64,000 bases of DNA, taken from the IMG/VR virus record IMGVR_UViG_3300032373_000001; one strand, written 5' to 3'. How positions within the stretch are numbered: the first letter of the stretch is position 1; each line of letters opens with the position of its first letter. Below the pieces are notes generated by a model that had not been told where the DNA came from, did no database searches, and saw only the letters and a list, made by a program, of their open reading frames with translations. Positions 1 through 64,000 of the stretch are shown piece by piece. The position numbers were made by a program, and so were the translations under genes. This DNA comes from a virus (Duplodnaviria; Caudoviricetes).

Positions 1-229
1 CATCACCAGCTGGGCATTCAGGGTAGGGAGCAGCCGCAGCTTCGCATAGCCGTAGACCACGGCAGTAGCCACTGCCGTGTCGTCGGGCAGGTTGTTCTGA
101 GTGCGGTGATCCATGCTGGCGAGGTAGTGGGTGCGCTGGATCATCTCCCCGGCAACAGTCAGGTTCTCTTCCACCTCACGCCCCCGAGTCGAAGGAGAAC
201 ACAGGGATCTGGATGTCGCGGTCACTCAT
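1..229 (-). CDS. Hypothetical protein, partial (runs off window), apparent frameshift at G5 run 181-185
   Basis: ATG at 229 overlaps upstream stop (ATGA): MSDRDIQIPVFSFDSG then stop; protein-like frame (REVEENLTVAGEMIQ...) continues after a 1-nt shift. Confidence 0.35.
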
Positions 230-444
230 GCCACGTAGTCCTCGGGGTCGTAGGGGTTAGGGGGACTGAGGCGTCGGGCCTCGGCCAGCTGCAGGGCGAT
301 CAGCTCTCGAAGCCCCTTGATGCTGTTTTCCAGCTTCTCGATGGAGTGTATCAGCTGGTGAGCTTTTACACGGTGCGGCAAGCCTGGGTGGTGGCCTGAG
401 ATCTCCTCCCCGCAGTCCGGGCAGACGTAGAATCCGATGTCCAT
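226..444 (-). CDS. Small zinc-finger protein
   Basis: CPDC...H-x3-H pattern followed by a coiled-coil-like helix. Confidence 0.6.
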   Translation of the reverse strand: MDIGFYVCPDCGEEISGHHPGLPHRVKAHQLIHSIEKLENSIKGLRELIALQLAEARRLSPPNPYDPEDYVA

Positions 445-448
445 CGTG

Positions 449-769
449 TTACTCCTGGGCCTTGAGGACCTTGTCGCACATCTTACGCCCCACTTCAGTC
501 AGAGTGGTCTCGGCCGAGAAGGTGCCAGAGGAAATAGCCTTCCACTTTTCGCAGACCCTCTTCGAGAGGGCCTCGTCAAGGGTTTCGTTCCCGTTTACAA
601 GATAGGTCCGGACGACGGGTCTACCGGGTTCGATGCGCTCCAATTTGCCCTGAAGCTGAGACGCCACCCCTATCGGATCATCTCCCGACAGGATGATGGT
701 GTCGGCCCCCAGACACTTTTCGATGTTGGGGGCGTTTTTGGATGCGGCGTCCTTGGGTCCTTGACTCAT
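449..769 (-). CDS. Hypothetical protein
   Basis: Tiles minus strand between neighbours; CGGTAA element 8 nt upstream of ATG. Confidence 0.65.
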   Translation of the reverse strand: MSQGPKDAASKNAPNIEKCLGADTIILSGDDPIGVASQLQGKLERIEPGRPVVRTYLVNGNETLDEALSKRVCEKWKAISSGTFSAETTLTEVGRKMCDKVLKAQE

Positions 770-784
770 GGGAGAGTTTACCGT

Positions 785-1207
785 TCACTCCCCCAGGTCG
801 TCCCCCTCACGCACCAGCTCTGTTGCCCCAAAGTGGCGGGCGAGGTTGTTCGCCAGGGCTCGGACGTGACGAACCAGCATCACCGCTTCATAGTGAGTCT
901 GGGGCGGGCGCAGCCCCTCCCCAGGAAGGCCCCGTCGCATGGCCTCCAGGTCCCGGACGGCAGCGTCGAAGGCATAGCTCGTCGGACCCCACACTGCCTC
1001 CACGTAGGCGACGGGATCCGTCTCCCAGTCTCGGTCGTTGCGGAGACGCTTGTCGTCGAAGTGGGAGAGCTTCTCTTCGACCGGCTGGAGGGCCTCCTGT
1101 AAGGCGTCGAGGGCCTCTTGGCTGACAGCAACCTCACCCCGGCCAGGGATGGGCCGAGACTGGGCCAGAAGGGCTTCCAGGAGCTTCTGTAGGGGGCTCG
1201 GGGTCAA
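785..1207 (-). CDS. Hypothetical protein
   Basis: Protein-like composition, GGAG SD, tiling with neighbours. Confidence 0.65.
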   Translation of the reverse strand: MTPSPLQKLLEALLAQSRPIPGRGEVAVSQEALDALQEALQPVEEKLSHFDDKRLRNDRDWETDPVAYVEAVWGPTSYAFDAAVRDLEAMRRGLPGEGLRPPQTHYEAVMLVRHVRALANNLARHFGATELVREGDDLGE

Positions 1208-1210
1208 GGG

Positions 1211-1573
1211 CTACTCCTCATCTCCTCGATAGAGCTCCAACCTTCGGATCGCCTTGTAATTGACGAAGCCATAGCTCACCCACACCCCACGGGAATCCGG
1301 CCCTCGCTCCAGGAACGTCAGGAGGCCGGGCTCCTGCCCTGGAGCCGCATCCTGAGCATGGGCTCCCTCCGGACCGTTCAGGCCAAGGACCCAGAAGCGA
1401 TAGGTCTTGCCGTCGACGAAACTGACCCCGACCTCTTGGCCTGCTGTGAGGTCCTGATCTGCACTGAGGGGGTTGCCCTCCGCATCCAAGCAGCCAAAGC
1501 CGCTGTGCTCGGTGACGGTGAACTCGACGGAATCCCGGAACTTCTCAATCTTCTCTCGGGAGGGGGTCTTCAC
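1211..1573 (-). CDS. Hypothetical protein (start revised to GTG 1573)
   Basis: GTGA overlap with stop of 1570..2145; VKTPSREK... Confidence 0.6.
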   Translation of the reverse strand: MKTPSREKIEKFRDSVEFTVTEHSGFGCLDAEGNPLSADQDLTAGQEVGVSFVDGKTYRFWVLGLNGPEGAHAQDAAPGQEPGLLTFLERGPDSRGVWVSYGFVNYKAIRRLELYRGDEE

Positions 1574-2145
1574 TTCTTCTCCAGCTTTCGGACGTCGTTC
1601 GCCCTTACCTGAGCTTCGCCCATGCGAAGCCGAATGAGGTGATCCCTCTTGTCTGCGGAGAGCCTGTTGTTGCCGAACAGGGTCATGTCCCCGGTGTCCT
1701 TGTCCTGCCACCGAGAAGTCAGCCCCGTGGCCCCCGGCTTGAACATGCGGACCAGCTTGGGGTTCATGTGCTTCACGGCGATGTCCCAGATGAACATGAG
1801 GTGGGTCCCTGCCGAGATCAGCAGCGGTTTGCCTCCGTACACGGCGCTTTCAGCCTTGCGGAAGAGCGTGATGCCGGAATGGTGCCTCAGCTCCATGTCC
1901 AAGAACCGAACCGGCACTGGAGGATCCGGCGGCACAGGCCGGTTGAAGGTGATGTCCACTGGCACCTGAACCCGAAGGTCACCGAAGGTCACCTTCGGGG
2001 AATGGACGATGCCCCACCCGTGGAGGATGAGGTCGTATGCCCGACTCTCTACGATCCGCGCCAAGACCTCTTGCTCGTCCGGGCTCATCGGGGTGTAAAG
2101 GGAGTTGGCGTTACCGCCGCCAAACATGTTCTTGTCGTCAGCCAA
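1570..2145 (-). CDS. Hypothetical phage protein
   Basis: 191 aa, globular protein-like composition, SD upstream of TTG start. Confidence 0.7.
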   Translation of the reverse strand: MADDKNMFGGGNANSLYTPMSPDEQEVLARIVESRAYDLILHGWGIVHSPKVTFGDLRVQVPVDITFNRPVPPDPPVPVRFLDMELRHHSGITLFRKAESAVYGGKPLLISAGTHLMFIWDIAVKHMNPKLVRMFKPGATGLTSRWQDKDTGDMTLFGNNRLSADKRDHLIRLRMGEAQVRANDVRKLEKK

Positions 2146-2154
2146 GAAGGGCTC

Positions 2155-2571
2155 CTATTCGAGGGGTCGCACCCAAAGGGCTCTGGGCTTACCGCGCGTG
2201 GTGCCCATGTAGAACTCTACCGGCTGACCAGCCAGCGGCACCCAACTACGCCGACACTCTGCTCGGTGGAAGAAGACCGGATCTGCGCAGTAGTCCAAGA
2301 ACCCCCACCCTCGCGCGGGGTCGAAGCGAGTCACCTCCCCCTGTAGCAGAGGAGGTTCTACGCTGCGGGTCACTTCCAACGCAGCAGGGCGACGACCCCC
2401 ACCCTCTTTGATCCGACCCAGGGTGACGGTTTCCCCCAAGATCGGAAGCGGGCCTCCGGGCCGAACCCTTCGGAAGGCTTCCGCATGAAAGAAGACCTCC
2501 TCAGTGGGGTCGTCTTCCTTCGCGCAGAACCCGAAGCCTTCGGCCGGGTTGTATGCGGATACCCGCCACAT
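2155..2571 (-). CDS. Tandem cold-shock domain (OB-fold) nucleic-acid-binding protein
   Basis: Two copies of RNP1/RNP2: YNPAEGFGFC...VFFHAEAF and FDPARGWGFL...VFFHRAEC, ending GKPRALWV. Confidence 0.85.
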   Translation of the reverse strand: MWRVSAYNPAEGFGFCAKEDDPTEEVFFHAEAFRRVRPGGPLPILGETVTLGRIKEGGGRRPAALEVTRSVEPPLLQGEVTRFDPARGWGFLDYCADPVFFHRAECRRSWVPLAGQPVEFYMGTTRGKPRALWVRPLE

Positions 2572-2574
2572 GGC

Positions 2575-3144
2575 TCACTCCGCTTCGGCGAGCAGCCCTT
2601 GGCGATCCGCAATGCGGGACTTGGCCCCCTTGCGGTTCTTGTTGCCTTCCTCCGCCTTCAGGAGCGCGTCAAGGTGAGCATCCCACTCACCTGCCTCCAG
2701 AGCCTGCTCCAGAGCCTTGATGCCGCCGTCCAGAACGCTGAAGTCCAGCTCTGCCTCGGAGGCGGAGCTGGGGTCGGGGGCGTCCGCACCAACTTCAGGT
2801 GCGTCGGGGTCTTCTTCGGTGCTGGGCTCTTCGACGGGCTCTGGCTCGACGAAGTTGGCGGCTTCATCAATGGCGAGGAGGTCTTCGGGCTGACCTCGGA
2901 GGGCATCTTCGCCGTCGGCTTCCGGTGCAGGCTCTGGCTCAGGGGTCGCTTCAACGACCGCTTCAGCGACCGGAGTCGGGTCGGGTTGCGGCGTCGAGAC
3001 TGGCGGGGTCGACGGCTCAGGGACTTCGGGGGCTGCACTGGGGGGCTGCTCCTTCTTGGCGCGGTCGAGGGCCTTCGCATCCGGGCGAACACGGCGAATC
3101 TTGCGCCGAGACGCTCCTCGACCATTGATGAACGGGTGAGGCAT
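2575..3144 (-). CDS. Acidic Pro/Glu-rich protein with small C-terminal helical domain
   Basis: Basic N-terminus, long P/E/A linker, C-terminal LLKAEEGNKNRKGAKSRI. Confidence 0.65.
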   Translation of the reverse strand: MPHPFINGRGASRRKIRRVRPDAKALDRAKKEQPPSAAPEVPEPSTPPVSTPQPDPTPVAEAVVEATPEPEPAPEADGEDALRGQPEDLLAIDEAANFVEPEPVEEPSTEEDPDAPEVGADAPDPSSASEAELDFSVLDGGIKALEQALEAGEWDAHLDALLKAEEGNKNRKGAKSRIADRQGLLAEAE

Positions 3145-3156
3145 TTTGGTCTCCTG

Positions 3157-3525
3157 TCAGGATCGAATGGCTCGGGGCAATCGTACCCGCACTCCAGCAG
3201 TCACCTGCTTCTTTTGTACGGCGTCTACGAAAGCCTGGTCCGATGTTAGGAGGGCCGTGCGCCGAGGATTCAGCGCAATCAGATCGGCGAGTCGCAGCTG
3301 ACTAATCGGGTCCAGGTCCGGAAAGATCCTGCAAAAGTCGGCCCTGGCAGCAGGGCTGCGCTCGATCCCGTTCAGGATGAACTCATCCTGAAGTAGGGCC
3401 GGCAGGTCTGGGTCCTTGACGACGACAAGCCGACCATCAGGGAGCTCTTCCGCTGTGTTGGGGCCCCCCACCAAGCCGTTGCGGTCTTGGTTGAAAGTCC
3501 AGTACCCGTAAAGCAACGTCGACAT
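3157..3525 (-). CDS. Hypothetical protein
   Basis: GGAGG SD inside hairpin 3531-3562; tiling. Confidence 0.7.
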   Translation of the reverse strand: MSTLLYGYWTFNQDRNGLVGGPNTAEELPDGRLVVVKDPDLPALLQDEFILNGIERSPAARADFCRIFPDLDPISQLRLADLIALNPRRTALLTSDQAFVDAVQKKQVTAGVRVRLPRAIRS

Positions 3526-3564
3526 CCGAGGGCTTCCTCCGCAGGAGTTGCGGAGAATAGCCTC

Positions 3565-4170
3565 CTAAACGCAGTCGGGGCACACCCATCGGGTGTAGCT
3601 GGTTGACCAGACCACCCGCACTCCCCTCTGGAACGGGGTTCCGCACTGACCGCACTGACCCCAGAGGTCTTGGTAGGGCTTCCACGCTGCCCCCTCATAA
3701 GGGATCGGAAGCTGTGAGGGCTCCCCGCCCACGTCAAAGACTGGGAACGAGTCCCACTCCTTGGGCAAGGGCTCCGACACCACCATGGTGTAGCCTCGGC
3801 GGGGATCATGGACCCACAAGGGGGCACCCACGCCTCGCTTGAGCTGCTTTTGGATCTGATCCTTGAACAAGACCACGAGGTTGGCTGGGGTGTGGATGGA
3901 AACCGACTCCAAGGGGCTGTATCGGAGCTGAAAGTTGGCCTCGGCGGGTTCCAGCTCCAACCAAACCCCCATCCACTGAACACGACGCTTCTTGATGCAG
4001 AGGCTGAACGTAGACTCGCCCCAGCGGACCGGGGAGGTGTGGAAGTGCCCCGAGACCCCCTCCCAAGGACTGCCTGGGAACAGCAGCTCCATGATTCCCG
4101 AGGCTGCTTGGTCGGGGGCCTGCGCCAAGAGGGAGCCCAAGTCCGTGCCCTTGAATGGGTTGATTGCCAT
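3565..4170 (-). CDS. Hypothetical protein with C-terminal Zn ribbon (start revised to ATG 4170)
   Basis: CGQC...CPDC at C-terminus; CAGTAA element 8 nt upstream of ATG. Confidence 0.65.
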   Translation of the reverse strand: MAINPFKGTDLGSLLAQAPDQAASGIMELLFPGSPWEGVSGHFHTSPVRWGESTFSLCIKKRRVQWMGVWLELEPAEANFQLRYSPLESVSIHTPANLVVLFKDQIQKQLKRGVGAPLWVHDPRRGYTMVVSEPLPKEWDSFPVFDVGGEPSQLPIPYEGAAWKPYQDLWGQCGQCGTPFQRGVRVVWSTSYTRWVCPDCV

Positions 4171-4196
4171 GCCCGATATTACTGTTCCCCAAATCA

Positions 4197-4230
4197 AAAA
4201 AGCCCCTCCCAGTCATGGGAGGGGCTTTTT
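4197..4230. terminator. Bidirectional intrinsic terminator
   Basis: AAAAAGCCCCTCCCA-GTCA-TGGGAGGGGCTTTTT perfect stem with A/T tails on both sides. Confidence 0.85.
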
Positions 4231-4241
4231 AGGGGGGTCTC

Positions 4242-4439
4242 TCAGCCGAGGCCGTTGCTCCGGCTGAACAGGCGACCGTCACCGCCAGTCGGGGGGACGC
4301 ACATGTTGGGCTTGACTCCGGAGGTCGAGCTGGCATTGGCGACGTTCACGCGGGCCGCAACCTTGCCCGCCTTGCGGGAGTTGAGGCGGCTGATGGGAGG
4401 AGAGGGCTGGTACTCAGAGGTCGAGGAGCGAGTGGGCAT
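4242..4439 (-). CDS. Small basic Ser/Gly/Ala-rich protein (65 aa)
   Basis: AGGAG SD 6 nt upstream of ATG; immediately followed by strong terminator. Confidence 0.6.
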   Translation of the reverse strand: MPTRSSTSEYQPSPPISRLNSRKAGKVAARVNVANASSTSGVKPNMCVPPTGGDGRLFSRSNGLG

Positions 4440-4494
4440 GGGGGTTCTCCTGTAGGGGCCTTACGACCCCTCGGAGGATAGCTCCACTACCGGA

Positions 4495-5751
4495 TCAAGC
4501 CTCCCCCGAGTCCGCCCCCTTGGGGCTGTACTGGAAGGTCAACCCTTCCCTCTGGATGGAGACGAAGCAGCTCTCCCGGATCCCGAGCCCGTGCTGGCAG
4601 AGCTGGGCGTCAGGGAATTCCTCTCGCGCGGCGAGGAGCAGGTTCACGTCCTCCTCGCTCGGCGCGGTGGCCTTGTGGGAAGTCTGCACCTCTGCGAAGA
4701 TCCAGTTCGGGTGGGCGGACTGGAGGCAGCCGATGCGATACTGCTTCACCTCAGTCCGGTAGACCTCCAGGCCCTTCTGGCCCATGCCCTCTTCGAGCAA
4801 GGTGCGCAAGTAGGTGGAGCCTTGACTCCGCGCGAAGGTGCGCATTTCGCGCATCAGGACCTCCTGAGCCTTGGCTTCGACTGCCTGGTTGACCCCTCTC
4901 ATGATGTCCTTCTTGCCGTGGAGGACATCAGTGTCCCGGATGCCGGTATTGGCCCAGAGGCGGGTGGGGTCTTCAGGGGAAGATGCCTCGATGTCCTCCA
5001 TTCGCTGCAGGAGGAGCTGTACCGCTTCGACCTCCGAGAACCAGGGCTCGTTCTTGTACTTGTTGGCCTCGAAGAAGTATCGGATGTCACTCAGGTTGCG
5101 TTGCCGCCGGGCAGCGATGCCGGCAGCTTCCGCTCGTTTCCGCAGGGGCTCCAGCTTGGCCGTCTCGACCTCCTCCAACGCCTCCAGTCGCGCCCGCTCC
5201 TCCGACCGCCACTCCAGCAGGGAGGCGATGTCCTGGAACCAGTCGAACTCCTTGGCATGCCCGTACACCTCTCCCACGAAGGGAGACTCGCCGGGCATCT
5301 GGGCCTCGTAACCAACGAGGCGGGCCTTGTTGTTGGTGAGCAACTGACCCCTCAAGTTCATGCGCGCGCCGACGCCCAGGAAGGCGAGGCCGCTGTTCTG
5401 GTTGATGCTTGCAGCCTTCGCCAGGGCCTCCCAGCACTCCGGCGGGAGTACTTCCGAACGGGTGTTGATGGCCGTCCGGGGGTCCAGGAGGAAGCCCAGC
5501 ATCGTGGCCAGTCGGGTGATCTTGGCGAGAGCTTGGTCCGAGTCCTCGGTCCCCTCGAGACCAAGGGCCACGGCCTGGAGGGCGCGGACGGCTTCCCTCA
5601 ACGCCACCTGACCTTCCTCGCCCTCGGGAACGGCGATGATGTGCTGCTCGCGCCCCGCGTTGACGCCTGCGGCGAGGGCAGCACGCCGCCCCTTCTCGCT
5701 GAGCAGGTACGAGACCCGGATGCTACCGGGGGTCTTGGAAATGTTATCCAC
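4495..5751 (-). CDS. Hypothetical protein (418 aa, helical)
   Basis: Long ORF with AGGAG SD and CCGTAA upstream. Confidence 0.75.
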   Translation of the reverse strand: MDNISKTPGSIRVSYLLSEKGRRAALAAGVNAGREQHIIAVPEGEEGQVALREAVRALQAVALGLEGTEDSDQALAKITRLATMLGFLLDPRTAINTRSEVLPPECWEALAKAASINQNSGLAFLGVGARMNLRGQLLTNNKARLVGYEAQMPGESPFVGEVYGHAKEFDWFQDIASLLEWRSEERARLEALEEVETAKLEPLRKRAEAAGIAARRQRNLSDIRYFFEANKYKNEPWFSEVEAVQLLLQRMEDIEASSPEDPTRLWANTGIRDTDVLHGKKDIMRGVNQAVEAKAQEVLMREMRTFARSQGSTYLRTLLEEGMGQKGLEVYRTEVKQYRIGCLQSAHPNWIFAEVQTSHKATAPSEEDVNLLLAAREEFPDAQLCQHGLGIRESCFVSIQREGLTFQYSPKGADSGEA

Positions 5752-5787
5752 GGGTTCTCCTGGGAGTCAACTGGGGTTACGGGCGGG

Positions 5788-7392
5788 TCAATAGTTGGTC
5801 AGCTTGAGTCGTCCGCGATTGAAGTCAACCTCAACGCGGAGGCTCTCGTCGCCGGAGGTGAGAACAGCCCAGGTCGCCTCGTCTTCGACCAGGATGATGC
5901 GCAGGCCCTCTTCGCGGGCCACGGTAGCGAGGTGGCTCATCTCACCCCCAGCGTGGGCAATGACCGCCCCGCGACTCCCAGCGGAAGCAGCGGGGATGTA
6001 GTAGTCCGGGCTGAGGTCGGGAACGATGAGGATCGTTCCCTGTGGGACCTCCTCATCGACCTCCGGGAGGTAGGGCTTGCCGCGAACCATGCCCTGACCG
6101 CCGAAGACCGGGACCTCGAAGCCGCCGACCTGCCGTTGGATGGCGTAGCGTAGGCTGGAAGCTGCCTCCTCAAAGGGCTTGTCCTTGTGGTGAGACCAGT
6201 CCTCGAACACCTGGGAGACCTTTTCTTGAGGCTGGGTGCCCAACATCCAATCGCTGTGGTATGCGCAATCAGATTCCAGCCGCAGGCCCGAGGCGCTGAC
6301 CGGGTCCCACGCAGGCTTCAGCGGTCGGAGTGCGGTGCGGTCCAGCGCCCAGCCGTAGAAAGCGTTCTGGGGGATCTGGTACTCGGCGGGGCGGTCGTCA
6401 CCTTCCGGCCGCTCCACGGTCAGGGTGAGGTAGCCCCCGAAGCTCTCGGCTTGCGCGCGGACCTTCTCGGTACGGCGCTCTTGGCCCTTGGACCACTCGT
6501 TGTCGTAGTGGGTATCCCGCGCATCAGCGACCTCGTACTTGTTCAGCCCGATGTAGTGGCGACCTTCCTGGATGTGAGCCGAGGTCAGCGCCGGATACTC
6601 CTCCAGGATGCCCTCATCATCGGTGAAGGAAGCTGTCATCTGAAGGAGGACCCAGACCGGAACGTCCGTGCCCTCGAAGTAGGCCACTCCGTCCCGCTTC
6701 ACGATGAGGTAGAAGTCGGGCTGGTCTCTACCCCCATCTTCGGCCGAGTTCCCGTCCACGGCAAGGGCTGCCTGAGCGCGCTCCCCGGAGCGGGCGTCTT
6801 CCCCGCCGTAGGCCCGCAGCCCTCCGCACTTGAGGAAGTCGTCGAGGGCTGCCTGGGGGCGTTCGAAGGTATCCAAGAAGAACGGGGGCTCCTCGACCTT
6901 CTCGAACAGGACGTAGAAGAAGCGGTCGTCTTCCCCGACCCGGAGGCACTCGGCGAGGTCACGGTCACGGTCGCGGGAGTAGTACATGGCCTGCTGGCGG
7001 TGGTGTTCCGGGACTGAGACGTAGCTAAGAGGACCCGTTGCGCGCCAGGCCCACTCGCAAGCTGACCGGCTGACGTTCTTCACCACAGCGTAAGGCCGAT
7101 AGAACTTGCCCTGCCGCTTCCACGTGCCTGCGAACATCTTCCGCAGGTTTTGGAGATAGGCTGCGCCGTCCGCGTCACCTTCTGGCACCGGCTCCAAGTT
7201 GACATAGCCAGCCGTCCGGGAGCTACCCGTGAGGTAGTGGGTCCCCCTCAGGATGGAAACCGCCTCTTCGTAGCCCATCCCGAAGCTCTCCTGAAGGAAC
7301 CGCAACGCCCTCAGAGTGCGCCCTTCCAGCATCCACTCCCGTACACGTTCGGTGACGAAATCCCCAGTGATGCTAAACGTCAAACTGCCCAT
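5788..7392 (-). CDS. Multidomain protein: internal DUF433-like HTH + C-terminal PEP-utilising-enzyme mobile (phosphohistidine) domain
   Basis: YFEGTDVPVWVLL...ILEEYPALTSAHI (DUF433 pattern); ILIVPDLSPDY...AVIAHAGGEMSHLATVAREEGL (GGxTSHxAxxARExG family). Confidence 0.75.
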   Translation of the reverse strand: MGSLTFSITGDFVTERVREWMLEGRTLRALRFLQESFGMGYEEAVSILRGTHYLTGSSRTAGYVNLEPVPEGDADGAAYLQNLRKMFAGTWKRQGKFYRPYAVVKNVSRSACEWAWRATGPLSYVSVPEHHRQQAMYYSRDRDRDLAECLRVGEDDRFFYVLFEKVEEPPFFLDTFERPQAALDDFLKCGGLRAYGGEDARSGERAQAALAVDGNSAEDGGRDQPDFYLIVKRDGVAYFEGTDVPVWVLLQMTASFTDDEGILEEYPALTSAHIQEGRHYIGLNKYEVADARDTHYDNEWSKGQERRTEKVRAQAESFGGYLTLTVERPEGDDRPAEYQIPQNAFYGWALDRTALRPLKPAWDPVSASGLRLESDCAYHSDWMLGTQPQEKVSQVFEDWSHHKDKPFEEAASSLRYAIQRQVGGFEVPVFGGQGMVRGKPYLPEVDEEVPQGTILIVPDLSPDYYIPAASAGSRGAVIAHAGGEMSHLATVAREEGLRIILVEDEATWAVLTSGDESLRVEVDFNRGRLKLTNY

Positions 7393-7421
7393 TGGTCTTC
7401 TCCGCTTGGTGTGCTTAGTCC

Positions 7422-7450
7422 TTACGGCACCCCCAGGAGGCGGAAATCAA
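7422..7450 (-). promoter_or_regulatory. Conserved promoter TTGATT-N17-CCGTAA
   Basis: Minus strand TTGATT TCCGCCTCCTGGGGGTG CCGTAA, intergenic, upstream of 5788..7392. Confidence 0.75.
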
Positions 7451-7524
7451 GGGCAACCGAATTTAGGAGAACTGCTCTCGAAGGGCACCGGCCGACGGCA
7501 AGAGGGCCAGGGTTTTGGTGTAGC

Positions 7525-7737
7525 TCACTGAGCCTCTTTCCAGGTCAGGGCCTTGCGGGCAACGTCGTAGGCTTGTCGAGGACCGTTCTCCTCGGCCTCG
7601 AAGACCACGTTCTCCTTGCCCTCCTCGTCGGGGCTGAACACGACGGTGCGGTCGCTGCCGTTCCAGCGAGCATAGCCGTCGCCGTGCTCGGGGTGAGTGT
7701 ACTTGCCGTTGTTCCAAGGCGGGCGGATGCGAGGCAT
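7525..7737 (-). CDS. Hypothetical protein
   Basis: GGAG SD, tiling. Confidence 0.6.
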   Translation of the reverse strand: MPRIRPPWNNGKYTHPEHGDGYARWNGSDRTVVFSPDEEGKENVVFEAEENGPRQAYDVARKALTWKEAQ

Positions 7738-7738
7738 G

Positions 7739-8041
7739 TCAGTCTCCAGCAGGGAAGTTGTCGACGAGGACTGCGAAGCCCGCGCCGCGGAGAGCGTTGT
7801 TGGTGGTCCAGTCGCTCAGGTCCACCCAGTACTCACGCCGCTGCTTGGCGGTGAGGGGAGTGACCCGGCCACCGTAGCGCACCACGTGGAGGCCCTCGGA
7901 GCCGTAACTTTCGGTCACCCGGGCGACCCCGCAGCTGGGGGTCTTGCCGGTGCGGATGGCCATACCGGGCTGGGGGACGAAGCCGCCAGAGCGCAAGGTC
8001 TCGGTGAACTCTCGGCAAAATTTCATCTGTTCGTTCGTCAT
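7739..8041 (-). CDS. Hypothetical protein
   Basis: AGGAG SD, CAGTAA upstream. Confidence 0.65.
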   Translation of the reverse strand: MTNEQMKFCREFTETLRSGGFVPQPGMAIRTGKTPSCGVARVTESYGSEGLHVVRYGGRVTPLTAKQRREYWVDLSDWTTNNALRGAGFAVLVDNFPAGD

Positions 8042-8348
8042 GGGTTCTCCTGCCCCGTATTACTGAACCCTCAGTCCCCCGAGACCTCAACCACAATCCC
8101 GGTGGCGTTGTCACAGCGGCCCTTGGTCCCCAACGCATAGGCCCGGTCCAGCAAGAGGTCCAGGTCCAACTGCTGGGTCTTGGGCACATAGTTGGGCTCC
8201 GCGAACAGGGTCGCCTGCCTCCAGAGGGGGTCCAGGCAGCTGGGGTTACGGGGCGGTCAGACGATCTCCCGTCCGGTTTGGAGGTCCGCAGGACGACCTC
8301 GGGGTGTTGCCAGCCAAGGGCGGGGAGGAGGGGAAGCGTGCTTGTCGG

Positions 8349-8552
8349 TCATGGTCTCCAGCCTCGACGGAAAGGGTGCCGGGCTCCTTTGCGCTCTCCC
8401 TCTCGCTCGGCGTCCTCCACCATGTTTCGGAGGAGACGGAGCCACTGGCCTGCTTCCCGTTCGTCCATCTCTTCGATGTGTTGGAAGGGCGCGGGCAAGA
8501 CCTGGCTTCCCCGTTGACGGCGCAGCAGGGCGACGAGTGCTCGCTTGTTCAC
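8349..8552 (-). CDS. Hypothetical protein
   Basis: GGAG SD, ATGA-type overlaps with neighbours. Confidence 0.55.
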   Translation of the reverse strand: MNKRALVALLRRQRGSQVLPAPFQHIEEMDEREAGQWLRLLRNMVEDAEREGERKGARHPFRRGWRP

Positions 8553-8689
8553 GACATCTCCGCGAGCTTCAGCCCCTTCTTGGCGAAGTCCTTCTCATTG
8601 CCGGAGTCTCCCGGCCGGAGCATGCTGTCGAAGATGGTGTTGAGGGTGGGCTCCAGGTTGATCTGGGTCGCATCTTGCATGGCGGGCTC

Positions 8690-8839
8690 CTATTCGAGTT
8701 CGGCGGGAGTGGGGATCAGGGCGGTGATGTGGGACGCAAACCACGCGCGACCGTACATCATGAAGTCGTTGGCCAGGCCAATGATGATGTTCCACTCACC
8801 GTGGTCGTTGGTCAGCAGGTGAAGGAGGAGGTGATCCAT
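8690..8839 (-). CDS. Small hypothetical protein (start revised to ATG 8839)
   Basis: GGAG SD; first ORF after promoter 8893-8921 and hairpin 8861-8890. Confidence 0.5.
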   Translation of the reverse strand: MDHLLLHLLTNDHGEWNIIIGLANDFMMYGRAWFASHITALIPTPAELE

Positions 8840-8860
8840 GATTGGTCTCCGGAAATGCGT

Positions 8861-8890
8861 TGAGGGGCGAGCCAACTGGCTCGCCCCTCA
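8861..8890 (-). promoter_or_regulatory. Long 5'-leader hairpin just after promoter
   Basis: TGAGGGGCGAGCCA/TGGCTCGCCCCTCA perfect inverted repeat starting 2 nt after CCGTAA. Confidence 0.6.
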
Positions 8891-8892
8891 TG

Positions 8893-8921
8893 TTACGGCG
8901 CGGAATCCCTTCGGAAATCAA
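8893..8921 (-). promoter_or_regulatory. Conserved promoter TTGATT-N17-CCGTAA
   Basis: TTGATT TCCGAAGGGATTCCGCG CCGTAA; exact 17-nt spacer. Confidence 0.75.
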
Positions 8922-9014
8922 CCGAAGCGGAAATTCGACATCGCTGCGGCGGGGTCGCCTGCACCCGAGGCTGGGGTCCTGCGAGCGCCGAAATCCCGGT
9001 AGCCCCTCGGGCAC

Positions 9015-9419
9015 TCAGGGGAAGCCAGGTATGCGGTACAGGCGGCAGCCAGCAAGGTGGCCGAGGGTGCCCGTCTCCGCGAAGGTCTGAGAGCCGATGC
9101 GGTCGACCAGGGCGAAGTAGCGCCCGCCCCAGTACTCCTCCGGCATGAAGGCTCCGACCTCACCCAAGGAGGGCTTGAAGAGGTAGCCAGTGCTGGCCAT
9201 CTGGTACTCGGCTACAAATTTGCAGTCCTTGAACCCGAAGGACACCCGCTCCTGAGCGGGCAAGCCGCTGAACCCTTGGGTGAGGGGGTTGTAGTCGGTC
9301 AGGTCGAGCACCTCCAGCTGGTCCCCCGCCGCACGGACAGGGATGGTTAGGGCGACACGACCAAGGACCTCTTCTTCGCCCAGGCGCTTTATCAGGAGGT
9401 CTGGATGGGGAAGGCTCAT
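9015..9419 (-). CDS. Hypothetical protein
   Basis: Tiling, protein-like composition. Confidence 0.65.
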   Translation of the reverse strand: MSLPHPDLLIKRLGEEEVLGRVALTIPVRAAGDQLEVLDLTDYNPLTQGFSGLPAQERVSFGFKDCKFVAEYQMASTGYLFKPSLGEVGAFMPEEYWGGRYFALVDRIGSQTFAETGTLGHLAGCRLYRIPGFP

Positions 9420-9421
9420 GC

Positions 9422-9910
9422 TTAAATCCCTTGGTTGGCCCAGTAGGTTGCTTGCTCGTCCAGCTGCACGGGGGTGCCGAAGTAGTCTGGGGCGTGATCC
9501 CCCTTACCGACCGCCCACCCCCGACCGGCACACTGCTCGCACCCCTTCATGACGAGGGGGCGAAGCCAGGTCCCGGACTCCCCTCGACCCGAACAGGCTC
9601 CGCAGCAGTGACCCCAGACCTTGACGTCACGGGGCTCCGTGCGGCCAGGGTGGGCTCCGACCAGGGATCGGAGGCGTTCGTCGAGGCGGGGGGACTCGAT
9701 GCAGACGCGGCTGGGGTGGTAGAGGACCCCATCCCGGAGCACCACGCTCAGACGGTAGCCGTCCACGCTGACCCCCACGAGGTCTTCCAGGGTCTTGCCG
9801 CGAACCCGGTTCTCACGGAACTTCTGAACCTGGAGCGTGACATCGGCATGCGCCGAGACCCGCTCCGCGTGCTCCGAGCCGGGGGTGTAGTACAGGTAGA
9901 TCTCGGTCAT
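9422..9910 (-). CDS. Protein with DnaJ-type CxxCxGxG zinc finger
   Basis: CGACSGRG...CEQCAGRG. Confidence 0.6.
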   Translation of the reverse strand: MTEIYLYYTPGSEHAERVSAHADVTLQVQKFRENRVRGKTLEDLVGVSVDGYRLSVVLRDGVLYHPSRVCIESPRLDERLRSLVGAHPGRTEPRDVKVWGHCCGACSGRGESGTWLRPLVMKGCEQCAGRGWAVGKGDHAPDYFGTPVQLDEQATYWANQGI

Positions 9911-9939
9911 CTATCTCTCCGATGCGTCGTCAAGGGTCG

Positions 9940-10269
9940 TTACGGGGTCCACAGGAAGGTCTCGAAGACCTCACCCTTACAGCAAGGGCACCGAGGACCT
10001 TCGGAGGTCTGCTCGGGCTGTTCGCCCGAAGTGATGTTGTTCCATCCGCAGCGGAGCAGCCCACTCTGAGCAGCCTTGCGGGTGTGCTTGCAGCGCTGCC
10101 AGTTGGTGAAGCCAGGGCAGGTGCAGCGGTAGCCCCACTTGCTGCCCTGGAGCTGGGTGGCCCTGCCCTCCAACGGCCCCCAGCTGAGGGTGTAGGTGGT
10201 GTGCCGAGAGGTGCTGGGAATCTCTTGCTCCCAGGCACGGAAACTCTCACAGGCCAAAAACCGCTTCAT
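9940..10269 (-). CDS. SWIM zinc-finger protein
   Basis: YRCTCPGFTNWQRCKH (CxC-x7-CxH) plus C-terminal CPCC. Confidence 0.8.
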   Translation of the reverse strand: MKRFLACESFRAWEQEIPSTSRHTTYTLSWGPLEGRATQLQGSKWGYRCTCPGFTNWQRCKHTRKAAQSGLLRCGWNNITSGEQPEQTSEGPRCPCCKGEVFETFLWTP

Positions 10270-10450
10270 GGTTCCTCCAGGCCGCTGTTACGCGCCGAAC
10301 AGTCTGGACAAGAGCCCCACGAGGCCTGCCGACGCGAAGAGAATACAGAGGATAGCGACGATGGTAAAGAGAACGGTCAGGCCCACGAGTCACCCCTCAA
10401 GAAAAGGCCCGCCCCGAGCAAGCCCGCGACCGCCGCTGTTCCGAGGGCCA

Positions 10451-10684
10451 TCACCGACCGCCCCGCTTGGGTCGAGGGTCGTTGCTCGGGGGGTGACGCC
10501 ACTCGCCCGCGTTGGGCGGAAGGGTGCCATCCCGAACGTAGAAGTCGACCGTGTCGTTCCAGTTCTGACAGCGGGCATCGTAGTCTGGGACGCCATCCTG
10601 CTCGTAGCGGGCCTTGATGGCCGGGAGGCATCGGGCCTCCCAGACCTCTTCGAGGAAACGCTTCTTGGTCATGTACCGCGACAT
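10451..10684 (-). CDS. Small hypothetical phage protein
   Basis: GGAGG SD; EQDGVPDYDARCQNWNDTVDFYVRDG. Confidence 0.65.
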   Translation of the reverse strand: MSRYMTKKRFLEEVWEARCLPAIKARYEQDGVPDYDARCQNWNDTVDFYVRDGTLPPNAGEWRHPPSNDPRPKRGGR

Positions 10685-10693
10685 CCGGGCCTC

Positions 10694-11149
10694 CTACGCG
10701 CTCTGCTGCTGTTGCTTCTTGTAGGCTTGCCAGCGCTCCAAGAAGGTATCGATCTTGTCCCAGTAGGGCTTGCCGGTGAGGTCTGCCCCCGTCTCGCTCT
10801 GGGAGCCCAGCGGGTGCACCAGCTTTTGGATGGTCTCGGGGTTGAGGATGCGCTTGGCGGCATCCCCTCGGATGCCGTGGCTCCAGACGTAGGCTCCGGC
10901 CCAGCGCCAGCCCGCCTCGAACCTCTTGCGGGGGTCGGTGTCGACGCCCAGCAAGTAGAGGTAGTTGCCCTCGAACTGGAGGGCCAAGCTCAGTACCCGC
11001 TGCCAGTTGGGACCGCCTTCGCGGGCCTGCTGCTGGTAGGAGGCCATGAGCCGCAGGGCTCGGGCGCGGGCTGCGTCATTCTTGAGGGGAGCCGTCCAAT
11101 CGAACTCCCTCAAGTTCCATGCGAACTGCTCCAGGGTCACACCGCTCAT
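10694..11149 (-). CDS. Hypothetical protein, paralogue of 12771..13292
   Basis: Shared motifs TLxxFA..R..DW, GWRWxGAYxWxHG, DLTGxPxWxxI. Confidence 0.75.
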   Translation of the reverse strand: MSGVTLEQFAWNLREFDWTAPLKNDAARARALRLMASYQQQAREGGPNWQRVLSLALQFEGNYLYLLGVDTDPRKRFEAGWRWAGAYVWSHGIRGDAAKRILNPETIQKLVHPLGSQSETGADLTGKPYWDKIDTFLERWQAYKKQQQQSA

Positions 11150-11180
11150 CCGTCACTCCTCATCAGGAGTACGGTTACGG
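11150..11180 (-). promoter_or_regulatory. CCGTAA element + SD-sequestering hairpin
   Basis: CCGTAA|CCGT-ACTCCT-GATG-AGGAGT-G-ACGG|ATG. Confidence 0.7.
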
Positions 11181-11204
11181 TACTGACAAGCCTGGGAAGG
11201 CTGA

Positions 11205-11648
11205 TCAGCCCGTGATGATCACCCGATCAGTGGCGCTGGACTGGACCTGGATAAACTCGACAGCGGCGATGCGCAGGTCCGGCACGACCTCGCACCCGGC
11301 TGCGCGCATGGCGATGTGAATCGCGCGGACATGAGTGAAGGTGGCCCGCATGCCGTCGATGCGCCACGCGGAGTCGTGGTTGGACGCCAGGGTGTAGTCC
11401 TCGTCTGCGGGCTTCTCCCACTCAGAGGGGGTGTCCGCCACCCAGACCTCCGTGTACTGCATCGGGCGCACGAAGATGTAGTGGATGCAGCGCTGGATGC
11501 AGTGATCCTTTTCCGACCCCTCTTCGTATTCGTAGTGGTCGGCGCGCACGACGACGCGGACCACGAGGGCCTTGTCCGGCCCAGACTCGCGGGGAAGGAC
11601 CCCCTCCACGACAGCGGCAACGGAGCAGTTCAGGTTGGTGGGGTTCAT
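11205..11648 (-). CDS. Hypothetical protein (start revised to ATG 11648)
   Basis: ATGA overlap with 11645..12022. Confidence 0.65.
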   Translation of the reverse strand: MNPTNLNCSVAAVVEGVLPRESGPDKALVVRVVVRADHYEYEEGSEKDHCIQRCIHYIFVRPMQYTEVWVADTPSEWEKPADEDYTLASNHDSAWRIDGMRATFTHVRAIHIAMRAAGCEVVPDLRIAAVEFIQVQSSATDRVIITG

Positions 11649-12022
11649 CGGCCAGTCTCCAGGTAGTCTCGGTGTGAGTAGATAAGGGTTTCGACCAGGT
11701 CCCAGCAAATGCGGTGGCTCTCATCCAAGAGGTGAGACGCCTCGGAGAACGGGATTCTTATCCCGTAGGATTTGAGCAAGCTGCTGAGGTAACCGCAAGC
11801 CACGATGCGGTTTGTCTCGTCCGCGAAGGGGAAGTGGTGGGAACCGTGGTAGGCGCGGGCAAAGTTGTAAGCCGCCTCCCCTCCAGGAACCGCCCGCACT
11901 TCATCCAAGAAGGTTTCATCCAGTTTGTCTCTTGCTTCTTCGGCCGAAGAAGCATCCTTGAAGTAGCGGTCCCAGCGGATGGACTTCAGCAGCGTGTGGA
12001 CACATCTAAGCGTGCGTGCCAT
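11645..12022 (-). CDS. Hypothetical protein
   Basis: AGGAGGAG SD. Confidence 0.65.
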   Translation of the reverse strand: MARTLRCVHTLLKSIRWDRYFKDASSAEEARDKLDETFLDEVRAVPGGEAAYNFARAYHGSHHFPFADETNRIVACGYLSSLLKSYGIRIPFSEASHLLDESHRICWDLVETLIYSHRDYLETGR

Positions 12023-12401
12023 CAGTCTCCTCCTGGAAAATCAGGCTCTCGCGGCCGGCGGTCAGTGCCCTGACCAGGCCCCAGTTGATGCAACCGTTGG
12101 GTTGCAGGAAGGTTCGGAGGCCGTCGTACTCAAGAATGACTCCCCACACCCGAAAGTGCAGCTGAAGGTAGAGCAGCGCGGAGTGCTCCCCATCTTCCCA
12201 GAGGCAAGTCTCCACCCAGCGTCGGCGAGCACAGTAGTAACCCTGTGCCTGCGACCACAACATACGCAACAGCGGGGAGTAGTCGTCCCATTCCGGGGGT
12301 GACCACACGGCCAGCATGGGCTTCCCCGACTCAGGGACCGCCTTCCTCCAGTAGTCGGGGATGCTGAACTGGTCAGCGAGGTACATATCTTCGGCGTTCA
12401 C
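12006..12401 (-). CDS. Hypothetical protein
   Basis: Tiling, protein-like composition. Confidence 0.6.
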   Translation of the reverse strand: MNAEDMYLADQFSIPDYWRKAVPESGKPMLAVWSPPEWDDYSPLLRMLWSQAQGYYCARRRWVETCLWEDGEHSALLYLQLHFRVWGVILEYDGLRTFLQPNGCINWGLVRALTAGRESLIFQEETDGTHA

Positions 12402-12404
12402 CGG

Positions 12405-12659
12405 TCAGCCCTGAAGGTCGGCGTACATGGCCTGAGCGCGGTCGCTCAGGCTCGACCAGCCCGCCTCCTCAGCTTCGGCCCAGATCTCATCCAGGATGGA
12501 GCTGAGAGGCTGGCCCCACCGTTCTTCGATGCGGTCGATGGCATCGTCGTACCGGGGCCCGTTGAGGCGGTTGGCCCGGTCGATGGCGTCGAGGGTGCGG
12601 CAGAGGGAAGCCTTGCGACCGGCGGCGCGGATGCCGGGTTCGCGGCGAGGGAAAGCCAT
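12405..12659 (-). CDS. Hypothetical protein
   Basis: GGAG SD; first ORF after promoter 12690-12718. Confidence 0.65.
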   Translation of the reverse strand: MAFPRREPGIRAAGRKASLCRTLDAIDRANRLNGPRYDDAIDRIEERWGQPLSSILDEIWAEAEEAGWSSLSDRAQAMYADLQG

Positions 12660-12689
12660 GGGGGGACTCCGAGTGCGGGTTCATAGTCG

Positions 12690-12718
12690 TTACGGGCAAA
12701 AGCAGAATCAGAAAGCAA
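12690..12718 (-). promoter_or_regulatory. Conserved promoter variant TTGCTT-N17-CCGTAA
   Basis: TTGCTT TCTGATTCTGCTTTTGC CCGTAA; same 17-nt spacer. Confidence 0.65.
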
Positions 12719-12754
12719 GCAATCCTCCAGCTTTGGGAAAAGCTGGAGGATTGC
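12719..12754 (-). terminator. Intrinsic terminator abutting the next promoter
   Basis: GCAATCCTCCAGCTTT-TCCC-AAAGCTGGAGGATTGC 16-bp stem followed by T-rich TTGCTTTCTGATT. Confidence 0.75.
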
Positions 12755-12770
12755 GGCAGGGCCGAGACTA

Positions 12771-13292
12771 TCAGGCAGAGGCCATCATCGCGCGGCACTC
12801 CTCGGTGAGGGTGACGGCCTGGGCAGCGGCAACGAGGTCCATCGGCTTCTTGCAGATGGCTTCGATGGCCTCCCAGATGGGCTGACCTGTCAGATCCCAG
12901 TGCTCGGGCTTGGTGGAGTACCCGATGGGGCGGGTGAGGCTCTGAGCGACTGCCACGCTGGGCTTGAGGCCGTGAACCCACAGGTACGCGCCGACCCAGC
13001 GCCACCCCTCTTCGTAGCGAGCAGCCCGCTTGTCGTCGTCGTGGCGGCGGGGACCTTCCGACGGCCAGCACGACCAGGTGAAGTTGCCGTGCCACGCACG
13101 CCCCAACCCCCAGAGCCGACGGTAGTTGGGGTTCCCCTGCGCGACGGTGGCCTCGACGATGGCCTCCATTTCCACGACCCGTGCGCGGTGGCGGCGAGAA
13201 GGGTACGGGCTATCGGACATGCAGGACGACCAGTCCATCCGGCGGATGCGGGCGGCGAACTCCGGGAGGGTGGGGATATCGACGTGGCTCAT
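12771..13292 (-). CDS. Hypothetical protein, paralogue of 10694..11149
   Basis: Shared W/G/H-rich motifs; lies after promoter 13323-13351. Confidence 0.75.
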   Translation of the reverse strand: MSHVDIPTLPEFAARIRRMDWSSCMSDSPYPSRRHRARVVEMEAIVEATVAQGNPNYRRLWGLGRAWHGNFTWSCWPSEGPRRHDDDKRAARYEEGWRWVGAYLWVHGLKPSVAVAQSLTRPIGYSTKPEHWDLTGQPIWEAIEAICKKPMDLVAAAQAVTLTEECRAMMASA

Positions 13293-13322
13293 GACTCAGC
13301 TCCGTGTAAAGGGTCACCTTCA

Positions 13323-13351
13323 TTACGGCAGCGAATTTGAGCGGAAATCAA
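13323..13351 (-). promoter_or_regulatory. Conserved promoter TTGATT-N17-CCGTAA
   Basis: TTGATT TCCGCTCAAATTCGCTG CCGTAA. Confidence 0.75.
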
Positions 13352-13372
13352 CCCGACGACAGAAATTCCGAA

Positions 13373-13849
13373 TTAGCCGAGCAGCAGGGGGCGAAGAAGG
13401 GCCAACATCCCCCTGCCGCCCCGGAGCCTCCCTCGTAAATCCGGGGTCCGCTCGTACAGGCAGTCTTCTTGTTCCGCCCACTGTCGCAGGGTGCCTCCGC
13501 GCACGCAAAACAGGGTCATCCGTATCCTCGGAGGCAATGCCTTGAACATGCAGTTCCGGGGCAGGTTCAGGACCCGCTCCCGTTCTTCAGAGGAGAGGTC
13601 CCGGTTAGCCAACATCTCTGCTACTGCCACCCGGTAGCGATCCCCGGCTTGGTGGTACCACTCTTGACCTCGGATGCCCGCAGCCCAGGCGTCCTGAACG
13701 CTGGCTTGCCATAGGGGGTCGTTCTTCGCCGGAAGAGGCACCTGACCCAGCTTCGTGCACCCCAGAGCTATGGCCAGCTCCACGCCTTGCTGGGCGTCAG
13801 CTGCCAGGGTTTCTTTCAGGGTGGTCTCTTGATGCGGTGTAAGGTTCAC
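13373..13849 (-). CDS. Hypothetical protein
   Basis: GGAGG SD before GTG start. Confidence 0.6.
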   Translation of the reverse strand: MNLTPHQETTLKETLAADAQQGVELAIALGCTKLGQVPLPAKNDPLWQASVQDAWAAGIRGQEWYHQAGDRYRVAVAEMLANRDLSSEERERVLNLPRNCMFKALPPRIRMTLFCVRGGTLRQWAEQEDCLYERTPDLRGRLRGGRGMLALLRPLLLG

Positions 13850-13873
13850 AGCCCCTCCTCTGTTTAGAGAGCC

Positions 13874-14275
13874 TTACTTCTTCCTCAAGCGGAGGAGGTC
13901 TTTGAACTCGGGGTCTTGTTCGGCCCGCTGCCTTGCCAAGAGCCGGAGGGAATTCGCCAGGGCCTCGACAGCCTCTTCTCGGCTGCCGAACCCCTTCGAG
14001 TATCCGAGGTGCCAGGGGAGAGTCCCCGAGGAGGTACGGGTGGTGAAGGTGATGCCGAATTCCCTCCGGGCATGCCAGCCTATGAAGAGATAGATCCTGG
14101 CCCCGTCCGGGACGTCTCGAGGGAGGCCCAAGAACCTCTCCACCTCCGCCCCGCAGTGGCGGAAGCCCCCATAGCTCTTCGGGACGAGCCTCTCAGCGAA
14201 GCCCCGGTACACTGCGGGGACTTCGGGTTGCGCGGGCTTCCTTGAGGTGAAGAAGTCAAGGATTCGACTCAACAT
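13874..14275 (-). CDS. Hypothetical protein
   Basis: Tiling, protein-like composition. Confidence 0.65.
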   Translation of the reverse strand: MLSRILDFFTSRKPAQPEVPAVYRGFAERLVPKSYGGFRHCGAEVERFLGLPRDVPDGARIYLFIGWHARREFGITFTTRTSSGTLPWHLGYSKGFGSREEAVEALANSLRLLARQRAEQDPEFKDLLRLRKK

Positions 14276-14285
14276 TGGAAGCCCC

Positions 14286-14585
14286 TTAGCAGTCCGTCGC
14301 AGCCCTCCACTTCATGTGGCGGCGTGCCCGCTCGACTGCAACAGCTTGGCTTACGGTGCTGGAACCCACCGAGGCAATTCGCCACCACTCGGGATCAGGA
14401 TCCTTCCCGCCGACCCGCTGGATTTGGATTTGCATGCCCTCCCGGATAACGAGCTTCCCCTTCCGCTCGGGGAGCCATGTCACCAGTTCATGCTCGCCGT
14501 ACTCGCTCTCTCGCTGGAGGGTGAACTGGCGATAGAGGACGTTGCCCCCATTTGAGGACCCAGACTTAGAATCAAACACGCGCAC
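14286..14585 (-). CDS. Hypothetical protein
   Basis: GAGGT SD before GTG; preceded by a structured leader. Confidence 0.6.
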   Translation of the reverse strand: MRVFDSKSGSSNGGNVLYRQFTLQRESEYGEHELVTWLPERKGKLVIREGMQIQIQRVGGKDPDPEWWRIASVGSSTVSQAVAVERARRHMKWRAATDC

Positions 14586-14596
14586 CTCATTGTAGT

Positions 14597-14752
14597 GAAC
14601 CCCAGTCCCCTCAAGGCTGAGGACTGGGGTTCTGGGAGCTTGTTCTTCCGGGTCACCAGGCTCAACTCCCTCTTGCCCGGTGGTGACCTGCCTGCCCTCT
14701 AAGGAGCAGGGACCCAGGAGGGGGCTCTTGCCCGCGCTGGGTCAGTGTTCAG
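14597..14752 (-). ncRNA. Candidate structured RNA / leader with four consecutive hairpins
   Basis: Stems 14711-17/14737-43, 14691-97/14704-10, 14651-58/14681-88, 14597-14632; repeated CGGGCAAGAG at 14670-79 and 14725-34; GGGTAA element at 14759-64. Confidence 0.4.
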
Positions 14753-14777
14753 CATCCCTTACCCGGTCCCAACGAGT

Positions 14778-14932
14778 CTACAAATTCCGGCGACCTTTGA
14801 CCCAACCTTGCCCCAAAAAGGAGGGGAGGTCCCGCAGATAAACTTGCTTGGGGCGGCATCCAGGCTTGGAAATCCATCGATGTAAAATTTCCCATTCAGA
14901 AGGTTGGTTGTCTTGTAGACCGTAAACCGCAT
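14778..14932 (-). pseudogene. GIY-YIG (Seg-like) homing endonuclease remnant with large internal deletion
   Basis: MRFTVYKTTNLLNGKFYI (GIY-YIG N-terminus) joined out of frame to WISKPGCRPKQVYLRDLPSFLGQGWVKGRRNL* (typical GWxKGR C-terminus); locally AT-richer. Confidence 0.75.
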
Positions 14933-14975
14933 GAATCCTCCGAGGGTAACAACAGTTGTTACCCTCGGAGGATTC
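14933..14975 (-). promoter_or_regulatory. Perfect 21-bp inverted repeat sequestering the SD of the endonuclease relic (possibly also tmRNA 3' processing/termination signal)
   Basis: GAATCCTCCGAGGGTAACAAC-T-GTTGTTACCCTCGGAGGATTC then ATG; GGGTAA lies in the 5' arm, GGAGG in the 3' arm. Confidence 0.75.
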
Positions 14976-14988
14976 CTTAGATACGAGA

Positions 14989-15406
14989 TGGAGATGTCGG
15001 GAATCGAACCCGAGTCCTCAGCGAATCGTCAGCGTGCGTCTACGTGCGTATCCTCAGTTGATGATGCCCGGACCCCGTCGAGGAACCCCTTGGTACAGGC
15101 ATGGCCAGCTACAGCATTAGAGCGTCAGCGAGTATTGTATTCTCGTCCCTCTCCACCGCTTTGCCAGAGCGGCTTCCTGGGACTATCCAGGTCTTGATGC
15201 GCCCGAACCTAAGACCCTGACATCTACAGGACGGACGGAGGCTCCAGTTAAGGAGCTAAGAGGCTCACGCCGCGAGGCGTACACCCCCCTCAAAGTAGTT
15301 GACGTTGTTTGCATCTACCGTGTTGACTGATTGTTCACAGGGGTTGAGTCTTCCCCTGGCACGCGGCAACCCTCGATCTTCACCGAGTCGAAACCAGTGC
15401 ATCCCC
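14989..15406 (-). ncRNA. ssrA: tmRNA (one-piece, CCA not encoded)
   Basis: 5' GGGGATGCACTGGTTTCGAC; acceptor stem GGGGATG/CATCTCC with G3-U70 and discriminator A; T-arm TCGGG-TTCGATT-CCCGA; conserved ACGCACGTAGA; internal tag ORF. Confidence 0.95.
15265..15312 (-). other. tmRNA proteolysis tag reading frame ANNVNYFEGGVRLAA*
   Basis: Resume codon GCA, ends LAA-TGA as in canonical ssrA tags. Confidence 0.9.
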
Positions 15407-15429
15407 ACAATGTCAAAGAGCAAGAGTCC

Positions 15430-15891
15430 TTACCGGATAGGCAAGCTATCCAGACTCAGCGCTTGGCTCACGGCTGCGTCGAGCAAGTCTTCCGCCACGG
15501 TGCTGTCTTCCTCCAGGCAGGCTTCCCGGATAGCACCGACCAGCATCTCCACTCGCTGAGCCTGAAGCTGCTCTCGCCGGATCTGGTTCTGGAGGTCTCG
15601 GTGAACCGCCCTCAAGTCCTCCTTGAGGGCCGCCTCGCGGGTCATGGCTGCGGAGATGATGTAGCGGACAGCCTGTTCCGCGAAGAACAGAGGCCCGACG
15701 TAGGAGCGGACATCTTGAAGCTGCTGCACAGAATAGGCAGTGACCCCATGACGCATGAACGCCTGACGGGCCTGGGCAGCGTTCGGCAGCACCAAGGCAC
15801 CGCAGACCTTATCCGCTGCGTCGGCCAGGTAGCTCAGGTATCCAGACCCGGCACGACTCGACAGAAGATCGAAGAGGGCATCGAATTTCAC
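15430..15891 (-). CDS. Hypothetical helical/coiled-coil protein
   Basis: GAGGAG SD before GTG; tiling. Confidence 0.65.
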   Translation of the reverse strand: MKFDALFDLLSSRAGSGYLSYLADAADKVCGALVLPNAAQARQAFMRHGVTAYSVQQLQDVRSYVGPLFFAEQAVRYIISAAMTREAALKEDLRAVHRDLQNQIRREQLQAQRVEMLVGAIREACLEEDSTVAEDLLDAAVSQALSLDSLPIR

Positions 15892-16025
15892 GGTGACGGC
15901 TCCTCGTCTGACTTCTTGAGGTCTTCCAGGGCCTGACGCAGGAGCCCCTTACTGGCACGGGACCGCCCCCGTGGGAAACCCCCCAAGATCCCCAGCAACC
16001 TGTCAAAGTAATCGTCTTCCATTCC

Positions 16026-16220
16026 TCACTCCTTGTCGAACCGGGAGAGCTTGCGTCTGGTCCGGCGGATTACCTCTTCGAGATCCACTTTCCCCTGGGG
16101 GCGTATGGAACCCTCAGTCACCCCCAGAGTCCGGGCCATCTCAAACCCTTGTGCTTCTTGGCCTCGGTCGAAGCTCAACAAGAGCCGGATGAGGTTGTCT
16201 GGTACGTCCAAAGGGTTCAC
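16026..16220 (-). CDS. Small hypothetical protein
   Basis: GTGA overlap with upstream ORF. Confidence 0.55.
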   Translation of the reverse strand: MNPLDVPDNLIRLLLSFDRGQEAQGFEMARTLGVTEGSIRPQGKVDLEEVIRRTRRKLSRFDKE

Positions 16221-16486
16221 AGGTTCGCCTTGACGTGATCCCGAAGGAAGCTGTGCAGGATCTGAGGGATCTGGCCTTGGTCCAGCACATACTGCCCGAG
16301 ACTGCCGCGGAACACGAACATCTGCCCGTGGAGTTGCACGAAGGAGTCCAGATACGCTGCCTGCTCTGGGTAGAGGGGGCGTAAGGTATCCAACATCTCC
16401 TGCCCTTGCAGAAACTGGTCCCTGTCACCACTGAAAAGCAACTCCAGCAGCGTCACGGGCAGGAGGTCCTGGTTCACTTCAGGCAC
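16217..16486 (-). CDS. Hypothetical protein
   Basis: GGAGG SD; protein-like. Confidence 0.6.
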   Translation of the reverse strand: MPEVNQDLLPVTLLELLFSGDRDQFLQGQEMLDTLRPLYPEQAAYLDSFVQLHGQMFVFRGSLGQYVLDQGQIPQILHSFLRDHVKANL

Positions 16487-16517
16487 ATGGGCAACGGATC
16501 CTCCGGATCAAGAAGGT

Positions 16518-17144
16518 TCAGACCAGCCTGAACTCGTCGAGGGCATCAACCAGGGTCCTGCTCTCGGCCTGCCTCTTGAAGTGGTCGTTCACCACCCGGA
16601 AGCGCTCCTGCATCCAGAGACGACCCAGCCAGTTCTCACCGACCCACTCCCCCGTCGCAGTCTTCGCAGCGCCCCAGAACACCCCAGAGCCCCGCGCCCG
16701 TCGGGTGCAGTCCTCGATGATGGGGCGACCCCCGGTGGCTATCAGCTTCTCTCGGAGCACTGGGTGCTGTTCCAGCTTCATGCGCAGGATCTGCCGCATG
16801 TTCTGGAGGTCCTTCTCGCTGAGAGGCTTCACCGTCATGAAGGGGGTGTTGCCCCCATTCTTGGCGATCATCTTCGCCTTCATCGGGTTCTTCTCAGCGC
16901 GGACTGCCTTTTGAACATCGGAAGCACGGCAGAAGAAGTCGCGCTCTTCCTGAGAAGCCTGCACATCGGAGCGCACCATCTTCAGGCCCAGCTCTTCAGG
17001 AACGAAGTAGCGCATGCACTGGAAGAGCTGCTCCGCTCTCGGGTAGACGAGGCCCTCGTGGGTGATGGCGTGCGGGCTCATGTTCGACATCCAGCCGAAC
17101 TCGTCTCGCACCTTCCCGATCAAACACGGCCCTACGGGTCCCAT
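16518..17144 (-). CDS. NADAR (YbiA-like) family hydrolase (start revised to ATG 17144)
   Basis: FGWMSNM, AEQLFQCM, MRQILRMKLEQHPVLREKLIATG, IIE..FWG..GENWLGRLWM. Confidence 0.85.
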   Translation of the reverse strand: MGPVGPCLIGKVRDEFGWMSNMSPHAITHEGLVYPRAEQLFQCMRYFVPEELGLKMVRSDVQASQEERDFFCRASDVQKAVRAEKNPMKAKMIAKNGGNTPFMTVKPLSEKDLQNMRQILRMKLEQHPVLREKLIATGGRPIIEDCTRRARGSGVFWGAAKTATGEWVGENWLGRLWMQERFRVVNDHFKRQAESRTLVDALDEFRLV

Positions 17145-17677
17145 TTCTTCCTCCCCACGTCGCTGGCCTTCAAGGGCCTCCATTTACCCTGGTCCAAGAC
17201 CCAGTAGTTGCCCGTGCTGCGGTCGAGGAGCTTGTCTCCAGCCATGAAATCGCAGGGCAGGTAGCCTGCCTTGAGCGTGTTGTAGCGGCGGTTCAAGGAC
17301 AACTTGAACACGCCATTCGTCGAGGCGACCAGCTGGTTGACCATCAACACCAAGTCACCCGCCTTAACGCCATCGAGGCTGAGGTTGTTGCGGTTCGCCG
17401 GCTTGTCGATGACGCAACCCACGTGAGTACGCAGTCGTCGGACCCGCACCCCGCTCTCTACGTTGAGAGACTGGTCCACCACCTCAAGGTCGCCCTTCGC
17501 GATGAGCCGCTGGGCGGTTTCGGGCAGGATCAGCGAGAAGAACTCCTCGTCAAAGTAGACGAGGACGTCCCCGTTTTCCATGTAGACGATCCGCTGAGGC
17601 TGGATTTCCAGCTCAGGGCTACTCCTCGCCTTCTCCTTGAAGACGTCCCGCATACTTTCGACGGGTTTTCTCCCCAC
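17132..17677 (-). CDS. Hypothetical protein with motif seen in virion fibre proteins
   Basis: DGVKAGDLVLMVNQLVASTNGVF resembles the DGV..GDRVLVKNQ..NGIY module (recalled, not searched). Confidence 0.5.
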   Translation of the reverse strand: MGRKPVESMRDVFKEKARSSPELEIQPQRIVYMENGDVLVYFDEEFFSLILPETAQRLIAKGDLEVVDQSLNVESGVRVRRLRTHVGCVIDKPANRNNLSLDGVKAGDLVLMVNQLVASTNGVFKLSLNRRYNTLKAGYLPCDFMAGDKLLDRSTGNYWVLDQGKWRPLKASDVGRKKWDP

Positions 17678-18116
17678 GTACCGACCCCCGGAAATTCTTT
17701 TGAAGGCGAGTTACCCTGCCCTTCAAGGTGGAGATCTCCCTGCGGGCGTTCCGGAGGTCTGAGCGAGCCTCGGCCAAGTCGCTGACTGTTCGATTCAGGA
17801 CCCGGAGGACCTGGCTCAGGTCCTGCTCCATCCCCCCAACCCGTTCGTCGAGCTTCGGGGGTTCTGGGGGCTCGCTCCGGGGAGGTCCTGCCTGGGCTGG
17901 CCGTGGAGTGACTGTCCGAGAAGGGACGCGGCGCACCTTCTTGCGGGGAGGGCGGGTGGGCTGCACATGCACCTTGCGCTGACCGACCAGCACTGCGAGG
18001 CACTGGGAGCCGTCTTTCTGCTCTTGGGTGATGAGCGCAGGGGCGTCTCGCCGTACCTTCAGGTCGAGGTCTTCGACCGGGATGTACTCTTCGCTGAGGG
18101 TCAAGATCTTGTACAT
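17619..18116 (-). CDS. Hypothetical protein with Pro-rich linker and coiled coil
   Basis: GAGG SD; heptad region LSQVLRVLNRTVSDLAEARSDL. Confidence 0.6.
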   Translation of the reverse strand: MYKILTLSEEYIPVEDLDLKVRRDAPALITQEQKDGSQCLAVLVGQRKVHVQPTRPPRKKVRRVPSRTVTPRPAQAGPPRSEPPEPPKLDERVGGMEQDLSQVLRVLNRTVSDLAEARSDLRNARREISTLKGRVTRLQKNFRGSVRGEKTRRKYAGRLQGEGEE

Positions 18117-18125
18117 GACCTCGTT

Positions 18126-18479
18126 TTACCCTTCCTTGCGAAGAACCCCCCGGATACTGAACACTCGATTGTTGAGGGGGTCGTACACGTAGGCTGAGCC
18201 ACCCTCATAGGAGCAGGCGTTTTGGAGGTGCTCTTGTACGCTCCCAGGCCACACATCCACCAAGTTCCCGCAGTCCAGCGGAAACTTCCAGCCCCCGAAC
18301 TTGTTGGTCCTTGCCCCTGGGGGGATCAACAGCGCCACGGTGTTCCACCGCTCGAAGGGAACCAGCAGGTCCCAGTCGTCGGGGGTCTTGGTCGAGACCC
18401 CTGCGAAGACCCGTGCAGTGCTGCCCGCGATCAGCGCCCCCTCCCGGCACATGCGGTAGACCAGGCCAGGGAGCTTCAT
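18126..18479 (-). CDS. Minimal Pol-beta-superfamily nucleotidyltransferase
   Basis: ALIAGSTARVF...PDDWDLLVP (hG[GS]...DxD) and downstream VDVW third acidic residue. Confidence 0.65.
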   Translation of the reverse strand: MKLPGLVYRMCREGALIAGSTARVFAGVSTKTPDDWDLLVPFERWNTVALLIPPGARTNKFGGWKFPLDCGNLVDVWPGSVQEHLQNACSYEGGSAYVYDPLNNRVFSIRGVLRKEG

Positions 18480-18901
18480 TCCTCACCCTCGACGGGGAAG
18501 TGCGCCCTCATCTCCTGGTCGTAGCGTAGGAGCTGCATTTCCGCAGCATCCTGAGCGATCTGACCCAGCTCTCGGAAGAGAGAGCGCACTCGCAGGGCCT
18601 GCCCTGCGTTGAGGGCGACGGATTCCCGTGGGGAACCCTCACTCCTGTCCTTCGTGCTCTCGACGTAGAGGTAGCCGGGTTGCGGGGGGTCCATATGGAA
18701 CCGGACATGAAAGAAGAGGTCCCTGTAGGCCCAGCGGTGAGCATCAGGGTCGACGGGTTCCTTGGGGTCGCGACCCCAGACATACCTGCAAAAGGTCCCG
18801 GCCGTCTCTGCGAAGTGCCTCAGCTTGCCCAAGGACTGGGCCTGGGCAATGAACTCTTGCAGCTGTTGGTTGGTAGAGAACGCTTCCAAGAAGCTCTTCA
18901 T
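18476..18901 (-). CDS. Hypothetical protein
   Basis: GGAGG SD in hairpin 18905-18924. Confidence 0.7.
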   Translation of the reverse strand: MKSFLEAFSTNQQLQEFIAQAQSLGKLRHFAETAGTFCRYVWGRDPKEPVDPDAHRWAYRDLFFHVRFHMDPPQPGYLYVESTKDRSEGSPRESVALNAGQALRVRSLFRELGQIAQDAAEMQLLRYDQEMRAHFPVEGEE

Positions 18902-18904
18902 TCG

Positions 18905-18929
18905 ATCCTCCCTCTGGGGAGGATTTACC
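18905..18929 (-). promoter_or_regulatory. GGTAA element + SD-sequestering hairpin
   Basis: GGTAA|ATCCTCCC-CAGA-GGGAGGAT|CGA-ATG. Confidence 0.7.
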
Positions 18930-19510
18930 TATCGGAACAGGTCCAGCTCCCCCGCCAGCAAGCCTTGAAGCAGCTCAGGGATCAGGGCGGCCAGGGCCGC
19001 TTTCTGGCCTCGGCGCAGGCCTCGCTCAAGGAAGAGGTACTTCCGGAAGCCGGGGTGGATCCAGTACTTGCCTCCCGCCAATAGATCGGGCGTCGCCCTG
19101 ACGATGACCTCTCCGTCCTGGAGCACGATCCTCGCAGCCGGAACCTTCTTGCGGGTCAGCCACCTCATCTCAAAGGGCTCGGCGGGGCCTGGAGTCTTGC
19201 GCTCAGGGTCCAGAGGCGTGGTGGTGTGGTTGCGGGCAGTGGGCCAGTCTGACGTGATGATCAACGTGTTCCTACCCTGGACCCGGAACTTGAAGCTCTT
19301 GGCGAAGTCTGCTGTCTTGGGGATGGGTGCGGGCTGACCCCTCTTGCGGACGGCAGCAGCCTTCGCCGTGTCGGCGCGGATCTCTTCTTGGATCGCCTTA
19401 ATGATAATCGCCCCGGCACGCCGAAGCTGTGCCGGGGTCAGTATGATCTTCTTGCCGCTCAGGCTGCTGAGAGGGTCATCCCCTGTACTGAGCGTGACAT
19501 CATCGGGCAT
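18929..19510 (-). CDS. Putative virion morphogenesis/tail-completion protein
   Basis: Basic protein with WIHPG motif and IxxxIxEEI helix typical of such phage genes (recalled). Confidence 0.45.
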   Translation of the reverse strand: MPDDVTLSTGDDPLSSLSGKKIILTPAQLRRAGAIIIKAIQEEIRADTAKAAAVRKRGQPAPIPKTADFAKSFKFRVQGRNTLIITSDWPTARNHTTTPLDPERKTPGPAEPFEMRWLTRKKVPAARIVLQDGEVIVRATPDLLAGGKYWIHPGFRKYLFLERGLRRGQKAALAALIPELLQGLLAGELDLFR

Positions 19511-19555
19511 CAATCCCTCCACCCAGTCAGCGAGGGATTGATGCCCGACCGGATC

Positions 19556-19930
19556 TCAGAAGTGGTCCCAGATCTTGACGCAGAACTGCATGGAGCAGCT
19601 CTGGCCGGAGCCGGAGCAGTTGCCGCTGCAGCTCCCGTCCAAGCTCCCCGACAGGTCGTGGGAGATCGACACCTTGCAGCCGTTGTTGCTACAGTTGCCG
19701 CCCGTGCACATGCAGCTGTACATGGTACCACCGCCCGGCGCACCGTGCGCCACGCCCACCCACTGCATCCCAGGGCCGAGGACGACCGGCACATCGGTGG
19801 GGCCGTTGACGATGATGTCGGGGCTGCGCATGTTCGCGCCGTCGGGGGCCTCGATGACCTCCTTCTGGAGGGCGGTGTCGAACTCGTTCATCTCAGGGGC
19901 GCACGCCAGCGCCAAAGTCAGGAACAGCAC
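19556..19930 (-). CDS. Cys-rich lipoprotein with very short signal peptide
   Basis: MLFLTLALA-C lipobox; 8 Cys in C-terminal 50 aa; AAGGAG SD; AT-rich upstream region with GGGTAA. Confidence 0.7.
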   Translation of the reverse strand: MLFLTLALACAPEMNEFDTALQKEVIEAPDGANMRSPDIIVNGPTDVPVVLGPGMQWVGVAHGAPGGGTMYSCMCTGGNCSNNGCKVSISHDLSGSLDGSCSGNCSGSGQSCSMQFCVKIWDHF

Positions 19931-20103
19931 TCTTGTCTCCTTGGGTAGGTGCCTGAATGTCTCAGGACTGGGATTCTATTACCCTATTATTTTGCGTGGG
20001 CGGAAGGAGTTTCTTTGGCTTTGGGGGCGGGCAGTCGAATTTGTGCGAAGAGGGGGGCGTTGACTCCCGAATATACCTCAAGCGCTCGTACAACAGGTCC
20101 CTT

Positions 20104-20337
20104 TCATCCCACAGAGGGCTTTGAGGCATCGACTGCTTCCTGTAGCAAGCGCTGGAGGTCTTCATAGTTGGCGTTGGGTCCGTACATCCAGCGCCGCATA
20201 GCCTTGATCGCCTTCCAGCGCAATCCCTTCGGCATCAGCGGATACAAGACCTTGTGCCCCAGGGCGTAGTGGAGCCAGTGCTGAAAGCGACCCCAGCGGG
20301 TCTCCTCCAGCTCATCAAAGCGCTTGGCCCAGGTCAC
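20104..20337 (-). CDS. Hypothetical protein (start revised to GTG 20337)
   Basis: GTGA overlap with 20334..20510. Confidence 0.55.
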   Translation of the reverse strand: MTWAKRFDELEETRWGRFQHWLHYALGHKVLYPLMPKGLRWKAIKAMRRWMYGPNANYEDLQRLLQEAVDASKPSVG

Positions 20338-20510
20338 TTCAGGCCCTCCTGCTTCTTCTTGAGGAGGAGGTCTCGCTTCTTCACGGACTCTGGGCGGTAG
20401 TCCCACCCACCGCAGCGAGAGGGTTGAGTCATGGACTTCGCCATCCTCTCAAGGCCCCCTGGAGTCTCGAGGTACTTCGCTATGAGGTCGTGCTTTTTGT
20501 CTTGTCCCAT
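20334..20510 (-). CDS. 58-aa protein resembling the N-terminal arm of large-phage major capsid proteins (not in ORF track)
   Basis: MGQDKKHDLIAKYLETPGGLERMAKSMTQPSRCGGWDY...; resemblance recalled, not searched. Confidence 0.5.
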   Translation of the reverse strand: MGQDKKHDLIAKYLETPGGLERMAKSMTQPSRCGGWDYRPESVKKRDLLLKKKQEGLK

Positions 20511-20536
20511 AAGGGGCTATACTCGCAGTCGTCTGG

Positions 20537-20569
20537 AAGAAAAGACCACGCAGGGGGCTTCCCCCTACG
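20537..20569 (-). terminator. Probable terminator after neck-like gene
   Basis: CGTAGGGGG-AAG-CCCCCTGCG stem then GGTCTTTTCTT. Confidence 0.5.
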
Positions 20570-22706
20570 GCTTCTTTGTTCCCCCGCCGTAGGTGATATT
20601 ACCCCACACGGGGGTGCGACCCCGTTGCTCCCTGTTGTCGGGGATGCGGGCAACCTCAGTTGCCATCGGAGTGGCCTGATAGTCGTGACCTACCGGGTAC
20701 GGGGGCGAGTCCTCGCAGTCTGCATCCTCTGGCCGGGTGTATCGGGTCTCGGGCCAGGGCAGCTCTTCCAACTCGATGCGGTTCAGCGGCACCCCATAAC
20801 GGATGTCGTTGACGTCCAGGTGCGAGATGGTGAAGCTCTGTTGGAGCGTCCTACCTCGGTGTTGGGTAGGGGTCACAGGACCGATGCTGTACCGTTCCCC
20901 GTTCTGTTTAACGATGAAGTCGTACTGGGTCACCCGAGGACTCGGGCCGATCCAGACCTCATAGGAGTTCTCCAGCACCCGACCCATGACGGTCTGGGTC
21001 ACCTGCCGGGAGCTCTCTTGGGGACCCACGATCATATCGTAGGGGCCTTCGTAGCCGCCCCTCCAGCCCGTACCGTAGCACTGCAAGCAGCGGTTGAGGG
21101 GCTGCTTGGTGTACTCCTGAAGGCGAGCATCCCACACGCAGTCGCAGGGGACGCCGTTCATCCTCTTGATGTAGAGCTTGACTCGCTCTCCCCCCTGCTC
21201 CAGGATCCACCTGTTGCGGGCAATCATCTCCCGCTCTATGTAGGTGAACTGCTCCGACTCCATCGGAGAAACTGGCTCCGAGTACTCCAGCGGGGTCTCT
21301 ACGAGCCCGGAAGGACTCGTACCTGTCTGGTCGATGGCGACCGAGGTGATCCTGTAGAAGACCTTGTTGCGTCGGTCCAGGGTGTTCTCGAGCTTGGGTC
21401 CCTTCCTGTACCAGTAGCGGACCACCACCGTGGAGGTCTCAGTGGGAGTCGGCGGGTCTACCCAAGACTCAGTGCTCGGATCCCAGACGCGCTCCCGGCT
21501 CAGGTCAATCTCCCCCGCGGGGCCGAACACTGCCCGCACTGGTACTTGGGCCCCATCCACATAGACCTGAACATCATTGGGGGCATTGGCATGAACCGCA
21601 TTGAGGGTGGGGACGATGCCAGGATCCTTCACGATGGGTCGATAGCGGGTGCGGAGCCGATAGCCCTTGTTGTTGGGGGAGTTGCCTTGGAAGATCCAAC
21701 CCCCCTCCCAAGGGATGACCTCATTGGGGACCTCCGCCACGTCCGTGCGGTCCCTGTAGAAGAGGCCCTGGACCGGCACCCGGTTCACCCGGTAGTAAGG
21801 TCCCCGCTCCCCGGTGTCGCTACGGTAGATGTTGACGCCGACGATGTCCCAGACAGAGTTGTTCTTGCCGGGAGGGCACGGATAGCCCGCGCCGCCTTGG
21901 GTGGCGGGCTGACCCAGGACCAAGGCTGTAGAGTTGGTTGCCAGGGCGATGCCGTTGCCCAAGACGCCTTCTGGGACTGCCAGAAGGTTCACGCAGTTGA
22001 CGCTGCCCTCGGCTGTGACCAGCTTAGTGAAGGCGTTCAGCGGGTCATTGAGGGCAGCCGCGATGCTTGGCCCCGCATCGTTGATGTTGAAGTCGTTCCC
22101 GCCCGGAGTACGAGAGGTGCCCCCCGTCAGGACGAAGCCGCCGATGCTCAGGTAGGCTTGGTCGGTGCCCCCCGTCAGGGTGGTGTTGGAGGGAATGATG
22201 CTGGCCGAGGTCGAGGAGAGAGTGATGCTGCTCCCCGCCGCACCGGCAGCCGAGGCCGTGAGCTGAACCTGAGTGCCAGCCGCTACAGCTGTTGCGGTGC
22301 CCCACCCGGCCACTGAACCGTCATTGATCGCATCGGTGATGTTGGAAGCAACCACGGCAGGGTCCGCCGAACTGCCATCGAACTCATCAGCGAAGCCCGG
22401 AGGACCGTCCGTTGCGGTGAGGATGACCCCATCAACCTCCAGGGTCCCCCCCGCAGCGATAGGGGCGGAGATAACCGTGAAGGAGCCTGTTGCAGTTGCC
22501 TCGACTGTAGGAACGCCGTCGATGACCACCGAGGCATACGCAGGGCTCGGTGGCACCGTGTTGACGGTCGGGCCGGTGTCGAGCGTAGACGGATCATCCC
22601 AGCGCAGGTCCGACTCCGATGAGCGGAAAGCGCTCATCGCCATGAAGTTCTGCGGGGGCCACGGCCACTGCCCCGTCAGATCAGAACACCCTGCTTGCTG
22701 AGACAT
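20565..22706 (-). CDS. Virion neck/head-closure-like protein with Zn finger and inserted A/G/T-rich beta repeats
   Basis: C-terminal RNRWILEQGGERVKLYIKR..CDC...CLQCYGTGW.GGY...YDFIVKQNGERY; internal duplicated LTxT...xxxAAxND module. Confidence 0.65.
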   Translation of the reverse strand: MSQQAGCSDLTGQWPWPPQNFMAMSAFRSSESDLRWDDPSTLDTGPTVNTVPPSPAYASVVIDGVPTVEATATGSFTVISAPIAAGGTLEVDGVILTATDGPPGFADEFDGSSADPAVVASNITDAINDGSVAGWGTATAVAAGTQVQLTASAAGAAGSSITLSSTSASIIPSNTTLTGGTDQAYLSIGGFVLTGGTSRTPGGNDFNINDAGPSIAAALNDPLNAFTKLVTAEGSVNCVNLLAVPEGVLGNGIALATNSTALVLGQPATQGGAGYPCPPGKNNSVWDIVGVNIYRSDTGERGPYYRVNRVPVQGLFYRDRTDVAEVPNEVIPWEGGWIFQGNSPNNKGYRLRTRYRPIVKDPGIVPTLNAVHANAPNDVQVYVDGAQVPVRAVFGPAGEIDLSRERVWDPSTESWVDPPTPTETSTVVVRYWYRKGPKLENTLDRRNKVFYRITSVAIDQTGTSPSGLVETPLEYSEPVSPMESEQFTYIEREMIARNRWILEQGGERVKLYIKRMNGVPCDCVWDARLQEYTKQPLNRCLQCYGTGWRGGYEGPYDMIVGPQESSRQVTQTVMGRVLENSYEVWIGPSPRVTQYDFIVKQNGERYSIGPVTPTQHRGRTLQQSFTISHLDVNDIRYGVPLNRIELEELPWPETRYTRPEDADCEDSPPYPVGHDYQATPMATEVARIPDNREQRGRTPVWGNITYGGGTKKP

Positions 22707-22764
22707 CTATGCTCGCTCCCTACGGAGAGGGCAGGATAAAGCCCCTAACGGGTAACAGGCCCTC

Positions 22765-23007
22765 ATGAGAAACACCAAAGACTTCAGCAAGAACGAGCTC
22801 GCCTTCATAGACCAGAAGACTCGGCACTTCTGCGCCGAGTGGGCCGAGTACCAGATCCTCTACGGAGAAATCGATGCGCCCTTCAACCGTGCCCCGGAGC
22901 CCTATCGGGAGTGGGCTCTGACCAAGGGCTGGGTCAGCAAGAAGACGCCCCGGAAGCTGCTGGCCTCCGGGTTCAAGCGCGCTGAGATGGTGCTGAAGGG
23001 CAGCTGA
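22765..23007 (+). CDS. Small hypothetical protein (isolated plus-strand gene)
   Basis: Protein-like sequence, GGGTAA 9 nt upstream, stop abuts convergent gene. Confidence 0.65.
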   Translation: MRNTKDFSKNELAFIDQKTRHFCAEWAEYQILYGEIDAPFNRAPEPYREWALTKGWVSKKTPRKLLASGFKRAEMVLKGS

Positions 23008-23340
23008 TCAGCCCTCTCCAGGCTCCGTCGCATCTTCGAGCACCTTTCCGGGCTTCGCTGCCTGGGCAGCAATCTTTGCTACCCGAACGAAGCGGTCGAC
23101 ATAGGCGATGCCCAGGATGGCCCCGACCTCCAGGAACACCGTACATACGGTGAGGACGCACATCCACCACCACAGTCCGGTGCCCTCTGCTCCGGGGTGG
23201 CCCATCAAGACCCAGAGGCCAGCGCCCAGCAGGACCTTGGAGGTGATCTCCGAGAGCAAGAACGCCAAGAACTTCTTGCTCTCCAGCGGAGAGGGATCGC
23301 GGACTTCAACTTTGGCCGGCGCTTCTACGGGAGTGCTCAT
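23008..23340 (-). CDS. Holin-like membrane protein (start revised to ATG 23340)
   Basis: 110 aa, SKKFLAFLL followed by two hydrophobic helices and charged C-terminus, next to tail genes. Confidence 0.5.
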   Translation of the reverse strand: MSTPVEAPAKVEVRDPSPLESKKFLAFLLSEITSKVLLGAGLWVLMGHPGAEGTGLWWWMCVLTVCTVFLEVGAILGIAYVDRFVRVAKIAAQAAKPGKVLEDATEPGEG

Positions 23341-23371
23341 GCACTCCCGTAGGCATAAGCATTTCAGTGAG

Positions 23372-23998
23372 TCAGCGAAGGTAGCCGCTGAGGTAGTATT
23401 CCTTGGAGCCCATGACCGGCCCGCCGTTGTACCCCACCTCCCAGAACATCTCGGGGACCTCTTTCTCCAGGCGGGAAAGCATCTGCTCATCTTCCCAGGT
23501 CAGCTCGGAATCCCGCTTGCGGACCACGGCCCCTCGGTGCAGCCCCTCTTCGACTTCCCGTGCGCTTACCACGTCGCCGAGGATTGCCCCGACCGCCTCA
23601 GCCAGCTCTGCCGGAGTGCGGGAACCGCCGACCTGCTTGTCGAAGATCTTCTGGAGCTGGTAGCCCGAAGGGACCGAAGTGGTGCTGCGCGGGCGACCCT
23701 TGTGCTTCGAGCCGAAGTAATACTTCTTACCGTTGGCTTCGATCACCATGGAGTCGAGGAGGGTGCCGGAGCTCTGCTCGAACTCCAGGACCTTCACCTT
23801 CTTGGTGGGTATGATCTCAACCTCATCCCCGAACATCTTCTCGTAGGGGTAGAGACGCCCGTTGGGGCTGAGATAGATGATCGGGTCATTCCCTCGGGGG
23901 TAGAGGCGGAGCGCCCCCTTGAGGGTCCAAGTCTGGCCAGGGGCCAACTTGGTGTCCAGGTACATCGCCAAGACCCGAAGCGCTGAAATCCGTCGCAT
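23372..23998 (-). CDS. Hypothetical protein (start revised to ATG 23998)
   Basis: AGGAGG SD upstream of MRRISALRV. Confidence 0.6.
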   Translation of the reverse strand: MRRISALRVLAMYLDTKLAPGQTWTLKGALRLYPRGNDPIIYLSPNGRLYPYEKMFGDEVEIIPTKKVKVLEFEQSSGTLLDSMVIEANGKKYYFGSKHKGRPRSTTSVPSGYQLQKIFDKQVGGSRTPAELAEAVGAILGDVVSAREVEEGLHRGAVVRKRDSELTWEDEQMLSRLEKEVPEMFWEVGYNGGPVMGSKEYYLSGYLR

Positions 23999-24084
23999 TC
24001 TCGACCTCCTGCCCAGCTGCGCAGATAAACTACCGAGCGGGATACCAATACGGGCGACATTTACGGAAATCCACGCCTTCGGGC

Positions 24085-27000
24085 TCACTGATCCTCGTCG
24101 TAAGTGAAGAGGAACTCGCCTTCACTGACGTACTGAGCTGCGCCAGGGTCCACGTTTTTGGCTCCTCCAGCGGGGTCGGTCGTCACAACATATGTGACCG
24201 CATAGCTGAAGGAAGGGGGGGCCGAACCTACAGCGAGCGAGACCAGGACGCGGTTCGCCGTCAGCTCCTTCCGACGAGCATCGAGGGCTTCGGATGTGGT
24301 GTAGCCTTGAGCCTGGAGCGTGGCATCATCCGAGACCCCTTCGATGCTACGCCCGTCCAGCCCAAGGATGTATGCCCGGCTACTGGAGACCCCCAAAGAA
24401 CTCAGGGAAGCTGACGCCTCCAGCAAGGTCAGGGCCGCATCATCTTGGAACACCCCACGGAACTCCCCCTCCGGACCCCCTCCGTCCGTGGTGGCGAACT
24501 GGAGCCCCTTGTTCAGGAGGTACACCGAGCTCTGGTTGGTGCTCAGAGAGGTCACGAAGGTGCTCTCGGAGGCAGTGTCTGTTGAGACCGCTTCCCGGAT
24601 GAGGAGCGCTCCCTCTTCCGGGAGCACGACCGAAAGCGGGACCACCACATAGCTCACGCCTTCTGTGTTCTCGATCACCCGGATCAGGTCACTCTGACGC
24701 ACTGCCTCGCTCAGGCGGAGGTTGTTGAAGTAGTTGGTCAGGTTGGTGCGCAAAGCAGCATCGACCGTAGCGCGGTCCCGGCCTTGAACCAGGACCACTG
24801 TTGCCTGAACCCCCAACGGGACCGCAGGAGACTCTTTGGCCAAGACGTCCGCCGTGGCATGCTTCTTCGTGTCGATGGCATCTTGGGTCTGAGTGACGAT
24901 GAGGTTGGTGGTGTAGGTGACCGTGAAGTTCTCGTCGTGCTCGTAGGAGACCAAGACCGTATCGCCGCTGACGATGCTGCCACCCTCAACGCGAGTGATG
25001 CTCAGAGCAGTGGTCTGGGTGCCCAGCGTGATGGTGTAGTCCGGAGAGCCGGAAGGGTCATCAGGACCCTTGTAAGTAGTGACGCCATCTGCACTCTTGA
25101 CCACAACCGTCAGGAAGTTGGCCCCCAGATTGTCCACCGACTCCGGGTAGGTGCCCAACAGGACATGGGACTCGTCCGTGACCGGAATCGGGTCCCCCGA
25201 AGGCAGAGTGCTCCCATCCTCTCCGGTGAAGCTGGAGATCTGGATGTAGGCCTGAGCAAGAATACTGCGACCTTCCTGCAACGGGGCATCTGGCCGGATC
25301 AGAGAAAACGCCGTGGAAGGAATGTCTCCCGTCTGAACACCGACCACCGAAGTCACAGAGTTGACTGGCTGACGGGGAAGAACGAAGGTGTTCCCAGCCC
25401 TGCGCCGATAGCTGCCCAAGACGACATCAGTGACGGCCACGGAGGGCTGGGTGATGGAAGTGTCGAGCTGGATGGTGTTGAAGGAGGTGACTGTCACCCC
25501 GGTCAGGTCAAACACTTCTCCGGAAGAGGCATTGCGGAACTCATAGCCTGCATCGGGGTCGTCGAGCATCTCGATGATAGGGTTAGACTCGCTGAGTAGC
25601 GAGTCCACCGCCTGGAAGGTGAGATCTTCCGGGTCCCCGATGACCTCGAACTGGATGTCTTGGCCGATCTCAAAGGTGAACGCGAAGGTGTCGGTCACGG
25701 TTGCCAGGTTGGTCCCCTGGACCCAGACGTCAACCTTCCCCCCTCGGTGAACCCCCCCATCGTCCAGGTCTCGCTGCATGAGCGGATCGCCAGCGGCGAC
25801 CACTTCCGCTTGGGTCACTCCGGGTTGGTCTGCGGCGGTCTGCAAGTACCCTTGGGCAGTCCCAGAGTCCACGCTGGCGAGGGCGTTGCGCACTCGGACC
25901 GTCAGCTCCAGGTTGCTCTCCCGGTCCCTTCCCGGAGACGGGGCGGCAGCGTTGACGACGCTGAGTGATCCAGGGAGGTTGCTCACGACCGAATTGATCT
26001 GGCCTCGGCCAACATTGCCTGCCGTGCCCAGCGTCAAGCACTTCACCGGGACCGTGACCTCGTAGCGGCCCGTCACGGGGTCGAAGTAGCTGGCGAGGTT
26101 GGCGAACTCGATCGAAGAGGCGCGGGTGGTGCTGAACTGAACACCGCCGCCGCTCACGATGGTGCCCAGGGGGAGAGGCAGCGTCTGGGTCGGGCGACGG
26201 GTGGTGAAGAAGGTCACCTCACCCTGGCTGGCAGTCCCCGAAAGTCTCTTCTTGCCGTAGTTACTGGCGGCAGCTTCGAAGGCGGAGTCGATGAGGTCTT
26301 GAGCGGCCTGGGACGAGTTCAAGAACAGGGCAGCCTGGAGCGCTTGCTTATAGGGGCTCTGGGAGACTGGGAGGCTTTCGTTGGAGCCGCTCGGGTCATC
26401 GATCTGAATCAAGAGGTCAGGCGTCCGTGCTCGGTTGAAGAAGTCCTGAATGAACCGCAGACGCAAGTTGGCCTGGGCGAACGGGTCGATGACCGTATCC
26501 CGCAGGGCACTCCCCGCCTCCACCTTGACCTGGGGGTTGCTACGGAAGACCGCAGTGATCCACTCCTGGACGATCTCTTGGCGGTTGGCGACGGGGATGC
26601 TCTGGAGGGTGGAGGTCACCGAGACCGGCCGACCCACCACCTCTTCGCTGAAAGAACTCTCGTACTCGATGTTGAGGGTGGCATCGTAGTACAAGCCCGT
26701 CACTACATAGTAGAGCGGCACGCTGTCGTCCAAGACCGCGAAGCTGCCGACCCGAACCGTGGCCGGAGTAGAAGTCGGCCCGGCAGTCCGGCTGTGGTCG
26801 AAGGAGTACTGCGTGAAGCTCCTCACCGATACCAGCGTCGAGGTGATCTTCACGGTGCGGGCTGTCTCGGGGGCCTCATACCTTTGAGTGAAGTCCGACT
26901 GGAGGGTGGTGCCGCCCTCATCCTCTTGAGAGCCCGCCAGTCGGTAGTAGAGGGGATCCGCGAGGGGATTCCCCTCTCCGTCCACCGGGACCTCCGCACT

Positions 27001-27552
27001 AACTTCCAAGGAACCGAACTCTTCATCCTCAGTTTCCGTGGTGCCTTCAGCGACAGGACTCACGTTGACCTGAGTGTAGCCCTCAGCACCTCCTCCGGGA
27101 AAAGCCGACGCATAGAAATTCAGACCCTGGAACCCAGTCGCGGCAGTGACCTCCGCTCGGACTTCAACGCTGGCGTTCTTCTGGTTCACGGAGATGTTCG
27201 TGGGCACTGCTGCCACCACCCCCGCAGCGTCAGGATCTACGATCCTGACCTGAGCGGCAGCGCTGGGCGTAACGGAGCCCGAAGGGAGGATTGCACGGAT
27301 CTCTACAGTGTTGAGTCCCTGGCTGAGGTACAGCCCCTCCGGCTCGGCAAGCGGGTTCGGGACAGTCCAGGCCCCGTCCCCCCACTGGACCAAGTCGGGG
27401 TCCGAGCTGAATCCAGAGCCGTCGATGCTGACCTGAACATCTACAGCATCGACTGGGATGGTCCCACTGAAGAAGCGCACTGACAAGCTGGTGCTGAAAT
27501 ACACCGACTCGCGGGCAACGCCATCGGGGCCAGTGACAGTCGGGTTCGCCAT
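24085..27552 (-). CDS. Baseplate J-like (wedge) protein
   Basis: GSALRDTVIDP, YGKKRLSGTASQGEVTF, V.C...G.AGNV..G.I, GRDRESNLELTVR, VDVWVQG, LRLSEAVRQSDLI. Confidence 0.9.
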   Translation of the reverse strand: MANPTVTGPDGVARESVYFSTSLSVRFFSGTIPVDAVDVQVSIDGSGFSSDPDLVQWGDGAWTVPNPLAEPEGLYLSQGLNTVEIRAILPSGSVTPSAAAQVRIVDPDAAGVVAAVPTNISVNQKNASVEVRAEVTAATGFQGLNFYASAFPGGGAEGYTQVNVSPVAEGTTETEDEEFGSLEVSAEVPVDGEGNPLADPLYYRLAGSQEDEGGTTLQSDFTQRYEAPETARTVKITSTLVSVRSFTQYSFDHSRTAGPTSTPATVRVGSFAVLDDSVPLYYVVTGLYYDATLNIEYESSFSEEVVGRPVSVTSTLQSIPVANRQEIVQEWITAVFRSNPQVKVEAGSALRDTVIDPFAQANLRLRFIQDFFNRARTPDLLIQIDDPSGSNESLPVSQSPYKQALQAALFLNSSQAAQDLIDSAFEAAASNYGKKRLSGTASQGEVTFFTTRRPTQTLPLPLGTIVSGGGVQFSTTRASSIEFANLASYFDPVTGRYEVTVPVKCLTLGTAGNVGRGQINSVVSNLPGSLSVVNAAAPSPGRDRESNLELTVRVRNALASVDSGTAQGYLQTAADQPGVTQAEVVAAGDPLMQRDLDDGGVHRGGKVDVWVQGTNLATVTDTFAFTFEIGQDIQFEVIGDPEDLTFQAVDSLLSESNPIIEMLDDPDAGYEFRNASSGEVFDLTGVTVTSFNTIQLDTSITQPSVAVTDVVLGSYRRRAGNTFVLPRQPVNSVTSVVGVQTGDIPSTAFSLIRPDAPLQEGRSILAQAYIQISSFTGEDGSTLPSGDPIPVTDESHVLLGTYPESVDNLGANFLTVVVKSADGVTTYKGPDDPSGSPDYTITLGTQTTALSITRVEGGSIVSGDTVLVSYEHDENFTVTYTTNLIVTQTQDAIDTKKHATADVLAKESPAVPLGVQATVVLVQGRDRATVDAALRTNLTNYFNNLRLSEAVRQSDLIRVIENTEGVSYVVVPLSVVLPEEGALLIREAVSTDTASESTFVTSLSTNQSSVYLLNKGLQFATTDGGGPEGEFRGVFQDDAALTLLEASASLSSLGVSSSRAYILGLDGRSIEGVSDDATLQAQGYTTSEALDARRKELTANRVLVSLAVGSAPPSFSYAVTYVVTTDPAGGAKNVDPGAAQYVSEGEFLFTYDEDQ

Positions 27553-27554
27553 GA

Positions 27555-28721
27555 TTACCTACCGAAGAGGGAGTGGGTTCCGGTCAATCCTACCCCCTGG
27601 ATGCCCAGCGGCTGACCGTTACTGCCGCCCAGAGCAACGGCTCCAGGCACCGTGAACACAGTGGTCAGGCTCACTGGCTGGTTGGAGCCGTTGCGGACCA
27701 CGACCTCCACAAAGAACACCGTAGGGTCTTCCGCTGAGGGGGCCACGTCCACGTTCTGAATCTGGAACAGCTGCTCGCGCGAAGTCACCGACTGGTAACG
27801 TCGCTGCTGGTTTTGGAGCGCCTGAACTCGCTGGAGGGCATTCTGCACGTCCTCTCGCACCAAGGCTGCGGAGGCCGAGGCGAGCTTCTTGTTGAGGCGA
27901 GAGATGAGCTTGGAGCCGTAGCTGGGATAGAAGGGGTTGCTGCCCTGAACCGTGAGGATCGCCTTCAGGCAAGCCTGGTACAGCAGGTCCTCGTTCTGGA
28001 TGCGGATGACCTCGCCTTCCGGGTCGAAGCGCCAGTCGTTCTCCACCCAAGTCGCACCGCACCGAACACAGCGTTCTGGGGGCGAAGTGTAGCTGACCTT
28101 CAGGTCGGGGTTGTTCAGGAGCTTGGACCGGAATCGCGGATATCGCTTGGGCTGGAGACCCAGCTGCTGCAAGGAGGGATAGACGTCCTGTTGAGCGATC
28201 AGGTCCCACCCAGGATAGACGTTCTTGCCTCTCGTCCCCCGCTGAACGAAGCCCAGAGACTTGGACCCCGCGCCGCTGACCCGAACATAACTTGAGGGGC
28301 CGAGTTCGTTGCGGTCCTGGAGGTAGAGGGCACTGTTCTCGGAGCCTACTTCAACGAGGTTGTTCGCTGCAGTGTTCAGGCGGAAGGCACTGAGGACCCG
28401 GCTCAGGGGGATGCGGGTCCCCACGGGCAGGGAGACCGCGGAGGAACCTGACGAGGTTGTCACAGTGATCTGGTTGCCCGTCGACCCGATCAAGTCTTGG
28501 CACTGGCGGATTCGATAGGGGCCGAAGCCCCCCACCAGCCTCGCGGGAGCATCCAGCCCCGAAGAGGGGATGTAGAGGGAGTCGTTGGCCAGGATGCGCA
28601 CCGAACCTGCCCCCGCGACCGGAGACCGAGGAATGAGGCTCCTGCGGTCGGTGCTCAGAGCAACAGGCTCTTCCCGAATGTAATGGGGGCATTGCCACCC
28701 CAGCCGGATCTCAGTACTCAA
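27555..28721 (-). CDS. Baseplate wedge protein with C-terminal gp25/GPW-like domain
   Basis: LYQACLKAILTVQGSNPFYPSYGSKL...VDVAPSAEDPTVFFVEVVV. Confidence 0.85.
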   Translation of the reverse strand: MSTEIRLGWQCPHYIREEPVALSTDRRSLIPRSPVAGAGSVRILANDSLYIPSSGLDAPARLVGGFGPYRIRQCQDLIGSTGNQITVTTSSGSSAVSLPVGTRIPLSRVLSAFRLNTAANNLVEVGSENSALYLQDRNELGPSSYVRVSGAGSKSLGFVQRGTRGKNVYPGWDLIAQQDVYPSLQQLGLQPKRYPRFRSKLLNNPDLKVSYTSPPERCVRCGATWVENDWRFDPEGEVIRIQNEDLLYQACLKAILTVQGSNPFYPSYGSKLISRLNKKLASASAALVREDVQNALQRVQALQNQQRRYQSVTSREQLFQIQNVDVAPSAEDPTVFFVEVVVRNGSNQPVSLTTVFTVPGAVALGGSNGQPLGIQGVGLTGTHSLFGR

Positions 28722-28726
28722 CTGCT

Positions 28727-28760
28727 TGACCCCTCCTGCCAGGAGGGGTCAGATAGTCCT
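28727..28760 (-). promoter_or_regulatory. SD-sequestering hairpin preceded by GACTAT element
   Basis: GACTATC-TGACCCCTCCT-GGC-AGGAGGGGTCA-AGCAG-TTG start of wedge gene. Confidence 0.6.
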
Positions 28761-28775
28761 GTTAGCGGAAACAAC

Positions 28776-29846
28776 CTATTCGTTGAGGATAAGCCTACTC
28801 ACAGTGAGGTCTCCCGACACAACCTGGTAGGAATGGGCCAACCTCCTCAGAGAGTCGTTGTTCTGGCCGAGCATGATGACGTGGAGCTTAATGTTGGCCC
28901 GGTCGAACATGTACCGCAGGTCCTGCCAGTTGAGCCCCTCGTCCTCCCCATCCGACACCAAGATCACGTCCCCCTTGTCGTACTCGACCTTCTGGAAGTC
29001 GCTGAGGACAGTGGTGAGAGCGCGGGTGGTGTTCGTCCCGCCCATGTCCGGGAACCCCTGCTGGAGACGAGCCTGCCTCCAGTGAAGCGCATCGCGGGTG
29101 GAGTTGATCTTCGTCAGGGGGGTGACCTCGGTGCCGAAGCACCGCAAGTAGAACGGGACTTCCGCCCGCACCGCCTTGTCCAGTAGGCGGAAGATGACCC
29201 CCATCCACACCGGAGGACGCCAAGCGTTCTCTCTTCCATGCATAGAGCCCGAACAGTCCAGCAAGGGGTACAGGACCTGAAGCTCTTCCCGATACTTCGG
29301 CTTGTGTATGTCTTCCATCTTGACGTGGCGCTCGACAGGGACCCGCACCAGGGCTTCTCCGCTGAACACGCGAGCGCGTCGGATGGCTGGCGTGAAGCAC
29401 TTCTCCTGCTCCAAGAGGTACATCTGCTCCTCCGGGGAGCGGATGGGGCGGACGGCGAACTCCCCCGTGGGGTAGGGGACCTCCCGCTCGTGTACGCTCA
29501 CCTCTCCCGAGGGCAGGTACTCGTAGCCGATGAGCACCTTCTTGCGGGTGAACCGGACGTGGCCGGTGACCTCTTCGATCACATCTCGCAGGCGGAAGTC
29601 CTGCTCGGCTTCCCTCGCCTCCAGCTCCGCTTGAGCCTCCGCCAGCTGCTCCGCCTCCTCCGCTTCTGCGATGAAAGAAGTCGGGGGTGGGGGAACCTCC
29701 TCGGCCTCCTCGATGTCCTCCGGGAGAGGGTCCTCCTCGATCATGAGGCGGCGGAACCCGGGGAACTTCTTCACCCCATACCAGCCCAGCAAGAGCAGGA
29801 TTGGGGGGGCGGCGGCTCCGACGGCCCAGAGAATCGGAAGGGGCAT
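28776..29846 (-). CDS. vWA (MIDAS) domain protein with N-terminal transmembrane helix (ViaA-like partner)
   Basis: LLDCSGSM (DxSxS), GGTN, LVSDG; hydrophobic N-terminus; TGATG coupling to AAA gene. Confidence 0.85.
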   Translation of the reverse strand: MPLPILWAVGAAAPPILLLLGWYGVKKFPGFRRLMIEEDPLPEDIEEAEEVPPPPTSFIAEAEEAEQLAEAQAELEAREAEQDFRLRDVIEEVTGHVRFTRKKVLIGYEYLPSGEVSVHEREVPYPTGEFAVRPIRSPEEQMYLLEQEKCFTPAIRRARVFSGEALVRVPVERHVKMEDIHKPKYREELQVLYPLLDCSGSMHGRENAWRPPVWMGVIFRLLDKAVRAEVPFYLRCFGTEVTPLTKINSTRDALHWRQARLQQGFPDMGGTNTTRALTTVLSDFQKVEYDKGDVILVSDGEDEGLNWQDLRYMFDRANIKLHVIMLGQNNDSLRRLAHSYQVVSGDLTVSRLILNE

Positions 29847-31324
29847 CAGCCCCAAGCCTTCAGGAGGTCATCGACCTCCTTGCCGGCGAAGCGCCGCATA
29901 AAAATCTCCTCGGCCAGACGGATGCGCTCCATGACGCGGGAATGTGCCGTGATCACCTCGTGACTCCCCAGATTGACCCGGTCGAGCAGCGCCTTGGCCT
30001 TCTTCAGCTCATGCTGGGCCTGAGTCAAGGCGTCGGTGGCGACCCCTGCAGGGTCCTTCGGGAGAACCGACTCCACCAACCGGACGATGTGGACGTCGGC
30101 CTGAGCCGAGACCAGCAGGCAGGTCTCCTTGGCCTTGCGGGCTGAGGAGGCTGCTTCGAGGCTGTCGGCGTCGAACTTCTCCAGCTCGTTGAAGAGGTCC
30201 GCCACGGCCTTCTTGAGGGCCAGCAGCTCCTTGCTCCCCATCGGGGGGAGGTCGAGGTTCTGGGGAATCTTGCAGGTGATGACCTCCAGCTCCGCAAGCT
30301 CGACCTCGATGGAGTGGCGAGCCGACTTGGCAGACCACTTCTTGACAGACTCCGTGGTGACCTTTTCCAGGATCGGCTCATCCTCCATGACTGCAACCAA
30401 GACGTCCTTGGCCCCCCAGAGGTCATCGAAGGTCACCTCCTGTCGGCCAGCCAGCAGTGCCTTGACTTCAAGCAGCTGGCTGGCGCGGGTGGAGCGGCGG
30501 TTGCTGATGGGAGGCAACCCCTTGGCGACCCGCTGCTTGCTCAGCTCCCGCTTCAGCTCCACGTAGGCTTCAAGCACATACTTGTTGCTGAAGATGTTGG
30601 GGTGGTGCCCGACAACCAGACCGCTGATCATCTCGACGTCGGCGAGGTGCAGGGTCGGCATCGGCCGGTCGAAGTCCCCCGCCAAGAACGCCTCATGCAG
30701 CTCGAAGTCCTTGCGGGGGTCTTGGATGTTGTCGACCTCTTCCTTGAACAGGAAGCGGTCAATCACCGCCCCGATCTGGTGGGCACGGGAGGGCATGTCT
30801 TCCGGCCGGAAGTTGGTGTCGGCCACTGCTGTGAGCAGGGGGCTCTTGATGAGCTGAGGACCTTTGCGGGCCTCTCGGTCCAAGAGGATCCCCAGCATCG
30901 CTCGGAGCAGCGGGTCGTTCGAGTCGAAGAACTCCCCGAGGTGAACGAAGTGGGCCTCGGGCATCATGCCCTCGACCATGTGCTTGAGGTGGCCAGTCTT
31001 CTCCATCTCGCGCTGATCGTAGGCTCCGAAGATGTCTGCAGTGGTGTCGAACTTGGTCAGGTCCCGCGCCCAGTAAGTCCCGCCTTGGATGCCCCCGAAG
31101 GCGGTGCGGAAGAGACTGGTCTTGGCGGTGCCGGGGGGCCCGATGACCAGCAGGTGCTCCCGCATGAGCATTGCGGCTTCCAGCTTGTCGATCACCGAGT
31201 CCCGTTCGAAGAAGCGAGCCCTCAACGCATCAAAGTAGACGCTGGCGCGCTCCACGCCCTCGAACACCTGCTTCCAGGTCGTAGGCTTACGGCGACGGTG
31301 TACGTCCAGGTAGGTGATGGTCAT
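29846..31324 (-). CDS. MoxR/RavA-like AAA+ ATPase
   Basis: EHLLVIGPPGTAKT Walker A, AVIDRF Arg finger, ISNRR lid; Walker B reads VHLGE. Confidence 0.85.
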   Translation of the reverse strand: MTITYLDVHRRRKPTTWKQVFEGVERASVYFDALRARFFERDSVIDKLEAAMLMREHLLVIGPPGTAKTSLFRTAFGGIQGGTYWARDLTKFDTTADIFGAYDQREMEKTGHLKHMVEGMMPEAHFVHLGEFFDSNDPLLRAMLGILLDREARKGPQLIKSPLLTAVADTNFRPEDMPSRAHQIGAVIDRFLFKEEVDNIQDPRKDFELHEAFLAGDFDRPMPTLHLADVEMISGLVVGHHPNIFSNKYVLEAYVELKRELSKQRVAKGLPPISNRRSTRASQLLEVKALLAGRQEVTFDDLWGAKDVLVAVMEDEPILEKVTTESVKKWSAKSARHSIEVELAELEVITCKIPQNLDLPPMGSKELLALKKAVADLFNELEKFDADSLEAASSARKAKETCLLVSAQADVHIVRLVESVLPKDPAGVATDALTQAQHELKKAKALLDRVNLGSHEVITAHSRVMERIRLAEEIFMRRFAGKEVDDLLKAWG

Positions 31325-31382
31325 GCGTCTGGCAGCTCCGGTTAACTCTGTACCATAGGCATTACGTGCCGCCCCAAGACCC

Positions 31383-31949
31383 CTATTCGACACCCCACGC
31401 ATATTCCATCAGCCGATCGGACTGCCAGGTCTTCTCCGAAATCCGGTTGTCGGCAGCATAGTGCGAGGCATGCACGCTATTTTCCGGAGAAGAGCACAAG
31501 GTTAACCCGGTCATGTGACTCCACCACCCATAACTGGAGCCCCCCACAGGAGACGAAGCCCCCGCTATGAGGGAGCGCGCTTCCGGAGAAACCTCTTGTC
31601 CGGAAGCCACCTTCCTCAAGATCTCCAAGCAGTGGTGTTCCTCAGAGGCGCTCTCCGGGCCCCCGTAGTTCTCCGAGAACAGAGGGAAGGCATGCAGGAC
31701 GCAATCGGCCGCATACTTGTAGCAACACTGCTCCCAGTCCGGTCGGGTGACCCTCAAGAGCACGGCGGGCATCCACCAGAACACCGACACCCCGTCCGGG
31801 GAGCGCCAGTCGGGGGCCTTGACCTCGATCCCCAGGGCCATGCCAAGCTCTACAGCCTGTGCCCAGATATCCGCCTTGGCATGAATCGGAACACCGTCGC
31901 CCCACTCGAAGGCAGAGTCCACCAGCTCTCGGAGGGCTTCGGGCAGCAT
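31383..31949 (-). CDS. Hypothetical protein
   Basis: Tiling (TAG-ATG junction). Confidence 0.6.
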   Translation of the reverse strand: MLPEALRELVDSAFEWGDGVPIHAKADIWAQAVELGMALGIEVKAPDWRSPDGVSVFWWMPAVLLRVTRPDWEQCCYKYAADCVLHAFPLFSENYGGPESASEEHHCLEILRKVASGQEVSPEARSLIAGASSPVGGSSYGWWSHMTGLTLCSSPENSVHASHYAADNRISEKTWQSDRLMEYAWGVE

Positions 31950-32348
31950 CTACAGCTCGAACAGCTTGGCGGTGTACCAGATCAGGGCGCGTCTCCAGCG
32001 ATCTCGCATCGGAGAGTGCCGCACCATCTGGCCCCAAGGACTGCCGTGGAGGCTCTTGAAATCCTTGGAACACAGCGGACATCCAACAGCTTGGAGCTCG
32101 GCTGCTCGCTTCAGTCGCCTGCCGTTGAAGCAAAGATCACTCACCCGGAGCTGTATGCCAACGATGCTGCACATCGCCTCCAGTGCAGCTCCTCGGTTCT
32201 TGCCGGTGCGGACCATGAAGTTCATCCCCACCCAGTGGCTCACTCGGGACTCGGGATGACCCAAAGAGCGAAGCAGTTCCTTAGCTTGGGCCTCCCCATC
32301 ACGGGTTGCCAGCAGCTCCAGGAGCGCTTCGGGGTCGATCTCGGTCAT
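31950..32348 (-). CDS. Hypothetical protein with CPLC..H zinc-finger-like motif
   Basis: CPLCSKDF...H. Confidence 0.6.
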   Translation of the reverse strand: MTEIDPEALLELLATRDGEAQAKELLRSLGHPESRVSHWVGMNFMVRTGKNRGAALEAMCSIVGIQLRVSDLCFNGRRLKRAAELQAVGCPLCSKDFKSLHGSPWGQMVRHSPMRDRWRRALIWYTAKLFEL

Positions 32349-32480
32349 GTAAGATTCCCTGTAGGATTTCTACGGCCGTAGCTACGCGGGCTTGGTGAAG
32401 TTCCATACCCCGCGCAGGATAAGTCGGAGGAGCTGACGATAGCCTTGCGGTCTGAGCAGCTTCAAAGAGGACCACCCTCT

Positions 32481-32963
32481 TTACTTCCCCTGCTGGGACC
32501 TGATCTGCTCCGCCCGACGACGGGCTTCGCGGAGCTCGCGCTGGGAGGTTTTGACTTGACCTTCCCAGTAGCTCACCGCATCCAGGGCCTGCTGCAGCTC
32601 ATAGCTTTTATGGAGGTCCTCGGGCTTCTCAGCGACGGAGACCAGAGCAGCCAGGGAAGTCAGAGCAACCGCCCGAGAGGATTCCGACGCCTCGACCTCC
32701 AGGACCTTCCAGTCATCGTCCACCATCTCCGGGAAGATCTCACTGCCCCACCAGCTCCGCAGATCCTCCTCCCCTTCCTTGGAGTAGAGGTTGAAGCCGA
32801 TCGTGTGGTGCCGACCACCGCCCGTCGAGTAGGGGATAGCGATCACTCCCCAGGCGTCGAAGACCCCATACAGTGCACGCCACCGCCTCTTGTCGCGGTT
32901 GTCGGTCCACCCCTCCGTAGTCGGGTCTCGCCAGCTGTCCCACTCCTCACTATTCTGCACCAC
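32481..32963 (-). CDS. Hypothetical protein (start revised to GTG 32963)
   Basis: Protein-like from VVQNSEEW onward; C-terminal coiled coil. Confidence 0.55.
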   Translation of the reverse strand: MVQNSEEWDSWRDPTTEGWTDNRDKRRWRALYGVFDAWGVIAIPYSTGGGRHHTIGFNLYSKEGEEDLRSWWGSEIFPEMVDDDWKVLEVEASESSRAVALTSLAALVSVAEKPEDLHKSYELQQALDAVSYWEGQVKTSQRELREARRRAEQIRSQQGK

Positions 32964-33372
32964 TCGCCTCCGGCAGCTGGAACTCGTATATGTGGGATCG
33001 AGAACTCTTCTTTCCATCGAAGGAGATCCAGGGGAGGCCGTCCCCAAGAGCACGGAGAACGGCCGACCGGATCGTGCTGGGGCTGTTCCCACCGCCGGCC
33101 CAGCCCAGCCTCTCGAGGACCCGAGAGATTTCCTTGAGGGTGAACCCTCCCACCAGCTCGCCTTCCTGGAGGGCGAAGTACATCCAGTCGATGCAGGTCG
33201 CACGGCGGGGTGGTCGGGGGAACCGGGTGAGAGGCTTCGCTCGATCGGACTCCACCGGCACAGCAGCCAGGATCCGAACCTCTTGACACAGGGGCAAGAG
33301 AAGCGCGACGACTTCTTCGAGAGACCCCTGGGGCACGTCCAACTCTACGGTCACTACCATCACTTCACCCAC
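32950..33372 (-). CDS. Putative winged-helix DNA-binding protein
   Basis: FTLKEISRVLERLGW...SPSTIRSAVLR...YEFQL. Confidence 0.45.
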   Translation of the reverse strand: MGEVMVVTVELDVPQGSLEEVVALLLPLCQEVRILAAVPVESDRAKPLTRFPRPPRRATCIDWMYFALQEGELVGGFTLKEISRVLERLGWAGGGNSPSTIRSAVLRALGDGLPWISFDGKKSSRSHIYEFQLPEASGAE

Positions 33373-33854
33373 TTGTTAGGGAAGCAGAGCGCGCACCCCT
33401 GCTGATGACCCCGAGAAGCGCGCACCCCTGTTGCGTCTGCCCTTACCTGGAGGGAGGTCCACCGCTGCTCGATCTCCCAGGATGGCTTCAAAGCCTGATC
33501 TGGGTCCCTATTCAAGAACCGTTCCGCTGCCCAGAGCCGACCCAAGGGGGAGGGGGAGGGGTCGGTGCTGCCAGCGATCCCTCCCAACCAGCCCAGCCAA
33601 CGAGACCCCCCCTTGTGCCCCAACATCCAATGCGGTGCCTGGATGAACCAAGGCCGGTTGAGCCAAGAGCCCTGCGAGGAGTGGACCAAGAAGGGCACTC
33701 GACCCACTCCCATCACCCAGCGCAACTCCTCTGCCTGATCGTAGACTCGTGGGTCGAACACTCCATCGACCCACGCTGATGCGTAGAGGTCTCTCAGCGA
33801 CTGAAGCTCAGAGGTCGCGCCATAGGGGTCGCGGTCCTCGCAGTGGGTCACCAC
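33360..33854 (-). CDS. Hypothetical protein
   Basis: Tiling. Confidence 0.55.
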   Translation of the reverse strand: MVTHCEDRDPYGATSELQSLRDLYASAWVDGVFDPRVYDQAEELRWVMGVGRVPFLVHSSQGSWLNRPWFIQAPHWMLGHKGGSRWLGWLGGIAGSTDPSPSPLGRLWAAERFLNRDPDQALKPSWEIEQRWTSLQVRADATGVRASRGHQQGCALCFPNKWVK

Positions 33855-34258
33855 GTGGGGTCCGCCGCCAAGAACTTCTCCAGGTCGATCACGCCCATGA
33901 CCATCTCGGTCTCACACCCATGAAAGTTGAGGCTGAAGTCGGCCTCGGCCTCGGCTGCTTCCTCCGTGGGGTAGACCTTGGCCTTGGACGGGTCCGTGTT
34001 CTCGCACCCGTCCACATCGATGATGCCGGTGGTCTGGTCCAGGATGGTTGTTCGGACCCACCCCTGAGCAGTCAGCCCCTGCTCCTCAAGCTCTTCCGAG
34101 ACGAAGAGGAAATTGAGCGCGTTCTTGGGGCTCCTCCACCAACAGCAAAAATGACAGAGACCGCTGGGGTGCCGAGAACCTTCGGCATACCCCTCGTGCT
34201 CCCAGCCATCACTCTGAAGGTCGGTGCAGTCGTCATCCTGGCAATAGTGCTTTTTCAT
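33848..34258 (-). CDS. Hypothetical acidic protein with Cys/His cluster
   Basis: CQDDDC...H...LCHFCC. Confidence 0.6.
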   Translation of the reverse strand: MKKHYCQDDDCTDLQSDGWEHEGYAEGSRHPSGLCHFCCWWRSPKNALNFLFVSEELEEQGLTAQGWVRTTILDQTTGIIDVDGCENTDPSKAKVYPTEEAAEAEADFSLNFHGCETEMVMGVIDLEKFLAADPTW

Positions 34259-34267
34259 GCCCCAAAC

Positions 34268-34996
34268 TTACCGGGGGACCCCAAGGAAGGACCGCAGGAC
34301 CTTGGGTCGACCCAAGGTGAAGGCGCGGTCAGGGCCGGATACGCTGATCAGCACTTCACGGGGAGGCACAACATGAGGAAGGGTGTCCGGAGAGAAGACT
34401 GTACCAAGCTGGACATGCATGCCCCGACTTGGGTACATCTCCCGTGCAGGACCAGTCCTTCCCCTCAATGCCTGCCAGCAGCACCGAAGGTCCTCTTCGG
34501 TGTAGACCTCGTCATGAATGTTGTAGAGGCGGGCAAGAACCTGCCAATTGCCCGCCTCAAGCTGGATGCCCGAAGAGACCAAGAGCTCCCGGCCTTGGTC
34601 TCGATGTTGACGTTCTTTGTGCGTCAGGAGCCCCAGCACCGCACTTGGTGGGGCATCTTCCTCGACCCATCCCGGCATGACCGCTGGAAGGATAACTGCC
34701 GACCGAGCAAGCCGGATTCGGGGCAACTCCCCCATTCCCAAGAGACGCAGACACTGCCGACACTTCCCCTGCTCAGGCTTCGGGACGTAGGCATTTTGGG
34801 CGTACTGGGCAGAGGGGCACGCGAACCGAATACGATTCGAATCTGAGACGACCAGGTGCTTCTTGGTCCTACGCAGTCCTCCCTGAAGGCTCATCCACGC
34901 TGCTTGGACCAACCGCCTGTCCCGGAGGTGCTGGTGCCAATCCGCTTCCCTGCGGAAGGTCTGAAGGTCCGGCCCATTCACAAGACAGTCTGCCAT
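34268..34996 (-). CDS. Hypothetical protein (start revised to ATG 34996)
   Basis: Upstream part of track ORF overlaps 35002..35457; protein-like from MADCLV. Confidence 0.55.
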   Translation of the reverse strand: MADCLVNGPDLQTFRREADWHQHLRDRRLVQAAWMSLQGGLRRTKKHLVVSDSNRIRFACPSAQYAQNAYVPKPEQGKCRQCLRLLGMGELPRIRLARSAVILPAVMPGWVEEDAPPSAVLGLLTHKERQHRDQGRELLVSSGIQLEAGNWQVLARLYNIHDEVYTEEDLRCCWQALRGRTGPAREMYPSRGMHVQLGTVFSPDTLPHVVPPREVLISVSGPDRAFTLGRPKVLRSFLGVPR

Positions 34997-35001
34997 GAGG
35001 G

Positions 35002-35457
35002 TCAGTCCACGTTGTAATTGACGGCCACGTTGTAGTTGACTGCGTAACCCCAGTTCTCCAGGAACTCGTTGACCCGCTCGATGACTTCCTCCGCCGCCTC
35101 GTAGTCCTGACCGTAGCGCCGATAGAAGTCCTCGACGTGGAGCGATGCTGCCTGATCCACCGTGTAGGCTCCGAGCGCTTTCAGGACATCGTACAGGTCC
35201 TCGTCCAGACAGTACAGGCCCCGCGCTTCCACGTAGGGGGCCAAGGCCCCGCGCAACTCTTCCACCTCCAGGGCCACCCGGACCACCAGGGAGGACTCCC
35301 ATGCGTAACCACACTCGGGGCACGTCAGCCCCAGGTCAACGTAGGTCTCACCGCCCTGAAACGCGAACGTCTCAGGCCTGGTGATCTCGTACTCGGAGGA
35401 GCACTTGGGGCACTCACCCTCGTGGGTGAATTCAGAAATGGTGTGGGTCCCTTTCAC
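35002..35457 (-). CDS. Zn-ribbon protein
   Basis: CPKC...CPECG. Confidence 0.65.
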   Translation of the reverse strand: MKGTHTISEFTHEGECPKCSSEYEITRPETFAFQGGETYVDLGLTCPECGYAWESSLVVRVALEVEELRGALAPYVEARGLYCLDEDLYDVLKALGAYTVDQAASLHVEDFYRRYGQDYEAAEEVIERVNEFLENWGYAVNYNVAVNYNVD

Positions 35458-35987
35458 GACGTCCGATCCTTACGTTTGTGGGCGGGACACTTCGGACCGC
35501 CCTTGTTGTGGCGGCAGTCATTACCCCAACCCCCAAGGTAGAAGCCGGTCTTGGGGTCTACGCAGTAGCCGCCGAAGCCCATGTAGTTTGAGGCACTCTT
35601 AGCCTCAGTGCGCCAGAGGGCTTCAGGTACTGGTGTCCGGTACTTCTCCGACTGATGCGCCCAGTCGGGGTGAGGAAAGCCGGTCTTACAGTACCGACAG
35701 GTCTCCGCAGTGCAGAGCACTGTCTGGTGCGGAGACGCCACCGTAGGGTCCCGGAGAGCCCTCAGCTGCTTCTTGTTGCACTCCTCCTCGGTGAGGGGCA
35801 CATGCTGGTAGTTGGAGTGACCGCACTCCAAGACCTGCACCGGGTTCTCAGGGGTCGGCTTCTTTTTGGGGGTTGGAGGCTTCTTAGCAGGTGCGGCTTT
35901 CTTCTTCGGAGGGGGCTTCTTGTTCTTCTTGGGTGTAGGCTTCTGGTAGCCTGCCCAGTCCTCGATCATGTCGAAGATGTCAGCCAT
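35454..35987 (-). CDS. Basic Cys/His-rich protein
   Basis: K/P-rich N-terminus, CxxC and CxH clusters. Confidence 0.6.
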   Translation of the reverse strand: MADIFDMIEDWAGYQKPTPKKNKKPPPKKKAAPAKKPPTPKKKPTPENPVQVLECGHSNYQHVPLTEEECNKKQLRALRDPTVASPHQTVLCTAETCRYCKTGFPHPDWAHQSEKYRTPVPEALWRTEAKSASNYMGFGGYCVDPKTGFYLGGWGNDCRHNKGGPKCPAHKRKDRTS

Positions 35988-36080
35988 CCTGACTTCCCCC
36001 CAGAGCCTGCCCGGTCTCTGCCAGGACCTGATCCACCGTGGGGTGGCCGTCGTTGAGCTGGCCTCCGTTCTCCGCGTGCC

Positions 36081-36587
36081 TCATGCGTCCTCCAGCGCCT
36101 TCATGAGCGTACCCTGCAGACCCAAGAGGGTGTCTCCGAGGGCGACCATCCGAGGATTCGGGCGAGCCCGCTTCCGGACTCGATAAAGCTCCTCCACTGC
36201 ATCCTCGGGCGAGCGATGCAGGGCCAAGAGAATGAGCGCTGCCGTCGTAGAGCGCGACACCCCGGCAGCGCAGTGGATCAGGGTGCGTCCCTTGAGGGAC
36301 CCGCCGAAATTGATGAGGCTCAGAATGTCCCGGCGAGTGGGCGGGCGAAGGGCACTATGCCCTTCCTCTGAGAGGTCATCGAACTCCAGCCGCAGCTTCG
36401 GTATGCGCAGGGCATTCCAGTGCTGCCACCCACCCGGGGGGGTGCCTACCTCTGGCGGAGTGCCGACTATAGAGATGATGGCGTCGAACGGGCCTTCGAC
36501 CTCTTCGTCCTCGTAGTCGTCCCAGGCGCTACCATGGAGAAGCACCTCTTCGCAAGTTTCGTGATCGGTGATGACGAGGCTTTCCAT
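36081..36587 (-). CDS. Protein tyrosine / dual-specificity phosphatase
   Basis: LIHCAAGVSRSTT (HCx5R), FDD general-acid loop, RARPNPRMV. Confidence 0.9.
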   Translation of the reverse strand: MESLVITDHETCEEVLLHGSAWDDYEDEEVEGPFDAIISIVGTPPEVGTPPGGWQHWNALRIPKLRLEFDDLSEEGHSALRPPTRRDILSLINFGGSLKGRTLIHCAAGVSRSTTAALILLALHRSPEDAVEELYRVRKRARPNPRMVALGDTLLGLQGTLMKALEDA

Positions 36588-36617
36588 GCACCCCTTTTAC
36601 CGGACCCTGAAAAACGC

Positions 36618-36646
36618 AAAAAGCCCCCGGCGGAGATGCCGGGGGC
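36618..36646 (-). terminator. Intrinsic terminator
   Basis: GCCCCCGGC-ATCTCC-GCCGGGGGC-TTTTTGCGTTTTT. Confidence 0.85.
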
Positions 36647-36666
36647 CGTGTGGGTGGGGGTCTAAG

Positions 36667-37173
36667 CTACTTCTTCCAACAGAGTTCCGCGCAGTACATG
36701 TTGCCGCCGACCACCTTCCCAGTGCGGCGATCCTTGCGCTGCTTGGACTTGGCCTTGGGAGCACCGCACTTCGGGCAACGGTGCTCCCGCTTCGGGATGT
36801 CCGCGTAGGCTTCACGTGCCCGCCGGACGGTGCGTTCGACGATGCTTTCCACGGAACTGCCCGCACGGTTGATGCGGCGTTCCTTGAACACGCCGCGCTC
36901 CTCGCCGTTGTTCTTGGTGTAGACGACAATCACTCGAACGGCATCGCTGCCGACGCCGCGCGCTTCGAGGCTGCTGCCTCCTCGGGTCCGGACCGCCGAA
37001 GTGTAGACCCGAACCTTCATGCGGGGGACGGTTCGATGGGGGAACTCGAAGACCAACTCGTTGGTTTTCGGGAGGCGGACCTCCCGAAAACCTTTCGCGT
37101 AGAGGGTTTGGGTCAGGCCCCAAGCCAACGTCTCCCGGTGACCACGGTTCCGGGGATCGTATTTGACGGTCAT
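36667..37173 (-). CDS. Hypothetical protein with C-terminal Zn ribbon (start revised to ATG 37173)
   Basis: GGAG SD; CPKC...YCAELC; ATG 37212 overlaps the promoter -10. Confidence 0.7.
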   Translation of the reverse strand: MTVKYDPRNRGHRETLAWGLTQTLYAKGFREVRLPKTNELVFEFPHRTVPRMKVRVYTSAVRTRGGSSLEARGVGSDAVRVIVVYTKNNGEERGVFKERRINRAGSSVESIVERTVRRAREAYADIPKREHRCPKCGAPKAKSKQRKDRRTGKVVGGNMYCAELCWKK

Positions 37174-37211
37174 GGCATGCTCCAGGATATGAGGGTGATA
37201 TCTCACCCTCA

Positions 37212-37240
37212 TTACGGCACCCCTGCCGCCCCGAAATCAA
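37212..37240 (-). promoter_or_regulatory. Conserved promoter TTGATT-N17-CCGTAA
   Basis: TTGATT TCGGGGCGGCAGGGGTG CCGTAA. Confidence 0.75.
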
Positions 37241-38640
37241 CCCTTGAGGAGATTCGGGAATTTCAGCTCAGCACCGGCACCCAGGACCCGGTCGATGGCT
37301 GAACCCAGGGACAGGGGGGGCGGGAACGCGGTCGACCGATCCTCGACCGCGTTGACGATGCGGCTCATCTCGCCCTGGTCGACGGCAGTGTTCTGGAGGC
37401 GCTCGACCGAACACCTCAGGTCCTCCAGGTCTCGGAGGAGGAAGGCCATCTGATCCGAAACCTTGCCGGCGTCTGCATAGGGGGCTGGAACCGTGACCTG
37501 TTCTTCGACCAAGAGCTTGAGTCGTTCGAATGCCGCCCACAGCTCCTTGGGGTCCCCCGACTGCGATGCGTCGATCATCCCCGAGAGGCGCTGCTCGACC
37601 ATCTTGATGTTGGAGTTGGTCACCAGGGCAGTCGCCCTCGCCTGCTTTCGGACGAACTGCTCCAGCTCATCCACCTTGGTTGTGACCGCACGTCGGAGGG
37701 CGACGTTTTGCTGACGGAGCTGCTCTTGGCTCTCCAGGGCCTGATCCATGAGGTTGTGTGCGCGGGCGATCTGATCCATGAGACTGGTGTTCATGGCCCG
37801 GAGAGAGTCCAGTTGCTCCCCGTGCTTCTGGGCGCGAGCATCAGCCTCCCCCAGAGCTGCCTCCAACTTCTGGAGACGGGAGTCCTGGAAGGACTGAGCG
37901 GCAGGGGACTTTTCCGTTGCGGGAGGGGGGGACTCTTCGCTTGCCGGGACCGCCTCGTCCGGTTCCGGGGCAGGCTCGGAGGTCAGCGCTGCCGCCTGCT
38001 CTTTCGCGTGAAGTACCGGGACCATCGACAACCGCATGGTCCCGTAGTTGGTCTTCTTGCCGTAGATCTCAAAGTAGAGGCGCTCTGCGGTTTGTGTCCG
38101 GGGGTTATGACCCCCTTGAAGCATGCACCAGACAGCACCGAAGATGACCGGCCTGCTCTTGTACTGGCTGAGGAGCTCCCCCGCGAAGCTGTTCCGGAGG
38201 TCTGAGAGATGCACCGCCTTCTGAGCATCCCGGATCGCCTGCTCCTTGAGCCTCCGAGGGATGAGGGCGAAGTCCCGCGCTGCGATTCGCACGTTCTCCA
38301 TGAGGTACGGGTAGCTCCCCTTCTTGCGGACCCCGGAAGAGAGGTTGCGGTACAGCTCCTCGGGGTAGTCCACGCTCAAGGGTGCGTCGGTGACTGCGGA
38401 CAGCCCCTCCACTGCCTCTCCCACCGACTTGTAGTAGATCAGGCAATGGGAGCGAGACTCACCGCCCCACGCTCGTGCTGTCCGGTCTGTGATAGGGACC
38501 TGGGTCTTCACGAAGAGGACCTTGGCCCAAGGGGGGACCCTGGACACCCGAGGCCCCAAGACCACTGGGGTGTACCCCCGGTCCCGCAACACGGATGCCA
38601 GCTTCTCTGCGATGGAATCCCCGACCACTGCTACACGCAT
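37237..38640 (-). CDS. Coiled-coil protein with N-terminal alpha/beta domain
   Basis: MRVAVVGD... N-terminus; long heptad region LEAALGEADARAQ...LEQFVR. Confidence 0.7.
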   Translation of the reverse strand: MRVAVVGDSIAEKLASVLRDRGYTPVVLGPRVSRVPPWAKVLFVKTQVPITDRTARAWGGESRSHCLIYYKSVGEAVEGLSAVTDAPLSVDYPEELYRNLSSGVRKKGSYPYLMENVRIAARDFALIPRRLKEQAIRDAQKAVHLSDLRNSFAGELLSQYKSRPVIFGAVWCMLQGGHNPRTQTAERLYFEIYGKKTNYGTMRLSMVPVLHAKEQAAALTSEPAPEPDEAVPASEESPPPATEKSPAAQSFQDSRLQKLEAALGEADARAQKHGEQLDSLRAMNTSLMDQIARAHNLMDQALESQEQLRQQNVALRRAVTTKVDELEQFVRKQARATALVTNSNIKMVEQRLSGMIDASQSGDPKELWAAFERLKLLVEEQVTVPAPYADAGKVSDQMAFLLRDLEDLRCSVERLQNTAVDQGEMSRIVNAVEDRSTAFPPPLSLGSAIDRVLGAGAELKFPNLLKG

Positions 38641-38672
38641 TAAGCACCTCCTTTGGTTGGAGGCACTTACCG
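38641..38672 (-). promoter_or_regulatory. CGGTAA element overlapping an 11-bp SD-sequestering hairpin
   Basis: CGG-TAAGTGCCTCC-AACCAAA-GGAGGTGCTTA-ATG (two G-U pairs). Confidence 0.75.
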
Positions 38673-38678
38673 GGCAAG

Positions 38679-39767
38679 CTAATCTCGGTGCTTGGACTCC
38701 AGGCCCACCCGGTCCGCAACCCGGTGAAACAGTTTGCCGTGGGGGTCACCGCCGGGGCTCTTGAGGGCCAAGTGCAAAGCCTCGTGCAAGAGGACCTGAC
38801 GGAAGTACTCCTTCGACTTCATCGCCGAAGGGTTGATGCTGATGACCGCATAGGGGCGGCGATCAGTGGGGGGCTCTACCAGACCCACAGTCCCCGGTTT
38901 CAGCCGAATGGTGCTGAAGGCAATGGAATAGCTCCCTGGGGGGAATGAGGGCAGGTTGCCTGTCTCTTCGGCGACAGCTGCGCAGACCTCTGCCAACACC
39001 TTCTTGAAGGCTGGACGCAATAGCTTCTTGGTGTTTTCCCAACGCACCTTCTGCTCTCGATAAGCCTCACGCCAGGGGGAGCGATCGCCCTCGCCCCTGG
39101 ACCAAACATAGACCCGTTCCCAGTGATCTTCGATGAGGGAACCCTCCGATTGGAGCCCCTCCCCCAAAGGGGCGCGCCAGTTGCCCGAAGCATCCTCGGG
39201 GAAAACCGCCGTGGTCAAGGTCCAATACTCACCGTGAACGAAGAACCTGCTCTCCACCCGAACCACCTGGGGGAGCATCGGCGTCGGGACCTGAGCCGAC
39301 CAGCCCCCAAAGGTCAAGGATCCCTTCGCGGGACGCCAAATTGCCTTCTTGGTCACCGACGCCAGGGCGAACATGAAGCTCTCCAGCCCGTCCAACCGTC
39401 CCTTGTAATAGGTGCGCGGGGTCAACCAGTGCTGCAAGGCGCTCTGGACGCTGAGTGAGGTAGCCGTGGGTATCTGGACATCTTCCAGCACGCACCGCCC
39501 CACGAACACATCCTTGGGGGTGGCGATGACGTTCTTGCCGTCCAGCTCTAAGTCATAGCCAACCACCTCCCCATAGCGGCGGATGACGCCGACGATCTTG
39601 GCGTCCTTGCCCCGCAGGGGCAACAGCTCGCCTCCTGCAACAGGACTCACCTCCACAACCTTGCCGACCTCGGCTCCCTCTCGGGAGACATCCAGGTCCA
39701 GGTTGGCTTCAAGCGGGGACTTGCGGTCCCCCACGCTCACGGAGGAAGAAGTCTTGGAGGGGCTCAT
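38679..39767 (-). CDS. SprT-like zinc metalloprotease domain protein
   Basis: ISINP...VLLHEALHLAL...PHGKLFHRVA. Confidence 0.8.
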   Translation of the reverse strand: MSPSKTSSSVSVGDRKSPLEANLDLDVSREGAEVGKVVEVSPVAGGELLPLRGKDAKIVGVIRRYGEVVGYDLELDGKNVIATPKDVFVGRCVLEDVQIPTATSLSVQSALQHWLTPRTYYKGRLDGLESFMFALASVTKKAIWRPAKGSLTFGGWSAQVPTPMLPQVVRVESRFFVHGEYWTLTTAVFPEDASGNWRAPLGEGLQSEGSLIEDHWERVYVWSRGEGDRSPWREAYREQKVRWENTKKLLRPAFKKVLAEVCAAVAEETGNLPSFPPGSYSIAFSTIRLKPGTVGLVEPPTDRRPYAVISINPSAMKSKEYFRQVLLHEALHLALKSPGGDPHGKLFHRVADRVGLESKHRD

Positions 39768-39937
39768 TTCTTGCTCAGCTCTCTCGCACGTGCGACGACC
39801 TCCTCGTCCAAGAGGGTGTCGATTGCCGCTTCGATGGCGCGGCTCGTCGTGGTGCCCTGATGGCGATCCCCCGTCAGGACCTCCAGACGGTCGAAGATCT
39901 CATCGCGAAGGATCGCACGGAAGGTGGTGTTGCTCAT
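39764..39937 (-). CDS. Small ribbon-helix-helix-like protein (57 aa, not in ORF track)
   Basis: MSNTTFRAILRDEIFDRLEVLTGDRHQGTTTSRAIEAAIDTLL; TGATG and ATGA couplings on both sides. Confidence 0.55.
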   Translation of the reverse strand: MSNTTFRAILRDEIFDRLEVLTGDRHQGTTTSRAIEAAIDTLLDEEVVARARELSKK

Positions 39938-41307
39938 CAGACTCTCCTAAGTGCAGGGGGCTGGCTGGACCGGACCTTGACCCGGATGACCTCGGGCTCC
40001 TGGGGCTCCTGGGGCTCGTCGCCACCCCCCAAGTTGTCGAAGGGATCCCCTTCCAGCGAGCGGCCCTCGGGGGAGGGGGGATCGTAATCCGGAGCCGGGG
40101 ACATGTAGAGGACCAGGTTGACCTCTTGCTCGAACTTGCCGATGCCGTGAGTCATCAGACGCTCCACGACAGCCCGCAAGAAGGCCCCGCTCAAGCCCTC
40201 AGTCTGCCCCACTACTTGGCGGAACATCTCAGGGTCATCCTCGAAGCCGGTGAAGTTCATCGACTGGGCGTAGTGCTGGAGGATGAGAGCACGGTCCGAC
40301 TCGGCCGGCAAGTAGAGGGTGATGGTCTCTTCGATGCGCCCAGGGCGCATGCCCTCAAAGTGCCAGCTGCCCGGTTTTGGCTCCAGGTCGGCCATCTTCC
40401 CGCTGAGCATCATCGTGACGATGACGAGCGTGTCGGGGGAGCGGAGCAGCTCCAGGACACTGAGGAACAGGCCCGTGTACCGAGGGTTGCTCAGCTCCAG
40501 GTCGTCCAACAACAAGACCGTTGGGCGGAACCACTTCAGGACCCCCATCAGGTCTTCTTCGCTGAACTTGTGGAGGGCGTCGCCCGAGATCTTGAGGGTG
40601 CGCCCGTCGCCTCGCTTCAGGCCGCGAGAGATGTGCTGGGCCAAGGTACTCTTGCCGACTCCGGTCGGCCCCCGGAGCAAAAGCGTCCGGGGGCCTGGAG
40701 GGTACGCCTTGACTCGGTTGACCCAGTAGTCCACGTCTTGCTGGTGGCTGAGGTAGGGGCCAAGAGGCTCCATCGGGGCCAAGGTGATGCCTGTGCTGCC
40801 TGTGCGACGAATGCTGAGGCGGTCGCTTCGGTCCCAGAGGAATTCCAACGCATCCCGGAGGGCATCATCGCCGCGAGTGGGGTTCTTGAAGAAGCTGACG
40901 GAGCTCTCTTCCCTCAGGAAGCCAAAGCAGGGGTGGCCCTCCCCATCCCTCCAGATGTAAGCGTGAACTCCTTCTTCAAAGGGGATGCTCTCAGAACCTC
41001 CCCGTTTGTGCAACTCCTGGTACAAGAACAGCTCCAGAGGCACCTCTTCGTAGTAGAGGCCGATGCTGGTCATGAAGTGCCAGGGGTGAACCTTGGGGTA
41101 CAGGAAGTCCGTCACGCCCTTGATGGCCCCCACTCCCGCGAGGAACTGGCTGAGGTAGCCGCCTCCACGAGCGTGCCAGAGGATCTCCAGGATGCTGACT
41201 GCCCCGTTGAAGTACTCCTCATTGTTCCGGAGCCACAAGACCCAGGGTGGGATCTCGCTCGGGTCTGCAGTCGCCTTCTTCTTTGAGGGGGTCGGTCCTC
41301 TTGACAT
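39937..41307 (-). CDS. AAA+ ATPase with N-terminal hydrophobic region (start revised to ATG 41307)
   Basis: LLLRGPTGVGKS, VLLLDDLE, MRPGRIE, TEGLSGAFL. Confidence 0.85.
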   Translation of the reverse strand: MSRGPTPSKKKATADPSEIPPWVLWLRNNEEYFNGAVSILEILWHARGGGYLSQFLAGVGAIKGVTDFLYPKVHPWHFMTSIGLYYEEVPLELFLYQELHKRGGSESIPFEEGVHAYIWRDGEGHPCFGFLREESSVSFFKNPTRGDDALRDALEFLWDRSDRLSIRRTGSTGITLAPMEPLGPYLSHQQDVDYWVNRVKAYPPGPRTLLLRGPTGVGKSTLAQHISRGLKRGDGRTLKISGDALHKFSEEDLMGVLKWFRPTVLLLDDLELSNPRYTGLFLSVLELLRSPDTLVIVTMMLSGKMADLEPKPGSWHFEGMRPGRIEETITLYLPAESDRALILQHYAQSMNFTGFEDDPEMFRQVVGQTEGLSGAFLRAVVERLMTHGIGKFEQEVNLVLYMSPAPDYDPPSPEGRSLEGDPFDNLGGGDEPQEPQEPEVIRVKVRSSQPPALRRV

Positions 41308-41309
41308 CG

Positions 41310-41660
41310 CTACTTCTTCCTCCGTCGTTTGGAAGTGACTGGGGTGGCTCGGGTGGTGGGAGGGGCTGGCCCCTCCCCTCCGGCAGGAACCACCCGAGCC
41401 CCATTCAAGACTCGATAGGGGCAGGCCCCACACTTGGACTCTTTCATGAGGTAGAGGCCACAGGCCCCTTGCCACACGCGAATCTTCGCGTATGTCGCAG
41501 AGTCGACTTGCTCGCGGACCATCTGGACTGCTTGGTCCAGAGGCATGTCCCCGGCCGGAGGACCGTAGGCAACCATCTCGATGGGGGGCCACTGAACCCC
41601 CACCGCGCATGACAGCTCCCCCTCGGGCAACTCCAGCTTCCCCATCCGGTACTTCGGCAC
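41310..41660 (-). CDS. Hypothetical protein
   Basis: AGGAGG SD before GTG; basic tail. Confidence 0.55.
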   Translation of the reverse strand: MPKYRMGKLELPEGELSCAVGVQWPPIEMVAYGPPAGDMPLDQAVQMVREQVDSATYAKIRVWQGACGLYLMKESKCGACPYRVLNGARVVPAGGEGPAPPTTRATPVTSKRRRKK

Positions 41661-41668
41661 GGAACCTC

Positions 41669-44494
41669 CTACAGACCCTCGGCGATGGCAACAGCCTTGA
41701 ACTCTTGAACGGCGACCTTAAAGGTCTCGCCGACCAAATCGTACCCGTGCTCGTCCACCACACGCAGGTCATCCATCCCCTTGCCTCGACAACGGAGCAG
41801 GGCGCGGGCGACCCGCTCGGCGTTCTCGGGAGTCAGACGGTTGCTACTGAGGACAAAGCGGTGGATGCCATCGACGACGTCCATCGGAAGGCCCCCCTCT
41901 TCCGCTTCCTCTTCTTCCTTGGGGGGAGGGGGCTTCAGGAGGGAGGACGCGGAGTCCTCCGGGAGGGAATCTACATCCACCCCCTCAACCGGCTTGCCTC
42001 CGTGACTGAGGTAGTTGGCGTAGCCCTTCGGGAAGACCTTGACCAACTCCGATGTCCAGTCGCCACCGCCCTGATTGTAGCTCATCTCGGTGTAGTTGTA
42101 GGGGACGGTCCAGTCGTCGCCGAACTCGATGTCGACCTTCAGGGGAACCTGCCAGGGGAGGTTCTTGGTGGTATCGAAGCACATGATGCGTTCGATTAGC
42201 TCCAGGGCCTCCTCGGCGATAGAGTCGTGGATCTCGAAGACCAGCTCATCGTGGATGGTGATGACCATGTAGATGAGGTCCGCACCGCTCTTGCGGAGGA
42301 TCCACCCCTTCTTCTTGAACGCCCGATACAAGAGGCCCATAGCCAGCTTCATAATGTCGGCCGAACCGCCCTGGACGGGACCGTTCACAGCGTTGCGCTC
42401 CGCCTTGGATCGGAACTTCATGAACTCGTGGTCGATGTCCGGCACCGGGTACTTCCGCCCGAACGGAGTCATCACATACTTCCACTTCTTGGCCAGGGCG
42501 TGCTGCTGCGACCACCACCGCTGAAGGACCCTGTAGGTCTTGTCGAACTGATGCTTGATGCGCCAGCCTTCTTCCTTGCCGCAGTTGTCGACGCTGCGCA
42601 TAACGGCGGTGCCGGTCCCTCCATAACAGAGGAGAAAATTTACGATCTTGCCGTCCTGACGCTTCATCTTGAAATACTTCGGGTCATCCTCGGGCTTGAT
42701 ACCGTAGATGTTCATGGTGGTGAGCGTGTGAAGGTCCCCAATCTTATCGGAACCGCACTCAGGGCAGAACGGGGGCGGGCGCTTGTCCCGCTCGAAGAGA
42801 AAGTCGCACTTCGAGCAGTGGAAGAACTCGTGGAGCCACTTGGGCTCGCCGCTCAGGTTGGTGACGATCCGGAGCTCGACGCCAGAGTAGTCGACGGCAT
42901 AGGACCGGAACTTGCCCTCGAACCCTTCCAGGGCAATGCGCGTCGCCGGGCGCGCGGCGATGACCTCTCGCTGGCGGTAGACGCACTCCGGCGGGGGGTT
43001 CTTCTTGTCGTAGTAAGCAGCCTTGGTGCTCTGGACGTTCCAGTTGACCTGACCGTGAAACTCCTTCTTGTTTCGAGGAGTAGGAGTGCTGAACCGGCCC
43101 GTTTCCACCTTCAGCCCATTGAAGTTGGCCCACACGCAGCCGTCCGGGCTGCGCTCGGGGGTGGTGTCTCGGTAGAGGTTGAACAGGACGTTGCCCAGCG
43201 CCTTGGTCACCTCACGGAACCGGCTGATCTTCTTCATCCACGGATAGGCTTCCCCGGCTTCGGAGATGACGGCTTCCAGCACATCCTTCGATGTCTTGAC
43301 CTGCCCCGAAGCGGCGGTTGCGATGAGGTTGGGCACCCCCAACTCCCGGAACAGCTTGCCCAGCTCTGAGGGGATGGTCACGTCGTAGCAGCCGGGGAAG
43401 TTGACCGACTCAAGCTCTATCTTAGCCGAAAGTTCCTCCCCGTCTTTGCGGAGCTTGACGACCGACTTTTGGGTGGTCATCGCGGAGTCCTTCGGGACTC
43501 GCCGCATACACTGCGCCCGGAACTCCATGTAGTCGGGGCTGACGAGGTCGGGGTCGAAGGTGCGCTCCATCTCCCGGAACCAGTTGGGGCGAGCGTCCCG
43601 GTCCAGGACCTCTTCCACCGCATCGTACACCTCAACCAGACAGTCCCACCACTCCTTCTGGCCCTTTTGAAGCAGCTCCACCAGCCGCTCGCGGTCTACA
43701 TAGATGCGGCACTGCTCCATGTAGAGCGTTCCCAGGGCGCAGACCTTCTCGATGAGGTACACGGTCTTCTGGGAGTTGCCGAAGGAATCCTTCTCAACCA
43801 CCAACGGCAGGTTGATTTCGGTCAAGGCGAAGGTACACATCGCGTCGGACGCTGCGTACCAGAGCGTCGGGGTCCAGCGAGGATCCAGCTTACTGAAGTT
43901 GTACTCTTTCTTCTTGCCCTTGTCGATGATGAACAGCTCTTTCAGCTCAATCATCTCACGATCCAACAGCCGCTTCGACTGCGCCTTGAGTCCCTTGGTC
44001 TTGTCGCGGGAGTCCTTGAGGTAGGTGAGGATGAGGTTGTCTTCCCAGGTGTTGGGATCGTCCCAATCCCCGGTAGATCCTGCGGGCTCGTACTTCAAGA
44101 ACTTGATGTCGAACTTGGCGTTGTGGAAGTAGAACTTGACGCCCTTCTCGCGAAGGCGCTTGACCATGGCCACCACCAAACGCGGAGGCACGTTCGCGTC
44201 GGCACCCTGCTCCCGGTGCCGCATTGGGACGTACCAGCCCCGGTCAGGGGTGGTCGCGAAGCACATGCCGACAATCTTGTCGCGGGTGACATACTTGCCG
44301 TCATCCGCGTCGAAGGCGCGCTGGTCGAGCCCGGTCGTCTCCAGGTCCAGGGCAGCCTTCCCTGCCGCAAGAATCTCCGCCTCCAGCTCCGCGAGGCTAT
44401 CCTGCGAGGCAAGGAGAAACGTGCACTTCTCCATCCAAGGCTTGGGGTGTACGGTAGGCTTATTCAGCTCCTCAAACTGGGCGAACAGGTCCAT
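41669..44494 (-). CDS. polA: Family A DNA polymerase with 3'-5' exonuclease
   Basis: ExoI DLETTG, ExoII HNAKFD, ExoIII YAASDA; motif A DYSGVELR, motif B RQDGKIVNFLLCYG, motif C TIHDELVFE. Confidence 0.95.
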   Translation of the reverse strand: MDLFAQFEELNKPTVHPKPWMEKCTFLLASQDSLAELEAEILAAGKAALDLETTGLDQRAFDADDGKYVTRDKIVGMCFATTPDRGWYVPMRHREQGADANVPPRLVVAMVKRLREKGVKFYFHNAKFDIKFLKYEPAGSTGDWDDPNTWEDNLILTYLKDSRDKTKGLKAQSKRLLDREMIELKELFIIDKGKKKEYNFSKLDPRWTPTLWYAASDAMCTFALTEINLPLVVEKDSFGNSQKTVYLIEKVCALGTLYMEQCRIYVDRERLVELLQKGQKEWWDCLVEVYDAVEEVLDRDARPNWFREMERTFDPDLVSPDYMEFRAQCMRRVPKDSAMTTQKSVVKLRKDGEELSAKIELESVNFPGCYDVTIPSELGKLFRELGVPNLIATAASGQVKTSKDVLEAVISEAGEAYPWMKKISRFREVTKALGNVLFNLYRDTTPERSPDGCVWANFNGLKVETGRFSTPTPRNKKEFHGQVNWNVQSTKAAYYDKKNPPPECVYRQREVIAARPATRIALEGFEGKFRSYAVDYSGVELRIVTNLSGEPKWLHEFFHCSKCDFLFERDKRPPPFCPECGSDKIGDLHTLTTMNIYGIKPEDDPKYFKMKRQDGKIVNFLLCYGGTGTAVMRSVDNCGKEEGWRIKHQFDKTYRVLQRWWSQQHALAKKWKYVMTPFGRKYPVPDIDHEFMKFRSKAERNAVNGPVQGGSADIMKLAMGLLYRAFKKKGWILRKSGADLIYMVITIHDELVFEIHDSIAEEALELIERIMCFDTTKNLPWQVPLKVDIEFGDDWTVPYNYTEMSYNQGGGDWTSELVKVFPKGYANYLSHGGKPVEGVDVDSLPEDSASSLLKPPPPKEEEEAEEGGLPMDVVDGIHRFVLSSNRLTPENAERVARALLRCRGKGMDDLRVVDEHGYDLVGETFKVAVQEFKAVAIAEGL

Positions 44495-45083
44495 CAGGGC
44501 TCCGGGTCTTGCGCAAGGCTTCTTTGGTCGTGTGGATGATCTTGTGCATTATTACCCGCACCGGGGCCTGCTGCCCTCCGGCCTCGTATGAAAGCCGGGT
44601 TTTATCGTAGGCTTCCCACAACTTTGCGCAGGAAGTTGGCGGCAAGCTGCGCTCCTGGGTGGTGAGTGAGAGCAGCCGTTCTGTTCGCACAATCATCTGT
44701 TCGGCAGTGATGGACGCATCAAGGGCCTCAGCAACCACCGACCGGGCAGTCTGCTCTTCCTCTTCAGGCTCCCACGGCAGAGGTTGGAGCCCGTAGGACT
44801 TCTCAAGCCTCTTGACGGCTTGCCAGAAGCTCAGGCCCTCTTTCTCCCGGACCAGGGCAATGGCATCCCGGCTCTGGCCGCAAGCAAAGCAGAAGAACTG
44901 CTCGGACTCTGGATAGTATCGGGCGGAGGGCGTGTTGTCCGAACCATCCCCATGAAGGTCGCAGCTAAACTGCTGCCCCCGCTCCCCGTACTCCGGATAG
45001 ATGGAGTAGCCGTAGTCGTGGAGGACCTGGGCCAGGGAGACATCTTCTCGGATCCGATCCGCCGCTCTTCGGAGCCTGCTCAC
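44472..45083 (-). CDS. Stand-alone primase CHC2 zinc-finger protein
   Basis: FSCDLHGDGSDNTPSARYY...FFCFAC..DAIALV.....F..AV..L; no TOPRIM domain. Confidence 0.8.
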   Translation of the reverse strand: MSRLRRAADRIREDVSLAQVLHDYGYSIYPEYGERGQQFSCDLHGDGSDNTPSARYYPESEQFFCFACGQSRDAIALVREKEGLSFWQAVKRLEKSYGLQPLPWEPEEEEQTARSVVAEALDASITAEQMIVRTERLLSLTTQERSLPPTSCAKLWEAYDKTRLSYEAGGQQAPVRVIMHKIIHTTKEALRKTRSPDGPVRPV

Positions 45084-45640
45084 TTGAGGGAAGCCTTACA
45101 CTGCCGCTCTTGCTCCTCATACTGCGCCTGTACCTCTGAGGGGCCGAGTCGCGAGGTCCGGACTCCGAGCGTCTCTGCTGCCCGGCTGCCATATTTCCGG
45201 AGCACATAAGGCGGGTCGGCGTACCGCAGGGCGAACTGATCCGCAGAGTACTCTGCCCAGACCGAAAACCCAAGAAAGAGCAAGACGTACAGGGCGACCT
45301 GACCCACTATGGCAGCCAAGGACCCCCGCCATGAGACGACATTCCAGGTCTTCCAGACGACCAGGACCACCAACAGGCTCAGCAATCCGATCAGCCCACC
45401 TTGCTGACGGGGCAGCAGGACCCAGTGGCCGAGCTCGTGGGCGATGACGAACTCCTCCAGTGCAGGGGGAGCATCATACAGGGCACGGTTGAGGCAAATC
45501 CCAGTGCCGGACCAAGTGACCGCCCCCGCAATGGGGCCGTCTACCGAGCCGAAGAAGGCATGCGGAGGGCATTGCTCAAGGCCGATCTCTTCGGCCTTGG
45601 TGCAGAAGTGGTCGCTGAGTTCAGCGTCGACGGGATCCAT
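45080..45640 (-). CDS. M48/M56-like membrane zinc metalloprotease
   Basis: VIAHELGHW, hydrophobic helices, AEYSADQFA. Confidence 0.7.
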   Translation of the reverse strand: MDPVDAELSDHFCTKAEEIGLEQCPPHAFFGSVDGPIAGAVTWSGTGICLNRALYDAPPALEEFVIAHELGHWVLLPRQQGGLIGLLSLLVVLVVWKTWNVVSWRGSLAAIVGQVALYVLLFLGFSVWAEYSADQFALRYADPPYVLRKYGSRAAETLGVRTSRLGPSEVQAQYEEQERQCKASLK

Positions 45641-46280
45641 AAATCTCCCCGAGGGTTCGGATGCCGTCGAAACTTACCTGAGAGGGCGGTTGAGGTCCGC
45701 ACCACTGAAGCATCTGGTAGAAGTCCCAAGCATCGGGGCCCCCATAGGACCCATGAGATTCCCCATAGGCGAAGACCCTCCCCAGGACCATGCCCCTGTC
45801 AAAGGTGTCACAGGCACGCAAGAGATACTCTGGGCCGTAGTCGCCGCTCCCGCGCTTGACGTTCCACACCAACGCATTCGCACCGCCCAGGAGGGCGCTG
45901 CAGTGGGACAGCCCTCGGGGCCCCATCTCAACGGGCCCCGAGACAAGCGACGGGATCAAATCGATGTCCCCTAAGACAGAGGCTCGGAGGTCGGGGGCGA
46001 CGCAAGAAGCTACCAGCTGGGCATGCCTCCGCAAGAAGCGGAGGCACCAATGGGCGGTGAGCATCCTCATCTCTTCCAGGCCCCAGAACTGATAGGCAAT
46101 GGCCCAGGCGTATCGAATCTTGCCCTGATAGCCAAGCTCACACACAGCATCCCCCGGATGGTGCCAGATAGACTGGACCAGCTCCAGCGACTGCCGCACT
46201 TCAGGCTTGTGGAGGTCGCCGGGCTCCTTGAGCTGGGTGAAGAGTTCCCTCAATCCGTCTGTTCGACCGCTTCGGGGCAC
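45621..46280 (-). CDS. Hypothetical protein
   Basis: GGAGG SD before GTG; tiling. Confidence 0.55.
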   Translation of the reverse strand: MPRSGRTDGLRELFTQLKEPGDLHKPEVRQSLELVQSIWHHPGDAVCELGYQGKIRYAWAIAYQFWGLEEMRMLTAHWCLRFLRRHAQLVASCVAPDLRASVLGDIDLIPSLVSGPVEMGPRGLSHCSALLGGANALVWNVKRGSGDYGPEYLLRACDTFDRGMVLGRVFAYGESHGSYGGPDAWDFYQMLQWCGPQPPSQVSFDGIRTLGEIYGSRRR

Positions 46281-47074
46281 TGATCCTCCAAGAGGCGGAC
46301 CTCCTTGGCCCAGCCCCGCTTGAGCAGTTTACGGTAGCCGGGGCTCATGGTGCGGAAGGCATCCCTCAACGGCCGAGACTGAGCCAAGACGAGAAACAGG
46401 TTCTGCGCCAGGGCCTCCGGAGGCCCTCCCGCCCAAGCCACCCCCAAGCAGTGCTCAGCGATTACCGAGAGGATCTGCTCATGCTGCTCGTCTTTGAGCT
46501 TCCCCCAAAAAATGCTCGCATGCGGGTGGTTCAAGAGCTCTCCGGCGATGGCGTAGAACACCTTGGCCAGGTCTCCTTGCTCGTCGGTGTAGTTCTCCTG
46601 GGAGTCAAGGTACAGCTCCTTGATTTCCTCGCCCGTGTAGACTCGAACCTCCTCCTCCTTCGGGGCCATGAGGCCAGCCACCACGGGACTCATGCTGGCG
46701 ATGCGGCTCATGAGGGCCAACCGCTGAACCCTCCCCAGAGGGTGATCCGCGATCAGGTCCTGGTGGCGACTGAGGCAACCGCCGCAATCCGTTGTCTCCT
46801 GGCGGGCGAACCGGGGACAATCCTGGGGGGCAGGGCAAGACTTCTTGCCCCAGCTCAGGACCCTCCGACAGCAAGACAAGCAATCGAAGACCTCACTGAG
46901 CGCCGGGGAGCGGTCTTCTTCGGAAAGATTCAGGACCTCCGGAAGGTCAAGGTACATCTCGCGGGGGAGGTTCCAGCGCGTAGCTGGACACTGCTCTTTC
47001 GCGGGGCAGCTTTCGCAGGGGGACCAATCGACTTTGCGGTAGGGCTTGATCGGCAAGCTGTGCCTCCTACGCAC
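46250..47074 (-). CDS. Hypothetical protein with Cys-rich N-terminus
   Basis: CESC..C, CLSCC, CP...C, CGGC. Confidence 0.6.
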   Translation of the reverse strand: MRRRHSLPIKPYRKVDWSPCESCPAKEQCPATRWNLPREMYLDLPEVLNLSEEDRSPALSEVFDCLSCCRRVLSWGKKSCPAPQDCPRFARQETTDCGGCLSRHQDLIADHPLGRVQRLALMSRIASMSPVVAGLMAPKEEEVRVYTGEEIKELYLDSQENYTDEQGDLAKVFYAIAGELLNHPHASIFWGKLKDEQHEQILSVIAEHCLGVAWAGGPPEALAQNLFLVLAQSRPLRDAFRTMSPGYRKLLKRGWAKEVRLLEDQCPEAVEQTD

Positions 47075-47771
47075 GCTCTACCCCCAGCATCTCCAGCCTC
47101 GCCAGCACCAAGAAGGCATCCAGCAACCCCGAGTGGTCGCCCAACTGACGGCGGGCCTCGCAGATTCGGGTCACTGCCTCTTGAGCGTCCCGGAGGGTCA
47201 GAGGTTCTTCTCGGTCCAGGTAGCGAAGCGCCCCCTTGAGGTGGCTGGCGGCTTGCTTGGGTCCCTGCCTCCTACGATAGCCGGTCAGCAGGTGTTGCCA
47301 GGCGAAAAACTCCACCTCATCCTTGAGCGGTCGGCGCGGAGGAAGGACCACCCCATGACCCCTCAAGCGCTTGACGATGGAGCCTTCCCCCGTAGCGTAC
47401 ACTGCAGGGGCGCTGACCCGGAAGAATTCAAGGAGCCAACTCTGGGCAAGCAGCACCCCTTCCTCCGGGGTGAACCACGAGGGCAACGTCTTCCAGTAGC
47501 GGTGGAACCGCTCCGAATCAGAGCTCAAGAACGAGTGGAAGACCCTCGACTCGGAGGCCCCCAGAGAGATTCGAAGCTCCTCCGCCTGGTCGAACAGGTC
47601 TTGGTTGACGATGCGGTCTCCCATAGACCCGAACGACTCCGCGTACAGGGCGAAGAGCCCCTCTCGGAGCTCTCCGGGAAGGTCGGTCCAAGCTACGGGG
47701 TCGGTCTCCGCACGCCCTTCACCCCGAACCACCGGGTCACGTCCACTTCCGCTCGGTCGCCCGCACTCCAT
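47067..47771 (-). CDS. Hypothetical protein (start uncertain)
   Basis: Tiling; helical composition. Confidence 0.5.
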   Translation of the reverse strand: MECGRPSGSGRDPVVRGEGRAETDPVAWTDLPGELREGLFALYAESFGSMGDRIVNQDLFDQAEELRISLGASESRVFHSFLSSDSERFHRYWKTLPSWFTPEEGVLLAQSWLLEFFRVSAPAVYATGEGSIVKRLRGHGVVLPPRRPLKDEVEFFAWQHLLTGYRRRQGPKQAASHLKGALRYLDREEPLTLRDAQEAVTRICEARRQLGDHSGLLDAFLVLARLEMLGVERA

Positions 47772-48928
47772 GTCTGGAACTCCCCTTGACTTGTGAGGTG
47801 CGCGTACGACTTACCGGAACCGTAGGCCATGCTCACCCGGTAGGAGCTGGACCGGGAGGACCGCTCCAGGGCACGGAGAGTGAAGTCGGGCCAGTAGACG
47901 TTGTGGTCGTTGCCCGAAGCGCGGACGGTACGGCCGCTGGCCCAGCGCTGGGTGCGATACTCGCACTTGTCTTCCACCACCGGCTCCTCGCAGTACTTGG
48001 GGACGTCTTTGCAATCCTCGCCGACCTTCTCCTTCTTCGGGACGTCCACGCAGACCTCCTCAGCGAACCCGTTGCCGAGGTCGTTGACCTTACACTCTTC
48101 CTCGGTGTAGCGGCGGTAGATGGGCTCGCACTCCTCCTCCGTCCCGCACTGAACGCGGGTGGTCTTGCGGGAGTCTTCCCAGCAACGGACCATGTCCATC
48201 CCTGCCCGTTCCCCGCTACCGTTGACTGGGCGAATCTCCCGTCGCTCGCTGGCGTCGCTGCGCCACTCAGCCACGGTCGTGTCGGTCCACACCTCAGTGG
48301 TGATGGTGCGGCTCCAAGAGAGGCTGCTCACCTTGGCAGGCTGCCACTCCGACTGGGACCCGTACCAGAGGAACCAGACGAGGAAGCAGACCGCCACTGC
48401 CCCCAGGAGGATGTACAGGGCAGTCAGGCCCCCACCGCCCGCAAAGACGGCAGCCATCCCTCCCCGAGTTCCGCCGTTGCCCGCAGAAGACGTCGACGAT
48501 CGCTGCGGGGTTCGAGGCGACGGGGTTGCGGCAGGGGTTTGGGGGGTGAAGCGAGGCCGCGGTGCGGCTTGCCGCAAGGTCGGAGTGGGTGCCGGTTGGG
48601 GGCGGGGCTCTGGGCGACCGCTGAACTTGGGCAGACCTCCGGTCGCCTTGTTGTGCCCCCCTCGGGGGAGGCCGCACTGCTTGCAAGCGTCCGCGTCACC
48701 CCGGTTGCCAGCACTGCATCCCTCGCAGTGCCAGTCTGCACCCGCACGGGCCTTTTCGAGCAACTTCGGGTCGGTCACAGTGTTGTCCCGGTCGATGCGA
48801 GCACCCTTCAGCTCAGCACCCTCACGGGGATTCCCGCAGTTCGGGCAGATCTTGTGCCGACCCTTAATTGACTTGGAGCCGCAAGAGTCGCAGCCCCAAG
48901 ACATCTCAATAATCCGACGACGAGCCAT
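47693..48928 (-). CDS. Double zinc-ribbon membrane protein
   Basis: WGCDSC...CPNCG, WHCEGC...CKQCG, Pro-rich linker, one TM helix, Cys-containing external domain. Confidence 0.8.
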   Translation of the reverse strand: MARRRIIEMSWGCDSCGSKSIKGRHKICPNCGNPREGAELKGARIDRDNTVTDPKLLEKARAGADWHCEGCSAGNRGDADACKQCGLPRGGHNKATGGLPKFSGRPEPRPQPAPTPTLRQAAPRPRFTPQTPAATPSPRTPQRSSTSSAGNGGTRGGMAAVFAGGGGLTALYILLGAVAVCFLVWFLWYGSQSEWQPAKVSSLSWSRTITTEVWTDTTVAEWRSDASERREIRPVNGSGERAGMDMVRCWEDSRKTTRVQCGTEEECEPIYRRYTEEECKVNDLGNGFAEEVCVDVPKKEKVGEDCKDVPKYCEEPVVEDKCEYRTQRWASGRTVRASGNDHNVYWPDFTLRALERSSRSSSYRVSMAYGSGKSYAHLTSQGEFQTWSAGDRAEVDVTRWFGVKGVRRPTP

Positions 48929-48931
48929 TTT

Positions 48932-48968
48932 GTAGCCTCCTGCCCGCGACGGGCAGTCCGGCTTACGG
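48932..48968 (-). promoter_or_regulatory. CCGTAA element overlapping SD-containing hairpin
   Basis: CC-GTAAGCC-GGA-CTGCCCG-TCG-CGGGCAG-GA-GGCTAC-AAA-ATG. Confidence 0.6.
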
Positions 48969-49005
48969 CACGGTCAAGCGTGCGCTATTTCGGACCCGCT
49001 GGGAG

Positions 49006-49038
49006 GGTCCTCCGCCCCTTCTCGTAGGGCGGAGGACC
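49006..49038 (-). terminator. Hairpin after helicase gene (no U-tract)
   Basis: GGTCCTCCGCCC/GGGCGGAGGACC 12-bp stem. Confidence 0.5.
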
Positions 49039-49073
49039 TCCGGGTCGTGGGGGAAGCTGAGGCCCACAAGCCG

Positions 49074-50558
49074 TCAACCGTCCAGGCTGAGGTCGATCTC
49101 CGCACCGATCGCCCGTGCCTTAGCGACCTCCAAGTCCTTCTGGGTGAAGATCCTTCGACAGGGCCACAAGACCCCCGCCACGAACTCCTTAAAAGGGGCC
49201 GAGTCGCGGGTCTTCAGGCACATATACTTGACGAGGTTGCTCTCGCGCAGCTCCGTGTCGACGAAGGATGCCGTGACAACGTCGGAGGAACGCTCGGCCT
49301 CGTTGGCGTAGCTGAGGTGGGTCAAGTTGTAGGTCCCCCCGTTCTTCTCCGCTGCCTTGAACCCCTCGCGACTGATCTGAAACAAGGCGACAACAGCGAT
49401 GCCCATGCCCCTGTTGAAGTTCATCGCCAGCCGCTTCAGGTCCCGGAGGACCTCGTTGAGCCGCTCGGTGGTGGAGTTGTGCCGGTTGCGGCTCTGCATC
49501 AGACCGGCGTGGTCCACCGTGATCATGCGGACGGCGGGATCCTTTTGGTAGAGCAGCTCGGCCTTGGAGCGGAGGTCGTTGACGTTGAAGTCCGACTTGT
49601 CGGGGTCGGAAACTTCGATGTGGAGCTTGCCGTACTTGTTGGCAGGGTCGTTGAAGTCCGGGATGACATAGTCAAAGTAGAACTTCTTCTCCAACTCCCC
49701 CAGCTCGCCATCCCGGATCTTCTCGTAGTCCAAAGACTTGCCGAGCTTGAGCTTCTTCCGAACCTTCCGAAACTTGTGGTGGCTGGAATGGATCGCATAC
49801 AGAATCCGACGCACCTGCTCGTAAGGCATCTCCAAACTGAACAAGATGCTGGAGTGCCTGTAGAACACCGACTGGTTGTAGTGCCAGTTGATCGACAGGG
49901 TGGACTTCAGTCCACCCGTGAAAGCAGCATGCGTCCAGAGCTCTTTGCGCTTGGCCCCCTTGAGAGCAAGGTCCATCTGCTCGATGCCCGTCAGCTGTCC
50001 GATGCCTGCGAGCGGGTCAGACTCCACTCGCTCGTACTCTCGCTTGACGTCCTCACCGTCCGAGTTGGCAGTGCCGCTGAGACGACTCACCCCAGTCGGG
50101 GTGATGATTTCCCCGGCTTGATCCACGACGTAACGGATCGCATCGATGGGTCCTCGAAGGTGAATCTCCTTCCGACCCTCCTTCAAGGTGATGCCTGAAG
50201 TGGCGATCGTCGCAGCGTCCCGGAGGATCTCACTCGTCCGGTACTGGCGGCGGTTCTCCTGTTGCGTCTCGAGAAGTTTGAGGAAGTCGCCCTGGATGCG
50301 AGGCTTCTCTGCCTCGATGACATCAAGGCGGTCCACCACCTCCAGCTGCTGGACTTGGGTGAAGTGCTCTCGGAGGGTCTGGGCACTGGGAACGTGGTGG
50401 TACTGGCTGAAGAAGTCTTGGACCCAGGTCCAGATCACCGAATCCTCGCCGACCTCAAACTCGACGTTGCTTTCCCGCAGGGCCACAGCGTTTCGGAGGA
50501 ACAGCTCTGGATCATCCCCCGCGTCGGCGCGGAAGGTAGAACGCAAAAGCGCTTTCAT
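49074..50558 (-). CDS. dnaB: DnaB-like replicative helicase
   Basis: LTGIEQMD..L.G...ELW, AFTGGLKS (variant Walker A), FSLEM, ITVDH, LFQISREG, EAERSSDVV. Confidence 0.88.
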   Translation of the reverse strand: MKALLRSTFRADAGDDPELFLRNAVALRESNVEFEVGEDSVIWTWVQDFFSQYHHVPSAQTLREHFTQVQQLEVVDRLDVIEAEKPRIQGDFLKLLETQQENRRQYRTSEILRDAATIATSGITLKEGRKEIHLRGPIDAIRYVVDQAGEIITPTGVSRLSGTANSDGEDVKREYERVESDPLAGIGQLTGIEQMDLALKGAKRKELWTHAAFTGGLKSTLSINWHYNQSVFYRHSSILFSLEMPYEQVRRILYAIHSSHHKFRKVRKKLKLGKSLDYEKIRDGELGELEKKFYFDYVIPDFNDPANKYGKLHIEVSDPDKSDFNVNDLRSKAELLYQKDPAVRMITVDHAGLMQSRNRHNSTTERLNEVLRDLKRLAMNFNRGMGIAVVALFQISREGFKAAEKNGGTYNLTHLSYANEAERSSDVVTASFVDTELRESNLVKYMCLKTRDSAPFKEFVAGVLWPCRRIFTQKDLEVAKARAIGAEIDLSLDG

Positions 50559-50561
50559 TGC

Positions 50562-51278
50562 TCAGCCTCGCAAGCTCTTTCGGATGGGTTTGTTGGGGCG
50601 TTGCGGAGCAGACTTCCCCGAGCGGGCAGTCGTCCGCCCGCCGCCCAGCTCCTTCATGCCCATGCGCTTCCAGTGCCGAAGGGTGACTCCGACCTGATCG
50701 CTCCAGAACAAGTGACCGGAGTTCAACGGGTGGGTCGGTTGGTCCCAGACCCAAGTCGGCTTGCCCTCATGCTCTCTCAGACGCAAAGCCTCCGCCAACG
50801 TCTCCGGTGCCGCTTGGTTTCGGGTGACCTTGACCCCCATGCGGATGATCAGGAGGTCAGGCGGGAGCGCAAGATCGACCAGCGTCAGATAGCGGGTCGA
50901 AGCCTTCCGCGCGTCCGCATCGAAGATCTCTTGGCCTTGGATGGCAATGGAAGCCAGCCAAGAGGTGGTCAGGTCGGCATCCGTGACCACCTTACACCGC
51001 CACGTGGTCGGCATCCGGATCACAACATGGCGCAAGTGGGACAGGAAGGTAGGGTCGGCAGTGACCCAGAGGGAGTTGCCCTCCATGTCTAAGAAGGGGC
51101 TGGCCTTGACGGGGGGCTCCAACCACAGCCCCCTCAAGGCGCGCTCACAGTTCTGGCGAACATCGCCGTGTAGCGCGCACCGGCACCGCTCAAAGCGGGG
51201 AGGGTGAGGGTCCTTCAGCTCCACCTCTACCATGCCAGTGCCGACGCAGAGTTTACAGTTGGGGTCAGGGGCACTCAT
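50562..51278 (-). CDS. Degenerate DnaC/IstB-like helicase loader with Zn finger
   Basis: CKLC.G.G...CRC N-terminus; PDLLIIRMG and L.E.L..R...KPTW but no GKT; directly upstream of DnaB. Confidence 0.6.
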   Translation of the reverse strand: MSAPDPNCKLCVGTGMVEVELKDPHPPRFERCRCALHGDVRQNCERALRGLWLEPPVKASPFLDMEGNSLWVTADPTFLSHLRHVVIRMPTTWRCKVVTDADLTTSWLASIAIQGQEIFDADARKASTRYLTLVDLALPPDLLIIRMGVKVTRNQAAPETLAEALRLREHEGKPTWVWDQPTHPLNSGHLFWSDQVGVTLRHWKRMGMKELGGGRTTARSGKSAPQRPNKPIRKSLRG

Positions 51279-51288
51279 CTCTTACACC

Positions 51289-52368
51289 TCAAGAACCCTT
51301 ACCCGAGGCTGCACCTTCTTGGCGGACTCCAGGAGGCTGAACGGTCCACCCCTTCTTGAGCAAGTAGTCCCGGTACATCTCTTCTTCGGGGCTCGGCTTG
51401 TAGGGCACAGCCTCGGGGAACGGGTCCACGCTCACTACCCATTTGCCTTCGCGCATCGCGAAATAGGCGGGGAAGGGATGGCTATCCCCCTCAAAGTAGA
51501 GCTCCACCAGCCCGTAGTACTGGTCCCCCTTGAGGAAGACGTGCGGCGGATGCCGGAGCAAATTGTAGGCCACGTAGTCAGCGACCTGCGCCTTGGTCTT
51601 GCCTCCCAGGCGGAGGGGGCCATAATTTTGGAGGGCTCGACAGAAGTCTTTGGTCAGATTCACCTGATCCGGGCGGAGGTCTTGGCCCGTGCTGTCTTGA
51701 ATGCTCCCCTGCGTCCTCCAAGTCAAGAGGCCACCTTCCCCAGGGAAGTAGCGATCGTCGGAGTAGAACGGATCCAGCTTCTTGGGCTCTGCGCACTGGT
51801 CGCGGGGGATGAGGTACACCTCATCCGCCCCCCGGAACACCAGGAATTCTTCACCGCGCCGGGCACGGAAGGCCATGTGGGGGCGCAGCGTCACAGGCAG
51901 CACCCGATTGTAGGTCTCACCCTCGGGCTTGACCTGACGCGCCGGGTCTTCGGCCCACTGGCGCAGCTCCTCGGGGGAGTACCCCAGGTTGTCCAGGATC
52001 CGGACCTGACGTCGGCCCCTCGGGAACGAACTCCTCTTCTGAGGAGCCTTGCCGAGGAAGTTGTGGAAAGCCGCAATGCGCTTCTTCTCTTGGTGAATCC
52101 GAAGGAAGGTTACCAAAACTCGGCGCGTCTCCTCCCGCTTGTCTACCGCCGAGACGAACACTCCCGTGCAGTCTGAGTGGAGGTGGAAGGTGGCGGTGGG
52201 GTTCTTAGCCTGTCCTACGTCAGGACCGAGGAGGAAGCGAGCCTGATCTTGGGAGATTTCCGTGGAGCCCGCATAGTTCGCAAAGATGTCAGCTTCGTCG
52301 CCTCCTGGGTATTCCCGATTGTAGTTGCGGGCGCAGCTTCGGCTTACTTTCACGATGTCATCATGCAC
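51289..52368 (-). CDS. Hypothetical protein
   Basis: 359-aa ORF tiling the replication block. Confidence 0.7.
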   Translation of the reverse strand: MHDDIVKVSRSCARNYNREYPGGDEADIFANYAGSTEISQDQARFLLGPDVGQAKNPTATFHLHSDCTGVFVSAVDKREETRRVLVTFLRIHQEKKRIAAFHNFLGKAPQKRSSFPRGRRQVRILDNLGYSPEELRQWAEDPARQVKPEGETYNRVLPVTLRPHMAFRARRGEEFLVFRGADEVYLIPRDQCAEPKKLDPFYSDDRYFPGEGGLLTWRTQGSIQDSTGQDLRPDQVNLTKDFCRALQNYGPLRLGGKTKAQVADYVAYNLLRHPPHVFLKGDQYYGLVELYFEGDSHPFPAYFAMREGKWVVSVDPFPEAVPYKPSPEEEMYRDYLLKKGWTVQPPGVRQEGAASGKGS

Positions 52369-52675
52369 GCTCTTCTCTCTTTGGGGGAGGGAGGCGTCCG
52401 GATTCCCGCAGACCAGCCCAGAGCCAACCCAGCTTGTAGGGGTCCTTCGTCACATCCTCCCAGAACTTCCCCTGGTCGAAACTGACTTGAAGCCGTACTT
52501 CTCCGGTGGAGTACTCCAGCAAGGCGAACACCGGGCTCATCGGGTCGGAGAACCGGACTGCGTAAGCCTTCGCCCCAGGCTCGACCGCCCTGGCTGAGTG
52601 CCAGTTCTGGTGCATCAGCGCCCAGAGCACCAGAAGCTGGGTTTGTTCCCGCTGGGAACCAAGAGTCGCCATCAC
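52361..52675 (-). CDS. Hypothetical protein
   Basis: GGGGAG SD; tiling. Confidence 0.6.
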   Translation of the reverse strand: MMATLGSQREQTQLLVLWALMHQNWHSARAVEPGAKAYAVRFSDPMSPVFALLEYSTGEVRLQVSFDQGKFWEDVTKDPYKLGWLWAGLRESGRLPPPKREERA

Positions 52676-52716
52676 TCCCCTCTTCGGGGGAAGATTCAGC
52701 TCCTCCCCGCTTAAAT

Positions 52717-53559
52717 TTACCCGAGGCGGAGAGCGATCGCAGCCAGCAGGTCTTTTGCTGCTTGGGGGTTGAAGGCCGTGACGTAGCCCGCAGACTTCCC
52801 CGGGACCCAGTAGTCCGAAGCCCGAGCGGGTGCATACTTGTCGATGCCCTCAGTGTAGCCGTGGGTGACCTGGAAGAAGAAGCGGGTGTCGCTGTCGAAG
52901 GAGTAGGGGCTCTCCAGGTTCTGGGGGGTCTCGCCGTCCCTGCTGGCGATCCAGTGGGTAGAGCCCCAGTCCCGGTGGGTCCACTCGGTGGACCGGTGGC
53001 GGGCGATCCACCGGTCCTTGGCAGCTCCGGTCACCTCGGACCAGGTCCCGTTTGAACGCTGGACCCGGAGGATGCGGGGATCAGCCATCTCCTCGTCGGT
53101 CCACTCCTTGTAGCGATACCCACGCTTCTTGCCCTCGACCGCGAGGTACTCTTCCGCTGGGGCCACCGGGGACTGGGCCAGGAGTGCTGCCTGGACGGCA
53201 TCGGGCAGCGGAGTCTGCTTGCCGTAGGTCTCATCGTTTTCGTTGGCGAAGGCCACCGCGATGTCGTGCAGGTTGTTCCGCATGTACACTGCCCACCCCC
53301 CGTCGAGGGCGATGCGAATGACCGGCATGGGCGTGCTCTTGGATGTGTGGAAGCCGATGACCCCGACTGCCAGGCCGGGGCATACAGAGGTCGCCATGTC
53401 CTGGAAGGCTGCGGGCTGACCCTCCCCCGCCTTGTAAGCGTAGAGAGTGTCCGGAACGCAGGAATGGAAGAGGGCCTCCCAGCCTGCAACAGTGAACGCC
53501 TCCCCCTCCCCCAGGTTCTCAAACGCCTTCTGGAACGTCTCGATGTAGTCTCGCGCCAT
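52717..53559 (-). CDS. Hypothetical protein
   Basis: GGAG SD; protein-like. Confidence 0.7.
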   Translation of the reverse strand: MARDYIETFQKAFENLGEGEAFTVAGWEALFHSCVPDTLYAYKAGEGQPAAFQDMATSVCPGLAVGVIGFHTSKSTPMPVIRIALDGGWAVYMRNNLHDIAVAFANENDETYGKQTPLPDAVQAALLAQSPVAPAEEYLAVEGKKRGYRYKEWTDEEMADPRILRVQRSNGTWSEVTGAAKDRWIARHRSTEWTHRDWGSTHWIASRDGETPQNLESPYSFDSDTRFFFQVTHGYTEGIDKYAPARASDYWVPGKSAGYVTAFNPQAAKDLLAAIALRLG

Positions 53560-53601
53560 AGGACCGCACTCCGTGATTGAGGTCAGTCAGGACTACCGGA
53601 A

Positions 53602-54219
53602 CTACAACTCGGGCAAGGCCAAGACCTCCAGCACCTTGGCCCGGAGGTCCTCCAGGGTGCCGTCGTTGACGATCAGGTGATCGGGTTCTATCAAGTCCAC
53701 CGAAGTCTCGCTGGTGTGGGTGTCGTCCAGGCCCTCCAGGAGGGAGGGGCGGACCACCTTCCACACCGTGCCCCCCCACCTACGGATCGCCTCCGCCTCG
53801 TTGGGGTAGCGCACGTCTGTGAGGACCCACCGACTCGGGTCCCGCGCCACCAAGGATGTAGGCAAGAACGCCTTGGCCTGATGAGAGTGAATCAGCGGAT
53901 TCTGCCCGGCGAGCGCGCGATCGATGGTGGTCTTGGCGTAATCTACCCACGTCGGCTCGTAGAGCCTGCGGAACATCTCGGTGCCGATCTGCTGCATGGC
54001 GTGCCGAGGGCTGAACCCGTAACGAGGGTCCACGGTCTCTTTGTCCGCAGTAGTACCGAAACACTGCGCGTAGCTGAACCCGTATAGGTCCATGGCAATC
54101 CGCTTGATCGGGTCTGCGAAGGCGAGTTGGGTGAAGTTGGCCTCGTCTCGGAGGAAGCCGCCGACCGTGTCTTTGCCGTGGCGCTTTCGTCCGCAGACGC
54201 CAATGATCCTTACTCCCAT
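53602..54219 (-). CDS. Deoxynucleoside monophosphate kinase
   Basis: IIGVCGRKRHGKDT, FADPIK, PRHAMQQIGTE, TDVRYPNEAEAIR, HTSE. Confidence 0.92.
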   Translation of the reverse strand: MGVRIIGVCGRKRHGKDTVGGFLRDEANFTQLAFADPIKRIAMDLYGFSYAQCFGTTADKETVDPRYGFSPRHAMQQIGTEMFRRLYEPTWVDYAKTTIDRALAGQNPLIHSHQAKAFLPTSLVARDPSRWVLTDVRYPNEAEAIRRWGGTVWKVVRPSLLEGLDDTHTSETSVDLIEPDHLIVNDGTLEDLRAKVLEVLALPEL

Positions 54220-54440
54220 CAGGGATTCTCCTTCAGTTCTTCGAGCTGGGCAGCCAAAGCATCGCGCTCCGCCAACAGCTCAGCAGTGAGATCGGGGAGG
54301 CGCAGTAGCAGGTCCCCGCACTCTTTGGTGATGTCGTTGAGGATGAACACTCCCAGGCCATCCCCAGGAGGGTCAGCAGCTACTGAGTCTCCGGCATTCT
54401 TCAAGAGAAGGCGGAGGAGCTGCAGTCGTTCAGGTTTCAT
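54219..54440 (-). CDS. Small hypothetical protein (start revised to ATG 54440)
   Basis: TGATG coupling to dNMP kinase; C-terminal coiled coil. Confidence 0.55.
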   Translation of the reverse strand: MKPERLQLLRLLLKNAGDSVAADPPGDGLGVFILNDITKECGDLLLRLPDLTAELLAERDALAAQLEELKENP

Positions 54441-54462
54441 GCCTAACCGTACCCTCCTGGGG

Positions 54463-54492
54463 GGTAATCTTCCGTACACGGAGGATAGGATG
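54463..54492 (+). promoter_or_regulatory. GGTAA element + SD-sequestering hairpin
   Basis: GGTA-ATCTTCCG-TACA-CGGAGGAT-AGG-ATG. Confidence 0.7.
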
Positions 54493-55296
54493 CCCCTGGT
54501 CGCTTACCGTAGAAGCGTCGTCACCCCCGACACTGCCGAAGCCATGCGCAAACTCGAACAAGCCTTACATCAGGTGGGCGGGGTGCGACTGGTATACAAG
54601 GGGGTCCGCAGGGAAGAGTCCTCCTGGGCGCACACCGAGGACTGGCCGGGGCCAACAGACCAAGCCCCCGACCGGAGCATGCGACCCACCGGAAGAGAAG
54701 TCTACCTCCAAGTGGTGTCGGAACACCTCAACAAGCAAGAGGCCCTGAACCTGCTGTGGGCCAAGGCGGTGCCCTTGGGCTTCATGCCCTGGAACCGCTA
54801 CCCCACGACAGGGCCTGGTGCGACCTGCTTCCACTACTTTGGGAAATGGAAGCAGATTTTGGAGTTCCTCCACGGCAACGGGGAAGGCGAACATGCTTGG
54901 TCCAGTGCCTGCTGCGCCGCCCAACTGGAGGTAGGAACCTGGGAAGGCGACCGGCCAGTGGAGCGAGAAGTCCAAGCGCTCTTGACGCTGGTGGGGTTCC
55001 CCTGCGGTCCGATAGATGGAGTCATCGGACCCCGCACGGCCACCTCCTTGAAGGCGATGGGCCTCCTCGGCAAGACCATGGTCGAATGCCTTCCCGCGCT
55101 ACGCTCTTTGCAAGGAGCCCTCGCCCGCTCTAAAGAAAACCGCCCCGCCAAGAAACGGCAATTCTTCCTGAGCGTTCCTCCGGGCGCACTGGTCCAAGCG
55201 TACACGAGCGGAGGAGTGGTGGCGACACAGACTCCCGCTGGATACGCAATCACCCACACTGAGTCAGGGAAGTTGATTCTGCTATTCGGAGACTGA
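54490..55296 (+). CDS. Peptidoglycan-binding-domain protein with M15-peptidase-like N-terminal region (start revised to ATG 54490)
   Basis: VQALLTLVGFPCGPIDGVIGPRT (PG_binding_1); APDRSMRPTGREVYL aligns to M15 SxH-x6-D motif without the ligands. Confidence 0.65.
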   Translation: MPLVAYRRSVVTPDTAEAMRKLEQALHQVGGVRLVYKGVRREESSWAHTEDWPGPTDQAPDRSMRPTGREVYLQVVSEHLNKQEALNLLWAKAVPLGFMPWNRYPTTGPGATCFHYFGKWKQILEFLHGNGEGEHAWSSACCAAQLEVGTWEGDRPVEREVQALLTLVGFPCGPIDGVIGPRTATSLKAMGLLGKTMVECLPALRSLQGALARSKENRPAKKRQFFLSVPPGALVQAYTSGGVVATQTPAGYAITHTESGKLILLFGD

Positions 55297-55297
55297 C

Positions 55298-55900
55298 ATG
55301 GACCATTCCGAGCACGCATTGGCCTGTGCGATCTACGGGGACTGTATCTTCGAGGAGGTCCAGGAAGGTGTGAAGCTATTGGAGGCTGCCTGGAAGAAGG
55401 ACCTCCAGAAGTATCCGCAGGTCATCGTGCAGAGCACCAAGGGGCGGGGGTGGTTCTTCCCTCGCCAGGTGGTCACCTCCGACTGGCTCCGCTTCATGCT
55501 CTTCCAGCCGGGGAGGCTATGGCCGGTGAGGCTCAAGGGGAAGCAGCGAGAGATGCTCCAGCTCATGAAGGCGGCGTCAGGACTGGCCCCCCGCGTGCAT
55601 TCCACCCCCAATGGGGAGCTCTACAGTGAAGAGCAGACCCTACAGGCGATGGAGCAGCTGGCGGATACCTTCCAGAAGCAAGTGGCCGCGCCCATGTGGC
55701 AGAGCTATGAGCGGGTGAGTCGCACCATGGGCCAGAAGCTCCTGCCCCTGTGCGAAGACCGCTATGGGTCCTGCACCCGCGAGGAAGCCGTGGGGATCTT
55801 CCAGGGGGACCTGGAGCGAGGGCTCCGGATGAACACCTTGGAAGTCAGCCCTCAAATGCTTCAGGTGCTTCCTAAGTTCTTGGAGTGGATTTCGGCTTGA
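55298..55900 (+). CDS. Hypothetical protein
   Basis: GGAG SD; tiling. Confidence 0.7.
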   Translation: MDHSEHALACAIYGDCIFEEVQEGVKLLEAAWKKDLQKYPQVIVQSTKGRGWFFPRQVVTSDWLRFMLFQPGRLWPVRLKGKQREMLQLMKAASGLAPRVHSTPNGELYSEEQTLQAMEQLADTFQKQVAAPMWQSYERVSRTMGQKLLPLCEDRYGSCTREEAVGIFQGDLERGLRMNTLEVSPQMLQVLPKFLEWISA

Positions 55901-55943
55901 TCAGCGCGCGACGGTAATTAGTCTACACAACACCGGAGCCCGC

Positions 55944-57551
55944 ATGGACCTGTTGGCGAAGCTGCGCCTCGTCAGGGAAAAGGAAGACATCCAGCTTCCT
56001 GAGACCCCTTACTTCCGCAAGACCTACACCCACCGCAGCGGGGAAGAGCGACCCCTTAGCTTACGCAGCTACCAAGCCCAGATGGTCGTCAACCTCCTGG
56101 CCATGAAGCGGTTCGTGGTGGGTGACGACACCGGATTGGGCAAGACTATCGAGACGATTGGGGCCTTGTGTCAGGTCTGGGCAAAGCAGCCCACCAAGAA
56201 AGCCATCGTCGTCACCAAGAAATCTTCGATGACTCCGGGGTGGGAAATCGAGGGGTTCGGAGCCTTCACGCAGGGCGTGAAGGTCTTGATGGCATTGGGT
56301 TCCCCCAAGAAGCGTCAAAAGGCGCGCCAAGAGTGGCTGGACCACGACGGGCCGGTGGTCATCATCTACAGCTATGGGGCTTGGGCCAACGACTTCAGCG
56401 AGACGATGGGATGGGAAGACTACATCATCATCTTCGATGAAGCCACCGTGTTCAAGAACCCCAAGACCCGCATCCACAAGGTCTGCAAGCACTCCTCAGC
56501 CCAAGCAGATCGGTGCTGGTCACTGACTGCTACGCTCATCAAGAACAACCTCATGGAGGGCTACGGCATCTACCGGGTGACGGTGCCGGGGCTGTTCAAC
56601 ATGAACGAAGCCACCTTCATGCAGAGCTACTCGCTCATCGAGATGAAGCGGGTGGGCAGGAACCGGCGAGTGCCGACCATCGTCGGCTACCACAAACGTC
56701 ACATCGAGATGTTCCGCCAACAGATCGAGATGTACTACCTCGGACGCCCCAAGCACGCCGTGGCGGACGACCTCCCGATGCTGACCTCCAGGGACGTGAA
56801 GATCGGCCTCACCTCCTGGCAGAAAGAGAAGTACCAAGAAGCCCTGACGGGGCTCATGGAGCACGGGGACGGAGAGCTCCGCGACTTCACCGAAACCACC
56901 CAGCTCACCTCCCTGATCTACTGCCAGGAGATCGTCAACCATCCGGGGCTAATCGAGTATCCGGACTACAGGTCCACCAAGCTCGATGCCCTGACCGAGA
57001 TGCTGACCGACGGAGAGTTCGAAGGCGAGAAGGTGATCATCTTCACCCGGTTCAGCAAGATGGTCGGCATCGCCAAAGCCCACCTGGAGAAGAAGGGACT
57101 CACTTGCGTGGCTGTTACGGGCGGGGAGTCTTCGAAGCAACGCAAGAACGCGATGCTCAGCTTCCAGAACCCCAAAGACCCCACCAACGTCATCTTCATC
57201 ACCATGGCAGGCGGGGATGCGATCAACCTCCAGGCAGCGAAGGCGCTGATCTTCTTCGACACTCCCTGGTCGGCTGGCGACTACATCCAGATCCTGGGGC
57301 GGATGATCCGGATCGGGTCCGAGCACGACCGGGTGTATGCGATCCACCTGGTCTGCCTGGATACCATCGACGAACATGTCCAGGCAGTGGTCAAGAAGAA
57401 GATGGCCCTGATCCAGGCCGTGCTGGGCGAACGCGTCAAGGGTGAGAAGGGTGAAACCAAGGTCTTCCAGAACTCCTCGGATACGCAAGACCTCTTCGAT
57501 GCCCTCCAAGAAGATGCGCGCCGAACGAAGGGCGCTCCCCAGCCCGCTTGA
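55944..57551 (+). CDS. SNF2/SF2 helicase-like ATPase
   Basis: LRSYQ, DDTGLGKT, IFDEAT, LTATLIKN, KVIIFTRF, GGDAINLQ.A, QILGRMIRIG. Confidence 0.92.
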   Translation: MDLLAKLRLVREKEDIQLPETPYFRKTYTHRSGEERPLSLRSYQAQMVVNLLAMKRFVVGDDTGLGKTIETIGALCQVWAKQPTKKAIVVTKKSSMTPGWEIEGFGAFTQGVKVLMALGSPKKRQKARQEWLDHDGPVVIIYSYGAWANDFSETMGWEDYIIIFDEATVFKNPKTRIHKVCKHSSAQADRCWSLTATLIKNNLMEGYGIYRVTVPGLFNMNEATFMQSYSLIEMKRVGRNRRVPTIVGYHKRHIEMFRQQIEMYYLGRPKHAVADDLPMLTSRDVKIGLTSWQKEKYQEALTGLMEHGDGELRDFTETTQLTSLIYCQEIVNHPGLIEYPDYRSTKLDALTEMLTDGEFEGEKVIIFTRFSKMVGIAKAHLEKKGLTCVAVTGGESSKQRKNAMLSFQNPKDPTNVIFITMAGGDAINLQAAKALIFFDTPWSAGDYIQILGRMIRIGSEHDRVYAIHLVCLDTIDEHVQAVVKKKMALIQAVLGERVKGEKGETKVFQNSSDTQDLFDALQEDARRTKGAPQPA

Positions 57552-57600
57552 GAGTGCACTTCGGTGGTGGAATGGTCGGCCGCTGACGGCTTGGGCTACG

Positions 57601-57640
57601 CCGTATTAGGGGCTACGCCAAGAAGGGAGCCCCTAATATG
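57601..57640 (+). promoter_or_regulatory. CCGTAT element + 11-bp hairpin covering the start region
   Basis: CCG-TATTAGGGGCT-ACGCCAAGAAGGG-AGCCCCTAATA-TG; also direct repeat GGGCTACGCC at 57593 and 57610. Confidence 0.6.
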
Positions 57641-57805
57641 CAACGACCCACAACCAGCTGGACCTTCAACACCGGACCCGCACCCGAGGACCCGGCACAG
57701 CAGCGGATCGACGCCGTCTGCGCTCTGGTTCAGTCGGACCTGAAGAATGCTGGGATCGAAGATCCGGACGTCATCGCCGGGGTCCTGAGCGGGCTGAAAT
57801 TTTAA
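57638..57805 (+). CDS. Small hypothetical protein (55 aa, not in ORF track)
   Basis: MQRPTTSWTF...VLSGLKF*; TAATG coupling to next gene. Confidence 0.6.
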   Translation: MQRPTTSWTFNTGPAPEDPAQQRIDAVCALVQSDLKNAGIEDPDVIAGVLSGLKF

Positions 57806-58173
57806 TGCTGTACGGAAGCAGCTTCACAGGCCAGCTTGGAGGCTTGCCCGAGCGGACCTCCGAAGAGGTCTCGAGCGGGCAGCGAGTGGACGCGGTTCTC
57901 GATGCGTTCCACGACTCCGAGGCAGGGTCGTCCCTCTACAACTTCGGCAACTTCTTCCGGGCCTTCCTGCAAGAAGAGACCGCGAAGAACGGCCCTGTCG
58001 TCGACGGAGAAGGGCTGGCCGAGGTGCTCGGCATCACCCGCGCCTTCAACACGGCATGCAACTCGGTCGAGGGTCTGACCCAGACCGAGCGGCTTATGGC
58101 AATCAGCGCCCTGCTGAGAACGAACGTCCGGCAGTGTCACCGGGCCGTCGTCAAGGAAGGGTCCCAGGGCTGA
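57805..58173 (+). CDS. Hypothetical protein
   Basis: TAATG overlap; helical protein. Confidence 0.65.
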   Translation: MLYGSSFTGQLGGLPERTSEEVSSGQRVDAVLDAFHDSEAGSSLYNFGNFFRAFLQEETAKNGPVVDGEGLAEVLGITRAFNTACNSVEGLTQTERLMAISALLRTNVRQCHRAVVKEGSQG

Positions 58174-61100
58174 TCAGGCGCACGGATCCGGGTCGGACTC
58201 ATCGGCCGTCGGATCATACGGGGCCAGGGTCACATCCGGGCTTGACCCCTCCCGACTGCGCTGCGGGAAGAGGGGCTTGCCCTCCAGCCTGTAGCGATCC
58301 GAAGCCGCGAAGCCCTCCCCGTGTCCAGTCGGGGAGATCTGCCCGTCCAGGGCACACCCCTCGCCGCACTGCGGGCCGTGACCCACAACACCTTGAGTGA
58401 TGATGACCATCTGAACCTCGTCCCCGTAGGTGCGCTGCACGTTGCCGGAATAGGCCGTCTCGGGGAAGTTCCGCACCAGGAAGGCTCGTCCGGCCAACAC
58501 GGCCCCCTTCAGGACCGGCTCCGACCCCTCGTCAAACCCTCCAGCAGTCCAATCCAGCGGGCCCCCTGACGGAGTAGGCAGCAGGTCGTAGGCGCTACCT
58601 CCGCCCCGGTAGAGGCGGAAGCTCCTCACGCCGCTGGGGGTCGAGAGCGTGTAGGGGGTGTACTGGAGGATAGAACCATCGGCCATGCCGATCTCAGTCG
58701 AAGCCTGAATGCGCCCATACTCCAGAGTGCCGCTCAACGGGGAGACTTCCCGACCAGAGCCGCTGCCTCCAGAGTTCCAGACCTGGAGGAGGCTGGCCCC
58801 GTTGCGGAGGGCATCCTCGCCGATGAAGTCGGAGTCCTGGAGCAAGATGCCCAGCGGGAGCCTCTCGGTGAGGCCCGTGAGGCGCAAGGCCGTCTGAGCA
58901 TCCGAGTTGAGACTGCCGTTCATCTTCGGGACCGGGGCTTCCGTGACCAGAGCCGCATCCGTGATGGCATTCAGGAGGCTCTGGCCAGCGCGGGGAGTGA
59001 TGCTGAACCCGGCGACTGCCCGACTGCCCGCAGCGGGAGTGAGCCGAACCTTCGTGAGAGCCCCTTCCCCCCCGGGCAGGAGCGAGTACACTCGGACCGA
59101 GTTGTCTCCTGGCCACACCGCCCGCACTCGGCCCTGGTTGACGGCGATCACGGAGGCGTTGATCGCCGCTGCCAGCGAAGAGGCAACAGCAGAAGCGGAA
59201 CCTCCCGAGAAATCGGTGTTGCTGACGAGGGTTGCCGTCGCGGTCCCACGTTCGACCAGCACCGACTCCCCTGCGGAAGTCACCGAATCTTGGAGGACTC
59301 GAATCTCAGCCCAACCCTGAGATACAGAGTCCGGCAGCGGCTGGGTGAAGGTGCGGCCTTCCGTTTGCCAGACAGGGTCCGTGGTGGCCGCTGGAACACG
59401 GCTGGGAGCTGATCCCGCATTTGTGATGTGCCCGATGTCTGTCAGGGTGCCCGGGAACACCTTTCCGCCGATCTTGCCGGTGCCCAGAGTAGTGTAGAAG
59501 TCCATGCTGGCAAGGACCTCCAGGGTACGGGCATTGGGGATCTCAGGGACCTGCGCATAGTTGCTGGTGGAGTCGAACTGCTGGATGGGGGTTGCCAGTT
59601 GAGCTGACCCGCTGGAGGGGATCTGACCCAGGCGCGTCTCGTAGTCGCTGGTGGTCTTGGTAGTGCCGTCTCGCGTCATGTAGGGGTCACCCTGGTACAC
59701 GACCCGGTCGTAGGTCACATACAGCTGCTCGTTGAACGGCAGGGGGAGGGGGAGGATGCAAGAGACCTGCGTAGCCAGAGCAGTCACGCCCGTGCCGCTG
59801 CCACCATCAGGCAGGTCATTGCGGGCCAGGACGAAGTTGTTCTTGTTGATGAACCCGCGAGCGAATCCGAACACCACGCACTCAACGACAAACTCCACGT
59901 CGTCGAAGGTCTCCCCGGCGACGTACTGACCCGACCTGCGGACATCGATGATGTCTTGAGGGATCACATAGGTGTGATCGTCCTCATTGCCGGTGACATC
60001 ACTGGCCCCACCCTTGACGATGAACAGGCTCTGGAGATCGACATCTTCTCGGAGCAGGTTGGCAGGACGGCCCAAGGCAGTGCTCTTGGTCACCCGGTCA
60101 GAATCCCAAGCACCCAAGCCTGCGAACTCTCGCAGATCGTAGACTCCGTACAGACGGGCGATGCCCAAGAACGGGGGCAGCTGGACCCCCTTCAAGCCCT
60201 TCTGGGTGATGTCGCTGGAGTAGACCGTCACGTCCTCGTAGATGCGGCCCTGGTAGCCTGCCGAGCTGCCTCCCATGGAGTAGTATTCGCCGTAGTCCCG
60301 GCCCGAGGTTGCCCCCGTCTGGACGAAGAGGCTGACGACCCCCGACCCCGAGTCCACGCCACCGACCACCCGGAACACATCGTCCGAGTCCGTCTGGCTG
60401 TCGCCGAACATGTGGTTGATGCCCGGATAGACCGTCTGGGCAGTACCATCTGTCTGGTGGTAGGGGATGTCTTGACGCCCGAACTTGGGCATGTACTCCC
60501 ACGGGAAGGCGTAGGCATAGTCGGCCGTTGCCGGGAACAGGTTGCCGCCATCCACATCCCCAAGGAAAGGGCCGACCGAGTAGGTCGAGGGGAAGAAGCG
60601 GTTGGAGGCTCCTGCGGTGGCCTGGTACCGATTCAGGGTGAGGTCCACCCGCCGGTAGGGGCGGACCACCAAGGTCTTAGAGCCGGCATCAGTGAGGATA
60701 GGGGCTTCTCGGAGGACCTCCCCTCCCGGCCCGACACCATCGCCATAGGCGGGAGCCCGTGGAGCTCCCAGGCCCAAGGAGGGCAGGAGGTTCCAGTGCT
60801 GAACAGGTTGCAGGGGGAAGTAGGTCTCCCCATCAGGCACCCCAGCCTCAGAGTCAAAGTCAGGATCCAGGGCAGTGACCGCTTCCCGGACCAACTCCGC
60901 CGAATCCACGCCGACCATGGCGACCCGGTTGATCTGGCGACCGACGCGGGCAGTGCCGCCCCGACTGGGGCCGTATTGGATCAAGGTGCTGAGCACGGCC
61001 TGGGAAGTGGAAGGAGTGCTGATCAGACCATCCCACGGAGAAGATGCACCACCGGCAACGCTCTCGAGGTCCGTGAGAACCATGACTGCACTGGCCCCGA

Positions 61101-63540
61101 CCCCGGCCGAGTTGCCATCCTGGGTGTGGGTGTACTGGGAGCGGACCTCCGCAGTCAAGCCTGTGGTCGCGACCAACGCCGCGACTCCTTCTCCGACGCG
61201 CTCGACAACCAGGGCATCAGCCGTTGCCGCACTCTCGGTGGTGTAGCCTGCGGTGCCGGCACCGACCACCCGAAACACGCCAGCATTGGCAGCGTTGGTC
61301 CCATCCCCCGTCAGGACCAGGTAGAGCTCCGAGCTGGCTCCCGAACGGTCCTGCCCGCCTCTGGTGAGCATGTCGAACAGGTTCCGCGAACCGTACAAGA
61401 GCAAGTTGGTGATGCCGTCTGTGCTCAAGGAGTCCACGTCTCCGGAAGGGAACCAGTCCCCAGCCGCGTCGAAGTCCACCCCCGTGAACCGGACCTGACT
61501 CAGCCCCGAAGGGGCCGACCCAGCCGCAACCGTTGTGGCTGCCGTGGTTCGAAGATCCGCGTGGACCGTTCCGCCCAAGACGAGGAACGGGCGCTCGAAG
61601 TTGTACTCCGGGAGCGGGAACAGGGGTCCAGGGTGGGCAGTAGCGGACTCGTCCGCACCCACGGGGTCACCCCAGCCTTCTTGGATGAAGCGGAGCTGGA
61701 AGGAGGTCTGCGCACCCGAGACCCCGATCCCCGAGGTGGAGGCGATCTCGTCCCGCGTGAGCCAGTACTCCCTCGGAGTCAGGTAGCGGCACCACCTGTT
61801 GGAGGAGGTGTCTCGAACGGTAGCGCGCGCACCGCCATCAAGAGTGCTGCCGCCGATGTTGAGTTCGATGACGGTGCCGTTGGACCAGCCCCCACCGTCA
61901 CTTTGGAACCCGCTCGGGTCGAAATCAGCGGCTGGCCCCCAGCTCCCTGCGCCGGCAGTGAAGTCCGCCACAGCGGTGGGGGTCCCCCCGGAACCCGTCT
62001 CCGGGCTCAAGATCAGGGTCGCCAGCTCAACCGTAGCGGCATCGCTGAACACCGTTCGAATACCATCCGGACCATCCAGGGCCTCGGTCTGGTTGGGGAC
62101 GCTGAACGCCCCGTTGGCGTACAGGGTGTCAACCTCAAGGACGGTCGTCCCTTCGGTGTCAGTCCCTGCCCCTTGCTTGTAGGAGGAACGGAGCGTGTTG
62201 TTGAACAGCTTGCCGAGGTTGTGCGCCAGGAGAGCTTGGTAGTCCCAAGCCGGGGAGACGGCATGGCGAAGGTCCAGGACATCGTCGGCGTACACCTCAT
62301 CGGCGTACCGACCGTCTGGGCGGAAGTTGTAGAACTCCAGGCCAGTGCCGGCATCGTGCGGGGAAGCCTGGGTGCCTCCCCGGCCCCGGCCACCGCTGGC
62401 GCGGATGGTGATGGTGCCCGGAGTCACTGAAGTGTCAACGCTCTCGATGCGGATGATCTCGTCATCCAGCTTCAGGAAGACCGAGTCCCAGTTGAGGTCG
62501 GTGTTGTCGAAGCCGCTGCCCGAGAGGCCGTCGACCTGGATAGCGCCAGTCGCGGTCTCGTCGATCGCCGAGGTCAGTGTGAGGGTGCCGAAGGTACGGG
62601 TCGCCTCCACCGGATCGGTGATCGTGGCGCTGTTGGGGTTGCGGTCCAGCCCCCCCATCTGGTTGGCGTTGCCCGCTGAGGTCCGAGCGACGAAGCCTGC
62701 CGTGTTCCTGCGCCGAATCGCACAGACCGGGATGGCATAGACGTAGCCGTCGACCGTTCCGAGAGCGTTGGTGTAGTCCCCGTCGCCCGCACGCCAGAGC
62801 CCCGAGTCTCCCAACACCGAGCGCATGTTGGTGAAGGCGAACCCTGCCTGGGGAGAAGTAGCAGTCCCCTGAGCCAGGACGTTCGGGTCCCCCATGCCCT
62901 CAGTGTAGGTGCTGAAGTCGATCGAGGTCCCCAGACCGGAACCTGCACCCACGACCCTCAAACGGTACTGGACCTGAACCCGCTGGGTGGTCTGGAAGCC
63001 GATGGTGGGGTCGGTGATCTGATCGACGAGGTTGGTGCCCCCGAAGAGGACGTTGCCGTACTTGTAGAGAGTGCTCGCCGAGGGCTTGTTGACTGTCGAG
63101 GGGTTCGGAGCGACCTGCCCTCGCCACACTTCCAGGAACACGAAGTCCCAGCGGGTGTCGCTGGAGGGCGGTTGGAAGAGGTTGATGCGATTGGAGGTGT
63201 CGCCGTCTGCGACTTGGCTGCCCGTGACCGGGATCATCCACCCGTTGACCTGAGCCCACATCACAGGGGCCTCATCCGAAGAAGCCGGACGTCCCAACTT
63301 GAAGAAGTTGCTCCAAGCCGGGTCGAACTGGAAGTCCCGGTCCGAGTTGAAGGGGTCGATGACCCAGCCGGAGGGCATCTGACTCTTCAGCACCCCATCC
63401 TGCTTCTCTTGCCGGATCTGACCGCCCAGGTTGAGTTCGCTGTCCAGGGGCGGCTTGTCCTTCTGCCAGACCACCAGCTCGTACTGGTAGCCGTCGGCAG
63501 TGAGGGTGCGGCTTACACCGGTGCCAAAGTTCTCAGACAT
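58174..63540 (-). CDS. Large virion tail/baseplate protein with DUF4815-like N-terminus
   Basis: VVWQKDKPPLDSELNL, DFVFLEVW, QRVQVQYRLRVV; 1788 aa, G/S/T-rich, low Lys. Confidence 0.8.
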   Translation of the reverse strand: MSENFGTGVSRTLTADGYQYELVVWQKDKPPLDSELNLGGQIRQEKQDGVLKSQMPSGWVIDPFNSDRDFQFDPAWSNFFKLGRPASSDEAPVMWAQVNGWMIPVTGSQVADGDTSNRINLFQPPSSDTRWDFVFLEVWRGQVAPNPSTVNKPSASTLYKYGNVLFGGTNLVDQITDPTIGFQTTQRVQVQYRLRVVGAGSGLGTSIDFSTYTEGMGDPNVLAQGTATSPQAGFAFTNMRSVLGDSGLWRAGDGDYTNALGTVDGYVYAIPVCAIRRRNTAGFVARTSAGNANQMGGLDRNPNSATITDPVEATRTFGTLTLTSAIDETATGAIQVDGLSGSGFDNTDLNWDSVFLKLDDEIIRIESVDTSVTPGTITIRASGGRGRGGTQASPHDAGTGLEFYNFRPDGRYADEVYADDVLDLRHAVSPAWDYQALLAHNLGKLFNNTLRSSYKQGAGTDTEGTTVLEVDTLYANGAFSVPNQTEALDGPDGIRTVFSDAATVELATLILSPETGSGGTPTAVADFTAGAGSWGPAADFDPSGFQSDGGGWSNGTVIELNIGGSTLDGGARATVRDTSSNRWCRYLTPREYWLTRDEIASTSGIGVSGAQTSFQLRFIQEGWGDPVGADESATAHPGPLFPLPEYNFERPFLVLGGTVHADLRTTAATTVAAGSAPSGLSQVRFTGVDFDAAGDWFPSGDVDSLSTDGITNLLLYGSRNLFDMLTRGGQDRSGASSELYLVLTGDGTNAANAGVFRVVGAGTAGYTTESAATADALVVERVGEGVAALVATTGLTAEVRSQYTHTQDGNSAGVGASAVMVLTDLESVAGGASSPWDGLISTPSTSQAVLSTLIQYGPSRGGTARVGRQINRVAMVGVDSAELVREAVTALDPDFDSEAGVPDGETYFPLQPVQHWNLLPSLGLGAPRAPAYGDGVGPGGEVLREAPILTDAGSKTLVVRPYRRVDLTLNRYQATAGASNRFFPSTYSVGPFLGDVDGGNLFPATADYAYAFPWEYMPKFGRQDIPYHQTDGTAQTVYPGINHMFGDSQTDSDDVFRVVGGVDSGSGVVSLFVQTGATSGRDYGEYYSMGGSSAGYQGRIYEDVTVYSSDITQKGLKGVQLPPFLGIARLYGVYDLREFAGLGAWDSDRVTKSTALGRPANLLREDVDLQSLFIVKGGASDVTGNEDDHTYVIPQDIIDVRRSGQYVAGETFDDVEFVVECVVFGFARGFINKNNFVLARNDLPDGGSGTGVTALATQVSCILPLPLPFNEQLYVTYDRVVYQGDPYMTRDGTTKTTSDYETRLGQIPSSGSAQLATPIQQFDSTSNYAQVPEIPNARTLEVLASMDFYTTLGTGKIGGKVFPGTLTDIGHITNAGSAPSRVPAATTDPVWQTEGRTFTQPLPDSVSQGWAEIRVLQDSVTSAGESVLVERGTATATLVSNTDFSGGSASAVASSLAAAINASVIAVNQGRVRAVWPGDNSVRVYSLLPGGEGALTKVRLTPAAGSRAVAGFSITPRAGQSLLNAITDAALVTEAPVPKMNGSLNSDAQTALRLTGLTERLPLGILLQDSDFIGEDALRNGASLLQVWNSGGSGSGREVSPLSGTLEYGRIQASTEIGMADGSILQYTPYTLSTPSGVRSFRLYRGGGSAYDLLPTPSGGPLDWTAGGFDEGSEPVLKGAVLAGRAFLVRNFPETAYSGNVQRTYGDEVQMVIITQGVVGHGPQCGEGCALDGQISPTGHGEGFAASDRYRLEGKPLFPQRSREGSSPDVTLAPYDPTADESDPDPCA

Positions 63541-63559
63541 CTATCTCTCCGAAGAGGGC

Positions 63560-64000
63560 TCAGGGCAGGTTCTGGATGAGGGCGGCGAATCCGAGCAGGT
63601 AGATCTTGGTGGGCCCCGCGTTGACGAAGGCCACGCGGAGATCGGTGCCTGGGGCGACCAAGTCCACCGGAGTGAGGTAGTCGGCCAGATACCAACTCGC
63701 CCCGTCATCCACACTCACATAAACAAACAAGTCGGCCATCTCGGGGTCGGTCTTGGCGACACGCCGAAAAGATGGGGTCTCTTGCCCTGATGTGGTGTTG
63801 TAGCCCGTGACGATGTCTTCGTTGGTGGAGATGGTTGCCACCTCCCACCAGAGCATCACATCCCGCGTTCCAGGATTCGAAGGGTTCAGGGATGTGATGT
63901 CCTCGGTCTCACTCATGATGAGACCGTAGGTAGCGGTGAAAGCGTTGTCGTTCCGGGGGAGGATCGCCACCGAGCTGGGGGCGTTGCCTGCTGGGGAGCT
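63560..64000 (-). CDS. Virion structural protein, C-terminal part (frame open to window end)
   Basis: VSVDDGASW...LRVAF.N......L.GFA, typical beta-rich tail-protein end. Confidence 0.7.
   Translation of the reverse strand, partial: SSPAGNAPSSVAILPRNDNAFTATYGLIMSETEDITSLNPSNPGTRDVMLWWEVATISTNEDIVTGYNTTSGQETPSFRRVAKTDPEMADLFVYVSVDDGASWYLADYLTPVDLVAPGTDLRVAFVNAGPTKIYLLGFAALIQNLP

Follow-up and report, generated by a model that had tools for sequence, protein, structure and literature searches.

The hairpins at this locus raise the question of whether the translation of a phage gene can be made to depend on which promoter produced its mRNA. The window, the whole stretch of 64,000 nucleotides that was analysed, belongs to the 411-kb genome of an uncultured huge phage with 62% G+C. 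A preliminary description had proposed that the ribosome-binding sites (RBS) of many of its genes are paired in hairpins that carry a promoter hexamer, (C/G)GTAA or in two cases G(G/A)CTAT, at or inside the 5' arm, so that a transcript begun at that promoter could not fold. All nine hairpins are present at the coordinates given, each on the same strand as the gene that follows it, and the gene calls of an independent pipeline place a start codon directly 3' of each. The precedent is the promoter-inside-hairpin masking of T4 genes e, soc, 49, I-TevI/II/III and segB, and of mobE of phage Aeh1 (PMC3014915, PMC2988022).

A lock was defined as burial of the Shine-Dalgarno (SD) sequence in a hairpin and was scored in 89 genes by comparing the SD opening energy with that of dinucleotide shuffles of the upstream part. 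SD burial at p 0.01 or lower was found in 8 of the 89 genes, with 0.9 expected from the shuffles, and at p 0.05 or lower in 12, with 4.5 expected; furthermore, hairpins with dG of -12 or lower cover 7 of 90 RBS sites versus 2.3% of coding positions (p 0.005). These two excesses identify a genuine subset of locked RBSs, which bears out the expectation that SD burial would stand above shuffled controls, but the subset amounts to roughly 10% of genes and is not the general design that had been proposed. It is highly improbable that the stems arose by chance in a genome rich in G+C or are ordinary terminators overlapping the SD: one strand alone has 191 hairpins with dG of -10 kcal/mol or lower, and stems of 6 bp or more over the SD are not enriched (5 of 49 RBS sites versus 105 of 1098 other GGAG sites), but neither the eight genes in the 1% tail of the shuffle test nor the matching of arms across relatives described below would be expected by chance. 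The sites 4197-4230 and 12719-12754 are terminator-like and both also contain CCTCC/GGAGG; they count in favor of the terminator version of this reading. Against it, a T-tail is lacking from every named RBS hairpin, the stem being followed by a spacer and then the start codon, and the terminator calls are at chance level (15 terminator-like sites found, 14.5 expected), with only 12719-12754 called as a terminator among the sites at issue and the named RBS hairpins uncalled.

The CTAT element proved to be half of a conserved box, CGGT-N7-CTAT. In the form CG(G/C/T)T-N7-C(T/A)AT, this candidate late-promoter-like box precedes four genes of the window (27555-28721, which is the baseplate gene, 18929-19510, 3157-3525 and 4242-4439), each with an SD-pairing hairpin of which the 5' arm lies 0-5 nt past the box or within it. 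CG.T-N7-CTAT has three matches in the window, all on the sense strand and 46-53 nt upstream of a start codon, and the CAAT variant lies 41 nt upstream of the start of the fourth gene; all four boxes and their hairpins are on the minus strand. The baseplate gene has the variant CGCT-N7-CTAT (28753-28767), where dozens of related contigs have CGGT-N7-CTAT, followed by an 11-bp hairpin, TGACCCCTCCT/AGGAGGGGTCA (28727-28751; dG -20.1 kcal/mol, p 0.005), with the SD in its 3' arm; the TTG start at 28721 is backed by full-length homologues. Gene 18929-19510 has a box with one mismatch, CGGT-N7-CAAT (19537-19551), overlapped by the 5' arm of a long hairpin, GGGCATCAATCCCTC / GGAGGGATTGATGCCC (19505-19546; p 0.005), that hides both SD and ATG. 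Upstream of 3157-3525, the variant CGTT-N7-CTAT (3557-3571) adjoins a 9-bp hairpin, TTCTCCGCA/TGCGGAGGA (3534-3557; p 0.005), with the SD contained in the 3' arm, and upstream of 4242-4439 the exact box CGGTAG-N5-CTAT (4478-4492) adjoins a two-tier hairpin, TCCT..AGGGGTC gtaa GGCCCCT..AGGA (4448-4478), of which the outer tier pairs the SD in a weaker lock (p 0.13). By in-silico folding and shuffle tests, a stable local helix takes in the SD and/or start codon at these sites: of the four box genes, three are among the eight past the 1% tail, and locks at p 0.15 or lower occur in all four box spacers versus 12 of the 32 others (Fisher p 0.03).

The box is kept at the baseplate-gene position in dozens of related huge phages and is also found upstream of homologues of gene 54490-55296. 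Across 83 related loci, the gene strand has 62 copies of it and the opposite strand 7, at 13-58 nt upstream of starts; this position and conservation suggest that it is a promoter. SD burial at p 0.05 or lower was found in 13 of 25 sequences of the closest clade, GGTA-CTAT, versus 4 of the 27 remaining sequences, which have similar G+C; the lock is absent from half of the close relatives and most of the distant ones. Among 22 baseplate hairpins there are 16 different 3'-arm endings, the flanking stem positions being occupied by GC, CG, AT and TA pairs, and the median SD burial is 12.5 kcal/mol with native halves versus 5.4 kcal/mol with chimeras of different stem families. Hence the covariation that had been suggested as a check is found at the baseplate gene, where the hairpins, the box and their fixed neighborhood are conserved with matched changes in the arms, and the lock has been kept in relatives through compensating changes. 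A chance or terminator origin of the box class is largely ruled out by the clade lock counts and by the comparison of native with chimeric arms. In baseplate relatives with a long loop, too, the 5' arm adjoins the box; since short spacers force an SD-pairing hairpin to lie near the box, such adjacency by itself says little.

The best reading of the box genes, to which about an even chance is given, is silencing of read-through RNA of the type known from T4. RNA from co-oriented upstream genes would contain both arms, fold, and be translated poorly; RNA from the local box, if begun a few bases downstream, would lack most of the 5' arm and be translated. Both the place of this start and the upstream read-through are presumed: the upstream genes are co-oriented with the sites and no T-tailed terminator lies between, which is suggestive, and in the window, as in two related loci (L008 and L009), the baseplate gene comes first among the structural genes past a co-oriented replication block. 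When RNA beginning at box +7 was modelled, the SD opening energies of the four window genes fell to 1.6-4.8 kcal/mol (from 12.5 to 1.6 kcal/mol for 18929-19510) and the median lock of the relatives fell from 11.8 to 2.7 kcal/mol. RNA from box +1 kept a median lock of 11.2 kcal/mol in the relatives, and unlocking occurs in the models only if the start is about 6 nt or more past the box. At the window baseplate site and at L016, the anti-SD is 8-13 nt past the box, and therefore a +7 start leaves a stem of 6-7 bp.

The full retention of the lock in RNA from box +1 would suit a different device, a constitutive attenuator or 5'-terminal hairpin, in which transcription starts at or just upstream of the arm and the late mRNA carries the hairpin, keeping the output of a low-copy baseplate protein low and perhaps shielding the 5' end from decay. 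Such an attenuator is unlikely, though its probability is appreciable. A need for low output fits the weak TTG or GTG start that the baseplate gene has in most relatives; some box-to-start distances in relatives are only 13-17 nt, and therefore favor a start close to the box; and two bipartite promoter-like motifs of the window (8893-8921 and 37212-37240) have a strong hairpin 0-2 nt downstream that leaves the SD untouched and looks like a 5'-end hairpin. However, the stem takes in bases of the invariant CTAT itself in about nine sequences, which would be pointless if CTAT were not transcribed; a lock of 11-19 kcal/mol combined with a weak start would nearly abolish an essential structural protein; and other late-box genes of the relatives are without such a hairpin, a point that also counts against the silencing of read-through RNA. 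The stabiliser stem-loops at the 5' ends of bacterial and phage mRNAs, of the ompA 5' UTR type, likewise lie within a few bases of the transcription start, as the hairpins here do of the presumed one, but they leave free the SD that here forms the 3' arm.

Translational coupling, by which the ribosome ending the upstream gene would melt the 5' arm and the downstream gene would be translated only when the upstream gene is, has a basis at 3157-3525, 18476-18901, 18929-19510 and 37237-38640, where the upstream stop is 0-10 nt from the 5' arm, a distance that a terminating ribosome could span. At 27555-28721, 10694-11149 and 47693-48928, however, the stop is 24-145 nt from it; the 54490 site is in a divergent spacer; and the gap upstream of the baseplate gene ranges from 44 to 93 nt in relatives while the hairpin stays beside the box. 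Four sites have an upstream stop no more than about 15 nt from the 5' arm and five do not, and the baseplate relatives do not keep such an arrangement. Coupling is very unlikely.

The (C/G)GTAA sites, on which the preliminary description had centered, are a mixed set of genuine hairpins for which the promoter link is unsupported. On the minus strand, an 11-bp stem with two G-U pairs (38641-38672; dG -15.1 kcal/mol, p 0.005) lies over the SD of 37237-38640, CCGTAA followed by CCGTACTCCT/AGGAGTGACGG (11150-11180; p 0.01) lies over the SD of 10694-11149, and the 8-bp stem ATCCTCCC/GGGAGGAT (18905-18929; p 0.07) precedes 18476-18901 with the upstream TAG stop 4 nt 5' of the arm. The 7-bp minus-strand stem CTGCCCG/CGGGCAG (48932-48968, the stem from 48936; p 0.02) is also present, but it overlaps the SD by only 2 nt, contrary to the pairing claimed for it. 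On the plus strand, an 8-bp stem with one G-U pair (54463-54486; dG -9.3 kcal/mol, p 0.11) lies over the SD of 54490-55296, and the 11-bp stem with CCGTAT (57601-57640; p 0.03) covers the spacer and start of a 55-aa gene (57638-57805), leaving the SD partly in the loop as had been noted. The remaining minus-strand site, a perfect 20-bp hairpin with GTAA inside the stem (14933-14975; dG -35.1 kcal/mol), covers the SD of a 57-aa ORF (14759-14932) and lies 10 nt past the 3' end of the tmRNA gene (14986-15406), and it probably forms the 3' end of the tmRNA or a terminator. Of the seven stems in the GTAA class, four have a dG of -8.5 to -12.8 kcal/mol and do not exceed in strength the background hairpins of dG -10 kcal/mol or lower.

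For these reasons and others, the full claim is quite unlikely, namely that at least seven RBS hairpins have a lone -10 in the 5' arm and thereby tie translation to the origin of the transcript, as a general design comprising two temporal classes. Intergenic DNA does show an enrichment of GTAA of about 5-fold, for the most part on the sense strand 10-60 nt upstream of starts, and CCGTAA is the -10-like half of the five bipartite promoter-like motifs, TTG(A/C)TT-N17-CCGTAA, that had been described and are present, all on the minus strand (7422-7450, 8893-8921, 12690-12718, 13323-13351 and 37212-37240). At 13323-13351, the SD and ATG of 12771-13292 pair with a 5' strand made up of the promoter spacer and CCGTAA (p 0.005), and in a modelled shortened RNA the energy needed to open the SD is about 4.5 kcal/mol, down from 9.8; most GTAA sites would likewise be unlocked in RNA modelled from 7 nt past GTAA, and CCGTAA is found upstream of homologues of 36667-37173 in two related contigs. 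Nevertheless, in the 36 spacers that are at least 25 nt long, there are locks in 5 of 21 with GTAA versus 6 of 15 without, and adjacency of GTAA to hairpins (7 observed, 3.4 expected) is not above chance, so the supposed tie between hexamer and hairpin is not supported. The GTAA hairpin sites are without the -35 half of the bipartite promoter (TTGATTTC); searches found no homologues of genes 37237-38640 and 18476-18901 in which covariation could appear; and several homologues of 54490-55296 have the late box, CGGTA-N6-CTAT, at the site where the window has GTAA.

Thus the T4-like logic that had been proposed for the GTAA class finds its support instead in the side class, with its box, hairpin and matched arms. 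The masking device itself has already been described for e, soc, 49 and I-TevI of T4, and most likely it recurs here with a different promoter motif in an unrelated huge-phage lineage. As in T4, the SD and/or AUG is in a helix, a late-promoter-like element is in the DNA for its 5' strand, the gene is downstream of co-oriented earlier genes, and the structure is kept in related phages. The motif differs (CGGT-N7-CTAT here, TATAAATA in T4), as do the phage, a 411-kb huge phage of 62% G+C unrelated to T4, and the target, a baseplate gene here and lysis or endonuclease genes in T4; the transcription starts and read-through that have been mapped in T4 are presumed here. T4 gene 25, a baseplate wedge gene with a split-RBS hairpin, likewise has a conserved RNA stem where translation starts, in one clade of relatives only (Nivinskas 1999; Malys and Nivinskas 2009, as cited in PMC3014915), but in that account the T4 stem is between SD and AUG and enhances initiation, whereas the pairing here takes in the SD itself and should be inhibitory.

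A broader proposal, which is speculative and rather unlikely, is that a huge-phage family of 40-67% G+C and many habitats shares its own late box and repeatedly evolves matched anti-SD arms beside CGGT-N7-CTAT, and that this phage also gates translation from CCGTAA early-type promoters, as at 12771-13292, such that, widely among giant phages, the promoter that made an mRNA would help to determine its translation and would mark the boundaries of temporal modules. Whichever mechanism operates, a locked SD with a TTG or GTG start can serve to mark genes of tightly limited expression. Silencing of read-through RNA, if true, would explain the early silence of a baseplate gene directly behind the replication block, and the conserved box would help to predict late genes and temporal-module boundaries in uncultured huge phages. 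If the starts fall inside the arms, such silencing would not be a peculiarity of T-even phages but a convergent device of giant phages with a different late promoter.

All nine hairpins that the preliminary description placed at ribosome-binding sites (RBS) are present as described, among them a perfect 20-bp stem (14933-14975) that lies 10 nt beyond the tmRNA gene (14986-15406, minus strand; full length with an Rfam score of 118.6 bits and a predicted tag peptide ANNVNYFEGGVRLAA) and a stem (48932-48968) that overlaps the Shine-Dalgarno (SD) site by 2 nt. Several of the named stems are no stronger than the background, which on one strand amounts to 191 hairpins with dG of -10 kcal/mol or lower. 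For the comparison with chance, start codons came from gene calls made by the collection itself and transferred to window coordinates, a set of 90 genes that is independent of SD scoring. Stems of at least 6 bp over GGAG are not enriched at RBS sites (5 of 49, versus 105 of 1098 elsewhere), and this length criterion was abandoned in favor of energy and shuffle tests. Stems with dG of -12 or lower cover 7 of 90 RBS sites versus 2.3% of coding positions (p 0.005). When the SD, spacer and start codon are held fixed and the upstream 30-40 nt are dinucleotide-shuffled, 8 of 89 genes fall beyond the 1% tail (0.9 expected) and 12 fall beyond the 5% tail (4.5 expected); the remaining genes resemble their own shuffles (median p 0.48). 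Thus, ribosome sites locked by a hairpin that pairs with or buries the SD are a real subset, comprising about one gene in ten. Against a reading as terminators, the named hairpins lack a T-tail, and terminator-like calls do not exceed chance. Positions 4197-4230 (minus strand) form a classical two-way terminator, A5-GCCCCTCCCA-tgac-TGGGAGGGGC-T5; the TTG start assigned by the pipeline to gene 3565-4197 falls within this structure, which makes the ATG at 4170 the likelier start. Another hairpin (23325-23352, minus strand; 12 bp, perfect, dG -22.7 kcal/mol) contains the SD of gene 23008-23340 within its 5' arm and the ATG within the loop, and codons 2-5 make up the 3' arm. The idea that strong hairpins tend to place CCTCC 5' and GGAGG 3' was set aside, as both orientations are found.

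The proposed link between these hairpins and (C/G)GTAA-type elements does not hold. The five bipartite promoter-like motifs, TTG(A/C)TT-N17-CCGTAA, were found, CCGTAA is one half of this convincing motif, and intergenic GTAA is enriched about 5-fold, mostly on the sense strand. Seven intergenic GTAA have a hairpin that starts between -3 and +8 nt, versus the 3.4 that the densities of the two features in upstream spacers predict; with genes lacking GTAA as the control, as the preliminary description had requested, the outcome is negative, locks being present in 5 of 21 GTAA spacers versus 6 of 15 others (36 spacers of at least 25 nt). The TTGATTTC half is absent from the hairpin sites, and a search of 5.8 billion proteins gave no homologue for two genes of the GTAA class. 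The sole positive case is gene 12771-13292, where the SD and ATG pair with a strand made up of the promoter's spacer and CCGTAA. Two bipartite motifs (8893-8921 and 37212-37240) are followed after 0-2 nt by strong hairpins (8861-8890 and 37184-37210, minus strand; dG -28.9 and -16.1 kcal/mol, respectively) that exclude the SD and may represent hairpins of the 5' end or stops for read-through. This points to additional roles for promoter-proximal hairpins. The compact motif TTG(A/T)C(C/A)-N3-CCGTAA recurs with identical spacing at 5782, 8251, 11180 and 48968 (minus strand; one copy reads CTGACC) and differs from the bipartite TTGATTTCC-N14-CCGTAA form. In 1-20000, canonical sigma-70 promoters are no more frequent than chance would give, which fits phage-specific promoter motifs. 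A general gene-strand enrichment of CCGTAA in relatives was rejected (45 plus, 81 minus).

The two G(G/A)CTAT sites (3531-3562 and 28727-28760), set apart in the preliminary description as a second class, are real, and the element itself is part of a larger box resembling a late promoter, CG(G/C/T)T-N7-CTAT. Three matches to this box occur in the window, all on the sense strand and 46-53 nt 5' of a start codon, and a CAAT variant precedes a fourth gene; the four genes are 27555-28721 (baseplate), 18929-19510, 3157-3525 and 4242-4439. All four have a hairpin directly after the box, with the SD as the 3' arm or the outer tier of the 3' arm. Locks (p 0.15 or lower) are present in 4 of 4 box spacers versus 12 of 32 others (Fisher p 0.03). 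The GGTAA sites were considered as upstream halves of this box and rejected, with CTAC at the right spacing only at 55912-55926.

The window (62% G+C) matches a 410,989-bp metagenome contig from a microbial mat in ENA. Nearly all genes in 1-54440 are on the minus strand, followed by a short plus-strand block (54490-58173) and a minus-strand gene of 1788 aa. The products include a DnaB-like helicase, a primase zinc ribbon, a family-A DNA polymerase, an SNF2 helicase, a MoxR/VWA pair, baseplate proteins and the tmRNA. Genes 9422-9910, 20565-22706 and 58174-63540 have in common the start context GGAG(A/C)GA(G)(C)ATAG-ATG (cggagagatagATG twice, gggagcgagcatagATG once). A 17-nt tandem duplication (GCAGCCTGCCAAGGTGA) in the ENA record, absent from the window at about 48320 (L006:12239 in the record; gene 47693-48928), breaks a 411-aa ORF in two, called there as genes of 205 and 212 aa; window and record thus differ at this point. 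The phage collection gave no match at near-identity or at the protein level, the 467-aa protein and the DNA polymerase returned nothing when scanned singly against IMG/VR, and Pfam and PHROGs assigned a family to none of ten hairpin-adjacent proteins. The listed sequencing runs that contain the phage are three DNA runs from microbial mat metagenomes, with no RNA run among them.

The baseplate protein (27555-28721), which starts with TTG, has more than 120 full-length homologues with 45-91% sequence identity, most of which have a TTG or GTG start followed by a conserved Ser codon. Most of the 83 related loci that were compared have the box, which across these loci occurs 62 times on the gene strand versus 7 times on the opposite strand, 13-58 nt before starts, and it is also found upstream of homologues of gene 54490-55296 in IMG/VR contigs. 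The CGGT-N7-CTAT form is conserved and strand-specific before genes in related huge-phage contigs (L010-L126) of 40-67% G+C from many habitats, which suggests that it is read by phage-encoded machinery. One contig (L019) has two boxes back to back, forming a palindrome between divergent genes, and another (L009:20075-21182) has a TnpB/OrfB_IS605 gene 13 nt 3' of a late box, directly behind a Volactin-like gene. In the closest clade, where the box is GGTA-N6-CTAT, SD burial has p 0.05 or lower in 13 of 25 distinct sequences, versus 4 of 27 remaining sequences of similar G+C; thus, G+C content does not explain the locks. For 24 baseplate leaders aligned with MAFFT, RNAalifold predicted no pairs, which is attributed to stems of differing length and position being left out of register; it was replaced by per-sequence folding, an SD-anchored pair table and a half-swap test. 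Among 22 hairpins with dG of -10 or lower there are 16 different 3'-arm endings, and stem positions beyond the GGAG core include GC, CG, AT and TA pairs; since each sequence enters the pair table through its own fold, the controls are the swap and shuffle tests only. When the 5' half from one phage is joined to the 3' half of a different stem family, SD burial has a median of 5.4 kcal/mol instead of 12.5, with nearly all chimeras weaker than their natives; this shows compensatory evolution of the arms and bears out, at the baseplate gene, the covariation expected in relatives. The 5' arm adjoins the box or sits inside it, even where loops are long. The hairpin and the box are thus both present, adjacent and conserved together.

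The same arrangement is known from T4 genes e, soc, 49, I-TevI and others (PMC3014915, PMC2988022), in which read-through RNA folds over the SD and RNA from a promoter in the 5' arm escapes folding. By this model, the box would act as a late promoter and RNA would begin a few bases 3' of it. With a modelled start 7 nt past the box, the median lock in relatives is 2.7 kcal/mol instead of 11.8, and that in the four window genes drops to 1.6-4.8 kcal/mol; with a start 1 nt past the box, the lock is still 11.2 kcal/mol. Box-to-start distances down to 13-17 nt, an anti-SD 8-13 nt past the box at two sites, and weak TTG/GTG start codons compatible with a simple low-expression design count against T4-type masking. 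The chances that the four box hairpins work by such masking from a putative promoter are about even, and a constitutive or 5'-terminal hairpin in its place is rather unlikely. At four sites, where a stop codon lies 0-10 nt before the arm, there may be translational coupling to the upstream ORF; the others do not fit this, and the upstream-stop arrangement is not kept in relatives. Compared with T4-type masking, the device would be alike, and the lineage, the promoter-like box and the baseplate target are new. In the window and in two related contigs (L008 and L009), a co-oriented replication block is followed by the baseplate gene as the first of the structural genes, a position in which silencing of read-through transcripts would pay off, just as with T4 gene e (PMC3014915).
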